NCBI GenBank assembly: GCA_950097015.1
Contig: CATNEN010000039.1
Location: 8,308,001 to 8,372,000 of the forward strand
Reading direction: 5' to 3'
Length of the DNA: 64,000 nucleotides
Source of the DNA: Macrostomum hystrix
Lineage: Eukaryota > Animalia > Platyhelminthes
A program made the translations under genes and the position numbers. The notes beneath the pieces were generated by a model. It was not told the origin of the DNA. It saw only the letters and a list, made by a program, of their open reading frames with translations, and searched no databases. Below, piece by piece: positions 1-64,000 of the stretch. The first letter of the stretch is position 1; the number at the start of each line of letters is the position of its first letter.

Positions 1-148
1 TTTGACGCTACTACTTGAAGTACGATACAGAAAACTTTAACTTCAAATTCTACTGACTACTTACTCAGGTAGCGACCACAAACCTGATGTAGTAAATGTG
101 AATTTATCGCCTTTTCAGTTCTGAATTCGAGTTAGAGCTTGCAACTAT

Positions 149-561
149 TGGATCACCTGGTTGAAGATGAGCTCTTCAGGAGCAGCACAGTGGATCACCT
201 GGTTGAAGATGAGCTCTTCAGGAGCAGCACAGTAGATCACCTGGTTGAAGATGAGCTCTTCAGGAGCAGCACAGTGGATCACCTGGTTGAAGATGAGCTC
301 TTCAGGAGCAGCACTGTAGATCACCTGGTTGAAGATGAGCTCTTCAGGAGCAGCACAGTGGATCACCTGGTTGAAGATGAGCTCTTCAGGAGCAACACAG
401 TAGATCACCTGGTTGAAGATGAGCTCTTCAGGAGCAGCACAGTAGATCACCTGGTTGAAGATGAGCTCTTCAGGAGCAGCACAGTGGATCACCTGGTTGA
501 AGATGAGCTCTTCAGGAGCAGCACAGTAGATCACCTGGTTGAAGATGAGCTCTTCAGGAGC
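149..561. repeat. Tandem array, 42-bp unit (GGATCACCTGGTTGAAGATGAGCTCTTCAGGAGCAGCACAGT), about 10 copies
   Basis: Near-identical 42-bp period is directly visible; the ORFs on both strands are translations of the repeat. Confidence 0.95.
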
Positions 562-873
562 TGAACTGTTTGAAGATGAGGACTTCACGATCGGAAGCAC
601 ATTTCAGATTACCTGATTAATCATGAAGACTTGAGAGCCCAAAGCACACGAAAAAGGATGGAGCATAAGTCACCAGAAAAACCACTGGGAAATTTCTAAT
701 CAACATTTTTCTAGCTAAGTTGAGAAAATTTGGTTATGCAGGATTTCAAATCGAGTGTATTAAACTATGTACGAGCTGCATACCTTTGCAAGCGAATAAG
801 ACTTAGTTTTTAAAGCACAAACTGTTTAAGAATCTGATCAGTAATAGATTACTTTTTTTCTAACTGACCGTTA

Positions 874-2932
874 CACCATTTTACCCTCAATTTTGAACAA
901 CGAAAACTTCAATAGTGACAAACGCCGATTCAAATTCGACAGTTAACGGCAAGGCACGTCAAAGCTACATTCAATTTTGACACAGTCAACTTCAATTTTG
1001 AAAAGGTCCGATTTAGCCAATGCGCGAGCCAAATCCTCACTCCTCAAGTTGTCTAAAACTCTGATTCAATTTTGACACAGCGAACGACAAAAGTTACACT
1101 CTATGGTAAATTCTCCTGAATATCCGCTTCAATTTTATCAACTCCACTTCAATATAGACAGTCTACGTCCAATTTCGACGGACTTTTCATGACTATACAG
1201 TTCATGAACCATCGGGAGCTTTTGCCATAAACGAAATGGTATTGTCCAGGGTAAAAGTTAGATGAGAGCCTTCTCTTCTCCGTGTCACTCTAGTTTAATC
1301 CGCCACCTTGACTCGCTTCCGTTCCGTCCTTATTTTTATACTCCATAACTTAGAAAATTTAAATGATCGACGAGGACGCGGAATCGTTTCTGGAAGAAGA
1401 AGGTTCGGAGTCAACCGACGATCCGATTGAAGAAGAGCAGCAGCCGGAACAAAGAAGAAACCAGTCAGTTTCTGTTCAGGACCGTCAGCGCCTAATTACA
1501 GCTCATGAGAACGGAGAGGACTTCATACACCTTGCGATCCAACTGGGGATAAAGAGGACGACTGCTTATGCCATTGTTCGGACCGGCGCAATCTGTGCGC
1601 AATCTTCCAGCACAACCCACTGCTTACGCTGTCGCAGATGAACGGCATGTTGCGCAACAGATACCCAAGCAAGCCGCACGTCTCGGACAAGACCATTAGC
1701 ATCAAGCTTGACGGTGCTCTGTATACAACCAAACTGGTTCGCGACATACCGGCTGAGAGAAACTCGGTTACTACGATTGAGACCCGACGCCAGTTTGCAG
1801 AGTGGCTGTGCTCTGAGGAGACCCTGGAGATGGAGAAGATCTTTATTGATGAGTTCGGATTCAACACCTGGATGCGCCGCTCAATGGGCCGGTCCCAGAA
1901 AGGCCAACGCGCTTACAGAGTGGTTTCTGGGCAGAAGGGGCAGCGCGTGACGGTTTGCTTGGCTGTCAGCCCGACTCTTGGTGTCGTGCACTATCACACC
2001 TACGAGAAGGGCATGACAAAGGAGCGATTTGGCGAATTTGTGAGCATCACAATCGCCAACTTCCAGCAGGTGCACCCGGACCGGCGATGCAGCATTGTGA
2101 TTGACAACGTCAGCAGTCACAATGACGCTGAAGTCTTCGAACTTCCGGGTCTGATCGAGATCAAGCGACTGCCAGTCTACAGCCCATTCTTGACTCCGGT
2201 AGAGAACGCCATCTCTTGCTGGAAGGCAGCTCTGAAGCAGCGTTTGGCTCGGATCCAAGCTGACTTCATCCAGCCCACAGCAGAGCAGCTCGCAGGGCGG
2301 ACACTGGTGGCCTACAGACGTGACATCCTGTTCCGTGAAGTGGACTACACAGTCAATAGCGTCTCGGCCGAGAAGTGCGCGCACTGGTTCAACCTGTGCT
2401 ATTCGTACGTTCCACGCTGCCTGGCCTCAGAGCCGGTTGAGGGCTAGAGGCAATGAGGGACTTAATGACCTAAAAAGACTGTTTTCAATGCACCATTTGT
2501 TCGGACCCGTTTTACGTTAAATAAATTTTAACTGGTGTTTTTAATGAAGGCTTTAAGTGAGGAAATGGGACGAATATATCCAACAGATGTTACGCTCCAC
2601 CGACCACCTTTCTGTCTTACCAGTCCGTCGAAATTGGACGTAGACTGCCTATATTGAAGTGGAGTTGATAAAATTGAAGCGGATATTCAGGAGAATTTAC
2701 CATAGAGTGTAACTTTTGTCGTTCGCTGTGTCAAAATTGAATCAGAGTTTTAGACAACTTGAGGAGTGAGGATTTGGCTCGCGCATTGGCTAAATCGGAC
2801 CTTTTCAAAATTGAAGTTGACTGTGTCAAAATTGAATGTAGCTTTGACGTGCCTTGCCGTTAACTGTCGAATTTGAATCGGCGTTTGTCACTATTGAAGT
2901 TTTCGTTGTTCAAAATTGATGGTAAAATGGTG
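874..2932 (+). mobile_element. Tc1/mariner-IS630 superfamily DNA transposon, about 2.06 kb, long TIRs, TA target duplication
   Basis: TIRs 874-1184 and 2622-2932 (311 bp, about 2 mismatches seen) start CACCATTTTACC. TA flanks at 872-873 and 2933-2934. Internal transposase present. Confidence 0.95.
1363..2447 (+). pseudogene. Tc1-like DDE transposase split by a frameshift/deletion near 1585
   Basis: ORF 1363-1641 has an N-terminal HTH (QLGIKRTTAYAIV). The other frame continues NLCAIFQHNPLLTLSQM and has catalytic motifs IFIDE, IVIDN, SPFLTPVE. The inter-HTH linker appears to be missing. Confidence 0.85.
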
Positions 2933-3560
2933 TAACAAAACAGATAGCAAGAAGTAAAGATTGAAGCTTTAGCAGTTTATTAATTATATTTTCTATTAAA
3001 TTACTGATTCAGTTGTCTGCAATCAGGATGTACAAAGCTCTGACAAAAAAACTCTGCAAATGTTATTTCGAAAATTGTCATTCAAAATTTACGTTAGTAA
3101 AATTTGAGTTACAGAATTTGCCTAGATTTGCACAGCTAGGTAGATATCAATAAGCAGCATAGTTACTCAGTTGTTTCCATTTTTTCAGTAGTTTACGAGT
3201 ACATGCGAAGAGCAGTAGGAGCTACATGTCGAGCACATTTTTAGTGTGGAAGGCAGCAAAAAGTTAGATACCTCACGCAAGGCGATACGACGACTAGTGA
3301 TGAGCTACAGTTTGTTTTAATAATGCGAATTTCGATTTTAATCAGCTGGTGTTACAACTGTTATAACTCTGTAATCGTACTTTAGGAGGGCGCAAAAAAG
3401 TAACAAAAAGCGTGTTAAGCAAAGTCAGAGGATTGCATCTCTAACAGACTGTTCCTAGATTTCGCATCGAGTAAAGCGAGTTGGCTGACGGTAGCGACTG
3501 TGGCACCAAAATAGCTAATGGGCAACGGCCAACATAGGAACTGAATGATAATCAAGGATT

Positions 3561-3905
3561 CAATAATAATGATAATTGCAGGAGGGCTGCGGGCAATGGC
3601 ACATCATTTGGTGACACTAGACCCGCAGCCAGCGAGGAGGCAATTCTGCACCCATTTCGGTGACTCCTGAGCACACACGCACACAGATACTAGACGCAGG
3701 TACACGCTTACACAGGTGTGTACATCTACCCTGACTTTCTCATCGTCAGGCAGTGTACACTATCACTGTGCCTTGGAGGTTGGCCCTCAAGGGCGTCAAT
3801 TGCCACAGCTGCGCCCCATATGAATGTGGCCTCACGACGGAATCGAGCTCAGGGACCTTGGTGCGCTGGCAAGTGCGTTAGACCACTCTGCCACGATCCC
3901 CTATC
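3561..3905 (-). mobile_element. tRNA-derived SINE family A, copy 1 (with TSD)
   Basis: Minus-strand head GTGGCAGAGTGG...GAGCTCGATTCC (A/B boxes), (ATT)n tail, 11-bp TSD AATCAAGGATT at 3550-3560 and 3906-3916. Confidence 0.9.
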
Positions 3906-4058
3906 AATCAAGGATTTTAACTACGATTTGATTGGCAAAACTTGGCAAAGTCAAAGTACATTAGCTTTCTAGGGATAATCCAGACACAGCTTAACACAGG
4001 CAGAAGCGAGAAGCGAGGAAAATGCAACGAAGCAACTGACGGGCCGGCGAACCACCCC

Positions 4059-4534
4059 TCAGGCCAGTCCTGAGGCTGCGTTCGCCGACACAAGCTGGCT
4101 CAGCTCGAACACCATGCCGAGAGACTCGGCGATGTATCTCGACAGCTGGCTGGCCAACTGCTGCTGCCACTCCGCCGGAGCGGTTTCCATGACCGCCTTG
4201 GAAGTGCGCAAGATGGCCTTGAGCTGGTGGCTCAGCCGGCAAACAAGCTGCTCAAGTGAGGCCTTCAGCTGCACCGAGTGCAGGCCCTCGAGCAGCATTG
4301 TTGCCATCTGGCTGAGCTTGTAGGCGCGGGACACCAGGGTGCGGCAGTGGGCGCCGATCACAGCAGCGGACGACAGACGCGAAGCCAGAGCTGCCTGGAC
4401 GTCCTGGCACATGGCCGCGTAGCCTTCACTGCCTGCTCGGAACCGCTCGCTGTGCAGAGCCAAGAGTTCTCGGTCACCCGGTGGCAGACCAGACGAAATG
4501 TCTGTGAGCAGGCTCATGCGCATGTAGTCTGATG

Positions 4535-4565
<31 letters not shown>

Positions 4566-7500
4566 AGACCCGCTCGAGCGTGACGACGCTATCGATAGCC
4601 TGTTGCATTGGATTGGAGAGATTTATTAAACCCATTTATAACTTCTAAACTGCTCCCATCCCGTATTATTCGTGATCAGATAGATAAACAAAAAATGACG
4701 CCTATCCCAGTGTATAGGCAGTTGCACAGTCGCAGTAATTGTTTGGCGCAAGCAAAGGGTTGTTCAGCTTTGTTCAGTCAATGGACTCGTGGCGGGTGCT
4801 TTATCCATCCGCTTATAGGTAGAGGAGTTATGTTAAGAACCAAGATGTAGTGTAAACCAGTCCTCTTGAAATTGTCAGTGTAAAGTACAACAAACTCTCA
4901 CCGTTGCATCTGCTGCTGCTGCTGATTTCGCCATTCGTGAGTCTCGATTGGGATAATCCGCTCGTCCAGTTGATCCAGCACAGCCGGGAATAGCAGGGGC
5001 GCATTTGCGTGCACTGCAGTTGACAGGGCTCGTTGCTGAATCTGCAGGTCGCGCGCGGAGCTGACGCAGAAGCCGAGGTAGTCAGTGGCCGGCTCTGAGC
5101 ACGCCTCGGCCACCAGCCGTGGGTTCCAGTCAACTCGACTGATGCCAGCAACTGCATCGGCGAATTCCAGTGCATTGCGCTCGAACACGCGCAGGTGCTT
5201 CCACACCTTCTTGCAGAGTGCGCGATCTGGACAGGCCTCTAGACGGGCATTGTTAAGCACTCCGTAGTGGAACTCAACGAGCTGGCTTAGAAGCTCGTTC
5301 AGTTCGGTGATGGTCGGCCTGATACTCGCCATATTCAGCGCCAACGAAGCCTCTGCCTTCCAGCGGCTGTGGATGAACTTGTACAGCCGAGAGCAGCGAT
5401 CGCTAAAGTCCGTCTCTAGCTGGCGCAGCCGGCTGACTGCGTCAGGCAGCGCCAAACGTAGCTGGCACTCAGGACGGAAGGCGATGTCCTCCGAATCTAT
5501 TGATTCTGTGTTGGACATCAGACTGCGCTTGTCGGATTCCAACAAAAAGTCGCTGACGCTGCCGCTGCCGCCAACACTGCCGCTGCCACCTGCCGGAGAT
5601 GATAATAGGTCATCAAGGAACTCTTGTGTGATTCTGTGCTGCTGCTGTTTCGGCTGTTTTTCAGTGCGCTGCTGAAGAGACTCAGAAGACTCTGTGGACG
5701 CCGCAGCGGCTGCAGCGGCACCGATGTTCTGATAATCCGAACCGCTCTCAACGCTTCCACCCACGCTGTAGTCGTAGTCGCCCATGTCAATGGTTGCTCG
5801 CGTTGGCTGCGTTGGTGGCAGCGCATAGTCGCTGTCTTGATCGCCTCCAGTGCCACTGGTATCAGCACTGCTAGCGACGCCAAGCAACTCCGCTTGACTC
5901 GGCAGTTCGTCATAGTTGGGCGACGATATTTTCACAGACTCGGCAACTTCTGGGGGTAGCGTAGGCACCATGGCGTAATCTGCGTTTTTTAGATCGTCGT
6001 AGAAGCTGTCGGGCGTTCCGTTGCCTCCGCTGTTTCCTCCGGCGATAACGCCTATCCCGCCGGCACCTTCCTTATTATCATCAAACCTGACGGACTTCTG
6101 CTGCTTTCCCAGGAAAAGCAAAAGGTTGCTGCCGCCGCAACCATTCGCCAACCGCGCAGAGGGAGATGGAGAGGTCGACGACGCTGACGGCGACTGCGAG
6201 TGCGGCGTCTGAGGCGACTGTGAATTGGTCGGCTGTGTGTCCGGCGTCTGTTTCAGCCCGGTGTTGTCGTAGAGATCCCACGCTGAGCTCGACTTCTGGC
6301 CGGCGTCTTCGGTCAGCGAAGCTTTGGCTGCTGCAGCAAGGCTGGCGGCGCCAGTGCGTGAGACTGGCGACTTCTTCCTTTTCGCCGTAGATGACGAACT
6401 TCCGACAGCATCCTCTGGTGCCTGTTTGAAATTGTAACAACGGTGATGGAAATTTCACAACGGTGGGCATACGAAATAACTTTTTCAGCGTCAAACGATC
6501 TCCCAAGACAAATTCTCCATTGTTTTAATCTATTCAACCTTACTGAAATACGAGCGTAAATTGCATCGATCCTCTTCTCATTCCCAGACTCTCATTTTTT
6601 CCACTGCGATCGAATCACCGAGGTGAGCTACGTTTAGTTAGGCCAAAAATGTACAGGTAACAAATTTCGCTCCTCTAAACACACATGTGGATAATATGGA
6701 CTTTGTCCAAATTAAGCGACTGCGCACTTCGTTGGTCACCAACGTCGCACATTGAGGCGGACGGAGCATTAATGGGTTGCAATAAAACTGCTTGTATGAT
6801 TTTGAACTTGTAGGACGTGATTTTTTGCAACTTTTTTTATTTGCCAGTGCAGCCATTGGGCCCAATTTAGCTAATAAATTGCGCCTAGTTGAAGACATTT
6901 AGCTAAATATTTGACTCTCGACACATCAGGCCCCTAAAATCAAGCATCAATCACAATGTCAGAAACGATACAGTGACAGCTTACCGATTTTGCTCCAACG
7001 CAGCAAAGAAATTTCTTCCAAAACGGCATGCGAAATCGAATCAATAATTTATGGGGAGATGCTGCGGTGAGAAATCACTGAGAAGGCAGACGATTCACTT
7101 ATCAAAAGGAGTTCGCATTTTACGAACAGCTATCTTGAAATCATTGGGTTCCTGGTTTAGATTAGCTGGTTTCGTTCCTATAGACAGATAAGTAGCGATA
7201 ACAGGCTACTCTAACTGGCTTAGGGTGGCAACCAAAGCCGAGCACTGTGAGAGAATGCACAACAACGCGAAATGCACATATGATTATATATTAAAAGTAA
7301 AGCTTTTATTGCCTAGTGGAAGAAGGACCGGGGCAGAGAGGCGCGAATATTGGACGCATTTTTTGGTGCACATTGTGTACATTCTCAAAGCAATAGTTAA
7401 GCATAAGAGCTGCTTGGTGAGACTCGAACCAGGGCGGTGGGGTGGGTATTTCGAGTTCTTAGCTCCACTCGCTGCCCCGACGCCTCAAAATGTTTTTCTT

Positions 7501-9706
7501 CCCTGAAAGCTTTTTTTCTGGTCCACTTTAACGAGTTTAGAGAGGCCCGCACAGGCCTCCATATTGTGCCTTCGCCAGCCGAAGGAGGCAATTACAATTG
7601 GCTTTTTTCAGTAAACACTGCAGGTAGACTCACGACTGGCGTTCCAAGCCTGACAGCCTTCACTGTGTCATGCTAAACGATAACTGCACAGAGTACCTCA
7701 GAACCCAAACATCTACTGCGCACCTGTGCCTGCCCATACATTATTGTTTAAACTCTCCGAATGCAAAAAACAAATACTCGTAGCGACCGCAGTGAATTTA
7801 AACTAAACAACTGCGCAAGCAGATCTTCTCTGTCACTTTACATCTTCTTTCAGAGGCTCAAGGGGCATCTCAGATTCATCTCATCTACCATTCTTATCTT
7901 TCCACTATTTCATCCCTCACAGGTCTTACCTCTCACACATCTCATCTATCATCCCTCTCATCTCCTGCGTATCTCGTCCCTCCTATCTTATCCCCCCGTG
8001 ACACATCTCCCCGGAGTCTCATCTCCCCTGTGTCTTATCTCCCCCCCGTGACACATCTCCCCGTAGTCTCATCTCCACCCTTGACACATCTCTCCGGAGT
8101 CTCATCTCCCCCGTGTCTCATCTCCCCCGTGTCTCACTTCCTCCGTATCTCATCTCTCCCGTGTCTCATCTCCCCCGTGTCTCATCTCCCCCGTATCTCA
8201 CCTCTTCCATGTCTCATCTCTCCCCTGTATCATCTCTCCCCTGTCTCATCTCTCCCCTGTCTCATCTCTCCCCTGTCTCATCTCTCCCATGTCTCATCTC
8301 TACCCTGCCACATCTCTCCCCTGTCTCATGTCTCTCCTGTCTCATCTCTACCCTGTCTCATCTCTCCCCTGTCTCATCTCTCCCCTGTCTCATCTCTCCC
8401 CTGTCTCATCTCTCCCCTGTCTCATCTCTCCCCTGTCTCATCTCTCCCCTGCCTCATCTCTCCCCTGTCTCATCTCTCCCCTGTCTCATCTCTCCCCTGT
8501 CTCATCTCTCCCCTGTCTCATCTCTCCCCTGTCTCATCTCTCACCGTCTGATTATCACCAGTCTCATCCCTCACCTGTCTCATCTCTCCCCTGTCTCATC
8601 TCTTTCCTGTCTTGCTTCGAACATGGCCTATAGGACTTTTAGCATCTCAAATTCCATTGGATTTTTTAGACCGTAAAGTGCAGATTTTATCACCGCAAGT
8701 CAAATTACTTAAATGCCGTGTCTATGCATGCATATAAAGTCTCGAATTCGATTTTTTTTGTACCCCCGATGACTGAAACCGGCCCTGCTAACCTCCAGTA
8801 CTCCGACGAGTTGCAGCCGGTTGGCAGGCGCTATTCCGGTGCGACCCCGGTAGGCGCACAGCCACCAGCCAGCAAGGCCAGGCGGCTGCTGGTCCAACAC
8901 CGTCAGGATCGCGTCGCGTCGAAAGTGCAGCTCAGTCTCGTAATTCGACTGGTTGTCGTATAGAGCCTTGGCTAGCAGCACCTGCGAACGGTGTTTGTGG
9001 GGAGTGTGATGGGGTGACATTGTGAGGACTGACATTGTGATGGACTGACATTGTGATTGAGTGACATTGTGATTGAGTGACAATGTCATAGAGTGACATT
9101 ATGATGAGTGACGGTTTGATGGAGTGACAGTGTAATGGTGTGACAATGGGATGGCGTGACAGCTTGACGACGAAGGGACCGTTTGATAGAGTGACAGTAT
9201 GATAGAGTGACTGTATGATAGAGTGACAGTATGATAGAGTGACTGTATGATAGAGTGACAGTATGATGAAGTGACAGTATGATGAAGTGACAGTATGATA
9301 GAGTGACTGTATGATAGAGTGACAGTATGATAGAGTGACAGTAGGATAGAGTGACAGTATGATAGAGTGACAGTATGATAGAGTGACAGTATGATAGAGT
9401 TAAAATAAAAAATGAAAGTATATCTAAAAACGGTGGATCCCATAGATTTAGCAGTGTTGAAACGATAGAACCTTATCAAAATGGACCATCAAAATGCTAT
9501 TAATTGAAGAACAATTCCAAGAATATCATGGACGATCCGGTAGTTTAAATTTCGTTCAAGCACAAAACCGCTGAACTCAAGCCTTCTGAAGCCAGACTCA
9601 CAGCACTCGCCAGCACTGGTCTGGGCGTCGGCTTGGAGATGCTGACATCACGATGCCAGGAGATGCTCCTCGAATCGCTGCCAATGCACCTGAGCAGCAG
9701 GTTCAT
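4059..9706 (-). CDS. BCAR1-like: p130Cas/BCAR1/NEDD9-family adaptor; exons 9706-9602, 8981-8793 (SH3), 6421-4902, 4599-4059
   Basis: The SH3 exon VLLAKALYDNQSNYETELHFRRDAILTVLDQQPPGLAGWWLCAYRGRTGIAPANRL is Cas-type. GT-AG junctions keep frame (phases 0,0,2). A Tyr/Ser-rich middle, helical region and helical C-terminal (FAT-like) domain follow. Confidence 0.88.
7900..8610. repeat. 17-bp pyrimidine-rich minisatellite (CTGTCTCATCTCTCCCC)n in Cas intron
   Basis: Direct tandem period; the same unit recurs at 10420-10690 and 53815-53900. Confidence 0.95.
9015..9400. repeat. 14-16-bp minisatellite (GACAGTATGATAGAGT)n
   Basis: Direct tandem period, degenerate at the left end. Confidence 0.9.
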
Positions 9707-10419
9707 GGTTAAGCGCGAGGCTGCACAGACTCAAGTCTTTGAGAGGCGACTCAATTCTAAGGATTTCGTTGGTCTGCAGAAAGATTATCAAACCGAAACA
9801 GAGGCCTAAAATATAGTAAACAAGTTTTCCTAATAATTTTCTGCGAGTATATTCTGGTGAGCTGGTAACACTATTTCTACTCTGCTGGCCAATCGCAGGG
9901 TTCAGTCTGCTTTCCTTCTGGCAGGAAGAAATAAAGGAAAGGCGGAGAACTGCCGAAAGTATTTCTGAGGTTGTTTGGTTCGTCTTTTAGTCTTCCATTG
10001 GTGCGAGTAATCACCTCCACATTTGCTGCTGCTAAGCGGAAGGGGCTACAAACAAGCGACAATTAGACACAGCAGCAGCTGCTGCGGCATGCAAAACGAT
10101 TCGCTACCTTGAAGGAACGCCACTTGGCCTGGAAACTCTGTCGCTAACATTTCACTTCCAGCCGACTTTTTTGGAAGGAAATTTGGTGCAAAATCTGCAC
10201 TCTAAAAACAGCTACGAATGTTGCTCATCTGTTTTACCTTATTAACAGAGTGGAAAGCTTAATCAACATTTTTTTTGGTTTTCTAGTTAAAAAAACTGAA
10301 ATTCTACAGGTACTTGGTGCCCTTGTGATTTCAAATATACATTTAAGGTCTAAAGCTGCATTCAGGGGGGCCGCAACCACTGGCCCGGAGACCCATACAG
10401 CTCACGAATTCTGGCCTTT

Positions 10420-10690
10420 CATCTCTCCCGTCTCATCTCTCCCATGTCTCGTCTCATCCCTTGTCTAATCTCACCCCTATCTCATCTCTCCACTGTCTCA
10501 TCTCTCCACTTTCTCATCTCTCCCCTGTCTCATCTCTCCCCTGTCTCATCTCATCCCTATCTCATCTCATCCCAGTCTCATCTCTCCCCTGTCTCATCTC
10601 TCTACTGTCTCATCTCATCCTATCTCATCTCTCCCCTGTCTCTTCTCTTCCCTGTCTCATCTCTCCCCTGTCTCATCTCTCCCCTGTCTC
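10420..10690. repeat. 17-bp minisatellite (CTGTCTCATCTCTCCCC)n, second locus
   Basis: Same unit as 7900-8610. Confidence 0.9.
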
Positions 10691-11297
10691 CTAGTGTCAT
10701 TTGTGTCATTTTTCACCAAAAAAGTCAACATAGAAGCATTCATTTTCGATGCGATGGTATGTCAGGTGTTCTGAAATCCAGTTAATATTGTTTTTCATTC
10801 GGTTTCAGTGGCAGCAAATTGGTCTTCAGAATCCAAACGATTGTTTCTCTCTGTCCAACCTACTACATAGGAATGTTTACGTTAATTTAAAAAGCCTAGA
10901 CAATGCTTCTACCTGGCTTTTTGCTGTTGCAAAAACAGAGAGGCAATCGCGTTGGTCGCAAATAAACCTATAACTAGTCAGCTTCCAAAAGGCAAGTAGG
11001 TTTTACAGCAAGCAACAGCCGTTAAAATTGCTCCTAGCATTGACATATTTGCCTGAACTTTGGTAGAAAGCATGGAGCCTATTAGCAACTGACCCCGTGA
11101 CAAATGCGCCGCGGCACACAGACCATCACTTCCTGCTGTCATGATGGCAAAGTGGCTTCTGAAAATAATTCTATAAACCTTTACCTTCAACACACAAAAC
11201 ATGACAGTTTATCCTATAGTAGAAGAGAAGACATATGATAAGATTAAGCGTTTGTTGGTTCGAGCTAAGAAGAAATCCCTTTCAGGAGAAACGCTGA

Positions 11298-11602
11298 GGA
11301 TTTGGGTAAGGATTGGGGTAAGGATTGGGGTTTTGGATTGGGTTAAGGATTGGGGTAAGACTGAAGGATTGGGGTAAGACCGAAGGATTGGGGTAAGACC
11401 GAAGGATTGGGGTAAGACCAAAGGATTGGGGTAAGACCGAAGGATTGGGGTAAGACCGAAGGATTGGGGTAAGACCGGAGGATTGAGGTAAGACCGGAGG
11501 ATTGGGGTAAGACCGAAGGATTGAGGTAAGACCGAAGGATTGAGGTAAGACCGGAGGATTGGGGTAAGACCGAAGGATTGAGGTAAGACCGAAGGATTGG
11601 GG
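11298..11602. repeat. 19-bp G-rich minisatellite (GAAGGATTGGGGTAAGACC)n
   Basis: Direct tandem period. Confidence 0.92.
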
Positions 11603-12163
11603 AAGATTTTTTCCGCCAGCTAGCAGGTAAAAATGTAGCAAAAAATCTCGCATCTTACCATGCCAATGATAGCACAGCAGAGGTGACTGTAGCTACTTGT
11701 TGAGCAATTTATATAAGCGATAGATCACAACATTTAGTCAGCTTGAAGACCAAAAAGAAGAATTTCACTTGAAGAAAACTGTAGGGCTGTACAGCATTTA
11801 TACTTTTGTCGAGTACGTTGCTTTCGCCGCTTAGGCAGCAGAAACTATCTTTTGTACTGGTATATTCGTTGCCAAATTAGACGATTTTGTTTAGATTTTG
11901 ATTCTGGCCATTGCGGTGTTGATAAGATAATCAAATAATGTGCGTGTGTACGTTAAATAGAAATGGTCATTTATCAATGCACATGCCATATCGTACAATA
12001 TTACCAGCGCATTTCAGGCAAGATTATATATTATTCTGAATGCACTTAATTAGATCATTACCAAGTTGAGCCGAAAAAACCATAAATGTCTATAGCTCTA
12101 CTTACAACCGACTGGCAAGTAGGCATGATGGACTGTTTTAACTTAAACAGATAAATAAAATTT

Positions 12164-12703
12164 ATCGGGGACTGAGGTCAACACACTGAAGGATCGGGGA
12201 CTAAGGTCAACACACTGAAGGATCGGGGACTGAGGTCAAAGCACTGAAGGATCGGGGACTGAGGTCAACACACTGAAGGATCGGGGACTGAGGTCAACGC
12301 ACTGAAGGATCGGGGACTGAGTTCAACACACTGAAGGATCGGGGACTGAGGTCAACACACTGAAGGATCGGGGACTGAGGTCAACACACTGAAGGATCGG
12401 GGACTGAGGTCAACACACTGAAGGATCGGGGACTGAGGTCAACACACTGAAGGATCGGGGACTGAGGTCAACACACTGAAGGATCGGGGACTGAGGTCAA
12501 CACACTGAAGGATCGGGGACTGAGGTCAACACACTGAAGGATCGGGGACTGAGGTCAACACACTGAAGGATCGGGGACTGAGGTCAACACACTGAAGGAT
12601 CGGGGACTGAGGTCAACACACTGAAGGATCGGGGACTGATGTCAACGCACTTAAGGATCATGGACTGAGGTCAACATCCTGAAGTATCGGGGACTGGGGT
12701 CAA
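12164..12703. repeat. 29-bp minisatellite (GAAGGATCGGGGACTGAGGTCAACACACT)n
   Basis: About 18 near-identical copies. Confidence 0.95.
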
Positions 12704-13557
12704 CAACAAGTCATGTTAGTCCAGTTTAAAACAATTTTTTTTTCGTTGTCATAAGGCAGATGCACGACTGCACGAGGCATTGGGCGATGACAGTGTTCAA
12801 ACGTGTTATTTTTTCTCGTGTTCTCTTTATACACACATCCCTATTACACTCTATACACTACAAGATAAAGTTTATCTTTTAGTTCCAGCAAGCAAATCAC
12901 TTTATATTTGGTTTCTATGCCCGTCAAGATTTTACAGTCCTGGTTGAAATCCAGTTCACAGAAAGCCAGCAATAATTCAAAATCATTATTCGTATTGCAT
13001 TACATCTAATGTAAACAGCATTAGATGTCAGAAAAGTGTTAAAAAGTATTTTAAGCAGAGTTTTTTCTTCACCAAAACTCAAACTATAAACACGATAGCT
13101 CAGGGGTGTGCGTAACTGTCAACAGAAAATAATCAGGGTTAGTGATAAACCGAAACAATTTGCGTAGTTTGTCTATTTAGCTAAGTTCAGTCGGCTGACC
13201 CTATTATAGACGTTGAACATATATGAGCTCTAAAGAATTGATTTTTTTCTTCTTCACTTGCCCTATCTCATTCGCTTGCTCTTTGGCCTGAACGAGTCAT
13301 TCGTTCGGGGGGAGAGGGTTATAAAATTAATCAGCTAGCGAGTCACCCCGGGCCTTAGACTATCGCTCATCCAGCACCAGCGCCACAGACCACACCCCTC
13401 TATCCTAATGTACATTCCTTAACCCCCAACGCGAGGAAGGAAGTGGGTTGAAAAACTAACCCGCAGAGTGGGTGTGCTTTGTACATTCCAGCAGTGTACA
13501 TTGGTGACGTTTAGTCACTTCTCTGTCTCTCTCCGCTCAGAAGACCGCTCTACGAGA

Positions 13558-13647
13558 TATAAGCTAGGCTCTCAACTAGATGCCGTCCAGTAAGCCTTAC
13601 TGCTCCGCCCCTAGCCTACCCTAACCGATAATACTAACGCTTTGCAG
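13558..13647 (+). promoter_or_regulatory. TATA-like box, Inr-like CCAGT and branch point/3' splice site upstream of thymosin
   Basis: TATAAG 13558-13563; CCAGT 13587-13591; GTAAGC at 13590; TACTAAC 13632-13638; TTTGCAG ending at 13647. Confidence 0.6.
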
Positions 13648-13671
13648 TTCATAACCAAAAAAGCTCAAAAC

Positions 13672-14028
13672 ATGGCCGACGCTAATGCTGTGCTGTCCGA
13701 TATTAACAAGTTCAACAAGGACCAGATGAAGCATGTCGAGGTGGCTGAGAAGACCCTCCTGCCAGACAAGGACCAAGTTGAGACCGAGCGCAAGGAGGTG
13801 CAACTGCGCCAGGAGATTGAGCAGGATCACCAACTGAATCACGTGAAGGTGGAGGAAAAGGTTCAACTGCCTTCGTCTGACGACATCGCCCTGGAGCGGC
13901 AGGAGCTGCAGCTGCGCGCCGAGATCGAGAAGGAGCACTCGCTGAAGCATGTGGATCCGTGCGTGCGCAACAGCCTGCCGGACGCGGAGACCATCGCCCA
14001 GGAGAAGAAGGCGCTGGGTCAGGAGTGA
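13672..14028 (+). CDS. Multimeric (3-repeat) beta-thymosin / WH2 actin-binding protein, ciboulot-like, 118 aa
   Basis: Three beta-thymosin repeats: MKHVEVAEKTLLP, LNHVKVEEKVQLP, LKHVDPCVRNSLP..IAQEK. AAACATGG start context. Confidence 0.92.
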   Translation: MADANAVLSDINKFNKDQMKHVEVAEKTLLPDKDQVETERKEVQLRQEIEQDHQLNHVKVEEKVQLPSSDDIALERQELQLRAEIEKEHSLKHVDPCVRNSLPDAETIAQEKKALGQE

Positions 14029-14837
14029 AGCTGCTCTGATGCCTCATCCATGAACGGAGCAGCTATAGACACTGGAAGGCTTGCTTAGGCTATGTTCCTA
14101 TCTTATTAGTTCTTAACATTCTTGTAGCATTCGGTATTTATTTGATTTGTTAGCAAGTTAATTCTCATTTTGTTTAACAAAAGTATGACTGGCTTTACTG
14201 ACTGGGCTGAATTAGAATCAGATTGGCACAACCAATGGAACAGGTGGCTAAGCGTTGAAGACTCGAGACTACACAGAGAACTAAGCATTGAGCAAGGCAC
14301 CGTTTGTCACTGAAATTATTTGTTTTCCCATTTTTTTACTTTTCCTCTAGTTATAGTAGTGTAAGCCAGCATTCGCTTTATTTATTAATCGATTAATCGT
14401 AAGGGCCGTATGCAGTAATTAATACTGATACAATGCAATAATTTTGATAGTTTGTGTTGCTATAATTTTCACCTGTAATTTTCCCTAATTTTGAGCAATG
14501 AGCGCTTTGCTGCCATATCTAGATAGGATTTTGCTCCACATCTTGACTTATAGATCATTGTGAACTATCGATTGTCCCTCTGCTTCTAATCTAAAATAGC
14601 CTATAGCTGCTCCAATGATCCTTTAACAGCTCCGCATGTGGGTATTGTGCAATTTTCTACAAGCCGCACGTCGCTTATTCTTCCTTTATATACCAATCAA
14701 ATCCACCGGTTCTTTTCTAAAATACAAATGTATGCTCTTTTGATATGCGTTACATGGGCTTGGTTTGAACGCTTTCGCTATGTCCCATATCACACAAATG
14801 TACCGACCGATTTTCGCTCATTTATAAATTTCAAATA

Positions 14838-15310
14838 AGATCTCAGTGAGATCTAGGGAACTCTGGGGATCTAGGGACGCTGAGGACATCTCAGTGAGAT
14901 TTTAGAGAGTCTAAAGATCTGAGTGAGATCTATGAAGATTTCGGTGAGATCTAAGGAGATCTGAGTGAGATCTGAGTGAGATCTAAAGAGATCTGAGTGA
15001 GATCTAAGGAGATCTGAGTGAGATCTAAGGAGATCTGAGTGAGATCTAAGGAGATCTGAGTGAGATCTAAGGAGATCTGAGTGAGATCTGAGTGAGATCT
15101 AAAGAGATCTGAGTGAGATCTAAGGAGATCTGAGTGAGATCTAAGGAGATCTGAGTGAGATCTAAGGAGATCTGAGTGAGATCTAAGGAGATTTGAGTCA
15201 GATCTAAAGAGATTTGAGTCAGATCTAAAGAGATTTGAGTCAGATCTAAAGAGATAGGAGTGAGATCCAAGGAGATCTGAGTGAGATCTAAGGAGATCTC
15301 AGTGAGATCT
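14838..15310. repeat. 21-bp minisatellite (GAGATCTGAGTGAGATCTAAG)n
   Basis: Direct tandem period built from AGATCT-containing 10/11-bp subunits. Confidence 0.93.
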
Positions 15311-16078
15311 AATGAGGTCCGACAGCAACACTGCTATACGCCCAATTCTGACGTGGTGAATGATTATAAAATGGGAAAGTGTGTTTACTACGAGCGTGCA
15401 TCTGTGCTTCTGTCCTGAATGACGGTATGTAATAGCTTATTGTGCTGCGCACAGCAACAAATGCGGATGCGAGTCGCCATTCATTGAAAATTGCAGCCTG
15501 CATGCACGATGAAATTATGAATTTCTTCTGCGCAATTCTTCAGACTCAACTGAAAGCAGCGACTGAAAATTCGATTCGTTTTTTTCTGGCTAAATGCTGC
15601 ATTGCACCTGCAGCCCGAGGCCTCTAAGGGAGTTTTGATTGTGGCTTCAGATCCAGACTTGGCCTTCTTAAAGACTGAAAACGAGACTATATACCGATTA
15701 CCTATTCTTAGGGATCTATTTTGTTACAATAGTTTTTGATGAAATAAAGTGCTCGATTTTAAAGCCCGCAATGCACGTAAATTTTCGATTACAGCTGTAA
15801 CAACAAGGTGACCATATATTTACCACAGCTAAGCGTCAAATTTCAATCAGAAACTTTTCAAGGCCAAGCTGCTAATTAATTATGCATTCCTTTGACTACA
15901 GTGTATTCGAATGTCCAGCTCATTATTCAATCCTAATTGGCCTAAATATGCTAAAACTCCCCCCCCCACAACGACTGATAATAGTGCACTAAACATTTAG
16001 AGAAATATAAATTCCACCGGAAATTATTCTGCTAGCCGACACTTAATGCGAATGTACTTTCAGAGAAAGGACCTGAAT

Positions 16079-16320
16079 GGGGATGAGTGGCAGACTGGTT
16101 AACACGTTTGCCTCTCGCACCAAGGCCCCTGAGCTCGATTCCACGGTGAGGCCACATCCTTTTGGGGCGCAGCAGCGGAGAGAAGGCTGGGCGTGCAATT
16201 GACGCCGTTGAGGGCGATGCAACCTCCAAAGACGATGAAAAAGTCAGAGCAGATGTACACACATGTGTAAGCGTGTACCTGTGTACAGTATTTGTGTGAG
16301 TACCCGCTGTTCTGCATAGG
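16079..16320 (+). mobile_element. SINE family A, copy 2 (internally deleted, diverged)
   Basis: GAGTGGCAGACTGG...GAGCTCGATTCC head and family body. Confidence 0.8.
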
Positions 16321-16714
16321 CTACAGGGAAAAGAAATGCACACCACATGTATGAGTCTTTGATTTCCTTAAATAATCGATAGCACACAGTGCTGGCGGTG
16401 CATGCGATAGCCAACCATTTAATTGAAGTCACGCCCATCGTAGTAGGCCATGTCTTGTAGGCCCCGGCTAGCCCCAATGGTGAGTCATCAGCATGGGCCC
16501 AGCAACTGTGTGTATCATACCGGATCATTTTGTGTCCGGTCAAGGAAAATGTCTTTACCGCATACAGGAGTGTGGTCTGTATCGTTACCCACAGACCCCA
16601 GTCTATATGAGTGACAGCTGAAACAAGCATCGGCAAGGCTTGGACAAGCATGTACGAGCCGTATATCGTTTCCACCCACAATATACCGCAGCAAGACTAC
16701 ACAGCACAACTCAC

Positions 16715-16867
16715 CGGGAGCTGAATTTCCACCGTGACTCGCGCCTGCTTCTGCTGCCGACTTCCAGTGTCTCCGTAGCTGCTGCGCGGCAGCAAGCTGT
16801 CCGAATCGTAGTCGCGAAAGCCGTTACTGTCGCACGCTGCCTGCGACATCCGACTAGCTCGGGACAT
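16715..16867 (-). CDS. Candidate coding exon (MSRASRMSQAACD...VEIQLP), probably an alternative first exon of the Cas gene
   Basis: In-frame ATGs at 16867 and 16849, upstream acceptor at 16878-16877, GTGAGT donor at 16714 in phase 0, matching the phase-0 acceptor of the SH3 exon. CpG-rich, CCAAT-containing region at about 17100-17350. Confidence 0.5.
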
Positions 16868-17756
16868 TGTCTTTGGCTGTCGATTTTAATGCAAAATTAG
16901 CACGAGAAAAACAGAGCAATATAAACAGAATTTCGACGGCTACTTAAAATGTCTGCAAATCGGAACTTAAGAGAGTTCACTTAAAATCCTAGTTTTTTAC
17001 TTTTTTTTCTGCAAAATGCAAGGCAAATATTGTTTATGACTGTACTGCATCCCATGCAGATGAGTGTTTCGGTCAGTCGAATATCGCTTTATGAAGCTAT
17101 CAAGGTGGGGAAGCCAGGATCTGAGCCAATAGGTTGGCAGCTCGATGGAAGAGAAAAAAACGACGAAACGAAGGAAGAAAGGAACGGGGGGATATCGTAG
17201 TCGAATCGCGGATTGGGTTTGGGGTCGCGGTCGCGGGGAAGCATTGCTTCGATATGTAACTTTCGGGAGTTCGGGATATGGCTAAGGCCGCGGCCGTATA
17301 CAATGCCCCGCTGGCTAAGAGGATGGGACGCCTGTGTGAAGGTACCGAAACACATGCAATCGCTCCACAGGGAGCATTGCTAAAGATCCTATCCTATCCG
17401 GTCGGAAGTCCTAAAAAGAGCATTTTAGCCAGCACTCGCAGAGGTGAAGTTGAAGTTTCTGCCACGCTGGCATGCATGCGCGATGCACGCTAATGATGGG
17501 CGCAGAAACGAGCGCTGCACTTATAGTTGACCGAAACACAAAGCAAGAAGTGTAAAAGTGGCTGATGCGGTGCATAGACTTTTGGTTGACTTTTGCAGTA
17601 GCCCGGCATGGCAAGCACATGAATTTGGTTGGAAAACTAATCGCGCAAAATGATCGCTCGGAGCAGGCACTGCAACAACAGCACCGCTGCTGATGAAGGC
17701 AGACAATTGTGACCAGTCCTTTTCTGCCCTGATAGATGACTCTGGCAACTACCGAT

Positions 17757-18098
17757 TAATAATAATATAAATAGCTGCAGGAGGGCTGTGGGCAATCGTT
17801 CATAATTTGGTGACACTAGACCCGTAGCCAGCGAGAAGGCAATTCTGCCCATTTTGCTGATTCCTGAGCACACACTCACACAGGTGTGTACATTTGTCCT
17901 GACTTTCTCATTGTCAGGCAGTGTACACTCACTGTGCCTTGGAGGTTGGCCCTCGAGGGCGTAATTGCACGCCAAGCCCCCAAACCTTCTCTCCGCTCCG
18001 CTCTCTCTTCTCTCCATATGAATGTGGCTTCGCCGCGGAATCGAGCTCAGGGACCTCGGTGCGCGTGGCAACGCGTTAGGCGCTCTGCCACTCACCCC
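17757..18098 (-). mobile_element. SINE family A, copy 3
   Basis: Full head, body and (ATT)n tail on the minus strand. Confidence 0.9.
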
Positions 18099-18306
18099 TT
18101 GGCAGCAACCATCGTAGTCGTGCATTTATTTCAGCATGTGAGGTCCTGTTCGTGCTGTAAAACTTGCAGCTGTACAGCAGCCCATGCAGCCCATGCATGC
18201 TGTAGTGGAAATATTTTAGGGCAAAAGTCCGGATTTAAGAAATGACAAAACCGCAACAATTGAACAACCAAGGAGCAAGTTTTTTGTAAGTATATTTCAC
18301 TCACGA

Positions 18307-18992
18307 CAACAACAACAACAACAAAATACGCAAGCCCCAAACGTCAGGGAGGCGGCGTCAAATGATGCGCCGCAGAGCCAGCGCGCGAACATGGTCCGCG
18401 CCGGTGGCAGTGTCGGGCGCCCTGGCGTCGCTCAGCAGGCAGTCGACGTAGCGGCGGGTCCGAGCCTGGCCGCGCCTGAACGGGCCCTGCAGGGTGAGCA
18501 GAAGGACGTCCTGGGCGGGCTGGCGGCAGTAGCTTTCGGCCCGAATGACGTGGCCCGCTAGTCGAAGTCGTCGCTGGCGCAGGATGGTGGACGGGCGTTG
18601 CAGCTGAGCTCTCTCGTACAGAGCCTCCGTCCCGACGCTCTCGTCAGCTTGAAAGGCCGAACGGAGCAGCCCCGAGTGGGCCGAGTCCAGCTGCCGCTCC
18701 AGCGTAGCCGTCAGCGTCCACGACTCGGCGTTGTACAGCAGGACGGTCTCGATCACCGCCTGCCACAGCCGAGCCCTCTGGCGGTCAGGCAGCGCTGTGG
18801 ACTGGGGGACGGCCCGGATCGAACGGTAGGCCGCCCATGCGAGTCCTCTGCGCCCGCCGGATGTCGTCTTCCACGTTGGGCACCAGACCGCCGAGGTAAG
18901 TGAAGCGCTGGCAGCGTGCGAGCGAGATGATCTGCCCGTCTGCGCCGCGGCACGTCAGGTCCGCTGGGATGTCGGCCGGCACGGTCAGCCAC
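18307..18992 (-). mobile_element. 5'-truncated RTE-clade non-LTR retrotransposon (end of RT and C-terminus), frameshifted
   Basis: FTYLG, AWAAY, VLLYNAESWTL and RRLRLAGHVIR motifs; (TTG)n tail; 10-bp TSD TCACTCACGA at 18297-18306 and 18993-19002. Confidence 0.88.
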
Positions 18993-19094
18993 TCACTCAC
19001 GAGATTGTAAATTAATTTTGGCTTTATTGAACCACAACTGATCTGTCGCTATCGGTTGATGCATTGCAAGACGAATTGTAGCCTAGTGTCTTTG

Positions 19095-19175
19095 CAGCGA
19101 GGGTCGATCGGATACAAGACTTTAAAAGGTCGGGGGTTCGATTTCCGACACCACTGTTACTACTTGTGTCCTAAT
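19095..19175 (+). mobile_element. SINE family B head remnant
   Basis: AAGGTCGGGGGTTCGATT B-box followed by TTGTGTCCT, as in the 49330-49606 copy. Confidence 0.5.
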
Positions 19176-19775
19176 TATTTGTGCCCGCATTGTTTTACTT
19201 TACCGTGAACTGTTTAACTAAACAAAAGAATCGAGACTTTAAGAAAAGCACTCCGACAGATTCGACAATTAGTGGCTCGATTCAGTCATTGATGGCACAA
19301 AAAGCCATGCACTTTTTATTAAATGGCAAGATGGATCAAAACGAAACCGCGTGAACAAAGTCTAGGAAATATGGTAAAACATTTTCAAGGCCTACTTGGC
19401 CAAGACCGGAAACTCTATAAAAAATATACGAGCTGTAATAGACAAAGCACAGCATTTGAGATAAAAATTAATCGTGTATTTTCGCCTAGCGGCCATATGT
19501 TTATAACCTGATTTTTAATTACCTTCACAGTAAATTATTCGATGCAATTTTATAACAAAGTCTAAGAGTTTCTTTATAATCTTCTCAAGCATGTTTTCTC
19601 GTAGGCTCGTAAATTAAAAACGTATGCTTAGAATACCCCATTTTACCTGCACAAAGCCATTCTGCGTCTTCTGCGTTTGAAGATTAATCATAGCTCGTAG
19701 TTAGGAGTTTAGATTATAGAATAAAATCTGGTCAAAGTCTTGATTTAGTTTGGTGCCCTCTGATCCTATTGTTGA

Positions 19776-21652
19776 TCATTCGCCCGAAAGCTTGAAGCCA
19801 CAGACAGAATCCGTCTGCTCGGGAGTTAATGAATCCACGCCCCTCAGCAGCGCCTGTGCACTAATGATCCATTTGTGTTGCGAGTCTATGTGCTGGCTCA
19901 CAAAAGACTCAACGGAGTTCAGTCTGATCTCAACCAGGTCTATCGTACCGTCGATCTCTGCAAAAGTTTTGAAGCGTAAATAAAATTGTGCAATTTGTTT
20001 CGATGCCAATTTTCCAGCGACAACCGCAGAAGCCGGGATATTGGCAATATACTCACGATCGGAATCGATATACGTCTGCGGCGGTCCTTTCGAAAGGAAA
20101 GTTTCCTTGAACCGCTGAATGACGAACTGCACAATCTGGAAGTCGCGAGATGAATCAGCTTCACTGTCTTTAGAAGCCTCATAGCTTTCATTAAGGACGC
20201 TGACGAAGAAGTTGACGATAATGAACATGAGGAAGGAGACGTAGAACGAGAAGGCTAGCTTCGGCAGTAGTCCATTACTGCTGACTGTCTTCATGTCGAA
20301 CTTGCCCAGCATCGCAGTGAACATGGTGGACATTGTGCCTGCCGGCGAGTTAAACTCGTGCTGCACGCTGCCCAGCAGCAGGTTCATCAGCAGGCTGAAA
20401 GCAAAGAACACGACACAGAATACGACACCGAAGGAGGCCATCTGGCTGAGCGACAGTCGAAGAGTGATGAGCAGGTGCCGCAGGTTGCTGCTGAACCTGA
20501 CCAGACCCAGCAAAGATAGCTGCAGGAAAAATGTTGCTGCCCCCAGGAAGTAGTAAAAGTACTCGTTTAGCAGCAGCAGACTCCGCAGCTGAGGCCTGCC
20601 GCCGTTCACAGCAGCCTCGAGAGCAGTTCCAGTGTTGGCAGTGCGAATTCCGTAGATGACCCCAGCCGCGACCATGCACACTGCGACTCCCAAGTCCATC
20701 CAGTTCTCAAAGCTGCTCCAGAATTTGTAGAACTTCCTCAGCCGCGTGAAGAGAATGATTAGCCTAATCAGGACAACAATACCAGTAAGAATCTCTGCCA
20801 CCAGAGAGAAAACACCCACGGCTCCGACGTACCGGTAGAGACGGGTGCTCAGCAGCTGCTGGCTGACGAAGGCACCCCCGAATGGCTGCAGCTCCACTGC
20901 CATTGCCACTGAAGTGAACAGGTTGGCATCAGAATAGAATAGATCCAGCTCCACTGCCACAAAGCGAGTGTTCGAATCGAGCCAATTCAGTCCCTTCAAG
21001 TCAGAAAGGACCGCTCGGCTTTCATTGAGGCCATCTGGCAGCAGAGCCGTGAAACCACCTCCACGGTAATCGGCCAGCTTTCCGAAAAATGCTGCGCCGT
21101 CCGCTCGGTTCATGAAGGCCTGAGTGAGAAGCTCACTCGCGGAGAGGTTGCATGCCGCCTGCTCCGACCAACCGGGCGTAAAGCAGCGCGCCTCATCTTC
21201 GTCCTTGCTGCTGACCAGGCCGATGCTGACAGGTCGCCTCCGCCGCAGCTGCCGCACCGAAACACGGCTAAGTCGAAAGCCGCAGCCGTCAGCGATCAGA
21301 CGATTGGCTCCCGGCTTCGGGAAGATGGCTGGCAGGAAGCTGTTGTTGAGAACGTCGTATAGTTGGTCGACCTTGCCGGTTACTGACTCTAGGTCGGCAT
21401 ACGTGAGCTGTGACTTAAGGTTCTGGTGCAGTAAGAACGTTGTTGAGTCCAGGTTGCCATAGAAGATGCAGTACTGCAAAAATAGCAGCAGAATGGCAAG
21501 GCCGGCGTTCACAGTGCTACTGATGGCAGCTTGGCGCAGTGGGTTCCGCTTTGACCGAGACTGCAGCTCGTGCAGGTACACAACTCCCTCTGCGAGTGGT
21601 TGGGGCAGTCGCATTTGGACAAGTGACATGTGATTTCGGGATACAATGACAG
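19776..21652 (-). CDS. Polycystin terminal exon: TOP domain, six-TM polycystin cation-channel domain, C-tail
   Basis: [28 protein letters not shown], pore MLGKFD and S6 [14 protein letters not shown] motifs. Confidence 0.95.
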
Positions 21653-24600
21653 CTATTTAGCTGAACTATACGCACAAGGATGCAAAAATTTAAAAGTTTA
21701 GGTGACGTCAGCGGCATACCTCTTCTATAGATCTCATTGTAGTGCAGAACACGAACCAGCGGAGTGTGCTCGACATCGTAGTCTTTGCGGAAAATCACCA
21801 CCAGCGCGAATCCGATAAGGATTACCTGAACAGTTTATGAAAATCTATTATTCTGTGAAATTCACATCCTCTCTGCAGGTTACAATGGCATCTCGAACTG
21901 CACAAACCTTCAACGGCTGAACCAGCAGCGCTGTCTGAAAGAAGGACAGCACAAATGACAGCAGCCACTGCTGAGACTTTTCTTTTCCCCACTGCATGGC
22001 GTAGAAGACAAGAAAGACGCCAGCTCCGACCATGCTACCGAGAACCAGCGCCCAGCCAATGTACTGGCACCAGTGCGGCAGCAAGAACCGCTTAGGATTC
22101 GACAGAGCGCTCTGAGGCACCAGCGGAGTGCTGGCCGGATTGTCCGAGCGACAGTCCGCCTGTTGCATTTCCGAGCGGCCTGGCCTTCGAAATATGCCAG
22201 TCTGCAGGTGCACGGTGCGGTTCTCTTTTAAAAGCCAGTAAAGGCTTGATTTTTATGAGGTAATTTACTATTTTTACCTGATGGTTGTAGTTTTCTGAGC
22301 TAGTCGACTCGCTGGGTAAAACTGGGATGGGGGTCTGATCCCTGCTCCCTGCGTCTGGCTTGCGCTCCGATTTCAAAAAGAATATGGTGACAGCTGCAGA
22401 CCCTGGAAGGACTACGAGAGCTCCCAGGATGGACGTGACGAGAGTGTTGATCGACAGCGTGATGGGCCCGACGGTGATCATGTCGGAGGTGGACTGGCTT
22501 CCTTCACCGACGCCGTAGAACATGGCGTTGGCGATCATGGTCATGAAGAGCAGGCAGAAGCAGACTCCGAACCTCTGCAGGCGACTGAAGTTTGTGTCAG
22601 TGTCGCGTCTCACTACCGACATCCACAAGTGGTCATCCTGGAACTTTCGCTGCAGGTTAAACTTCACAAATCGCGGCTGGAATGCCAGAAGCTCCTTCGT
22701 TGCCAGCTTCACAATCACTGGAGGGTTGTAGCCAATGATGGGCTCCGTGTTGATAAAGACATACCTGCGAATCGCGAATCGAAATCACTTCTGTGAGGGC
22801 TCAATCATGCAGAAAATTGAGTGGATTAGCAGCAACAAAAAGATTGAGCAACTCACGCCGCATTGTAAAGCTGGTCAGTGATGACAATTTTTCTCAGGTT
22901 CCACGGGGCCACAGGTCGGACACCCTCCAGAACAACGCTGATTTGGGTGATGTCGCCCAGGTGCTTGGCAGTCGTCATGCAGAAATGACTGATGTCGCCA
23001 GAGAGAAAGCTCTGAAAAAACATGGTGGAAGAAGGGGTGACTGGCAGAGCGTCTAATGCGCTTGCCATGCGCACTAAGGCCCCTGAGCTCGATTCCGCGG
23101 TGAGGCCACATTAGTTTGTGGCGCAGCCGCGGAGAGAAGGCTTGGGGGCTTGTCGTGCAATTGACGCCCTTGAGGGCCAACCTCTAAGGTGCAGTGAGTG
23201 TATACTGCCTGACAATGAGAAACTCAGGACAAATGTAGACACCGTGTGTGAGCGTGTGCCTGCGTACGGTATCTGTATGAGTGTGTGCTCAGGAATCAGC
23301 GAAACGGGCAGAATTGCCTCCTCCCTTGCTGCGGGTCTAGTGCACCAAATTATGTACGATTGCCCACAGCCCTCCTGCAATTAAAAAAATGATTTTATGG
23401 TGAAAGAAGTAAAACAATAATTGTTTAATTTTAAATTCGAACATACTTGGCGAATTCCGTCAGACAGCGTTCTGTAAGTCTCCAAGTGAGTCCTACCAAA
23501 GAAGCTAATCAAAGGAGTGCCTGTAGTGCTGCAACCCTTCATTTTGTCCGTGTACACGTCGATCAGGTAGCGAAACTCGCAACCGCAATCATCCATTAGC
23601 GGCAGGTACATGAACTGCAAATTCAGTGGATTGAATGAACTGTCATTGTGACGAAGTAAAGTCAATTAGACTAGGCCTTAGAAACGCTCACTTTCTGCAA
23701 GTCCTTGCCATCGACGTGGCGGAGCCACACGGCGATGGGGATGAAGATAATCCACAGCGTGACCACCGTGGCAACAACGGCTGCGCTGTCAGCCAGCTTT
23801 CCCTGCCAGTTCTCAAACAGTGTTCCAAAGTCAATGAGATTCGGCATGATACTTAAGCCGACGCCGAAGCTGCCAAACAAGTTGCTGGTGAACCGCGGCT
23901 TGTTGGCCACCGAGTCAGGCTCTGGGCGGCAAAGATCCTCAGACGGTGTGGTCCACAATCTCAGAGTTGCATTCCACATGCTGCAGACGAAAAGCGCCAG
24001 ACCAAACTCGTAAGACAGGGACTGGTCTGGGCATGATGCGGCCGTCAGGGCACCGTTCGCCTCGCGCGCACAATCTGCGCGACCCACGCTGACATAGTAG
24101 GTCTTATTGTTCACCGCTGGTAAGTAGAATGATCCCTGACTCATATTTAGCATACTATCAACGGGTGTTGGCAGACGTCCAAGTTGCACGGACACCCTCA
24201 GCGTCTGGTTTTGGTTCAGCGGCAGCACTGTTACTTGTAAGATTCCGCGAGTAACGTTGACACTGTGGTACAATCTCAGCCAACGGTCTGTAGGAGTTGC
24301 ATTCACCAATATCCTGGAACCCGTGGCAGCTGGCAGAGAGAATGTGAATGCATCAGTGGTGCCGACTGCTCTTTTGATACGACAGCCATGTCTGCCAATT
24401 ATGAGGACAGGTGAATGGACGTTGGTGGTATTCTGCCATAGGTACGGACTGGGCCGAGAGAACAGGGCCTTCAGCGACTCGCACCCAGCTGTGCGAGGCA
24501 AGTTCACTTCACCAAAGTCTGACTCAAATGTGACGTTGTCTACTCCACTGCCATTTAGTTTGAGACCTTGTGCTGACACTGAATTGTCGGAGATGGAATA

Positions 24601-27600
24601 CGAAGTTGATGAATTCAGCAGTGTGTCTGTTACGCTGTCGATCGACCGAACCGTAGTTTCCACAACGTGCTCCAGTCTGTCACTTGTCTGCGGATCAACT
24701 TGACACGATGCGTTTGAGCAGGCGGTTTTTAAAGCTGCAGAATTTGCCGTGGCTTCTGACGCAACCCAGATGTTCGATCCGGTTAGCACTATGTCTGCAG
24801 TAATTTAGCATTGAGAGCATGCAGGGTAAAGTTCGGCTCACTCATTGCAAAATTAGAACTTTTAATGCGTTATACGTAAATAAGTATTTACCTGGTCCCA
24901 TGAAGGGCTTCGAGTCAGCTGGGAGTTTGTCGCCCAAGCGATTGAAGCTTTGGGCAATTTCCCAAAGTTTTTGTGAGCCTCGCTCCTGCAATCGATTAAG
25001 GTATATTATGGTAATCTTCAATTTCATGAAAGCAAATGTGGGTTGGACTCACTTGTGATTCAAGTGTCACTTGATTGACTCTTTCTACAGGTATTGCGGT
25101 TCTCAAGGCGTAATTCACTTGCTCAAGATCTGCAGGCGTGTCCACCGAGAAATTCGCAATGATAGCAATGAGCTTTGTCCGGAGCTACAGGATAATGTGT
25201 TAGATGGAAATTATTCTCTATTCTTCTTTACTTATTTTATGAGCTAGATTTAATGCGATTTTTATCTCGAAGCTAAAAAATACCTCCATCATTCTGATCT
25301 CATAGGCGGCTGTCTGCTCTGCAGTGGCATTGGAGCCCTCAGCGTCTTCGTTCTTGGCGTTCATCACTGAAGCCAGGCACACCACCGTGGTGACAGCTGC
25401 CTGCTGGTTTCCACTTCGCAGGTGCCGCTGCAAATCATCGTTAGATCCATCGAATATGGCGGAAAGATTAGCCAGCAAAACAGTCGCAGGCACAGGAGGC
25501 GGATACACCTGAGGGAAATCCCAAAATAGGAACTAGGCCTATTTGTGCAGCCCTAAACGTGACAATATTTGCATAAAGTTGCCACTTACAACAACATCGA
25601 ATATGAATGCGACCTTATCGCCGATGCTGTCAATGACATAGATATATGCGTCAGAGCTAAATCCTTGGGAGCTGGAGCCGACGGGGAGCAGCACCGGTGG
25701 GGAAGCTGCAGCTGGTCCATAGAACAGCAGAATGGTTCGCCGAGTTCCTTTTGGTCGAATGCGATACTCGTACGTGAGCCTGCTTGCAGTGACGTTGAAC
25801 TCCTGCCAGGCCCAGCACGAAATGCGGTAGTTGGTGATCATGGCGTAGCCGGATGTCGGCTGAACGGTGCAGTTGCCTCCGCTGGCGGGCTTGTTCACAA
25901 CGAACGTTTTGCTCACTGTCACAGGCCCCTCCTGACCGTAGCTGGACGCTGTTGTCTGCACCAGATATACAACACCGAGTTTCAAGGTATTGGCCTTGCG
26001 TATCACTAAATTTTTTGTAAAGCCTGAGAATGGTTTTCAGGTAGCAGTCAATTTCAAGCTGCACGAACACATTAGCTGTTACTTTGATTTGGTTAAATGT
26101 ACGTAACTCACCAGCGTCAGTGACTACTGCCATGTTATCAAAAGTGTTGTCAGAGAGTTCCCGCATTGCCCAGATGTACGAGAGATGAGCAAACTTTGTA
26201 CCGCAATTCGCAGTGCACTCAGCCTGGTAGATCAACGGCTTCGAACCTCCGACTTTAGTTTCACAGTTGCTCACGCATCTGGAAAAGTGAGCTCAAAAGA
26301 TTCGATAGACAGAAAAATTCTCGGTTTGTTCTTGATATTAAAGTCCTAAAAATGATAAAAACTTGCGAATTGAGATTCTTGAAATATCTTCTAAATGTTG
26401 GCTTACCGTTAAAAATAGTACAAGGCTTTTAACTATGTCGGTGTAAAAAAATGCGAATATAGAACATTTAACAGTAGAGAGACCACGGGGTATTTTAAAT
26501 ACCTACATTTCTCTTTGGTTCTGTGTCTCGCAAAATATTCAACCAATCCTCATGAAAACATGGGCTACAATTTTCCGCTCTATACGAAAAAACAACTTTC
26601 AGAGTCACAAAACACCGACATCGTCGAGATATTCAACGATTCTCGTCGGGCAGTCTGATGGCAAAACACTCACATGAAACATGCAGGTATCTCATTACGT
26701 GTTAGAGAAAAGCTTACACAATCAACACTGATGGCGCTTTCTGAGGTGCAATGTGAATCGACCAATCGGCTCTAGCGCTGCGGGAATCCTTGCTCAGAAA
26801 CACACGAATAACATAGGTGTGGTTGGGCAGCATGTGCCAGGTGTTTAGAGTGACCGCCGCCGATTCGTTTTGCTCCATGAATATCCCGATGCCGTTTCCA
26901 AAGCAGCCCGAAAAGTTGGTCATGCCCTGACTGTCTGGAAGGCTGATTCGCTTTGTCGTATCGCCAGGAAATGCCACTACCTCCGTCTCCTGCATGCAAA
27001 TCCAGCGGAATGCCATGCCAGTCAGGTTTGCTGAATCAACGTCCCAGTCCCGTGGGTTCAAATTAAAATGGACGGTGGCGTTATACATAGCGTAGCTTGG
27101 GGACGTAGTGCCGTTGAAGTCAATTGTTAGCGGCGTTTTAGTGACGTTGAGGTAGAAGGCGAACTCCGCAGACACTGGGGGTGTGACTGCGTTCATTGAG
27201 ACGTTCAGCAAAATCTTGTACAGACCGTACCAAAGAGTTCGGTTCGGCAGTCGAATTAGAAACGAGTCTGGCAGGCTGAGGTTGACTTGACCACCCAGCG
27301 AATCCTCCACGCGCCACCGGCGCACAGTGTCGCTGGTCTTTGTGCAGTTCAACTCTGGGTGGGCCTCCACAACCAGCTCCCGAGACCGTATAAGCTGCAC
27401 AGGACGTTCCAGATCCCACTGGGTCAGCTGATGGCCTTCATGCGTAAAGTTGAGTTTTGGTGCATCACACATCCAGTCAAGTACTAGAACTAGAGCCTCA
27501 GCCGTGTCGTTGCTGACGTGGTTAAAAGCTAACAGGTGGGCAGAGTAACTGCCAATGCTGGGATACACGTGGAAGAAGGCAAGGGACAAATTGCCGTATG

Positions 27601-30600
27601 AGATTTCTGTGAAGTTAATGCCCCGAGCGGCTGAGTAAGGCTGGCACAGCCATGGAACTCCAAAGCTGATGGAAGTCCCGTCGCCAAGGCTTATGACGAA
27701 ACAGCCATAGGTGCCGAATCTTGTTATGTTGAGCAAAAAGTGTGTTGCATTCGTATAAAGTGTGGATCCATTGGTACTGAATTTTCCAATAATGACAGCA
27801 TCGAGCACGATATCCACAGTGATAGGTAACGTCTGGAACGACACGAGATTGGAGCAGTTCACGCTGAAGTTACGGAGTCCAATTGCCGCTCTGGGAAAGG
27901 ACTGCATCAGAGCTACATCCGAGGTCAATCCAATTGAGTCGACGTAGACGTAGCGCGAGCCAAAACTATCCCAATGAAATACGCAGTGCACATTAGTTAG
28001 TGCGACAAGAGGACTTGAAAGTCTAAAGTACACTTCAGCAGGCGTATACAGCACAGAAATGTTGTACTCTATTGTCAGACCGCGTACTGCATCCTGCACG
28101 ACAATTGGGCCGAAAGGTACTGATACGTTGCTGACGTCGTTCCAAACCGCCGCTCGCAAAGTGAAGTTGCCCACGTTAGGAAAATACAAGGCAGCCGGGC
28201 CCACACTGGCCAGTTCAAGAACGCGACCATCGCCACAGTCGATGCCAGCCCGGATTGATGACCCAGTGACGACGGTGACAATAAAGTTGGCCATTTGAGT
28301 TGTGAGCTGAGCGGTGGGACCTGAGACGAACAGTCCGGTAACTGCCTCCTGGCACTGTACACTAACGTTTGGGGCGTGCATCATGGATACCAAATTCCAG
28401 CACGAAATACGCACTGGCTCAGGTGCTTGAAGAAGATTTCTGGAACACAATAGCGGAAGACGTGTGGTAGCTTGAGAAATTTCGAAATTTGTCCAGATAT
28501 TTCCGAATTCGAATCTGCAAGATGCATTTGTGGGAAGGGGCTCCGGGTGACTCAGCGTGGCACTCGAATTGACAACTGACAGCTCCAAGAACTGAGGGGC
28601 TTGAGTAGACAGTTGGCGGACAGGATTCTGAACAAGGATTATCAGTGACAGAGCAGCCGATCGCGTGTGATAGTTGGTGGCAAATACAGTTAGTTGATAG
28701 CTGCCAGGTCTGTCCAAGCTCGTATTAAAAAAGTCCACTGCTTGCCATGCTAGAAGCTGCTTGTCAGAAATGGAGACCAAACTTCCGTTCCCAAAGTCTA
28801 GCTGATAAGTCACGTGACTACCACTCTTCAGCGCAAACGAGAGCGTGAATGTCTGGTTTGTCTGGACCAGATCCTGACTAGCTTTGAATGAGAGGCCTGT
28901 GATGTTCTCCTGCAGAATAACATAGAAAGATGTCGTGTGACTCGATAAGCGATTGAAACAGGTCACGTTTGCCACGGCAAATGGAGAATCCAATGGAAAG
29001 ATGATAAACTCGTCATGAGTCACCCCGGGTCTCAGCGTTTTTGTAAGATTCAGCGGCTCGACACTTGTCTGCAGCAGTGCTCGACAGGAGACTGGTAGAT
29101 TTGACACTGGGCTGCCGCGGAACATTTCGAAGCGAAGCGTCGCATTCAGCGGCGGAGGTTGCGGTACGTAAATCAGCGATAGTCTCAGGTATTCAGACAA
29201 AGGGGGTGCCACTTCCACCTCCCCTGCCGTTTTCCAGTCACCTGTATCGTTTCCGATGGCGCATTCAAAACTAAACAGTCCAACGTCTTCCCCAAACGAG
29301 AATGAAAGTTGAGTTGAATGAGCGAAGAAGTGATCTGTGTGCCCAGCAGTTATCCAGTCCCACATTTTCTTTTGTCCATTGCTAAAGTTCGCAGTCAAGT
29401 GAAGACCCGAGCCTTGTTGCCAGGAGGCAATCACTGTCAGTGAGTCATTCAGTGCCAGAAGAGTTTTTGAGAGGCTGCACGAGGCGTTCACGAGCGGCAC
29501 CTCTGAGCAGGAAAGATTTCCAAGTACCGAAGCACATCCGATGTTGTTTGATGTATCGCTCTCTGTGTAAGACGGCCCTGTGCTACCATTGAATACGACA
29601 CAAAGGCGATTCAGGCTAGGGCATGCTGCGGCGGTGACATTGAAAATGTAGCCGCACTGCACAACACTCACGTTTGTGAGTCCCTGACGAAGCGAATTCA
29701 GCTGACAGACGGCAGATTTCGGAGCCTCCAGACTGTTCAGTGAAGACCCGGACGCTAGGAACGCTGTTGGTTGAAAATTCATTCTCGGTGATGGAACCTC
29801 AGCAACTGGTACTCCAGAGCTCAAGCGCAAGACGTATGTGACAGCTAGCTGCACAGGGTATCGCCGTATCCACGTGCCATTATTGACTTTAAATATCACA
29901 AGCGAAACTTCAGTGTCCGCCTTTGGACTGCAGTTTCGAGGCAGCTCTGTACAAGCAACCCCACTTTCTGGAGCAGCAATTGTGAGGCTGCTGTTATGCC
30001 CCACGACTGTCCGAGTGCAGACAAAGTGAAAAATTTCGCATGCCGAAAGGTCCAGATTTGCTTCTGCAATTAGGCTGAGTTGGGTCGCTCCACCAGGCTG
30101 CACCGGGACACTAGATGTCAAATTGGTAGGTGCAGTTGCATTGAGTATTAGGCATGCGTTATCGAGGCAGCTGAGGTTCGCGCTGCAGTTGCTTGGACAC
30201 AGGAACATAATTGACTCCATCTGCAGAAAATTATCGAAAGAATGAAATTTTTTGTACTCTTGCTCTATAAATTTTGTTTGAGATGAAAACAAATCGTTAC
30301 CTTAAAATTATAATCTGGTTGAGACACTGCAGCTATATGAGTAGGACTCATAGGGTCGAGCATTAAAGAGCCTTCAACGCTTAAAGTCCCTAGAAGTGAT
30401 CTTGTCAAAACTGCAGTACTGGTCAGCTGGAGCGATGAGGACAAGTTTAAAACCGGCTGGCACAGCTTGTCGATGGAGACACAAAATTCATTGTTGGCCA
30501 GTTGGTAGTCAACAAACTCGGACGAATCGCCCGGTGCAGCAGATACACAGAGTGCAGATATCGAAAGACAAGTGCTTCCGGCTGGTATTTTAAGCGTGGC

Positions 30601-33600
30601 TCGAATGCTAATGTCAAATAGCTCGCCAATGAAGCGGCCAGCGCTGATGTCTCCGTTGATCACAAAGACTGAGCTTGCGGAGACGTTTAAGCCATTGGTC
30701 CAAGAGACAAGGCGAGCTGTCAGATCGAAATTCTTGCTTGGATACGGAGCGTACGTGAGATTTTCCGTGCCATTGACTAGTCGAATACGGATATTTAGTG
30801 ACAGATTCGTCTGAACGTCCCGTATGACAGGTCGGTTCGTGAGAATAGTCAATGAGCTGACTTCAGAGTCGATCACTAGAATATTGAGATAAATAGGCCG
30901 AAAAAAATAATCAGTAAGACATTTTTACTCTTTATATAATGTCATCAGGCAAGCAGCTAAAAATTTCTAATTAAGTCAACACAAAATAAGTTTTAAATCC
31001 CAAACTGAGGATGTTACATTCATAGATACTTGAGGGTGGCTTCCAAAACACTGTACCAGCAGAACAAATTATAGACTCACATAACTTGCACACAGTTCCT
31101 CGCAACACGAAGCCGGATTTGCACAGACACCTGGTATCCAGCGGAGGTCCATTAGAGAGACAAGCCGAGTTCTTGGTCAGAGTACAGCTGGCATCAGCAT
31201 AACATGCCTCAGTGATTGATCTCGCTGCAAAGGAGATACCAAGAACTGTAAAAGTGCTGTCGCTAATTTTCAATATGTAGCACTGAGTCCTACTCACGCA
31301 AATGAAAGTAGGACTGTTGAATGATCCGCATTTGCACTTGAGCTCCCAGAGCTGTGCTTGAGGACCACCTGATGGCGTCGCTTCTGTTTGAGCCTGCGCT
31401 ACCAGTCAGCTTTGAGGAGATCACTGAGCAGTCGCTCTTGTACCACCAGCCGCTGCCGCCAGCAGCCGCGCACATCGAGGCTGTACCGAAGTCAGGTGTG
31501 GAAAAGGTCGTCATGTTGAGCGTCTCAAACACGTGCTGATCTCTGAGATCGGAGCTGCAACTTTCCAAAACTAACTGAAATCCTTGGAATGACGGCGAGA
31601 CTTTAACCTTTCTGCACTCAACGTAATGAAAGCTTCCATCTGAGATCCACGCTTCGACCCTGAGCGAAAAGTCTGCCATTATCGTCAGTTCGCTAAATGA
31701 CTGTAGCCCCAGCCAGGTGAGGTTGCTCATATCCAAGCCAGCCTGATAGAGCGGTATAGAAAAGTTCATTGAGCTGTTCATGTTCAGGTTCTGATATACA
31801 ATCATCCAGTCGTGGTAGCAGTGCACTTTTCTGCTGCCGACAGCAGTTTCGCTTCTGCCCACACAAGTTGGCACTGAAATACGGAGTAACGAGTACTATT
31901 AAGCATACGAGACTATAAGTAATAGTAATAGTAATAGTAATAGTACTTAATAGTAATCGTATATTATAAGAGAATGAAATGAAGGAGTCACTAACTACAA
32001 AAATAAAACTTGCCTTGCAAAACACAGCCGAAGAAATCAAATTTGAAAGCGGCAAAGCTTTTGAATGTGGCGGGTGAAAACTGAATCTGTTGAGTAAGTA
32101 TTATCGTTCGAGATTGGAATATGAGCACTTGATTCAACATGTCCCTGCTGCTCACTGCCAGTCCATTTGTCTGCAAAAAATGTCTGGTGTTTTTCACTTG
32201 ACAATGACATTGTGGAAATAATGCCTTTAACCAACCTGGTTTTCGCTGAGCACAAAGGTGGTGGGTGCCCAGCCCGCGACTTTCAAATCGAAATACAACA
32301 ACAAAATTGAGTCGTACGCAACGGGTTCTCCGCTCGCACTTTTTAGGTTGTTGCCTGCTCCCGAGAAACCGAATCCAATGACCCTGACCTGCATCGGCAT
32401 CGTTACCTGAAGGATGTTGCGGAGCGTTTGACTTGTAGTAGTCGCATTTCAATACTCATTGAGCAGCCAAGCAAGACTAACATACCAGAATGAAGTGGCC
32501 GTTGAAAAAGCCTTCTGAACTGCTCAAAGTCGGGACAGATAGAAGCGAACTGGCTGCTGCTCCCACAGTCGCATTGACCGAGAATAGGAAGCTAATGTTC
32601 GCCTGTGCTGATGTCAGGCTCTGCCAGCAGTCAGCTAAAGCGAATTTTTACAAACTTGATATGTTAGTCATTCGATAGACGAACGGTAAATTGAATAAGG
32701 CATCGAATTCGCGACTTACATCGACAGACTTGCTCAACGAAGAATGAGTTCTTTCGCCACAATGGCTGGAATATCACTGACAGAGTATCGACACTCATTC
32801 CGATAAATGCCTTGTCAGACATTTCCAGGCTCCTACAGCCACCTGCTTGGCATTTCACCAGCGCACTAATAACATTGTCCGCCAGCACTGACTGTCGAGT
32901 GTCGGAGACAATAGAGTAATTATAGTACACATTGTAGTACGGATTCTTGCAGCTCAGGTGCTGCCGATCCTCTGAAGGGAATGCGGATAGGATTTCAGAT
33001 TTGGTTTGTCTCGCTAGTTTTATTCGCCATTACTCACCAGCTTCTGTCTGGCACAGAATGTGGCCGTTAAAGGAGCCGCAGTCCACGGCTGTCCACGCCT
33101 CCTCGGTGAGCCTCGTCGCAGCGCAGCCGCCCGCAGCCGAGGGCTCTCCGATACTCCAGTGCGCCCAGGCGGCCAGGCTGCTGTTTGTCGCCTCCGACAG
33201 CCACTGGCCGCTGGGCGAGCGAAGGACGGCGCCCACATGAAAACTCACGTCACCGGGTGTTGATGCGTCCGAGATGAAGCCACTGTGGGTGCAATCGAAT
33301 TCGTCTATGCACGAAACTGAGGAGAAGGCATTCTGACAGTTTCAAGGCATTAAAATTTAACACAGAAGAGACTGCCTACAGTGCATGGTCGATGTAAGCC
33401 AGCTTCAGTACAGTGTAGTCTGCGTATGAAGTTGGCAGAAAGATACTGCCCGGCCTGTCCCAGTTGAGGCTGCTGCAGTGGGACTGAGCGACTGTGCGTG
33501 AAACACCTGAGATTCCATCAGCAAAGTGGTGTCGACAGCGGCCTTCGAAGAAGTAGAAATTCACAGGACAGTCTGCAGTGAGGCATTCAAAGCTACCTAA

Positions 33601-36600
33601 GTTGCACCCTTACAGGATGAATGAATGAGAATGAATGAGAATGACCGTGTGAGTAATCATACCCCCAGTAAGGCAGCCATAAACGGACACTAGTTTGATA
33701 ATGACTATTTCGGAGGCATTTCCCACAAAATATGCACTTCTGGCTGCAAAGGTCCGATTAAGCCACACATTGTTTGTGCCGTTTGTCAACGTGAAAAGCT
33801 GAAATTCAGCAGTTATTTTGCTATCTCACAAAGTGCCAAATTTTTTTTTCGAAATTCCAGGCTGCTATAAAGTTATAAACTGCATACGAACCAGATCGCT
33901 GTCACTTCCATTGACAGTCAGCCGGAGAGTTGATTGCAAAACCGTGAGATGTGCGCTCACAGTCAGGTTGGTGATGTAATGCGACTTTTCCAAGGCGAAG
34001 TCCACCTTCAGCATCCCCAGCTGGGAAGTGACGCTGGTGTTGATGGAGCTCTGGGGCACCGATGGACATTCTGTGAGCGGCAAAAATTGCAATGTGATTA
34101 CACTAAAAATACTTTCACATCTCAATAAATTCCTCAATGGAATTAGACAACGATCTAGTTCAGAAGTGGAAACTCACCCACTGGATACCCGAGCACTCCG
34201 ATCCGCAGACGAGCGTCTCCAAAGTAACGCTGCGGAATCACAGTCAGAAACTTGGCCACGATAGGATTCGGCAAATCCTCGATGAAACTGAGGTCGGATA
34301 TCACTGGGCCAAGCAGCGTGGAATCCGGAACAGAAGCCCTGAACACCTCTGCAGGCTGTGAGTAGTCTTCAGTTCCAGAATAAAGGCGATAGCTGCCCAT
34401 GTATGAGCCGTTAGATCCAGCCAAAATGATGCCAAGCACTCGATGAGGAACCGGGAACAAAATTCTAACAGACGCATTCGCGGGCAGCTCATAGGCGGAC
34501 GCGCTGCTCAGCATCAGAGAGGCTGGCCCGGCTTCCCAGCTGGCACTGGCGGGCCGGCGCACTGTGAACTGATGAGGCCACAATGGAACCAGAGGCGCCT
34601 CTGTCAGCGGCTCGCGGGCACAGCCGAACATCTCGAATTTACCGGCAAACCTGCCGATCACTCGCAGTGGATAGAGGCGGAACAGGCGCCCAATCACTGG
34701 ACTCGACAGTCGCTCAACAGAGGTCGCGCAGTTGTTTGGGTAGTCGGCGGGGCCATGCAGCACCTGAGATGAGTGGTTGAACAGAAGTGAAATGCGCTCG
34801 TATTTTAGCTTGAGAAAGCTTTAATCGATTTTAAATTGAGAAAGGCGGCTCACAGACGGCGTCAAACCCCAGTAGAGCCCACTCCTGGAGTAGAGCATCA
34901 TGTATGTAACTGCGGACTCTCGCATGAGGCCAGGCAGGCAGTAAATTCCCGACATTGCCACGGCGCGCACTGTGGCCAGCGCCTGAAGAGACACCTGAAG
35001 CCACTCGTCCAGACTGCCGCTCGCGGCCCTGAAAAATCCGTACGTGCCAACCGGAGCAGCTGAAAGGATGTTTTGTGAGTTCGCTGGTTTCGAAACTGTC
35101 AAGTCGGAACATTTTAGAAGTAAAAAAGATATTATTGCACCTGAAGAGTAAAATCCAAAGGCTGCACTCTCTGGTGGGTAACCAGGCAAACTTGACTTGG
35201 CAGTAACGCTGGCCACCGACACAGTTGCGTTGTCGGCTGGGTCTTGGCTCAGCAACGGACTGTCGCAATTCGCGGCTGGAATGAGAGAGAATTCGAGACC
35301 ATCAGAGAAAAGATTGAAGCTAGTTCACAACAGTAGTATAGACAAAAATTATTCCAAACATCACATCTACAAAAATCTCTCACTGTAGCACAGCCAATGG
35401 AGCGAGTTGATCAGAGCAGCTGTGGGACTTTGAGCAGCAGCCTCAGCTGCCACCGTGGCAGCGTCGCTGAATGTTGCAGGCGGAGCTGTAAGCCGCACGG
35501 CAGAGCAGTTCAGACTTTCGTTCCTTTGACAATCATTTAGGGCCATCAACGTGGGCTCTGTGGAGGCATAAGCCTTGATCGGGGTGGCGGCAGTTTGGGC
35601 GAGAGCACTCACGAAGAGTTTTGTGTCGCAGGAGTTTCCTGTAGAACAGTGGGAAAGCTTTGCATGAAAACTAACTCTTAGGAAAATGCAGGAAAATGCG
35701 TGTAGAGAGCAGAAACACAACTCACCAGGTGCAGCGTTGACCTCACAGATGAATGGGTAAGAGGCAACTTCGCTGTCGCAAGGCACAGCGGACCACTGCA
35801 TTCGCTCGTCAACCTCCGACACCACACAGCCGCGAGTGCCGTTGACCGGCGCCTTCCAGTTGTTCAGACTCGGAGCCAACGGCCTACCGTCAGAAAACTC
35901 GAACCTTCCGTTGACTTTACTGAATTCTCCATCGATGTGGACAAATTTGTAGCCCGCGACAGACCTTAAATAGTTTTTCTTCTGAATTTGAAGCATTGTT
36001 ATGTGATTTTTTGTTTTGTGCTAGTCTCTGCCAACGTACGTGTTAATGCCGCTAAACAGGGCTCTGAAAATCTGCAGCTCGGCCTCGGTTGTCATCCGGG
36101 CAAGCCGCCCCACTCCATTCCAGGTGAGCGACTTGCAGATTTGCTCAGCAATCCGCCTAATGGCGATCGTGTGAGGCTGGGTGACATCTGAGAATGGTGC
36201 CCAGTAGCACAGCTGGCCATGACGGAATGTATTGATGGGACAGACTGTTTGGGTTCAAGAGTTCAAGATATCTGGACGTGAGTTACACAAAGGTATTTTA
36301 TACGGAAACATCTGAGAGCCTTACCAGGCATGCGGCAACCTTTAAGTTCAATCCCTGTAGTGACCTGAGCCGAGTCAGAAAAGTTGATTAGCAGCTTGTT
36401 TGTTCGCACTACCGCCGGCATGGCCTGCTCCAGGCCGAAGCTGCAGTTGAAAGTCTGAAAAAAGGCACCCGCACTCGTGCGACAGCTAAGGTAACAATGT
36501 GATTTCAGTTTTATCAATCACTTTCTTACTAGCGCGGAGCCGTGAAGAGTGACTGGGGCGACACTTCCATTGGCCAGGTCGGCATAGGAAATGCGGAAAG

Positions 36601-39600
36601 TTGCGTTGGCCGAGGTGCCGGTCAGTCTCCAGCCGGTGATCAGGTAGGGGCTGCTGAGCAGCACCTGCACGGATACTGGCGACGTCCGGGTCACCGAGGA
36701 CATACTGGGGCTGATCCAGTCACAGTCTGAAAAATTGTTTTATAAAAGATTTCGCTTATGTTTACGTTGGTGCTAACAGTCCTAATTGGTGTAGGTGCCT
36801 ACCATCTGGGTAGCCCAGAAGCTCCACCCTAAGCAGTTTTTTGTTGACATATTCGATAGGCAGTATTCTAACCAATCTGGCGCGGAAAGGTTGCGGGAAT
36901 GAAATTCGCATCGCCGCTTCGCTTCCGATGAGTGTCGTACTGAAAGTCTAGAAATTAAGATTATCGATTTTCGATTGCTTTCATGCAACACAGGCACTCC
37001 AGACGCGAAAGTAAATTCGATAACTTACAGAGTTGAGTCCCTTTGAAGTATACAAGGAAAGCTGCAGCAGTGATCCTGAGCTATTTCCGTAGAAAAGTTT
37101 GGCAAATGATACGTAACCGTCAAAGCTGCCTGAGGCCGAGTCGCTTAGTCGGCTTCCCTGCCAGACAATGCCCGTGATCACGTGGCTCACATCCAACTGG
37201 ATGTCCAGGTGGCTGCTGATCGAAGCTAAAATGTTTAACAGTAGAAAGACCACGCTATTTCCCCCCTCTAGAAAGATCACGGTGTATTTCAAATACCCAC
37301 TGCCTAATTCAGGATAGCTCCCAAAGTGAATTTTATGAAAGTCCACCATATGGATCCAAATTTTCAGCCCTACATGAGGGGCAAATTTTCAAAGCTGTCC
37401 TAGTCAGCATCGTCGCGATATTCAACGAATCTATATTTGGTTCAAAAAATATGTATAATCTATCCAAAATAGTTAAAAATGATAGCCGACATGGTTACAA
37501 GAATCATTGAATGTCTCGAAGATGCGGATGCTTTGTGATCCTGGAAGTTGTTGATTCGGATAAAGCGGAACATTTTTGGCCTTGTTCTGGATTTTCATAG
37601 CGGTTTGTTAAATATTTTGGGAGATACAGAAAAAAATGTGGGTATTTAAAATACCACAGACCCTGTGGTCTTTTCTACTGCTAATTCTTTAGTAACGACA
37701 AACGCACCGTCGTATAGGACGGCAGCAGGGGGCAGTCCGACCATTTGTTCACGATTTACCGCCGCCATGAAGGGTGTCGGGTGACGGAAAGCGTCGTACG
37801 GGCTGAGAGCAGCTGTCTGACCAACAGACAGCTGCGTGATCAAAATGTGGTCATCCGCCATGCCAAGGTTGGAGTTGATATAGTAGTAGGCATCTGTGAG
37901 AAGGTAGAATTGGGCATAATTGCTCATATTTTGCATCAGTTTTAAGGTAGACTTCACTCAACGCCTCTAAATGAATTTCGCATGAGCAGCTCACCGACGT
38001 TCGGATAGCCATAGACTTCGAACTCGCAGAAGGACAGAGTACCGTGTGAGGCCGGCTTTCTGAGGCCCGCAACAGAGGCTATCTGTACGAATAATATCGG
38101 TAGTATCGACCATGATTTGTTAGATGAAGCCGAAATGATTTCACTGCTAACTCACTTGATTAACTTCAACTTTCCAGAGGTGAGATTTCATGAAGCCGCC
38201 AGTCCAAGTTTCCACGACTTTCAGCACAGTCGGGCCCCAAGGAGTGCCAGTGCTGTTGCTAATGTAGACACTCGCTGATTGCATGTCTTCCGAAAACGCC
38301 CGGACTTTGGCTTTGAAGGCATATGTTACGAAACAATTTTAAAATTAAGTTTTGTATCAATTTTTATAAGCATTGAGGCAGAGAATTAGTTAGCACGATA
38401 AGATTACATTTTTGAGCAGTTTACTCACATAGGACCTCCACCATGTCGACAATGAAGATAAAGACAATTCTCTGCACAGAGCCCAAATCCACTAGCCAGT
38501 AGAGGTACGGGTCCGCCGAGCTGGAGTACTGAAAGCAGAGCCCGGAGGCGGTGTGGCTCACGAAGTTTCCATCGACTCCCACGCTTGTTGACGAGCTGGA
38601 GCTCGAGTTTGACGCGGTGGGGCGGTAGCGGGACAACAGGATCGGGTTGGGCATGGCATCTGTGGGTAGTGGCGGTGGCGGAAGCCAAAGTCGTTTCTCT
38701 TAGCTTTTTGATAGATTTCCATAGCGAGTGTCATTCAAGATGTTCGCTCACAGCTGGTTTCACTGCAGCCCAGCAGCTGCCACTTGAATTCGAGTTTTCG
38801 AGTCCAGCTCAACGGATACAGACGGAAAGCCAGGGCAACTGGCGAGGGCAGCAGGCGATGCCGAGTTTCGTGCTGGGCCACGAACACCCCAGTGAATATC
38901 TACATTTGTTGAGATACATATGGAATTATTGTTTGAACGAACAAACATTCAACATTCATTCAAACAAACATTCAACATTCAGATTGTAGCGACTCACCCA
39001 GCCGTCTCGATGCAGGCTCCAATATTTTCCCTCTTCACTGACCGCAGCCCTAAACGAGGTCACATAGTTACTCTTGTCAGCTGCCTGGTTCACGATCGCA
39101 CCGCCACCGATGGCCACGGCGAAAAGACGGCAGCGACGAGGTAAGAAGGCCTGAATGTCAATGATTTCGATTCGGGAGCGCTGTGAACTGCGGAAAAATA
39201 CCCTGGAGCCCCATCCCCGCATCTTTGTTTCACACAGACGCCAAGTGTCCCTGAATACGAGCTACTTTGCTAAGCAGCTATAAATAATGCATCAACGAGA
39301 GTAGCGATTAAGCTTCACCTGAACAAATACAGCAGAAGTAACAGGATTGTTGTAAAGGTAGGCGAACAAGCTGGGAGAGAAAGCTGCCATACTGCTGTTG
39401 TCCAGCTCGTCAAAAACCAAATGCGGCGACATCTGAGCAGCGGCGTACGGGTCGGACTGGATCACGAACCGTCGCTTGCGTTTCCTGAAGGGCTGCACGA
39501 GTCCGGAGTAGCCGATCTTGTTCACCTTGACGCCGTAGGTAGTGTCCCAACAGCTACCCAGTGCCTGACCCTCAGAAGACACGCTGATGACAGTCAGGTT

Positions 39601-42600
39601 ACTAGCAGCGTTGCCATTCTGCTGCCAGCTGATGCTAATGTTAGCAAAATTGTCCGTGTCGAAGTCCATGGGGCCACTCGAGTTGGAAGCTAGAGCTGCC
39701 AGCTCGTAATCTGGCTGGCCGTAATCCTTGTGCTCGATGGTGCAGCCCTGCAGGCTGATGTAGCTGCCGTTGCTAGTTAGCTGAATGATGTACCGTTTCT
39801 AACATACAAGAAATTTGCACATTAGGAATTGGTTAGTTGTTAAAGTTGCATAGGAAGTCTTTGTAGCCAATTGAAGTGAGTGGCTAGTTTGTAACTTAGC
39901 TAGTCACTTTTGCAGCCTTTGTGTAATCTACCTTTTTAATCTATGGACTAGGGATGCTATTTTTCGCTTCTCTTCGCTCTTTTCAGTTCTTGCCTTTGCA
40001 CTTGGGTCCACGCCGGCGGCTCTCTCTCTCACTGCGTGGTGGGGAGGGGCTCGTTTGTATATTCCTGTGTGTGTGATTCCATTGTCTACCGTTAATTGTT
40101 AGGGCGCCTGCTTCACGTGATCCTTAGAGGACAGAGTGCCTGTTTACTTGAACACATGATTCATGTCTATTTTTAGTAACAAGGTTGCCTGTCTTAGGAT
40201 TGTTATCCTTCGTTTCTACGTCAGTTTCTATTTTTAGCAACATACCCCTTGGTTATGGGTCTGCTGCCTTGCTTATCTGACTTCAGTTGCTTTTTTTAGA
40301 AACCACGTGATGTGCCTGCTACCCCTATCCTGTCTGCACTATTTTAACAGTGCCCGCTAAGGCAGAGACCAGAGAGTTTCTGTTTTCTAAGTTTTCCTAA
40401 GTTTTCAATCTGTTTTTCAGTTTCCGTCATCCGTTTTCTATATCCCACCCTTTAGTGCGTGCTACAAAAGTATTTGTTTGGAAACTAGCAACAAACATTT
40501 ATCCCCTGCAACTAGATCTAGTTGAGGGTGGCCGTTGTACAGCGGCATTGTGTGCAACCAAAATCTAGCGAGAGCTCGTGTTCGACTCTGACTCTGACTT
40601 ATTTTCCCTTCGAGTGCGATGCAACTACTCTGGTGGCAGCCTACTACGCTACTTATTCAACCCGGCTTCAGATTGGAGCTCGTGTTTTAAACCCTCGTGT
40701 TTTAATTCTCACGTTCATCATTGCTTCGTCGTATCCGTACTGGTCCGTGAGCCAAATCTTCAGCGTCGTCGCCTGCAGGCGAGCCCTGAACGTCACCACA
40801 TGCTGCCTTACAGCGGCTGCAAGCACCGAATTCGGCATCCACTCCTGTCTCACCAGGACGCGTTCGTCCAGGGTGAAGTCTGGAATTTTTAATGAATATC
40901 GACTTGTCGCGTTTCTTAATATGAAATTCCAAAGTACGAGCTCAAGCTGTTTGAGTACTCACATTCTTTGCCGTAGACATGCAGACTGGTGATGCTCAGG
41001 GAGCCGAGCTCCATTCTTCTAACAATAGCCAAGAACCTTGATGGCCCGGAACCGGTGCATGTGATTACGAGTTTTGTACTCAAAATCGGCGCCTCGATCG
41101 AACCGCATTGCGGCCATGCGTCGAATGCCGAGCCACCGAGGGTTGGAAGCCACGCGTTGCTGGTGAGTAGTCGGATGCCGTAGCTTCCGCCTGTGGCTTT
41201 ACAGGTGGGTTTGCGATACTTATCGTCGAAATTTTATTTACATCTTCCTTCTTTTTAAGGACAATAAGCGGTTTGAGATCGGATGTGTAAAGAAACATAT
41301 TCATGTGTAAAATGGGGCTGCAGGCATATATTTAATTGGGGTTCGATGTCTAATCTTATTGAAAATTTAGATTACGCTAATGCTGAACCAGCGAGTTGAA
41401 GATAAAGCATCGCTTATCGAGTTCCCTTGGTCGTTACCCTGTTGCTTACCAGTCTCCAAATCCACGCCAGTGATCCAGTGCCAACTCTTAAAGTCCACCA
41501 ACAGGCTGTTGATTGGTGTCCCAGGTACTGGGCCGCCCGCAGTCAAAGGTAAAATGAGAAATCCCAGACTTGATTTTGTTGGATTCAGCTTTTGGCCATT
41601 GAAATATATAGCCTTGAAGTAGGCAATGTTGTGCGAATAAGGAGTAGTAGAACTCCATGGTGTGTACTCGTGAACTGCAATTGTAAAATAGTATTGTTTT
41701 CTCAGGTCCTGCTGTACGATACGGATTAGCCAATTTACTAAAGGATGGAGGAGCTCACGGCAGTTATGTCGGATGCAGTCTTCCTTGAGAGTGCTGGTGT
41801 AGAAGCAGTTTGGCATCTGTGTGACGGTGGCTGAAAGCATGCACAAGCTCATGCATAAGTTGTGCTTTTCAGCTTGAATAATATAGTAAGCTTATTGAAA
41901 TACAAGCACAGTGTACATTTTTTATCAATAACTTTTCAGTTTTTCTCTGTCTCCTCCCCCGCTGCCTCCCCGGCTGCCTCCTCCTCCCCGGGAGTCTCCT
42001 CTGCTGCCCGCCCGGCTGTCTCCCCCGTTGCCTCCCCCGTTGTCTCATGGATGAATGAATAGAATTCTATTCTATTCATTGAATTCTATGAATTCTATTC
42101 ATTCATCCATGCGTTGTCTCCCCTGTTGTCTCCCCTGTTGTCTCCCCTGTTGTCTCCCCCGCTGCCTCCCCCGTTGCCTCCCCCGTTGCCTCCCCCGCTG
42201 ACTCCCCCGCCGCCTCCCCCGCTGTCTCCCCCGCAGTCTCTGGCCGCTCAGGGCCGCGCTGTCGCCGCTCGGCAGCCGCTGAGGCTCACCGACGCGCCTC
42301 CCGGTCGCCCCACGCCTCCTCTCCCCTCCGTCAGGCGTCCGTGAGGACGTCCCCCCCGCTCTTCCGGTTTCCTCCCCTGCCGTCCGTGAGGACGCCCCCT
42401 CCCTCCCGGCTGCCGCCTCTGCGGTCGTCGCTCCCCCGCCTGCCGCCCCCCGCCGAGTCGCGACCTTCTCGGTCGCTGCCCCCCGCCCCGCTCCCGCTGC
42501 TGCTCCCTCTGCCGCCCCTCCCCCCGCCCGCTGACTCCTGGCAGCAGGCCCCCTCGCGTTCCCGCTCCCGTTCCCCGCCGATCCCGGCGCTTCCCCTGGG

Positions 42601-45600
42601 AGAACCGGTGGAACCAACGCTACACCCATTGACATTTTTGTTAAGGGGGAAGCGGCAAAGTCCACCCGTCGTCTCCTTGATGCGGGTGTATCCTTCCAGA
42701 ATTCGCGAGCCTTCTCGAAGCGCTCCCTTCTGCCCCACTCTGACCTCTGCCTGAAAACTCTGGGCGAGTGCGGAGGGCTCACCATCCTTTCGGACGGGGC
42801 CCCGGCCACTTTACTCCGGAGCCACAGGTACAAAGTCAGCATCTTCCCTCGTAATGAGGTAAAGGACTGCTGGGATGACCCCGCAGTCCACTGTTACACT
42901 GACGGCTCCCTGATGAACGGTAAATCGGGATTCGGGGTGTGCGTCGCCTCGGGTGGCGAGGTCCTCTGGACCCACTCCCAACACTGTGGCAAGAGCTCAA
43001 GCGTTTTCCAAAACGAAATGCTCGCCATCAGTTTCTGTGCGGCTGAGCTGCGCCAGAGGCAGCTGGCTGGTCGGAGGATCTTTTTTCACTCCGACAGTCA
43101 AGCAGCCCTCAAGGCCCTCAGTCGCTGCACCTCTCGCTCCAGAACCACCTTGGACTGCAACACCCAGTTAAACGGTTTGGCGCAGTCTAACAAGGTGGAG
43201 CTGATGTGGATCCCTGGGCACGCCGGGCTCACAGGGAATGAGATGGCGGACGAGCTTGCAAAGGCTGGAGCAGCCAGCTCCCTGATGGGCCCGGGCCCGG
43301 AATCCCCGATCCCCGCCTCCGTTGTCAACTCCAGCATCAACCACTGGATGGAGACCCAGCACCGGAGGAGGTGGTCCAGCACCCTGAACTGTCGCCAGTC
43401 CAGGGCTGCGGTGCCAACCCCCTCTAGTAACCTGCGTAAGGCCTTACTCAGGCTAAACCGCAGAGACCTGAGAGCAGTCACCATGGCCCTTTCGGGACAT
43501 GGCTGCTTCACCAGACACCGCTACCTCCAAGGCCACGTGCCTGAGGAAACGTGTCCTTTCTGCTGCTCCGGCCGTGAAAACGCCGAGCATTTCATTTGCC
43601 ACTGCCCGGCCTTCACCCGGGCTAGGCTAAAACACCTCGGGCCGGCACCGACTCTTGCCGAAGCCTGCTCGCCCGAGAACATCCCTCAGCTCGCCCACTT
43701 CCTCCGGGATACCGGCCGAGCTGATTTCTTCCCAGCCTATGGCGAGGAAGATCGCGCGGCGGAACCGACCGACGGACCACCCTGAGCGGCACCGCCTCGC
43801 TGGAGGCCGTCTGGCTGCCAGGGGTTAGCGATATGGGCGGCAACAGCCGCCTCCTCGCTGCGTCCGTCATGGAGGCCCCCTGCCGCTAAGTCAAGTAAGT
43901 CAAGAACCGGTGGAACACCGGTACATCGCAATGACTACTACAGTAGAAGTAGCAGGACTAGACTCTTGGTTCATTTTGAAATATTATTTTTATAGACCGA
44001 ATATACAGGTGCAGTGCAAGTATTTTAGGATGTAATGCATGGGAGGCCTATGCTATTGAGTTATTTAGTTTATATATTAGAATTTTTTAGAGGCTAGGCT
44101 TTTAATCAAGAAAATATAAGCTATTTTCGCTTTATTTTCAATGTGATTTTTCTACCTGCATTTTTTGTCGATGGCTTAATCGAAATCGCACAATGGTGCT
44201 TCTATTTAAAATGACGTAGTATAATGAATGGGTGAGTTAGGAGAGCACTGTATAAGACTATAGGACATCTGAAAATTAATATCGTTTTTCGTGCCGCAGT
44301 GAAAGTTGTCGAACTCGAACTCGAGGCCACAGTGAGTCGACTATCATCAGGGGCTGCTACAGAGAAAATATATTCGGTTGTGGGGCATCGACTACTACTA
44401 ACAACGATGGTGATAACTGATAAAGACGACTAAGGAAACAACTTTTATGGCTTTATAAATTTCTGACTGCTTCCACTAAGAAACTCATCCAACAGTTGCT
44501 TACAGCTGGTGCAGAAGTTGCTGTAATTCCTTCTTGAGTTTGAGAGTGATTTCACAATGCACACACGGCCCCTGGCGGTGACGTTGACCGGATAGACAAA
44601 GTTTTCCAAATCGCCCAGAGACAGGAGACAGTTGGCTGCAATTTTGTGGGATGAAAATTCGTCCAATAGAATCAGAAGACAACAACAGAAGTCAAAGCTT
44701 TCTTGGCAAAGCTTATTGTTAGCAAACCCTAGTTATCTAAGAATATATTATTTTGTTTATTAATAGTAATTGTTGCAGCAGGGCCGCTGGCAATGGTCCA
44801 TTATTTGGTGACACGAGGAGGCAATTCTGCTCATTTTTCTGGCTCCTGAGCACGCACCCACACAGATACTGTGGGCAGGCACACTCTCACACAGGTGTGT
44901 ACATCTGCCCTGACTTTCTCATCGCCAGGCACTGTGCCTTGGAGGTTGGCCCTCAAGGGCGTAAATTGCAAGACAAGCTCCCAAAGCCTTCTCTCCGCGG
45001 CTGTGCCCTAAATAAATGTGGCCTCACCGTGGAATCGAACTCAGGGACCTTGGTGCGCGAGGCAAATGCGTTAGACCGGTCTGCCACTCACCCCCAGATT
45101 ATTTAGCTCAACTGACCTCGCATACGAAGCTGGCTGCCAATGACTGAGCCGGCAGCATCAAAGTAGGAAGATGAGAAAGGATGTCCTGTAACGATCGCGC
45201 CGCTACCATCACCCAACAGCTGACGGTAGCAGTCTAGAACGAGTAGCAGGTGCATTGGGTTCATCGAACAGTAGGATTTGTTATCGAAAACATTTAAATC
45301 GAGTACAAATGAATTTACTACTCTAAAAAATGGCTAGAAATTCGAAACCTTTTTCAGCTATCACAACCGTGAGGGCTCTGTCGTCACGGAGGGGCTGGCT
45401 GTTTAGCAGGTCGCCTGGCACGCTGCAGGCAAATACTCGGCTGTAGTAGTCCTGCATGCTGCTGGTGCTGAAGCCGCTCAGGCTGCCATCCATAAAAATC
45501 TGTCGGTTATTCTGAAGGTTGCGATATCGCACCGAAGCGGGGTGAGATTGCTGGACGCACCACTGGGAGTAGCTACCGATGCCAGCTGCTTGGTCCGCAA

Positions 45601-48600
45601 AGGTCACGTGACCGACGAGCGTTGTGCGCAAGTTTTCTGTCATTATCAGGGAGTATCAGGGAATCGCGTAAACTGTAAAAATTACTTTTGTAAACTTGAA
45701 GTCACTTCAAACACAGATTCCATAAATTACCATTGCTCTGTGGTGCTTGAGGAAGCTGGCACACAAACATCTCCTTTGTGCCCCTCTCATGGGCCACAAT
45801 GGAAGCCTGCTTAGTGTTGAATACTCCATAGATCTCAGACGGCTGGCCGAGCTTCCAGAGCGAGTTCGGTACGGCCGTGCCGTCGTGCCAAAACCAGCCA
45901 GAGTCGTTGAGCTGCATCCCGATGTGCATGTCATAGTCCAGCCTTGCACCGAGGGTCGAAATGCGCGCTTGAGTTCATCTGCTTTTGATCTACTACTAAT
46001 TTTGTACATCGTAAGCAACTCACCATACACTGAGGAAGCTCATCACAGAGGCATCCTTCGGCATCAGCAGGCCGCCCCTGCCACCGGCCCAGAAGTAAGA
46101 CTTGCAGACACTCAGTGCAGAGCTCTGCAGCGCCTTCACGGCGCCGAAGTGCAGGCAGATGTCAGAGTGCGGAACAAATCCCTGAGGACATGAACTGGCG
46201 CGGACGCCCCAGAACGACACGTCCAGCGGCTGCAGCGAGCCGTTTGTCACGTGAATTGTTAGGGAGATCGGCGTCAGTAGAATAGGAACCTCGAATATCC
46301 ACCGTGCTGAGCTAGTCTGGAACTGCATATTTGCAGTTGGACTAGGACGTGAAAATTAAGGCTCCTTCATAGTGCATGGCATCAAATTAAACATTTTAAG
46401 GTTAAATATTATGATGCATCTAGCTTAAGGACACAAAGTCTTTCTCTTAGGCTCAGATTCGAACCCCCGACCTGTCGGTTGGGTGTACAAAGCTCTAACC
46501 ACTATGCTGCGAGCTCAGGTGGGTGAGTGGCAGAGCGGGTAACGCGTTCGCCTCTCGCACCAAGGTCCCTGAGCTCGATTCCGCGGCGAGGCCACATTTG
46601 TTAAGGGCGCAGCCGTGGAGCGAAGGTTTGAGGGCTTGTTATGCAACTCACGCCCTTGAAGGCCAACCTCCCAGGCACTGTGAGTGTATACTGCCTGACG
46701 ACGAGAGACGACGATCAAGGCAGATACCTGTGTGAGTGTGTGCCTGCGTACAGTGTGGGTGTGTACTCAGGAGTCAGCGAAATGGACAGAATTGCCTTCT
46801 CGCTGGCTGCAGGTCTAGTGTCACCACTTGATGAGCCTGTCTGCAGCCCTCATGCATTCATTATTATTATTATTATTATTATTATTAGCGCTATGAGCTC
46901 GCTAAAATGAGAACGACACCTACCAGCCATTTGGTGTTCTGCACCTCCAGAACGGAATCCGTTTCTCCAGCGACTTCGTTGTAGGAAACATAAAAGTGGA
47001 GTCTGGAGGCGCTCGTTCTGTTAACCACAATTCTATTTAAGTGGTAGAAGGCATTGAACGAGAATCTAATTGTCGACGCATCTGTTGCTGTCCAACTGAG
47101 CTCAGTAATAACACTTGCGCCTGTAATAAATCAATGTGCATTTACTGTACTTATTTGGGAAAGTGAAATCCGAGTTAAAATCTAAACTTTACTGCTGTAC
47201 GTGGGTCGACAGAGAACCAAGAGTTAGACTTAGAACCAAGACTTTTCGTATTGAACTTCAATCTAAATCATGAGGTTTGGTCGGCGGTCAGTCACTGAGG
47301 GACGTGCGCATCTCGAAAAGCGTGGAATAAGATTATTAAACTGTTCACTAAATCTATCTCCGAAATATGTCAAGATGTTTTACCGTACAATAGAAACCTA
47401 AGCCCCCTCACTGGAAAAATGTAGCGAAAAAGCGTGAAGCAATAAATTGATTAATACAAATAATCAAGTTTTACCCCCCCAGACGGCAAGTTATCGCCTT
47501 AAACTTGAGAAATTCCCCTAAGTTGACAAATTATATGGCAGCTAGAAATTTATAAACCGATTAACTTCCATTTTATGATCCTTGTTTATCAACTCAATCA
47601 TCTAGTTGTATTTCTTTTTACGCATGCCACATGTCACATCTCAAAAATTGAAAGTAAACAATTTAGAAAAAAAAGCTAAAATTCCCCGCCCGATGAAGTT
47701 TTCCATGCTGGTTTTGTCAAGCATTCAAGTGCTCAAAACTTACTCGGGTCTTGGGGATAGCCAATCAGATCCATTTTCAAATATGTTCGACGGCAGTCGT
47801 AGTATATTCGAATTTTCAATGACTGCGCTAGAATGGATCGATAAAAACTGATCCGTCGGATGTCGACTTCATTGTCCGTGGCGTCGAAGATGACCTAGAA
47901 ATTTCAAACATCATGGCTCTCTTATGACGCTTCTAAACAAGAAGTCTCACAGGAATTAAAGTGATTGGGCAAGCTTACGGTTTTCCCATCAGTAAGCGAT
48001 GTGAACTGTACTAGATTATTGGGGTTGGTATCCAATGAGTACTGCGCATCGATGGTCAGTATCCTTCCATAAATGCTGTCGTCGTAAAGCCGATAACCTG
48101 CCCTGAAAAGAATGCCTGACAGAGCGAATACTTGTGGTAAATTGATTGAGAAGTAGCTTGTTATCGACGAAATGCTCGTCATGTGAAAGCTCTCGTCGCC
48201 AGGAAACTGTAGAGGGATTGAGTAGACGTCTCCACAATAGTCGCAGGTGGATGATAGTTCAATCTGGTAGATCGCGGTAGATGGATACCGAATGCCCAAC
48301 CCCGTGGCAACGTCATAGGAACGAGGGAGGTAGTCAGCTTCGGTAGCATCTGTGATTTTTATGACAGATTTCGTGCAAACCTTCATTTTTGAGATAAAAA
48401 ACTGGTTGAAAATCGAACAGTTTCTTTGCAAGGACAACTAAAGTAGAGGACTACTATAAAGGACTTCTACTAGTGGTCCTCACTTCTACTAGTGGTCCTT
48501 ACTTCTACTAGTGGTCCTCACTTCTACTAGTGGTCCTCACTTCTACTAGTGGTCCTCACTTCTACTAGTGGTCCTCACTTCTACTAGTGGTCCTCACTTC

Positions 48601-51600
48601 TACTAGTGGTCCTCACTTCTACTAGTGGTCCTCACTTCTATTAGTGGTCCTCACTTCTACTAGTAGTCCTCACTTCTACTAGTAGTCCTCACTTCTACTA
48701 GTAGTCCTCACTTCTACTAGTGGTCCTCACTTCTACTAGTGGTCCTCATTTCTACTAGTGGTCCTTATTTCTTAGACGATCCGGTGCGAAAGTATTCCAC
48801 ATTCCGTATTAGATGAGCAATTAAACAATCTTAAAACTCTATAAAACTGTGAACTCTATAAAAAACGTCAAGCAGTAAAAAGTCAAATCAATATTATCTA
48901 GTCGCTGATGACGCTAGTGGACGATTCATAATTCTAATTGACTCAGTGCCTATATGACTCAAAGCAAAGATTTTATTTGCGACAGACTCCGGTCAGCTGA
49001 CCGCGATCTGACTTACTCAACGGTGATCCGTAGACCTCGAGCTCAGCAATCTTCATAGTGCAGCTTGGATTGCAGGTGCTGATTTTTGCTATACCGACAG
49101 TTCGCGTCACCTGCACGCGCATAACCAAAGCGACTTCAGAAAACGAGGAAATTGAGGATCAATCTTAACGCGACGGCCTCACCTGTCCAACATAAGCCCT
49201 CAGTGGATGTGGCATAACTTGGTAGAGATTCTGGGCAACAAAAATGGCATCAGTCGTGGGATAGCTGGACTGATTGCTGATGAAGACAGCAATGTTGACA
49301 TTCGGTTCTAGTGCCGGATTCTCTGAAATATAATAATTATAATTTAGTACATCTGCTCCAGTCGGAGCCAGGTGTGCAGCCAAGAGTACAGATGCGGCTT
49401 ACAGACGCGGCGCAGCGCACTGTATGGCTGTTCAGTCCATGGACTGCTGGGACGTCACACCCACCCTCAATTACCCCAGCTAATGCTGAAACAGCTGGTA
49501 ATGCAGAGTTAACTGTCTTGCTAAAGGACACAAATTGTTCTAGTATAGTCAGGAATCGAACCCCGACCTTCAAGTCTTGAGTCCGACGCTCTAACCACAG
49601 GCTTCCACCCCAGCTCTGAGCATTAATCGATTATGTTTATAATTTATTCGCAATCTGTACGCAACGCTAAAACAGAAGGTTCTGGCTCACAAAATTATGA
49701 CTTTTTTCTCTGCACCTTTTCTGTTTCTGCTATCCAACTTACGCTTCACATACGCAATGAAAGGCCAGACTAGAACAAACTCAACGTAGCACTGCGCAAC
49801 AAAGTCTATGGCGACCCATGGCAGAGTTCCTGTCTCGACCCAACAACCACCGTTGGAATTTCCCCTTCTGTCCCCGTCGATGAGGATAGCCGCGTTTTGC
49901 AGCGTGCTGCCAATCACTGTGCGGTATCGATGGATGGGCAAAACTGGCGGATCGTTGACTGATTTGTCTGTGGGAGTTGATTGCTCGAAAATCAATTTAA
50001 TCGTGTACAGTAAGATAATGATCGAGAGGAGTTTTAAATAATATACTATATTGTTATACGTTATTGTTTCTCATTTTTCACGTGAGCTTGAGACGTACTT
50101 GATGGGCAGCCATAGAGCATCCAGCTAGACTCCCAGCGCGGGCTGAAGCTGCTCTGATGTAGACGAATGATCCTTGCGTCGATCTCGGGAACAAAGCTTG
50201 CAAACGAAGCGAGCCAGGCAGTTGATACTGCCATTCGAGTCTGCAATTATTAGAAGCTGGGCGCTGGTGGCTTTGTTGCCGAGGCGATAGTAGAATCAAC
50301 AATGTTCCTTGTCGTTGAAGATGTTTTGAATTTCGTTAATGTAACTTCTAGTTAGAACAAGGAACTAGTTACACATACCAAAGAGCCAAAGGTGAATGAG
50401 AGCCCGTCGGTGGAATATGACACTTCAAATAGCAAGTTTTTAGTATAATAGCTCGGAGTGCTGCGGTCAGTCCCTGGCTGTATTCCGATGATATACAGTG
50501 TAACAAATCCAGAGAATGTGGCCTGTTAAAGAAATCGATTTATTTGCCTTGATCGTCTGCTTGGACAAACAAAGATGAAATAGGTGGAATGCCTCGAAGG
50601 AATAAACCTGTATCTTCAAACAACACACCTTACCTGAATATACTCCTTGAAATTACAGTCGGAATTCGGCTGTATCGGTGACCACATTCCGAGCTGTCGG
50701 TTATCTGTAAAAACCAATAGCGGCCGCTTGATTCTTGAGAGAATGAATGCTCGAATTCTAAGGGAAATTGAACAGGAATGAAAAAGGTTAGTCACTGGGA
50801 ATATCGAAGAGTACGTGTGCTCTAGTGTCATCGGATCCAGTCCCGAGAGTAGTGTAGCCTACAGTCTTGACGTCTACAGCGTGGTTGACGCTCAGCACTG
50901 ACAAGCTGATCAGAGGAACATCGCTGATGCTGATATTGACGCTCATCTGAGTCCAAGTCAGACTCATGGTAATGTAGTCATCCGTGACTGCAGGAACTGT
51001 GCTGTTGGCTAGAACCAGCATCGTGGCCAGAGTCAACCGACTAACTGAGTCTCCGGTGCGGACTGCGCAGTCAGTCGCGATCACTGAGGAGCCATTGCCC
51101 TGGATGGAGATCTCCCAGCGCGGCTGTGAAATAAATAAATATTTGCAGGGAGCTCTGGGCACTGGTACATCAGTTGGTGACACTAGACTCGCAGCCAGCG
51201 AGGAGGCAGTTCTGCCTATTTAGCTGACTCCTGAGCAAACGCGCACACTGATACTGTACACAGGCACACAAAGGAATGGGATGATTCCGCCTTAACTCAC
51301 GTTACTCAAGATGTCGATATGCTCATAAAAGGACGTCAGCCACAGCTTAAGCCCAGTCTTTCGCAGCCTCGCTTGCAGTTGAAGGCATCGGTCCCTACTG
51401 GCGTTGCTCATCACTACTGCTGGAACACGACGAATCAGGTTCGGGAACGTAACAACCTCTTCGAATTTCTCTACAAAAGTATCATTTTAAAGAGTGTTTT
51501 AGTCTAGGAAATTCTCAGAACTATCGGTTGCTTTTAAAGGTGATGTCGGACCAGTTGTTATTTACAAACCTTCTTCGGCTTGAAGCGAAATACTGGCAAT

Positions 51601-54600
51601 GATAAGTTTTCCAGTACCAACGCCTTGCAGAATGACGACATACCGGCCGCACAGCTGCTTCAAGCAGTTCACCCGCATTGGGGAGTCGGCGTTCTCCGGC
51701 AGGTTAAACCGATAGCACTCTGGCCAGGTCTCGAAGGCCAGGTCTTTCAGACTGGAGTTCCATTCGCTACCTACTCTCACAGTGAGATTATTGATTGCTG
51801 AAAATGACGAGTGATAAATCTCAGTGGTCACCTTATTGATGTGCTTGGACTTAACAATAATCATTTCTCAAATATATGGGGGGTCGGCGCCAGAGCGGTT
51901 AACGCGCATGTCTCTCGCAGCAATGTCCCGAAGTTCGATTCCACGGCGAGGCCACATTTATTTGGGGCGCAGTGGCAGAGAGAAGGCTTGGGAGCTTGTC
52001 GTGAAATTTAAACACAGTGAGAGTGTACACTGCCTGACGATGAGAAAGTCAGGGCAGATGTACACACCTGTGTGAGCATATGCCTGCGTACAGTATTTGC
52101 GTGCGTGTGTGCTCAGGAGTCAGCGAAATGGGCAGAATGGCCTCCACTCTGGCTGCGGGTCTAGCGTCACCAAATGATGTGCCATTGCCCGCAGCCCTTC
52201 TGCAATTATTATTATTATTATTATTCTCAAATATGAATGAGCAGGTTCATCATTATAGCCCAAGTTTTCAATTCCCTTTCAAAAAATCAGATCGATTTTT
52301 GTGCCCCGCAACGTGTTAATGACTTACTAGCAGATGAGAAAGTCAAGTACATCTGTCCAAAGCAGTGGCTGGACTTCAAGTCGATGAGGATTCTCCAATA
52401 GTGCTCAGGATCTGGAGCACTTATACCATTTGTATTTAAAGTGACTGCCTCCTCAGTCTGGCTTGGATTTTGCACCAGAATATCGTTAAAGTAAAAAGTC
52501 TTCTGGTAAGTGACTGAAAACACTTTTTTGCTGTCTGATGCAACCGAAGGGTAGTATAATGAAGCTGCGAAAAAGTAATTGTGAGGCAATTTGTGCTTTT
52601 TGAGCGCTGCTTTTTAATCTAGAACGTAACTATTTGAAACTACGTGACTCACCGCAAAGCAGGCTGTTAAAGTCGGTGTGGCAACTCTCTGTACTTCCTG
52701 CGCTGGTAATCTGACATTTTGTCACGGCGCTAAAGGTGTCTAAAAGTCACATTAAAAAACAACTTAGTTTACGAGCTGCCATTCGTTTTATAGAACCAAC
52801 CGTAAAAAGCAGGCTCACCCGTAATGCAAGACCTGTTGAAGCCAGCGCGCGTGCCAGTCCAAGGCACACAGGCCCGACCGGAAGCGCTCATTGTGACGCC
52901 ATAGTCATAGAATTCGGAGTCGGCCCCGACAACAGTGCATTTAAAATGATCTGCAGTTTTTTTATTACAATAAAGCTCACCATTATGTTCTGAGACTGTA
53001 ACTGAGCACGATGCTGATGCTCAATATGGGTGATAAAATGCAAAATTTTACTTTGAGAATCTTGGTAACACAAGAAGGACGAAGGGGTATTTCAAATGCA
53101 CACATTTTTTCTGTATATCTCAAAATATTCTACCAATAGCCCTGAAAATCCAAAAAACACTGGCTATAATTTACCGCCGTAATCGATGAAACAGCTTCCT
53201 GAATCACAAAAAATCGGCATCGTCGAGGTATTCAACATTATCGTCGGGGTGTCTGGTGGCTAAAACCACTAATATAGGCATAATAAATCTGCTCACAAAA
53301 TTTCATCATGTCACCCTATCGGCTATTAATTTTTACTCTTTTTGATAGATTATGACAATATTGATACTTTTTTAACCAATATAAATACACTAAGAGGCTT
53401 ATTCAGAGCGATCTTAGTTGTCCTTGTCACCATGACGATGCTGACGTCGGTCGGCTCCGTCGGACGGAAAACTTTTATTCATACAGTGGACTTTCACAAA
53501 ATTCGGTCATTCAGTTTCGGAGCTATTGTGTGACATTATTAAATTAGATTTTTTGAATGAAACAATGGTTTAATAAAGTTAATTTTGATTTCGCTACTGT
53601 CCTTCTTGAATTTCATTTTGCGTTCGTTCTGGGGTGGCTGCTCCGTCTGGTCCGAAGATCATCCGTTTGCCACAAGTCCGTAAATCAGAAACTTATAGAA
53701 GAAAATTTAGTTTTATTTTGAGATTAGTCATAAAACAAAATGTGAAGATAACAATAAACAGATTATTAAATTCAGGGGTGCCATTGCCCCTTCCAACACC
53801 TATAGACACCTATAGTCTCATCTTTCCTCGGTCTCATCTCTCCCCTGTCTCGTCCATCCCGTTTCTCATCTCTTCTCTATCTCATCTCTCCCCTTTCTCA
53901 TACTCCTACAGTAAATGTGACCCTCCTGTTGTCTTTTAGGTTCTCTCTGTGGCCCGTAATACTCGTTGGTTTGCCGACCCCTGTGATGTAATTAATTTAT
54001 TTATCTCATATGCCGAATTAATCGAAATTAATGCAATTAAAAATATTAACATTTTCAGTAGACAAAACGTTTCATTAATATTTACCTTCATATCCTAAAG
54101 TAGCTCCCAGAATTGCACTTTTAGCACTCCGCCTGTAGTTGCTGCTGGAGGAGGACACATTCACTTCCAGTTTGCCGGGAATTCCATACAGCAACGGCAC
54201 CAAACAGTCTTTTGGAATTGGGAACAATGAGATGGTTGGTTGGATCCTAGAGAACGATCACCACTTTCACTGTTGATAACTTGATACTTCACTGTTGATC
54301 GATACTTACTTTGCTTGACGCGCAGCGGATAGTACAGAACGTCGTCACTCGTGCCCGAGTAACAGTCGGTCTCCGAGCTCATCACATAGGCGACACTTCC
54401 GGAATTTCCACAGGCTAACAATTGACTGCTTTCTCCATCCAGATTCATGGCAGAAAACTCGCGAAACATACTGTTTGACGAAACGATTGTGCCCACTGCT
54501 CCATAGTTACACGAGAATCCAATCGTGAGCACAATGGTGTGCCAGTCATCGGGGGAAACTGAAATTGTTTTGAGCAGTTGATCTCCTGAAAAATCGAACT

Positions 54601-57600
54601 TTTTGGCGCTATCGACGTTTCGACGTCTATCTAACGGGCCGATTTCCATTCTACCGACCAACTCATGGACTGACTCACTGGTGTACTTATCCACTTCGCA
54701 GATGAACTTGTGAGCGGAGCCGCACGGTACGTCCATGATCAGGCCTCTGTACAAGTCCAGGGCGGCGCAGTTCGATGGAGGCCGGCCCATGTAGAACGCG
54801 CCGGCCTCAACGGGCGAGCCGTCGCTCCAGACCCACTGGTTGGTGCTGGAGTTGCGCTGCAGGCCGATGTGGGCGTAGCCATAACTACTGATGCCAGTAT
54901 CCCCGGGCCTGGTTCGCGTTTGATAAAAAGCAAACAAGCTAAATTACTCAGTTAGTAGTGTATCACGAACTATATTTGTATTTTAAAAAATTAAACTTCA
55001 GGCGTTTCAAAACACAAAAATATGGAAACTAGAGATAGAAAATCTCAGTTCTGAAGAGGACATTCGACATTAAATTCGATAAGATGCTCGACCAGACTGG
55101 TCGGCTGTTACAAGACAATACTGGACAATACTGGACAATACAAGACTCACGCGGCGCTGACGAAGCTTCGCTCAACCGTAGTCTTGGCGTTTAATAGGCG
55201 ACCCCTAAAGCCGGCCCAGGTGTGATCTGAGCATAATTGGTTTGCGATGGACAAAGGTACCTTCGTGTTGAACATGTACCAGCAGCTCTGCATCGACGAC
55301 ATCCAACCAGGTGGACAAACTGAAGTTGACAAATAGCAGACACAATTTTCTAAAGTAGTAAATGAGAAATTACTGTTGGAAAGTACAATCACCATCTTTT
55401 ATCTGGCAGCCTCGCGCAGAGTCGACCGCCGTAACAGCGGAATCTTTCGTGAAGTGTAGAATAATGCTCAGCGGGGCAATGGAGAATGGAATAATGAAGG
55501 TCTCGTCTGAGTAGGTCACGGGGAACTGCTCGGAGAAAAATGAAGTTAGAATTTACTTAAGGATGTTGTAGATTCTTTCGTGAACATTTTACTATTTATG
55601 TCATACTATGTACGAGCCGTAGTGTCAACTAACGGGATTTAGTCGAACAAAATGAGAATGACAAGCTTCACTTTAAATATCGGTGTAAACTTCTGTGAGT
55701 AGTTAACTTTGAGGCAATATCAAGGCCTAATCTTAGCTGCACACCGACAATGATCAACATGTAGCCTTTAAAAAACTCACGATCCAGAGGCTGTCATTCC
55801 AGGCGTGTGTCATGTTGAAAAAGCCCTCAGCAGACACCAGCTGGTAGGACAGCCAGAAACCAACATCAGCTGACAGGCCGCGAACAGTGAAGGCAGTCAA
55901 ATAGTGGGGCCGAGAGAAGTTCAGCTGCACGAGTGTCTCCAGACTGGTTTTCCAAGGCGCAGAAATTGAAATATACGCGCTCTCAATGCTTGGACAAGCT
56001 GAAGCAGTGAGTCAGAAGGCCGTCAGTCAGTCAGTTTATGGAGTTTAGATTAAAAATAACTTCTGAATGCCCTAAATAATACTAAGTGCCCTAAAAGATA
56101 GGAAGAGGTACTAACCAGTCGGACTCGGATAGCCAACAGCATCCAGCTGCAGGATGCACTTTGTGATGCAAGTCGCTGCCTCGAATTGCACCAGCTGAGT
56201 TTCGATCTGCCTCTTGAGCGGTGTCAGGCAGGGGCTTGTCTGCATATCTGCGCAAGAGACACTATGAGAAATCTGAAATTCAAAGATAAAGTAGTCTCAC
56301 AGTAGTGCAAAAACACACAGTCAAGCTGTCGCTCTTGGACAGGACATCGCTGGCATTTAGTTAGCCATGTCATAAAAACATTTTATCGAGTTGAAAAGAT
56401 AATTTGGGCTCAGTGCGCCTCAGAGCAATTGGAAAGTAAATTTAGTAACTGAGGATAGGCGCGACGTTGAAAAAAGGAGGTACACATCATTCGGCAGCTT
56501 TGGTCGTCGCTTCTGGCCCGTGGGTCATTGTGGACCATTCTCTGCTTAAAAAGCAAGACGAAATAATAGAAAGGTTTGCAAAATTCAAGGCCGAACTTTA
56601 CCCTGTTGTTAATAGAATCGGTTAAATAAACAGGCTGAGTAACCAGCAGCGATTTAGTCGGCGAATGGGCCGCATAGAAACTGGAAACTCGTCCAGGGTC
56701 AACTGTCCTAGTAACGTTTCCCATCACGAGGAAGCCAGTGACGGTGAAGTTGAAGGGAAAGTAGATCCGAGCCCAAACTTTATCCCCACTCAAGTAGGCG
56801 CCCTGAACGATGCTCCCATCAGGCTTGACTTGAAAGCTGAGCGAGGGCAGGCCTTGGTCTGCTTCTGGGTTGCCAAGGACCACCCACGACATTGGAAAGT
56901 AGCGACCGAGGCCCATGGGCGACTGGCTGAGCATTGCCAATTGTGCTGCACCTGGTTTGGTGTGTTGAAAATGTCACCAAAAATATCAGTAAATTCAGAA
57001 TGTTTAAAATTTTTTGGATATTCTGCTGTTTGAGACTTTGGATTTCCTGTCTTAACAGGCCCACTTTTCAGGCCTATTGATAAAAAAATTAATGACAACC
57101 CGAGTAGCTAAGTACGAGTATCAAATTCCTGATACAAAAAAGTCGACGTGAAAATTATTCACGTTCAAGAACGGTTTTGACATTTCCATTCACTCATTTT
57201 CCTGCCATTTCCTGCTACACCACATATAATATAGCTTTGGCTGCTCACACAGAAGTGCATGTGTCTAGAGCACGCATGACCGGACGAAGCACGGTCAAAA
57301 ATGTCACAATTCAAATCATACTGGGACAACTATAGACTGAACTCTGGAAATAGATGGTCTCAACTCTGGAAATGCACTTATAGCTGTCAATCGTTTCCAT
57401 TATGCAGCTCCATCTACTTGTCTATGGTCCCAACTCTGGAAATGCACTTATAGCTGTCAATCGTTTCCATTATGCAGCTCCATCTACTTGTCTATGGTCC
57501 CAACTCTGGAAATGCACTTATAGCTGTCAATCGTTTCCATTATGCAGCTCTATCTACTTGTCTATGGTACCAACTATCAGTACCGTCGCTAAGTGCTCGC

Positions 57601-57812
57601 CCCGAACCGGGTCAGATGATATGGGTTTGGAGTGAAATGAAAGCTGCAGTATGCCGCCTTAAGATCAGGCCAAGAATAACTTTTTGAGAACAGATTGTGG
57701 TGTGTGTGTGCCAAACATAAATTAAAAAGTTCAACTCCTCATACTCACCAATAGATTGGGCCTTGGTGCCAAAGATGCAGCATATTACAATGCTAAGGAA
57801 TATTGTCAACAT
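19776..57812 (-). CDS. PKD1L-like: Giant polycystin-1/REJ-family (PKD1L-like) gene, many exons, multi-lectin ectodomain
   Basis: Signal-peptide exon 57812-57749; co-linear minus-strand exons with GT-AG borders; PKD, REJ, GPS, PLAT and channel domains; stop at 19776; minus-strand AATAAA at 19320-19315. That everything is one transcript is inferred. Confidence 0.7.
21720..23630 (-). CDS. Polycystin exons: PLAT/LH2 domain and TM2-TM5
   Basis: [30 protein letters not shown] (PLAT); DDHLWMSV...[18 protein letters not shown]; [10 protein letters not shown]; [15 protein letters not shown]. Confidence 0.93.
23033..23383 (+). mobile_element. SINE family A, copy 4 (intronic, within the PLAT region)
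   Basis: Full-length family sequence. Confidence 0.9.
23692..24794 (-). CDS. Polycystin exon: GAIN/GPS region and TM1
   Basis: [13 protein letters not shown]...[19 protein letters not shown] followed by a hydrophobic helix and DGKDLQK. Confidence 0.9.
24893..26278 (-). CDS. Polycystin exons: REJ module
   Basis: [46 protein letters not shown] and VIDSIG are typical REJ motifs. Confidence 0.9.
26483..26690 (+). mobile_element. MITE-like repeat family M, partial copy
   Basis: Aligns by eye with 53084-53270 and with the arms of 37278-37660 (GGGGTATTTYAAATAC...CATCGTCGAGATATTCAAC). Confidence 0.65.
26718..30220 (-). CDS. Polycystin 3.5-kb exon: Ig-like/PKD repeats and start of REJ
   Basis: PKD signatures [41 protein letters not shown] and repeated CxNxVS; S/T-rich with many N-glycosylation sequons. 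Confidence 0.93.
30301..31873 (-). CDS. Polycystin exons: fibrinogen-related (FReD) domain, EGF/EB-like Cys module, Ig-like domain
   Basis: [31 protein letters not shown] (FReD); CYADASC..NSAC...CLCKSGF (EGF/EB). Confidence 0.85.
32720..41680 (-). CDS. Polycystin ectodomain exons: alternating F5/8C-discoidin, C-type lectin, F-type lectin and PAN-like modules
   Basis: F5/8C: [36 protein letters not shown]: [30 protein letters not shown]: [21 protein letters not shown]. Internal boundaries approximate. Confidence 0.8.
37278..37660. mobile_element. MITE-like element family M, about 380 bp, inverted ends
   Basis: Left CACGGTGTATTTCAAATACCCAC; right GTGGGTATTTAAAATACCACAG is its approximate reverse complement; AT-rich and non-coding. 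Confidence 0.7.
41945..42614. repeat. GC-rich low-complexity region with about 12-bp (GCTGCCTCCCCC/GTTGTCTCCCCT) repeats; probable unclassified element
   Basis: Abrupt high-GC block in an AT-rich intron; continues after the LINE at 43903. Confidence 0.6.
42046..42111. mobile_element. 66-bp miniature TIR element (hAT- or P-type ends)
   Basis: Perfect 22-bp inverted repeat CATGGATGAATGAATAGAATTC (42046-42067 / 42090-42111); 8-bp direct flank CGTTGTCT (42038-42045, 42112-42119). Confidence 0.8.
42615..43902 (+). mobile_element. 5'-truncated non-LTR retrotransposon (I/R1/Loa group) encoding RNase H and a CCHC zinc knuckle
   Basis: Open frame about 42616-43785: [65 protein letters not shown] tail; 14-bp TSD AGAACCGGTGGAAC at 42601-42614 and 43903-43916. 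Confidence 0.93.
44570..56951 (-). CDS. Polycystin N-terminal exons: F5/8C, C-type lectin, F-type lectin and kringle-like modules
   Basis: [33 protein letters not shown] and CPQGF..WFWHDG..FVCQ (CTL); IDGD..PWVAIDF, CGRYVVI (FTL); [19 protein letters not shown] (F5/8C); NCL...[10 protein letters not shown] (kringle-like). Boundaries approximate. Confidence 0.8.
44757..45095 (-). mobile_element. SINE family A, copy 5
   Basis: Head, body and tail on the minus strand with small deletions. Confidence 0.88.
46420..46510 (-). mobile_element. SINE family B head fragment
   Basis: Minus strand AGCATAGTGGTTAGAGC...GGTTCGAATC then TTTGTGTCCTT. Confidence 0.65.
46518..46886 (+). mobile_element. SINE family A, copy 6
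   Basis: Head, body and long (ATT)n tail. Confidence 0.9.
48462..48770. repeat. 19-bp minisatellite (CTTCTACTAGTGGTCCTCA)n
   Basis: About 16 tandem copies. Confidence 0.95.
49330..49606 (-). mobile_element. tRNA-derived SINE family B, near full length, CORE-like motif
   Basis: Minus strand AGCCTGTGGTTAGAGCG...GGTTCGATTCC, then TTGTGTCCTTTAGCAAGACAGTTAAC and an AT-rich tail. Confidence 0.75.
51128..51270 (-). mobile_element. SINE family A, 3' fragment (copy 7)
   Basis: Family 3' half only. Confidence 0.8.
51878..52225 (+). mobile_element. SINE family A, copy 8
   Basis: Head with GTTCGATTCC B-box, body, (ATT)n tail. Confidence 0.9.
53084..53270 (+). mobile_element. MITE-like repeat family M, partial copy
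   Basis: Similar to 26483-26690. Confidence 0.65.
57361..57570. repeat. 70-bp unit triplicated in the first polycystin intron
   Basis: Copies start at 57361, 57431 and 57501. Confidence 0.93.
57749..57812 (-). CDS. First coding exon: signal peptide [21 protein letters not shown]
   Basis: Hydrophobic core, small residues before a likely cleavage site, GTGAGT donor in phase 1 matching the acceptor at 56951. Confidence 0.8.
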
Positions 57813-58002
57813 TTCAGTTTCAAAAATTGTAACAAAGTCGTTTTGAAACTTTGAAGTCCCGACTGAGTGCCCATAAGCACGTTTATTATATCCTTTAGTA
57901 CCAATGCACCAGGCCAGACAGTGTGATAATCAGGAATCCCCAACACATTCCTTATTTTGGGATCAACCAGCATGTTAATCATCACTAAGCTGCGCGCTGG
58001 GT

Positions 58003-58016
58003 GTTTCCATAGCAAC
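58003..58016. promoter_or_regulatory. RFX X-box GTTTCCATAGCAAC about 190 bp upstream of the polycystin ATG
   Basis: Exact match to the 14-bp X-box consensus GTNNYY-AT-RRNAAC; forkhead-type TGTTTAT and CCAAT (ATTGG) within 60 bp further upstream. Confidence 0.75.
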
Positions 58017-58295
58017 GCTTCTAGGCGGGTTGACTAGCGTTGTGAGAAGTATGTCTGATTGGTGTTTATTTATTGATTCTATCAATTACATGGCAATGTT
58101 GGGCTTTAATTTTTGGGATTTTCGCGACAAGCTACGGCGGCGGACCGCGACGAAATCCTCTCCCCAGTTGGCCAAAACTTTTCCCAATGTGCATGAATAT
58201 ACTGGACTTAATAAAAGAAATAAAACGCTTGCTAAATTGAATTTAGACGTTTAATATGCTAGAAAAAAGAATGAAACTGAATAAAGAGAACTAAA

Positions 58296-59200
58296 AAACT
58301 AGTATGAGCAGTTATAAACTAGTATGAGCACTTACAAACGATTATGAGCAGTAATAAATTAGTATGAGCACTTATAAAATAGCATGAGCAGTTATAAAAC
58401 TAGTATGAGCACTGATATACTATCATGAGTAGTTATAAACTAGTATGAGCAGTTACAAACGAGCATTAGCAGTTATGAACTAGTATCAGCAGTAATAAAC
58501 TATAATGAGAAGTTATAGACTAGCATGAGCAGTTGTAAACTAGTATGAGCAGTTGTAAACTAGCATGAGCAGTTGTAAACTAGTATGAGCAGTTGTAAAC
58601 TAGTATGAGCAGTTGTAAACTAGTATGAGCAGTTGTAAACTAGTATGAGCAGTTGTAAACTAGTATGAGCAGTTGTAAACTAGTATGAGCAGTTGTAAAC
58701 TAGCATGAGCAGTTGTAAACTAGTATGAGCAGTTGTAAACTAGTATGAGCAGTTGTAAACTAGTATGAGCAGTTGTAAACTAGTATGAGCAGTTGTAAAC
58801 TAGTATGAGCAGTTGTAAACTAGTATGAGCAGTTGTAAACTAGTATGAGCAGTTGTAAACTAGCATGAGCAGTTGTAAACTAGTATGAGCAGTTGTAAAC
58901 TAGTATGAGCAGTTGTAAACTAGTATGAGCAGTTGTAAACTAGTATGAGCAGTTGTAAACTAGCATGAGCAGTTGTAAACTAGTATGAGCAGTTGTAAAC
59001 TAGTATGAGCAGTTGTAAACTAGCATGAGCAGTTGTAAACTAGTATGAGCAGTTGTAAACTAGTATGAGCAGTTGTAAACTAGTATGAGCAGTTGTAAAC
59101 TAGTATGAGCAGTAATAAATTATAATGAGCAGTTTTAAACTAGTATGAGCAGTAATAAATTATAATGAGCAGTTTTAAACTAGTATGAGCAGTAATAAAA
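58296..59200. repeat. 20-bp satellite (AAACTAGTATGAGCAGTTGT)n
   Basis: About 45 copies, homogeneous core and degenerate edges. Confidence 0.97.
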
Positions 59201-59824
59201 CGTAGGGTTACGTTTAAGTAATTCACTAGTGCTAATTCGTGCTTAATGTGGACATATTTATCAGCCCTTCCCAGGCACTTTGATTAGACTAAATTGTTAT
59301 ACTTTTTAGCTCTAAACAATTTTACTAGAAGCGAGAACTTTTGTCTAAAACATAGTTGGACAGGCTAGAACAGGCCCTTTAATGTATTCTCCAGAAATAT
59401 CATTTAAATTAGGCGGCTTCCATCGTTGCTGGGGCGGCCTTGTTTGTTAGAAGCAGCTGTTCGTTTTATTCCGCAATGAATATTAAAACTCAGCATAACT
59501 GACTGGGACGGAGATCAAGCTGCTGGACTAACGGCCATCCAACTGTCGCCAGAGCCATGCGTGACAGCGCTAGACGAAAAAGGACAGAAAGGGACAGAAA
59601 AACAACATGCAGACAGTCGCGACCTTCAGCTATTAGAAGTTTTTTTCTCTCTTAAAAATAGCCTGCGTGTCTGCGTGTCCTGAATATATTTTCTACTTAA
59701 CGGAAAAAGTCGGACTTCAGACTCTTCACGACTCTATGCTCATATTGTAAACACCTCTACACTAAAAACTGATGCAAAATACCTGAGGATACTGCAGGTT
59801 TCATCTGTGCACAATAGTGTACAG

Positions 59825-62395
59825 TACACCTGGCCAAGCTTGTCACCCCTGGTCATGCTTGTACACCCTGGTCATGCAAGTGTACACCTGGTCATGCTAG
59901 TGTACACCTGGTCATGCAAGTGTACACCTGGTCATGCTAGTGTACACCTGGTCATGCAAGTGTACACCTGGTCATGCTAGTGTACACCTGGTCATGCAAG
60001 TGTACACCTGGTCATGCTAGTGTACACCTGGTCATGCTTGTACACCCCTGGTCATTCTAATGTACACTTGGTCATACTAGTGTACACCTAATCATGCTAA
60101 TGTACAACTGGTCAAGCTTGTTCACACCTTGTAATGGTTGTATACCCCTGGTTATGCTTGTTCACACCTGGTCATGTTAGTGTACACCTGTTCATGCTTG
60201 TACACACCTAGTCATGCTTGTACACACCTAGTCATGCTTGTACACACCTAGTCATGCTTGTACACCTAGTCATGCTTGTACACACCTAGTCATGCTTGTA
60301 CACACCTAGTCATGCTTGTACACACCTAGTCATGCTTGTACACACCTAGTCATGCTAGTAAACACCTGGTTATACTCCCGCACACCTGGATGCTTGTACA
60401 CACCTAGTCATGCTAGTAAACACCTGGTTATACTCCCGCACATCTGGATGCTTGTACACACCTAGTCATGCTAGTAAACACCTGGTTATACTCCTACACG
60501 CCTGGATGCTTGTACACACCTAGTCATGCTAGTAAACACCTGGTTATACTCCCGCACATCTGGATGCTTGTACACACCTAGTCATGCTAGTAAACAACTG
60601 GTTATACTCCTGCACGCCTGGATGCTTGTACACACCTAGTCATGCTAGTAAACTCCTGGTTATACTCCTGCACACCTGGATGCTTGTACACACCTAGTCA
60701 TGCTAGTAAACACCTGGTTATACTCCTGCACACCTGGATGCTTGTACACACCTAGTCATGCTAGTAAACACCTGGTTATACTCCTGCACACCTGGATGCT
60801 TGTACACACCTAGTCATGCTAGTAAACACCTGGTTATACTCCCGCACACCTGGATGCTTGTACACAACTAGTCATGCTAGTAAACACCTGGTTATACTCC
60901 TGCACACCTGGATGCTTGTACACACCTAGTCATGCTAGTAAACACCTGGTTATACTCCTGCACGCCTGGATGCTTGTACACACCTAGTCATGCTAGTAAA
61001 CACCTGGTTATACTCCTGCACGCCTGGATGCTTGTACACACCTAGTCATGCTTGTACACACATAGTCATGCTTGTACACACCTAGTCATGCTAGTAAACA
61101 CCTGGTTATACTCCTGCACACCTGGATGCTTGTACACACCTAGTCATGCTAGTAAACACCTGGTTATACTCCCGCACACCTGGATGCTTGTACACACCTA
61201 GTCATGCTAGTAAACACCTGGTTATACTCCTGCACGCCTGGATGCTTGTACACACCTAGTCATGCTAGTAAACAACTGGTTATACTCCTGCACGCCTGGA
61301 TGCTTGTACACACCTAGTCATGCTAGTAAACACCTGGTTATACTCCCGCACACCTGGATGCTTGTACACACCTAGTCATGCTAGTAAACACCTGGTTATA
61401 CTCCTACACGCCTGGATGCTTGTACACACCTAGTCATGCTTGTAAACACCTGGTTATACTCCCGCACACCTGGATGCTTGTACACACCTAGTCATGCTAG
61501 TAAACACCTGGTTATACTCCTGCACGCCTGGATGCTTGTACACACCTAGTCATGCTAGTAAACACCTGGTTATACTCCTGCACACCTGGATGCTTGTACA
61601 CACCTAGTCATGCTAGTAAACACCTGGTTATACTCCTGCACGCCTGGATGCTTGTACACACCTAGTCATGCTAGTAAACAACTGGTTATACTCCTGCACA
61701 CCTGGATGCTTGTACACACCTAGTCATGCTTGTACACACCTAGTCATGCTAGTAAACACCTGGTTATACTCCCGCACATCTGGATGCTTGTACACACCTA
61801 GTCATGCTAGTAAACACCTGGTTATACTCCCGCACACCTGGATGCTTGTACACACCTAGTCATGCTAGTAAACACCTGGTTATACTCCTACACGCCTGGA
61901 TGCTTGTACACACCTAGTCATGCTTGTAAACACCTGGTTATACTCCCGCACACCTGGATGCTTGTACACACCTAGTCATGCTAGTAAACACCTGGTTATA
62001 CTCCTGCACACCTGGATGCTTGTACACACCTAGTCATGCTAGTAAACACCTGGTTATACTCCTGCACACCTGGATGCTTGTACACACCTAGTCATGCTTG
62101 TAAACACCTGGTTATACTCCCGCACACCTGGATGCTTGTACACACCTAGTCATGCTAGTAAACAACTGGTTATACTCCTGCACATCTGGATGCTTGTACA
62201 CACCTAGTCATGCTAGTAAACACCTGGTTATACTCCTGCACGCCTGGATGCTTGTACACACCTAGTCATGCTTGTACACACCTAGTCATGCTTGTACACA
62301 CCTAGTCATGCTTGTACACACCTAGTCATGCTTGTACACACCTAGTCATGCTAGTGAACACCTGGTTATACTCCTGCACGCCTGGATGCTTGTAT
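59825..62395. repeat. 20-bp-monomer satellite (ACACCTGGTCATGCTAGTGT) with 40-bp and 58-bp higher-order repeats
   Basis: Monomer, dimer and trimer periods are directly visible. Confidence 0.97.
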
Positions 62396-62746
62396 GCTTT
62401 ATGCGATATGGGTATCAAATCTTGCTGCACGCATTATAAGTAAAATAATTGGAAATTAAACTGGAACCGATGCATTTAAAGTCAAACAATTTAATATTTT
62501 TATGATAGACAGGCATCATATTTTCTGCACCATGTAGCTATTTTAATAATTTCAGGAAAATATGAAACAATGAGCTGGCCGCATCATAATGACTCTCTTT
62601 ATCTATTGGGTCTTGGGTCTGCCTACTGCCTGGTGAAAGAACCAAAGAACAGCAAAAAACTTTTTTAGGTGACAGAGACTGTCGTAGCGTTGTTGCGGGT
62701 GATAAACTCTGAAAATCTAACTTGCAATATCCTTCTTTACAAATGT

Positions 62747-62754
62747 AGTAAGCA

Positions 62755-62792
<38 letters not shown>

Positions 62793-62853
62793 CGAGTAAG
62801 TAAGTAAGCAAGCAAGTAAGTAAGTAAGTAAGTAGGTAAGTAAGTAAGTAAGC

Positions 62854-62888
<35 letters not shown>

Positions 62889-62997
62889 CAAGTAAGTAAG
62901 TAAGTAAGTAAGCAAGTAAGCAAGCAAGTAAGTAAGTAAGTAAGTAAGTAAGCAAGTAAGCAAGCAAGTAAGTAAGTAAGTGAGTAAGTAAGTAAGC

Positions 62998-63076
<79 letters not shown>

Positions 63077-63077
63077 C
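62747..63077. repeat. (TAAG)n microsatellite
   Basis: Tetranucleotide repeat with CAAG variants. Confidence 0.98.
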
Positions 63078-64000
63078 GAGTATGTAAGTGTCTTAGGTAG
63101 ATACAAGGCTTGTTTATTGCTTGGAAGTTCACGGGGGTATATTAATTTAACTGAATTTCAACTCACAGCGTACCATAATGCATGCCTGCAGCGAAGCAAA
63201 ACTGAATTCTTATTTTAAGAACCTCTGTCGCGCTGTTGAATCGGTCTATGTTGATGCGTGATACAAAACTACATTCAGCCTACTTACATCAGTAGACAAG
63301 AAGCATATAATGGCTTGTTATTGTTAGTTATTTATAATATTGATCTTAAATTAAAATTTAAGATTTAATTTTTTTAATTTCATTAGTTCATTTTTTTGTT
63401 TTAACGGCTTTGCTTGCAATCTTCAAATATTTTATTCACCTAAAATTAATCTTATGCATGCTACTGTTTTTCTATCGCCGTTTTTATCAAATCGTTCAGC
63501 CTTGTTACCAACATCAAATAAACAAAAAATCAGCGCCCAATGGGCGTGCTCACTTCAATAAATAAATTAATAAATAAAATAATAGTAATAATCTTGCTCC
63601 AACTACTCCAACAAGTTATTGGCCATCATTGGGCATGTCAGGAAGCCTGAATTCGTTGTCTATTTTTTAATTAGCTTCAATTTTGGCACCAATCGTTGTG
63701 TACAATCGTTAGCATCGCAAACAATGTCACGTATCTCAGCAACCAGTGAGCACAATAGCTTGATCCGGAAACATTAGACCTTCGCTCAACTTACACACCT
63801 AAATTGATGCCTAACTATCATATACAATTGTCAATTTTGATGTTTGCAGTTCACAAACTTAGAACCCGAGGGTGAAATGTGTTTGCGAAGAGCGAAAGCT
63901 GCCTACAATGTCCCAGCCTGCGATGTCTGCGCAAATATAACCAGATGGTCACCGGGAAACTTGCTAGCGAAATTCGGCAACAGCTGCAACTGCATCATCC

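Follow-up and report, generated by a model that had tools for sequence, protein, structure and literature searches.

The interval from 57,812 to 19,776 in this 64,000-nucleotide stretch of the Macrostomum hystrix genome (the window) raises the question of whether its exons for lectin-type folds and its exons for a polycystin belong to one gene. Most likely they do, and the interval is one giant polycystin-1 (PKD1/REJ)-family gene, with an ectodomain that is a mosaic of lectin-type folds. All features below lie on the minus strand unless stated otherwise.

One open frame from signal peptide to channel

Approximately 70 exons, from the ATG at 57812 to the TGA at 19778–19776, can be joined into one frame through GT-AG sites, giving a threaded length of approximately 22.3 kb, or approximately 7,400 amino acids. 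The first-pass annotation had expected a product of 'well over 5,000 aa'; the protein is indeed very large, and that estimate was too low. Coding signal is continuous along the whole exon chain, every junction is phase-compatible and there is no in-frame stop or other break. The median intron is 94 bp, and many donors are GTGAGT or GTAAGT. Large introns occur at 54.7–53.3 kb and 44.5–41.8 kb; the second, intron 28 (41831–44503, 2.7 kb), owes its size to a retroelement fragment, antisense and GC-rich, with a plus-strand open reading frame (42913–43785) that matches RNase_H (E = 5e-11) and zf-RVT. The gene's introns hold transposon and SINE-like insertions. The exon model is a rough threading from DNA alone in which several of the chosen splice sites are weak, exons 8, 10 and 63 are each supported by one paralog, two junctions were set by hand and the splice junction of the fourth C-type lectin-like domain (33608–33038) was resolved by hand.

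Exon 1 (57749–57812) encodes the start codon and, as proposed at first pass, a signal peptide, and ends in a phase-1 donor (G|GTGAGT) compatible with the acceptor at 56953/56952. Upstream of the first transmembrane segment (TM1), no hydrophobic stretch other than the signal peptide looks clearly transmembrane-like: a search for such a segment between the two found none. There are 110 N-glycosylation sequons, which we count as a sign of extracellular character.

The genome contains at least ten paralogs, this gene among them. Paralogs A, B and C, compared in full, are collinear with the chain exon by exon over 56952–20049, in 66–76 pieces, and paralogs D and E are collinear over the parts compared. 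These five share the exon layout, and six more loci have a discoidin exon upstream of, and on the same strand as, a REJ exon; these two exons lie 4–6.5 kb apart at eleven loci. Identity to paralogs A–C is 47–51% in the arm, 47–56% in the PKD-REJ region and 49–64% in the transmembrane core. The equivalent of intron 28 in paralog C is only 60 bp long, and the lectin arm and the polycystin core therefore appear to be inherited as a unit.

Because the paralogs are collinear, the frame is continuous, no internal transmembrane segment interrupts it and gene models of the annelid Dimorphilus join the same domains in single proteins, the best explanation overall is a single minus-strand gene of approximately 70 exons encoding a type-I, approximately 11-TM PC1-family protein of approximately 7,400 residues (probability approximately 0.82). 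The single-gene structure and the run of same-strand exons into a polycystin core, both put forward at first pass, are thus supported, the run by the chain that reaches the stop at 19776–19778.

The polycystin core

Starting from the PKD repeats, a 3.5-kb exon (26718–30220) encodes the repeats (best at 28897–28667; Pfam PKD, E = 2e-17) and the start of the REJ region (27358–26720; E = 2e-16). It has 276 homologs in a representative protein search; its own product is not in that collection, and no match exceeds 40% identity. REJ continues in exons 59–60 (25590–26278; Pfam REJ, E = 0.002, with tblastn matches to homologs), in which profile positions 209–281 follow on from the part in the 3.5-kb exon. 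The GAIN-like exon (23692–24794) contains a furin-type site, RIKR (24381–24370), a GPS (23985–23863) and TM1 (23784–23722). The GPS named at first pass is present, but motif comparison shows it to be degenerate, with a different ten-residue sequence in place of CxCxHLTSFG and the self-cleavage triad lost; the furin-type site lies upstream of it. A PLAT domain, also in the first description, has no direct Pfam match in the window at E 0.5, and is supported instead through homology: the PLAT domain of Macrostomum lignano protein P0013 (residues 1723–1827) maps to 23617–23405 and 22769–22284, and exons 65–66 (22857–23614) are assigned as PLAT-equivalent by homology only.

Exon 67 (22269–22764) holds the end of PLAT, TM2 and TM3, as judged from hydropathy and from a profile with the paralogs that matches human polycystin-1 (6a70_B, E = 7e-16). 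The last exon (19776–21587) encodes TM5, the polycystin (TOP) domain (21272–20838; Pfam Polycystin_dom, E = 5e-22), the PKD channel (20831–20178; PKD_channel, E = 7e-18) and the terminal TGA. Pfam thus bears out the PKD, REJ, polycystin and channel domains expected from the first reading. Among solved structures, the last exon matches PKD2L1/PKD2 (E = 2e-33) and PKD1L3 (E = 1e-17). Its pore filter, MLGKFD (20312–20295), has LGK instead of LGD, and sequence therefore favours a role as a PC1-type partner subunit over one as an independent channel. A crude hydropathy scan counts 10 transmembrane segments, against the 11 proposed.

A mosaic extracellular arm

The arm carries four C-type lectin-like domains (CTLDs) at the positions first given, each formed by an N-half exon and a C-half exon. 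CTLD 1 (54679–55319) has a Pfam Lectin_C match above the cut-off (E = 9e-7, 30 bits), matches Dimorphilus CTLDs and lacks both EPN and WND. CTLD 2 (45731–46322), which resembles CTLD 1 and lacks WND, matches Dimorphilus CTLDs by tblastn and HMM (E = 1e-8). CTLD 3 (35384–36244, two exons and a tail) falls just below the Lectin_C cut-off (E = 8e-4, 20.6 bits), and CTLD 4 (33038–33608; E = 0.045) resembles it. Lectin_C matches six exon translations from the window and paralogs taken together. The WND calcium/sugar motif is absent from all four CTLDs, three also lack EPN/QPD and an EPS triplet is retained only in CTLD 4; these domains are therefore not predicted to bind sugar in the classical calcium-dependent manner. 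Closer to the membrane, a fibrinogen-related domain fills a single exon (31315–31873), which passes the Pfam Fibrinogen_C cut-off (E = 9e-8, 32.6 bits; best E = 7.5e-13 among exon translations of the window and paralogs) and has counterparts in M. lignano and Dimorphilus proteins (E = 1e-16 to 7e-18). It is followed by a cysteine-rich module (31081–31289) that matches Pfam EB, with E = 6e-4 for the window and a best E of 3e-6 when paralog exon translations are added. The fibrinogen-related and EGF-like modules of the first description are thereby recovered, the latter as an EB module.

The first-pass annotation also described many F5/8C-discoidin domains. One tandem-discoidin exon is a firm assignment from profile searches: 34174–34808 encodes the end of one domain and the whole of a second, and the profile of exon 34158–34820 with five paralogs matches, among solved structures, factor V/VIII C1–C2 (E = 7e-12), neuropilin b1b2 (E = 5e-6) and lactadherin (E = 1e-5 to 3e-5). 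Pfam F5_F8_type_C matches five exon translations from the window and paralogs (best E = 4.5e-4), although no single window exon alone gives a Pfam discoidin match. An iterative profile adds five C-terminal segments in the ectodomain. The first, 56257–56123 (E = 3e-9), belongs to discoidin-like module 1 (exons 2–3, 56116–56951), which has a 21-residue core motif, a weak hhalign match to the discoidin core (E = 0.01) and counterparts in paralogs A, B and C. The second lies at 50099–50240 (E = 3e-13), where the paralogs match the first-round profile. The third, 47885–47751 (E = 1.5e-9), follows a module of no assigned type in exons 21–22 (47744–48349), a region with no match among solved structures. 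The last two, 38896–38744 and 36941–36792 (E = 9e-17 and 6e-16), lie in exons 34–40 (36803–38899), which are kept in four paralogs. The ectodomain is thus predicted to carry at least seven discoidin-like modules.

Other parts of the arm are conserved modules of other or unassigned fold. Exons 4–5 (55393–55998) encode a beta-rich module with 43–54% conservation in the paralogs and no Pfam match. A cysteine-rich exon (52819–52989), once labelled kringle-like, is conserved at 43–62% in the paralogs and has no Pfam match at E 0.5. Exons 11–12 (51570–52564), which by eye resemble an F-type lectin (…GRYVVILQG…), form the first copy of an internal repeat and match neither Pfam nor solved structures; the second copy lies in exons 29–30 (40959–41830), conserved in four paralogs, with the homology found by internal comparison at 41218–40959. 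Neither these two labels nor the PAN-like one, all from the first pass, gain support from Pfam or solved structures. A second duplicated unit, the beta-sandwich module Y, occurs at 50796–51123 and 39319–39798 (hhalign probability 97%, E = 2e-10); copy 2 carries an RKRKRR insert (39486–39469), and its AlphaFold2 model is beta-rich, with a pLDDT of 63 and best fold matches of only Z 4.2, too low to assign the fold. Exons 18–20 (49017–49967) encode a jelly-roll-like module ending in …KIAELEVYG that is conserved in the paralogs and has no Pfam match. Directly before the PKD repeats, the module at 30301–30877, which resembles the start of the next exon, is probably Ig-like; its exon HMM finds M. 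lignano, Dimorphilus and metagenome proteins (E = 5e-35 to 6e-11). For more than half of the arm, no fold could be assigned by Pfam, solved structures or fold comparison.

Proposed assembly and alternatives

The predicted protein begins with a signal peptide and places approximately 6,300 residues outside the cell, comprising at least seven discoidin-like modules, four CTLDs, one fibrinogen-related domain, EB/EGF and several beta-sandwich modules of no assigned type, some of which lie in a block that is duplicated internally. The core follows in the order PKD repeats, REJ, GAIN-like domain, TM1, PLAT-equivalent, further transmembrane segments, polycystin (TOP) domain and six-TM PKD-channel domain. 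A proprotein convertase may cleave the protein in place of self-cleavage. The product could join PKD2-type subunits in a complex as its only PC1-type member; the genome has six high-scoring PKD2-type loci (at least six such loci in all). The long arm could bind extracellular ligands or pass on force, thereby gating or regulating the channel; the first-pass annotation had suggested that glycan, microbe, gamete or mechanical sensing could be coupled to a TRPP channel in this way. If planarian, annelid and sea-urchin relatives are a guide, the likeliest sites would be ciliated sensory cells or sperm.

A reading that keeps the single gene and stands at somewhat below even odds is that the arm does not sense sugars at all: it would be a long tether, stiff or extensible, that binds proteins and serves mechanosensation or cell–matrix adhesion, its lectin-type folds being likened to the PKD and REJ repeats of PC1. 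The motif losses in the CTLDs fit such a role, and discoidin and fibrinogen-related folds are often protein or lipid binders. The arm is conserved about as well as the core, a poor fit to a fast-evolving recognition surface. Force unfolds PKD and REJ domains (PMC1934368), and PKD1-like genes of planarians and Platynereis have roles in flow and vibration sensing (PMC11448475, PMC6294549). Set against this, ten or more divergent paralogs built to one layout point to ligand specificities that have diversified, and sea-urchin REJ1 binds egg-jelly glycan via its lectin domains (PMC1934368).

An improbable reading splits the interval into a gene for a secreted multi-lectin protein (57.8 to approximately 31 kb) and, next to it, a conventional PKD1-like gene (approximately 31–19.8 kb). 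This arrangement implies duplication as a pair, or operon expression with trans-splicing, and trans-splicing or operon-type processing is known in Macrostomum. The two large introns offer possible boundaries, and M. lignano P0017, P0152 and P0153 start near the fibrinogen-related domain with little upstream, perhaps as truncated models. Yet the frame passes every junction with no stop, transmembrane segment or break in the chain, and the gaps in paralog C that match the gene's introns are mostly 60–100 bp, and a terminator plus promoter therefore do not fit there. Moreover, the fibrinogen-related, EB and Ig-like exons run directly into the PKD exon in both flatworm and annelid, and Dimorphilus models carry both halves in single proteins. 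Least likely of all is a young pseudogene, an intact-looking but silent or decaying copy: the large family does have damaged members (an in-frame TAG in the REJ exon of paralog B and several stops in the copy at C29:3.66 Mb), a transcript-derived protein of this copy is absent from the protein collection searched and the introns have taken up mobile elements, but approximately 7,400 codons are open over approximately 70 exons with canonical splice sites, and a protein divergence of 36–53% from the paralogs with exon structure kept argues for long-term purifying selection on the lineage.

Comparison with known PKD1-family proteins

The single gene has its closest architectural counterparts in Dimorphilus gyrociliatus, in the models DgyrCDS14438 (CAD5126282.1; 6,071 aa), DgyrCDS14890 (5,744 aa) and DgyrCDS14777 (CAD5126713.1; 5,543 aa). 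DgyrCDS14438 and DgyrCDS14890 likewise combine F5_F8_type_C, F5_F8_type_C_2, Lectin_C, Fibrinogen_C, PKD, REJ, PLAT, Polycystin_dom and PKD_channel, the latter with PAN_1 in addition (the models with the full domain set are P0007 and P0157, P0157 being the one with PAN_1). DgyrCDS14438 and DgyrCDS14777 have the same order as here, CTLD … fibrinogen-related – (EB) – Ig-like – PKD/REJ – core, and a degenerate GPS (FTSNLFGS) with RKKR at the alignment position of RIKR. These uncharacterised automatic models from a different phylum are only 22–42% identical to this gene in the shared parts and 1,300–1,900 residues shorter; of their distal arm, only the CTLDs and, weakly, the discoidins can be aligned.

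The closest named relatives of the core are M. lignano PAA69298.1 (P0013; 2,685 aa) and A0A1I8JK18 (P0153; 3,185 aa), with 27–49% identity across PKD, REJ, GAIN-like, PLAT and channel regions. P0017, P0152 and P0153 share the fibrinogen-related, EB and Ig-like modules, and P0013 shares the degenerate GPS and has an RVKR site. These proteins are paralogs, not orthologs, of this gene, with models less than half its length that lack the distal arm and may be truncated. Sequence comparison places the gene in a flatworm–annelid subgroup that has lost the GPS self-cleavage triad and carries a furin-type R-x-K/R-R site approximately 190 residues upstream. We found no paper describing this domain architecture, in keeping with the initial view that no described family member has such an array; the domain set is, however, already predicted in the Dimorphilus models of 5,700–6,100 aa, and these models together with the ten or more paralogs here make the novelty weaker than first stated.

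Human PC1 shares a C-type lectin domain, PKD repeats, REJ, GAIN/GPS, PLAT and 11 TM segments with this gene, but lacks discoidin or fibrinogen-related modules and retains a cleavable HL|T GPS. It also has LRR, WSC and LDL-A modules. PC1 is 4,303 aa long, with 16 PKD repeats (PMC1934368), and its N-terminus, lectin domain included, is reported to activate the PC1/PC2 channel (PMC7728438). The sea-urchin SpREJ proteins, a multigene family of ten (SpREJ1–10) with SpREJ1–4 on sperm, are likewise PKD1-family members with CTL, EGF, PKD repeats, REJ, GPS, PLAT and up to 11 TM segments; at 1,450–3,716 aa they are reported to have carbohydrate-recognition domains only in SpREJ1–3, and no discoidin or fibrinogen-related domains are reported (PMC1934368). 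SpREJ3 is cleaved at its GPS (PMC1934368), whereas the triad is lost here. The descriptions of planarian pkd1L and Platynereis PKD1-1 give these proteins conventional ectodomains, much shorter than the arm here, and mention no lectin or discoidin arrays (PMC11448475, PMC6294549). Both are spiralian PKD1-like genes expressed in ciliated sensory neurons, and flow or vibration responses depend on them together with a PKD2-like partner (PMC11448475, PMC6294549); functionally, they offer the nearest precedent for the gene described here.

A continuous exon chain for a probable single gene of the polycystin-1 family

The minus strand of the window is lined, from ~57.9 kb to 19.8 kb, with stop-free pieces bearing a coding signal, as scored by training on the confident core exons. 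Read as a gene of the polycystin-1 (PC1) family, these pieces form a chain of ~70 exons, from an ATG at 57812 to a TGA at 19776-19778. Exon 1 (57812-57749) encodes 21 residues and closes with a phase-1 donor, G/GTGAGT; joined to the acceptor at 56953/56952, it brings the first conserved exon into frame. All but two junctions were threaded by dynamic programming on lengths and phases only, using only GT-AG sites near conserved blocks. The two remaining junctions, CACAG/T at ~33284 and TTCTAG/TG at ~30877, were set by eye, and both coincide with the starts of paralog alignments. The threaded coding sequence is ~22.3 kb, and its introns have a median length of 94 bp. Its roughly 7,400 predicted codons show that the first-pass annotation, with a rough estimate of well over 5,000 aa, was low. 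Summed alone, the conserved blocks give ~7,500 residues.

The decisive evidence for this predicted chain is comparative. The 220 Mb assembly (42 contigs) contains at least 10 close copies of the exon encoding the PKD and REJ domains, and at eleven loci a copy of a discoidin exon lies 4-6.5 kb upstream of the PKD/REJ exon on the same strand. Three paralogs were compared over their full length, A (C39:16.64-16.69 Mb) and B (C39:20.43-20.48 Mb) on the same contig and C (C7:9.670-9.701 Mb) on another, and two further ones, D and E, over partial stretches. Paralogs A, B and C match the window exon by exon from 56952 to 20049, with order and orientation kept, in 66-76 aligned pieces of 30-78% identity; D and E are likewise collinear with the window over the stretches compared. 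The introns, dispersed repeats excepted, are not conserved between window and paralogs. Identity to A-C is 47-51% in the arm (the ectodomain upstream of the PKD/REJ core), 47-56% in PKD-REJ and 49-64% in the transmembrane core. Since these values are comparable, constraint on the arm is similar to that on the rest of the gene.

The chain could have been broken at three flagged stretches, at 31-33, 41-45 and 52-54 kb, but all three proved to be ordinary introns. The 2.7 kb gap from 44.5 to 41.8 kb contains an antisense retroelement fragment, and the corresponding intron of paralog C is 60 bp long. A scan of the ectodomain exons found no convincing transmembrane segment between the signal peptide and TM1, and the same exons carry 110 N-glycosylation sequons. 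Reading from the DNA, we put the probability that the interval is a single gene at about 0.8 to 0.85. The predicted product is a multi-pass protein of PC1 type that enters the secretory pathway and bears a lectin-fold arm of ~6,300 residues.

Not every copy in the genome is intact. The PKD/REJ exon of paralog B has an in-frame TAG (L011, G000:C39:20468178-20468252) and another family copy, at G000:C29:3660506-3664033, has three stops; some family members may be pseudogenes. Another PKD1-like gene, more distantly related, is found on this contig ~146 kb past the high end of the window (G000:C39:8518039-8528392, minus strand), with a REJ exon 30% identical to that of the window gene and a PKD_channel match at E 7e-19.

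Polycystin core

All searches and folds were run per exon, so that intron-split domains entered as separate exons, never as spliced protein. The REJ domain is nonetheless clear in the 3.5 kb exon 26717-30301 (Pfam E 1.7e-16, 60 bits against a cut-off of 25) and runs on into 25660-26292 at consecutive profile positions. It is preceded in the 3.5 kb exon by two stretches of PKD repeats (Pfam E 2.2e-17), and multi-PKD proteins match 29.0-28.0 kb repeatedly in tblastn searches. The last exon combines a polycystin (TOP) domain (Polycystin_dom E 5e-22) with a six-TM channel (PKD_channel E 7e-18), and against solved structures it matches PKD2L1/PKD2 at E 2e-33 and PKD1L3 at E 1e-17. The profile of exon 67 matches the corresponding region of human polycystin-1 (E 7e-16). 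No direct Pfam match to PLAT was obtained at E 0.5 in exons 23384-23665 and 22095-22784, where the domain is split over three unjoined exons; the PLAT domain of Macrostomum lignano PAA69298.1 (P0013, 2,685 aa; 24 bits against a cut-off of 23) maps onto these same exons. A crude exon-by-exon Kyte-Doolittle scan finds 10 transmembrane segments, one in exon 64, two in exon 67, one in exon 68 and six in the last exon, as opposed to the eleven expected of the PC1 family.

The selectivity filter of pore-forming TRPP subunits of PKD2 type is L-G-D. In the window, the filter position reads M-L-G-K-F-D by eye (20312-20295), with Lys where PKD2-type subunits have Asp. This LGK filter fits an accessory subunit of PC1 type, not a PKD2-type one. 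The genome contains six strong PKD2-type loci, which are candidate partners of the gene product.

The closest named proteins to the core come from M. lignano, at 27-49% identity. The product of the 3.5 kb exon is absent from the representative protein collection, because no match there exceeds 40% identity. The best database match to this exon is MEE4247216.1 (P0001/P0151), 40% identical over 846 aa. That entry, from a contig of 4.9 kb, bears the label 'PKD domain-containing protein, MAG: Kangiellaceae bacterium', but animal DNA seems to have been assigned here to a bacterial genome bin.

Lectin-like and fibrinogen-related domains of the arm

Pfam searches by exon recovered the core, three of the four C-type lectin-like domains (CTLDs) and the fibrinogen-related domain. 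The four CTLDs, each divided over two exons, lie where the first-pass annotation had placed them, at 55319-54679, 46322-45731, 36244-35384 and 33608-33038. The first scores 30 bits against Lectin_C, above the cut-off of 22.6, and the third (20.6 bits) and fourth (14.9 bits) fall under it; the second is identified by matches to CTLDs of the annelid Dimorphilus (E 1e-8). The half-exon layout is common to all four. The positions of the EPN/QPD triplet read RPP, QPS, APV and EPS, so that only the fourth keeps an EPS, and the WND positions read MDV, none, WSA and WTA, with WND kept in none of the four. The classical sugar site is therefore not predicted, and we call the domains 'lectin-like'.

The fibrinogen-related domain occupies a single exon and matches Fibrinogen_C at 32.6 bits (cut-off 22, E 9e-8) over profile positions 43-202 of 221; five exon translations from the window and its paralogs match this family, with a best E of 7.5e-13. 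An EB/EGF module follows, and next comes a probably Ig-like module common to M. lignano and Dimorphilus.

Pfam searches by exon gave no discoidin, kringle, PAN or F-type lectin domain in the window, because most domains are intron-split. Three domain labels proposed at first reading found no support in wider searches. For the F-type lectin, a PF22633 search of the genome at E up to 10 gave no match inside the window among the best 150 candidates scored; one exon translation per half reached E 0.03 for F-type lectin/F5_F8_type_C_2, and a nine-sequence profile of the F-type-like half-domain exon matched nothing in solved structures. A scan of 227 exon translations at E 0.05 gave neither kringle nor PAN, and the same holds for 52772-53020 at E 0.5 against Pfam. 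Domains of these three families may be hidden by intron splitting.

Discoidin and unassigned modules

Exon 34158-34820 alone gives weak matches, all to discoidin proteins. As a profile with five paralogs, it matches the factor V/VIII C1-C2 folds, namely pseutarin-C C1-C2 at E 6.6e-12 and FVIII at E 3e-11, and the top 53 of the 59 matches listed are all discoidin proteins. Two discoidin domains are represented in this exon, the first by its end and the second in full. An iterative profile finds more discoidin C-terminal segments at 56.2, 50.2, 47.8, 38.8 and 36.9 kb. The arm would thus contain at least seven discoidin modules, of which the six beyond that of exon 34158-34820 rest on this in-house profile of C-terminal segments, which could drift. 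F5_F8_type_C is matched by five exon translations of the window and paralogs together (best E 4.5e-4), and by no window exon scanned singly. Genome-wide searches with PF00754 and PF22633 gave many matches elsewhere and none in the window; because only the best 125-150 candidates were scored, this blank is weak negative evidence. The genome has well over 100 exons matching F5_F8_type_C_2 or F5_F8_type_C, arranged in tandem arrays at many loci on C1, C2, C3 and C7 (for example C1:6.62-6.64 Mb and C3:4.45-4.46 Mb) and unrelated to the window gene.

The arm also contains an internal duplication, in which the exons at 52.6-50.1 kb repeat those at 41.8-38.7 kb. Within the duplicated block lies module Y, a beta-sandwich with copies at 51123-50796 and 39798-39319. 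AlphaFold2 models of module Y reach a pLDDT of 49 from 5 sequences, which is unusable, and 63 from 9 sequences, with a beta-rich fold for which Foldseek gave nothing at E 0.001 or better. The best matches of a wide VIA search, a legume lectin and galectins, reach Z 4.2, which is under the usual chance level, and module Y keeps no assigned fold. Profiles of four unassigned exon groups gave nothing significant against solved structures; designed TIM barrels matched at E 0.004 without any aligned stretch, and we discarded them as noise. Nor did hhalign relate the 'F-type-like' exon or exon 21 to the discoidin profile.

Putative cleavage sites

Current models of PC1 maturation and of tethered-agonist signalling give a central role to autoproteolysis at the GPS. 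The GPS of aligned relatives follows the consensus CxCxHLTSFG, as in CLCNHLTSFG of scallop and CECTHLTSFG of amphioxus. The self-cleavage triad HL/T(S) is missing before TM1 in the window, where the motif (stretches of 10 and 11 residues) has the His, Leu, Thr and both Cys all substituted. M. lignano P0013 and Dimorphilus DgyrCDS14438 (P0007) show the same kind of substitution, and the GAIN-like region around the degenerate GPS is homologous.

Upstream of the GPS we identified a furin-type sequence, RIKR, at 24381-24370. Its counterparts in the alignment are RKRR (paralog A), RSRR (paralog B), RVKR (M. lignano) and RKKR (two Dimorphilus proteins); paralog C has lost the site by deletion, and the scallop protein has no such site. 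Across the flatworm-annelid clade, GPS self-cleavage seems to be lost and apparently replaced by a predicted furin-type site, which makes a natural experiment on whether polycystins depend on self-cleavage for their function. An insert of module Y (39469-39486) carries the basic run RKRKRR in the window and KRRKRS in paralog C, and no such run in the aligned paralogs A, B and D. It may be a second convertase-type site.

Repeats and neighbouring sequences

Intron 28 (41831-44503) holds a GC-rich (63%) insertion with an antisense open reading frame of 290 aa at 42913-43785 (plus strand), which we assign to a retroelement fragment because it matches RNase_H (E 5e-11) and zf-RVT in Pfam. A 12-base tandem repeat at 42112-42234, translating as GRQQ/GETT repeats, adjoins it. 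A dispersed SINE-like element of ~300 bp, with a recurrent 28-residue translation, has at least six copies in the window (51870-52250, 46498-46860, 44800-45100, 23050-23400, 17800-18100 and 16035-16370) and dozens within paralog introns, where it occurs in either orientation. Further tandem repeats lie in an intron at 48463-48765 (19-base unit, 16 copies, 97% identity), in intron 1 at 57354-57575 (70-base unit, 3.2 copies) and just upstream of the gene at 58296-58500 (20-base unit, 10 copies). Elsewhere, a plus-strand open reading frame of 269 aa (1638-2447) encodes a transposase of a Tc1/mariner-type element (DDE_3 E 1.5e-17). A minus-strand open frame of 417 aa (4898-6151), with a 'Serine_rich' protein-interaction domain (E 2.5e-16) as in CAS/p130Cas scaffold proteins, is probably an exon of the downstream neighbour gene.

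Discussion

The gene described here is a prediction from DNA. In its proposed working, a convertase would cleave inside the GAIN-like region, the product would assemble with PKD2-type subunits, and ligand binding or force on the arm would regulate the channel. That the arm reads glycans and that it is a mechanical or protein-binding tether stand at roughly even odds, and by analogy sensory cilia or sperm would be the likeliest sites of action.

A broader reading, which we consider unlikely when taken as a whole, is that an undescribed branch of the PC1 family is common to flatworms and annelids. In this branch, convertase cleavage would have replaced GPS self-cleavage, and the ectodomain of lectin-type folds would have grown to ~3,500 residues upstream of PKD/REJ in the annelid and, in the flatworm, to more than 6,000 ahead of TM1. 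The at least ten divergent paralogs would then be a receptor repertoire, each arm with its own ligand (glycan, gamete coat, microbe or matrix), gating a common channel of PKD2 type in sensory cilia or sperm. Macrostomum is suited to RNAi and in situ work, and a repertoire of at least ten genes could be tested there for roles in sensation or fertilisation.

The first-pass annotation knew of no family member with such an ectodomain. This stands for open papers, in which we found no description of the architecture and, in those searched, no report of discoidin and fibrinogen-related folds in PKD1-family proteins; papers on planarians and Platynereis make no mention of lectin or discoidin arrays (PMC11448475, PMC6294549). 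In public databases, however, the architecture is already predicted, because two gene models of Dimorphilus gyrociliatus, DgyrCDS14438 (6,071 aa) and DgyrCDS14890 (P0157, 5,744 aa), share one set of Pfam domains: discoidin, F5_F8_type_C_2, C-type lectin, fibrinogen, PKD, REJ, PLAT, polycystin domain and channel. DgyrCDS14890 also has PAN_1. These models unite the lectin arm and the polycystin core in single proteins, as we read the window gene, and DgyrCDS14438 and DgyrCDS14777 keep its order from the fibrinogen-related domain inward. In sea-urchin REJ proteins, which are 1,450-3,716 aa long, C-type lectin domains occur only in SpREJ1-3 (PMC1934368). At a predicted ~7,400 residues, the window protein would be ~1.7 times the size of human PC1 and twice that of the largest sea-urchin REJ protein (PMC1934368).
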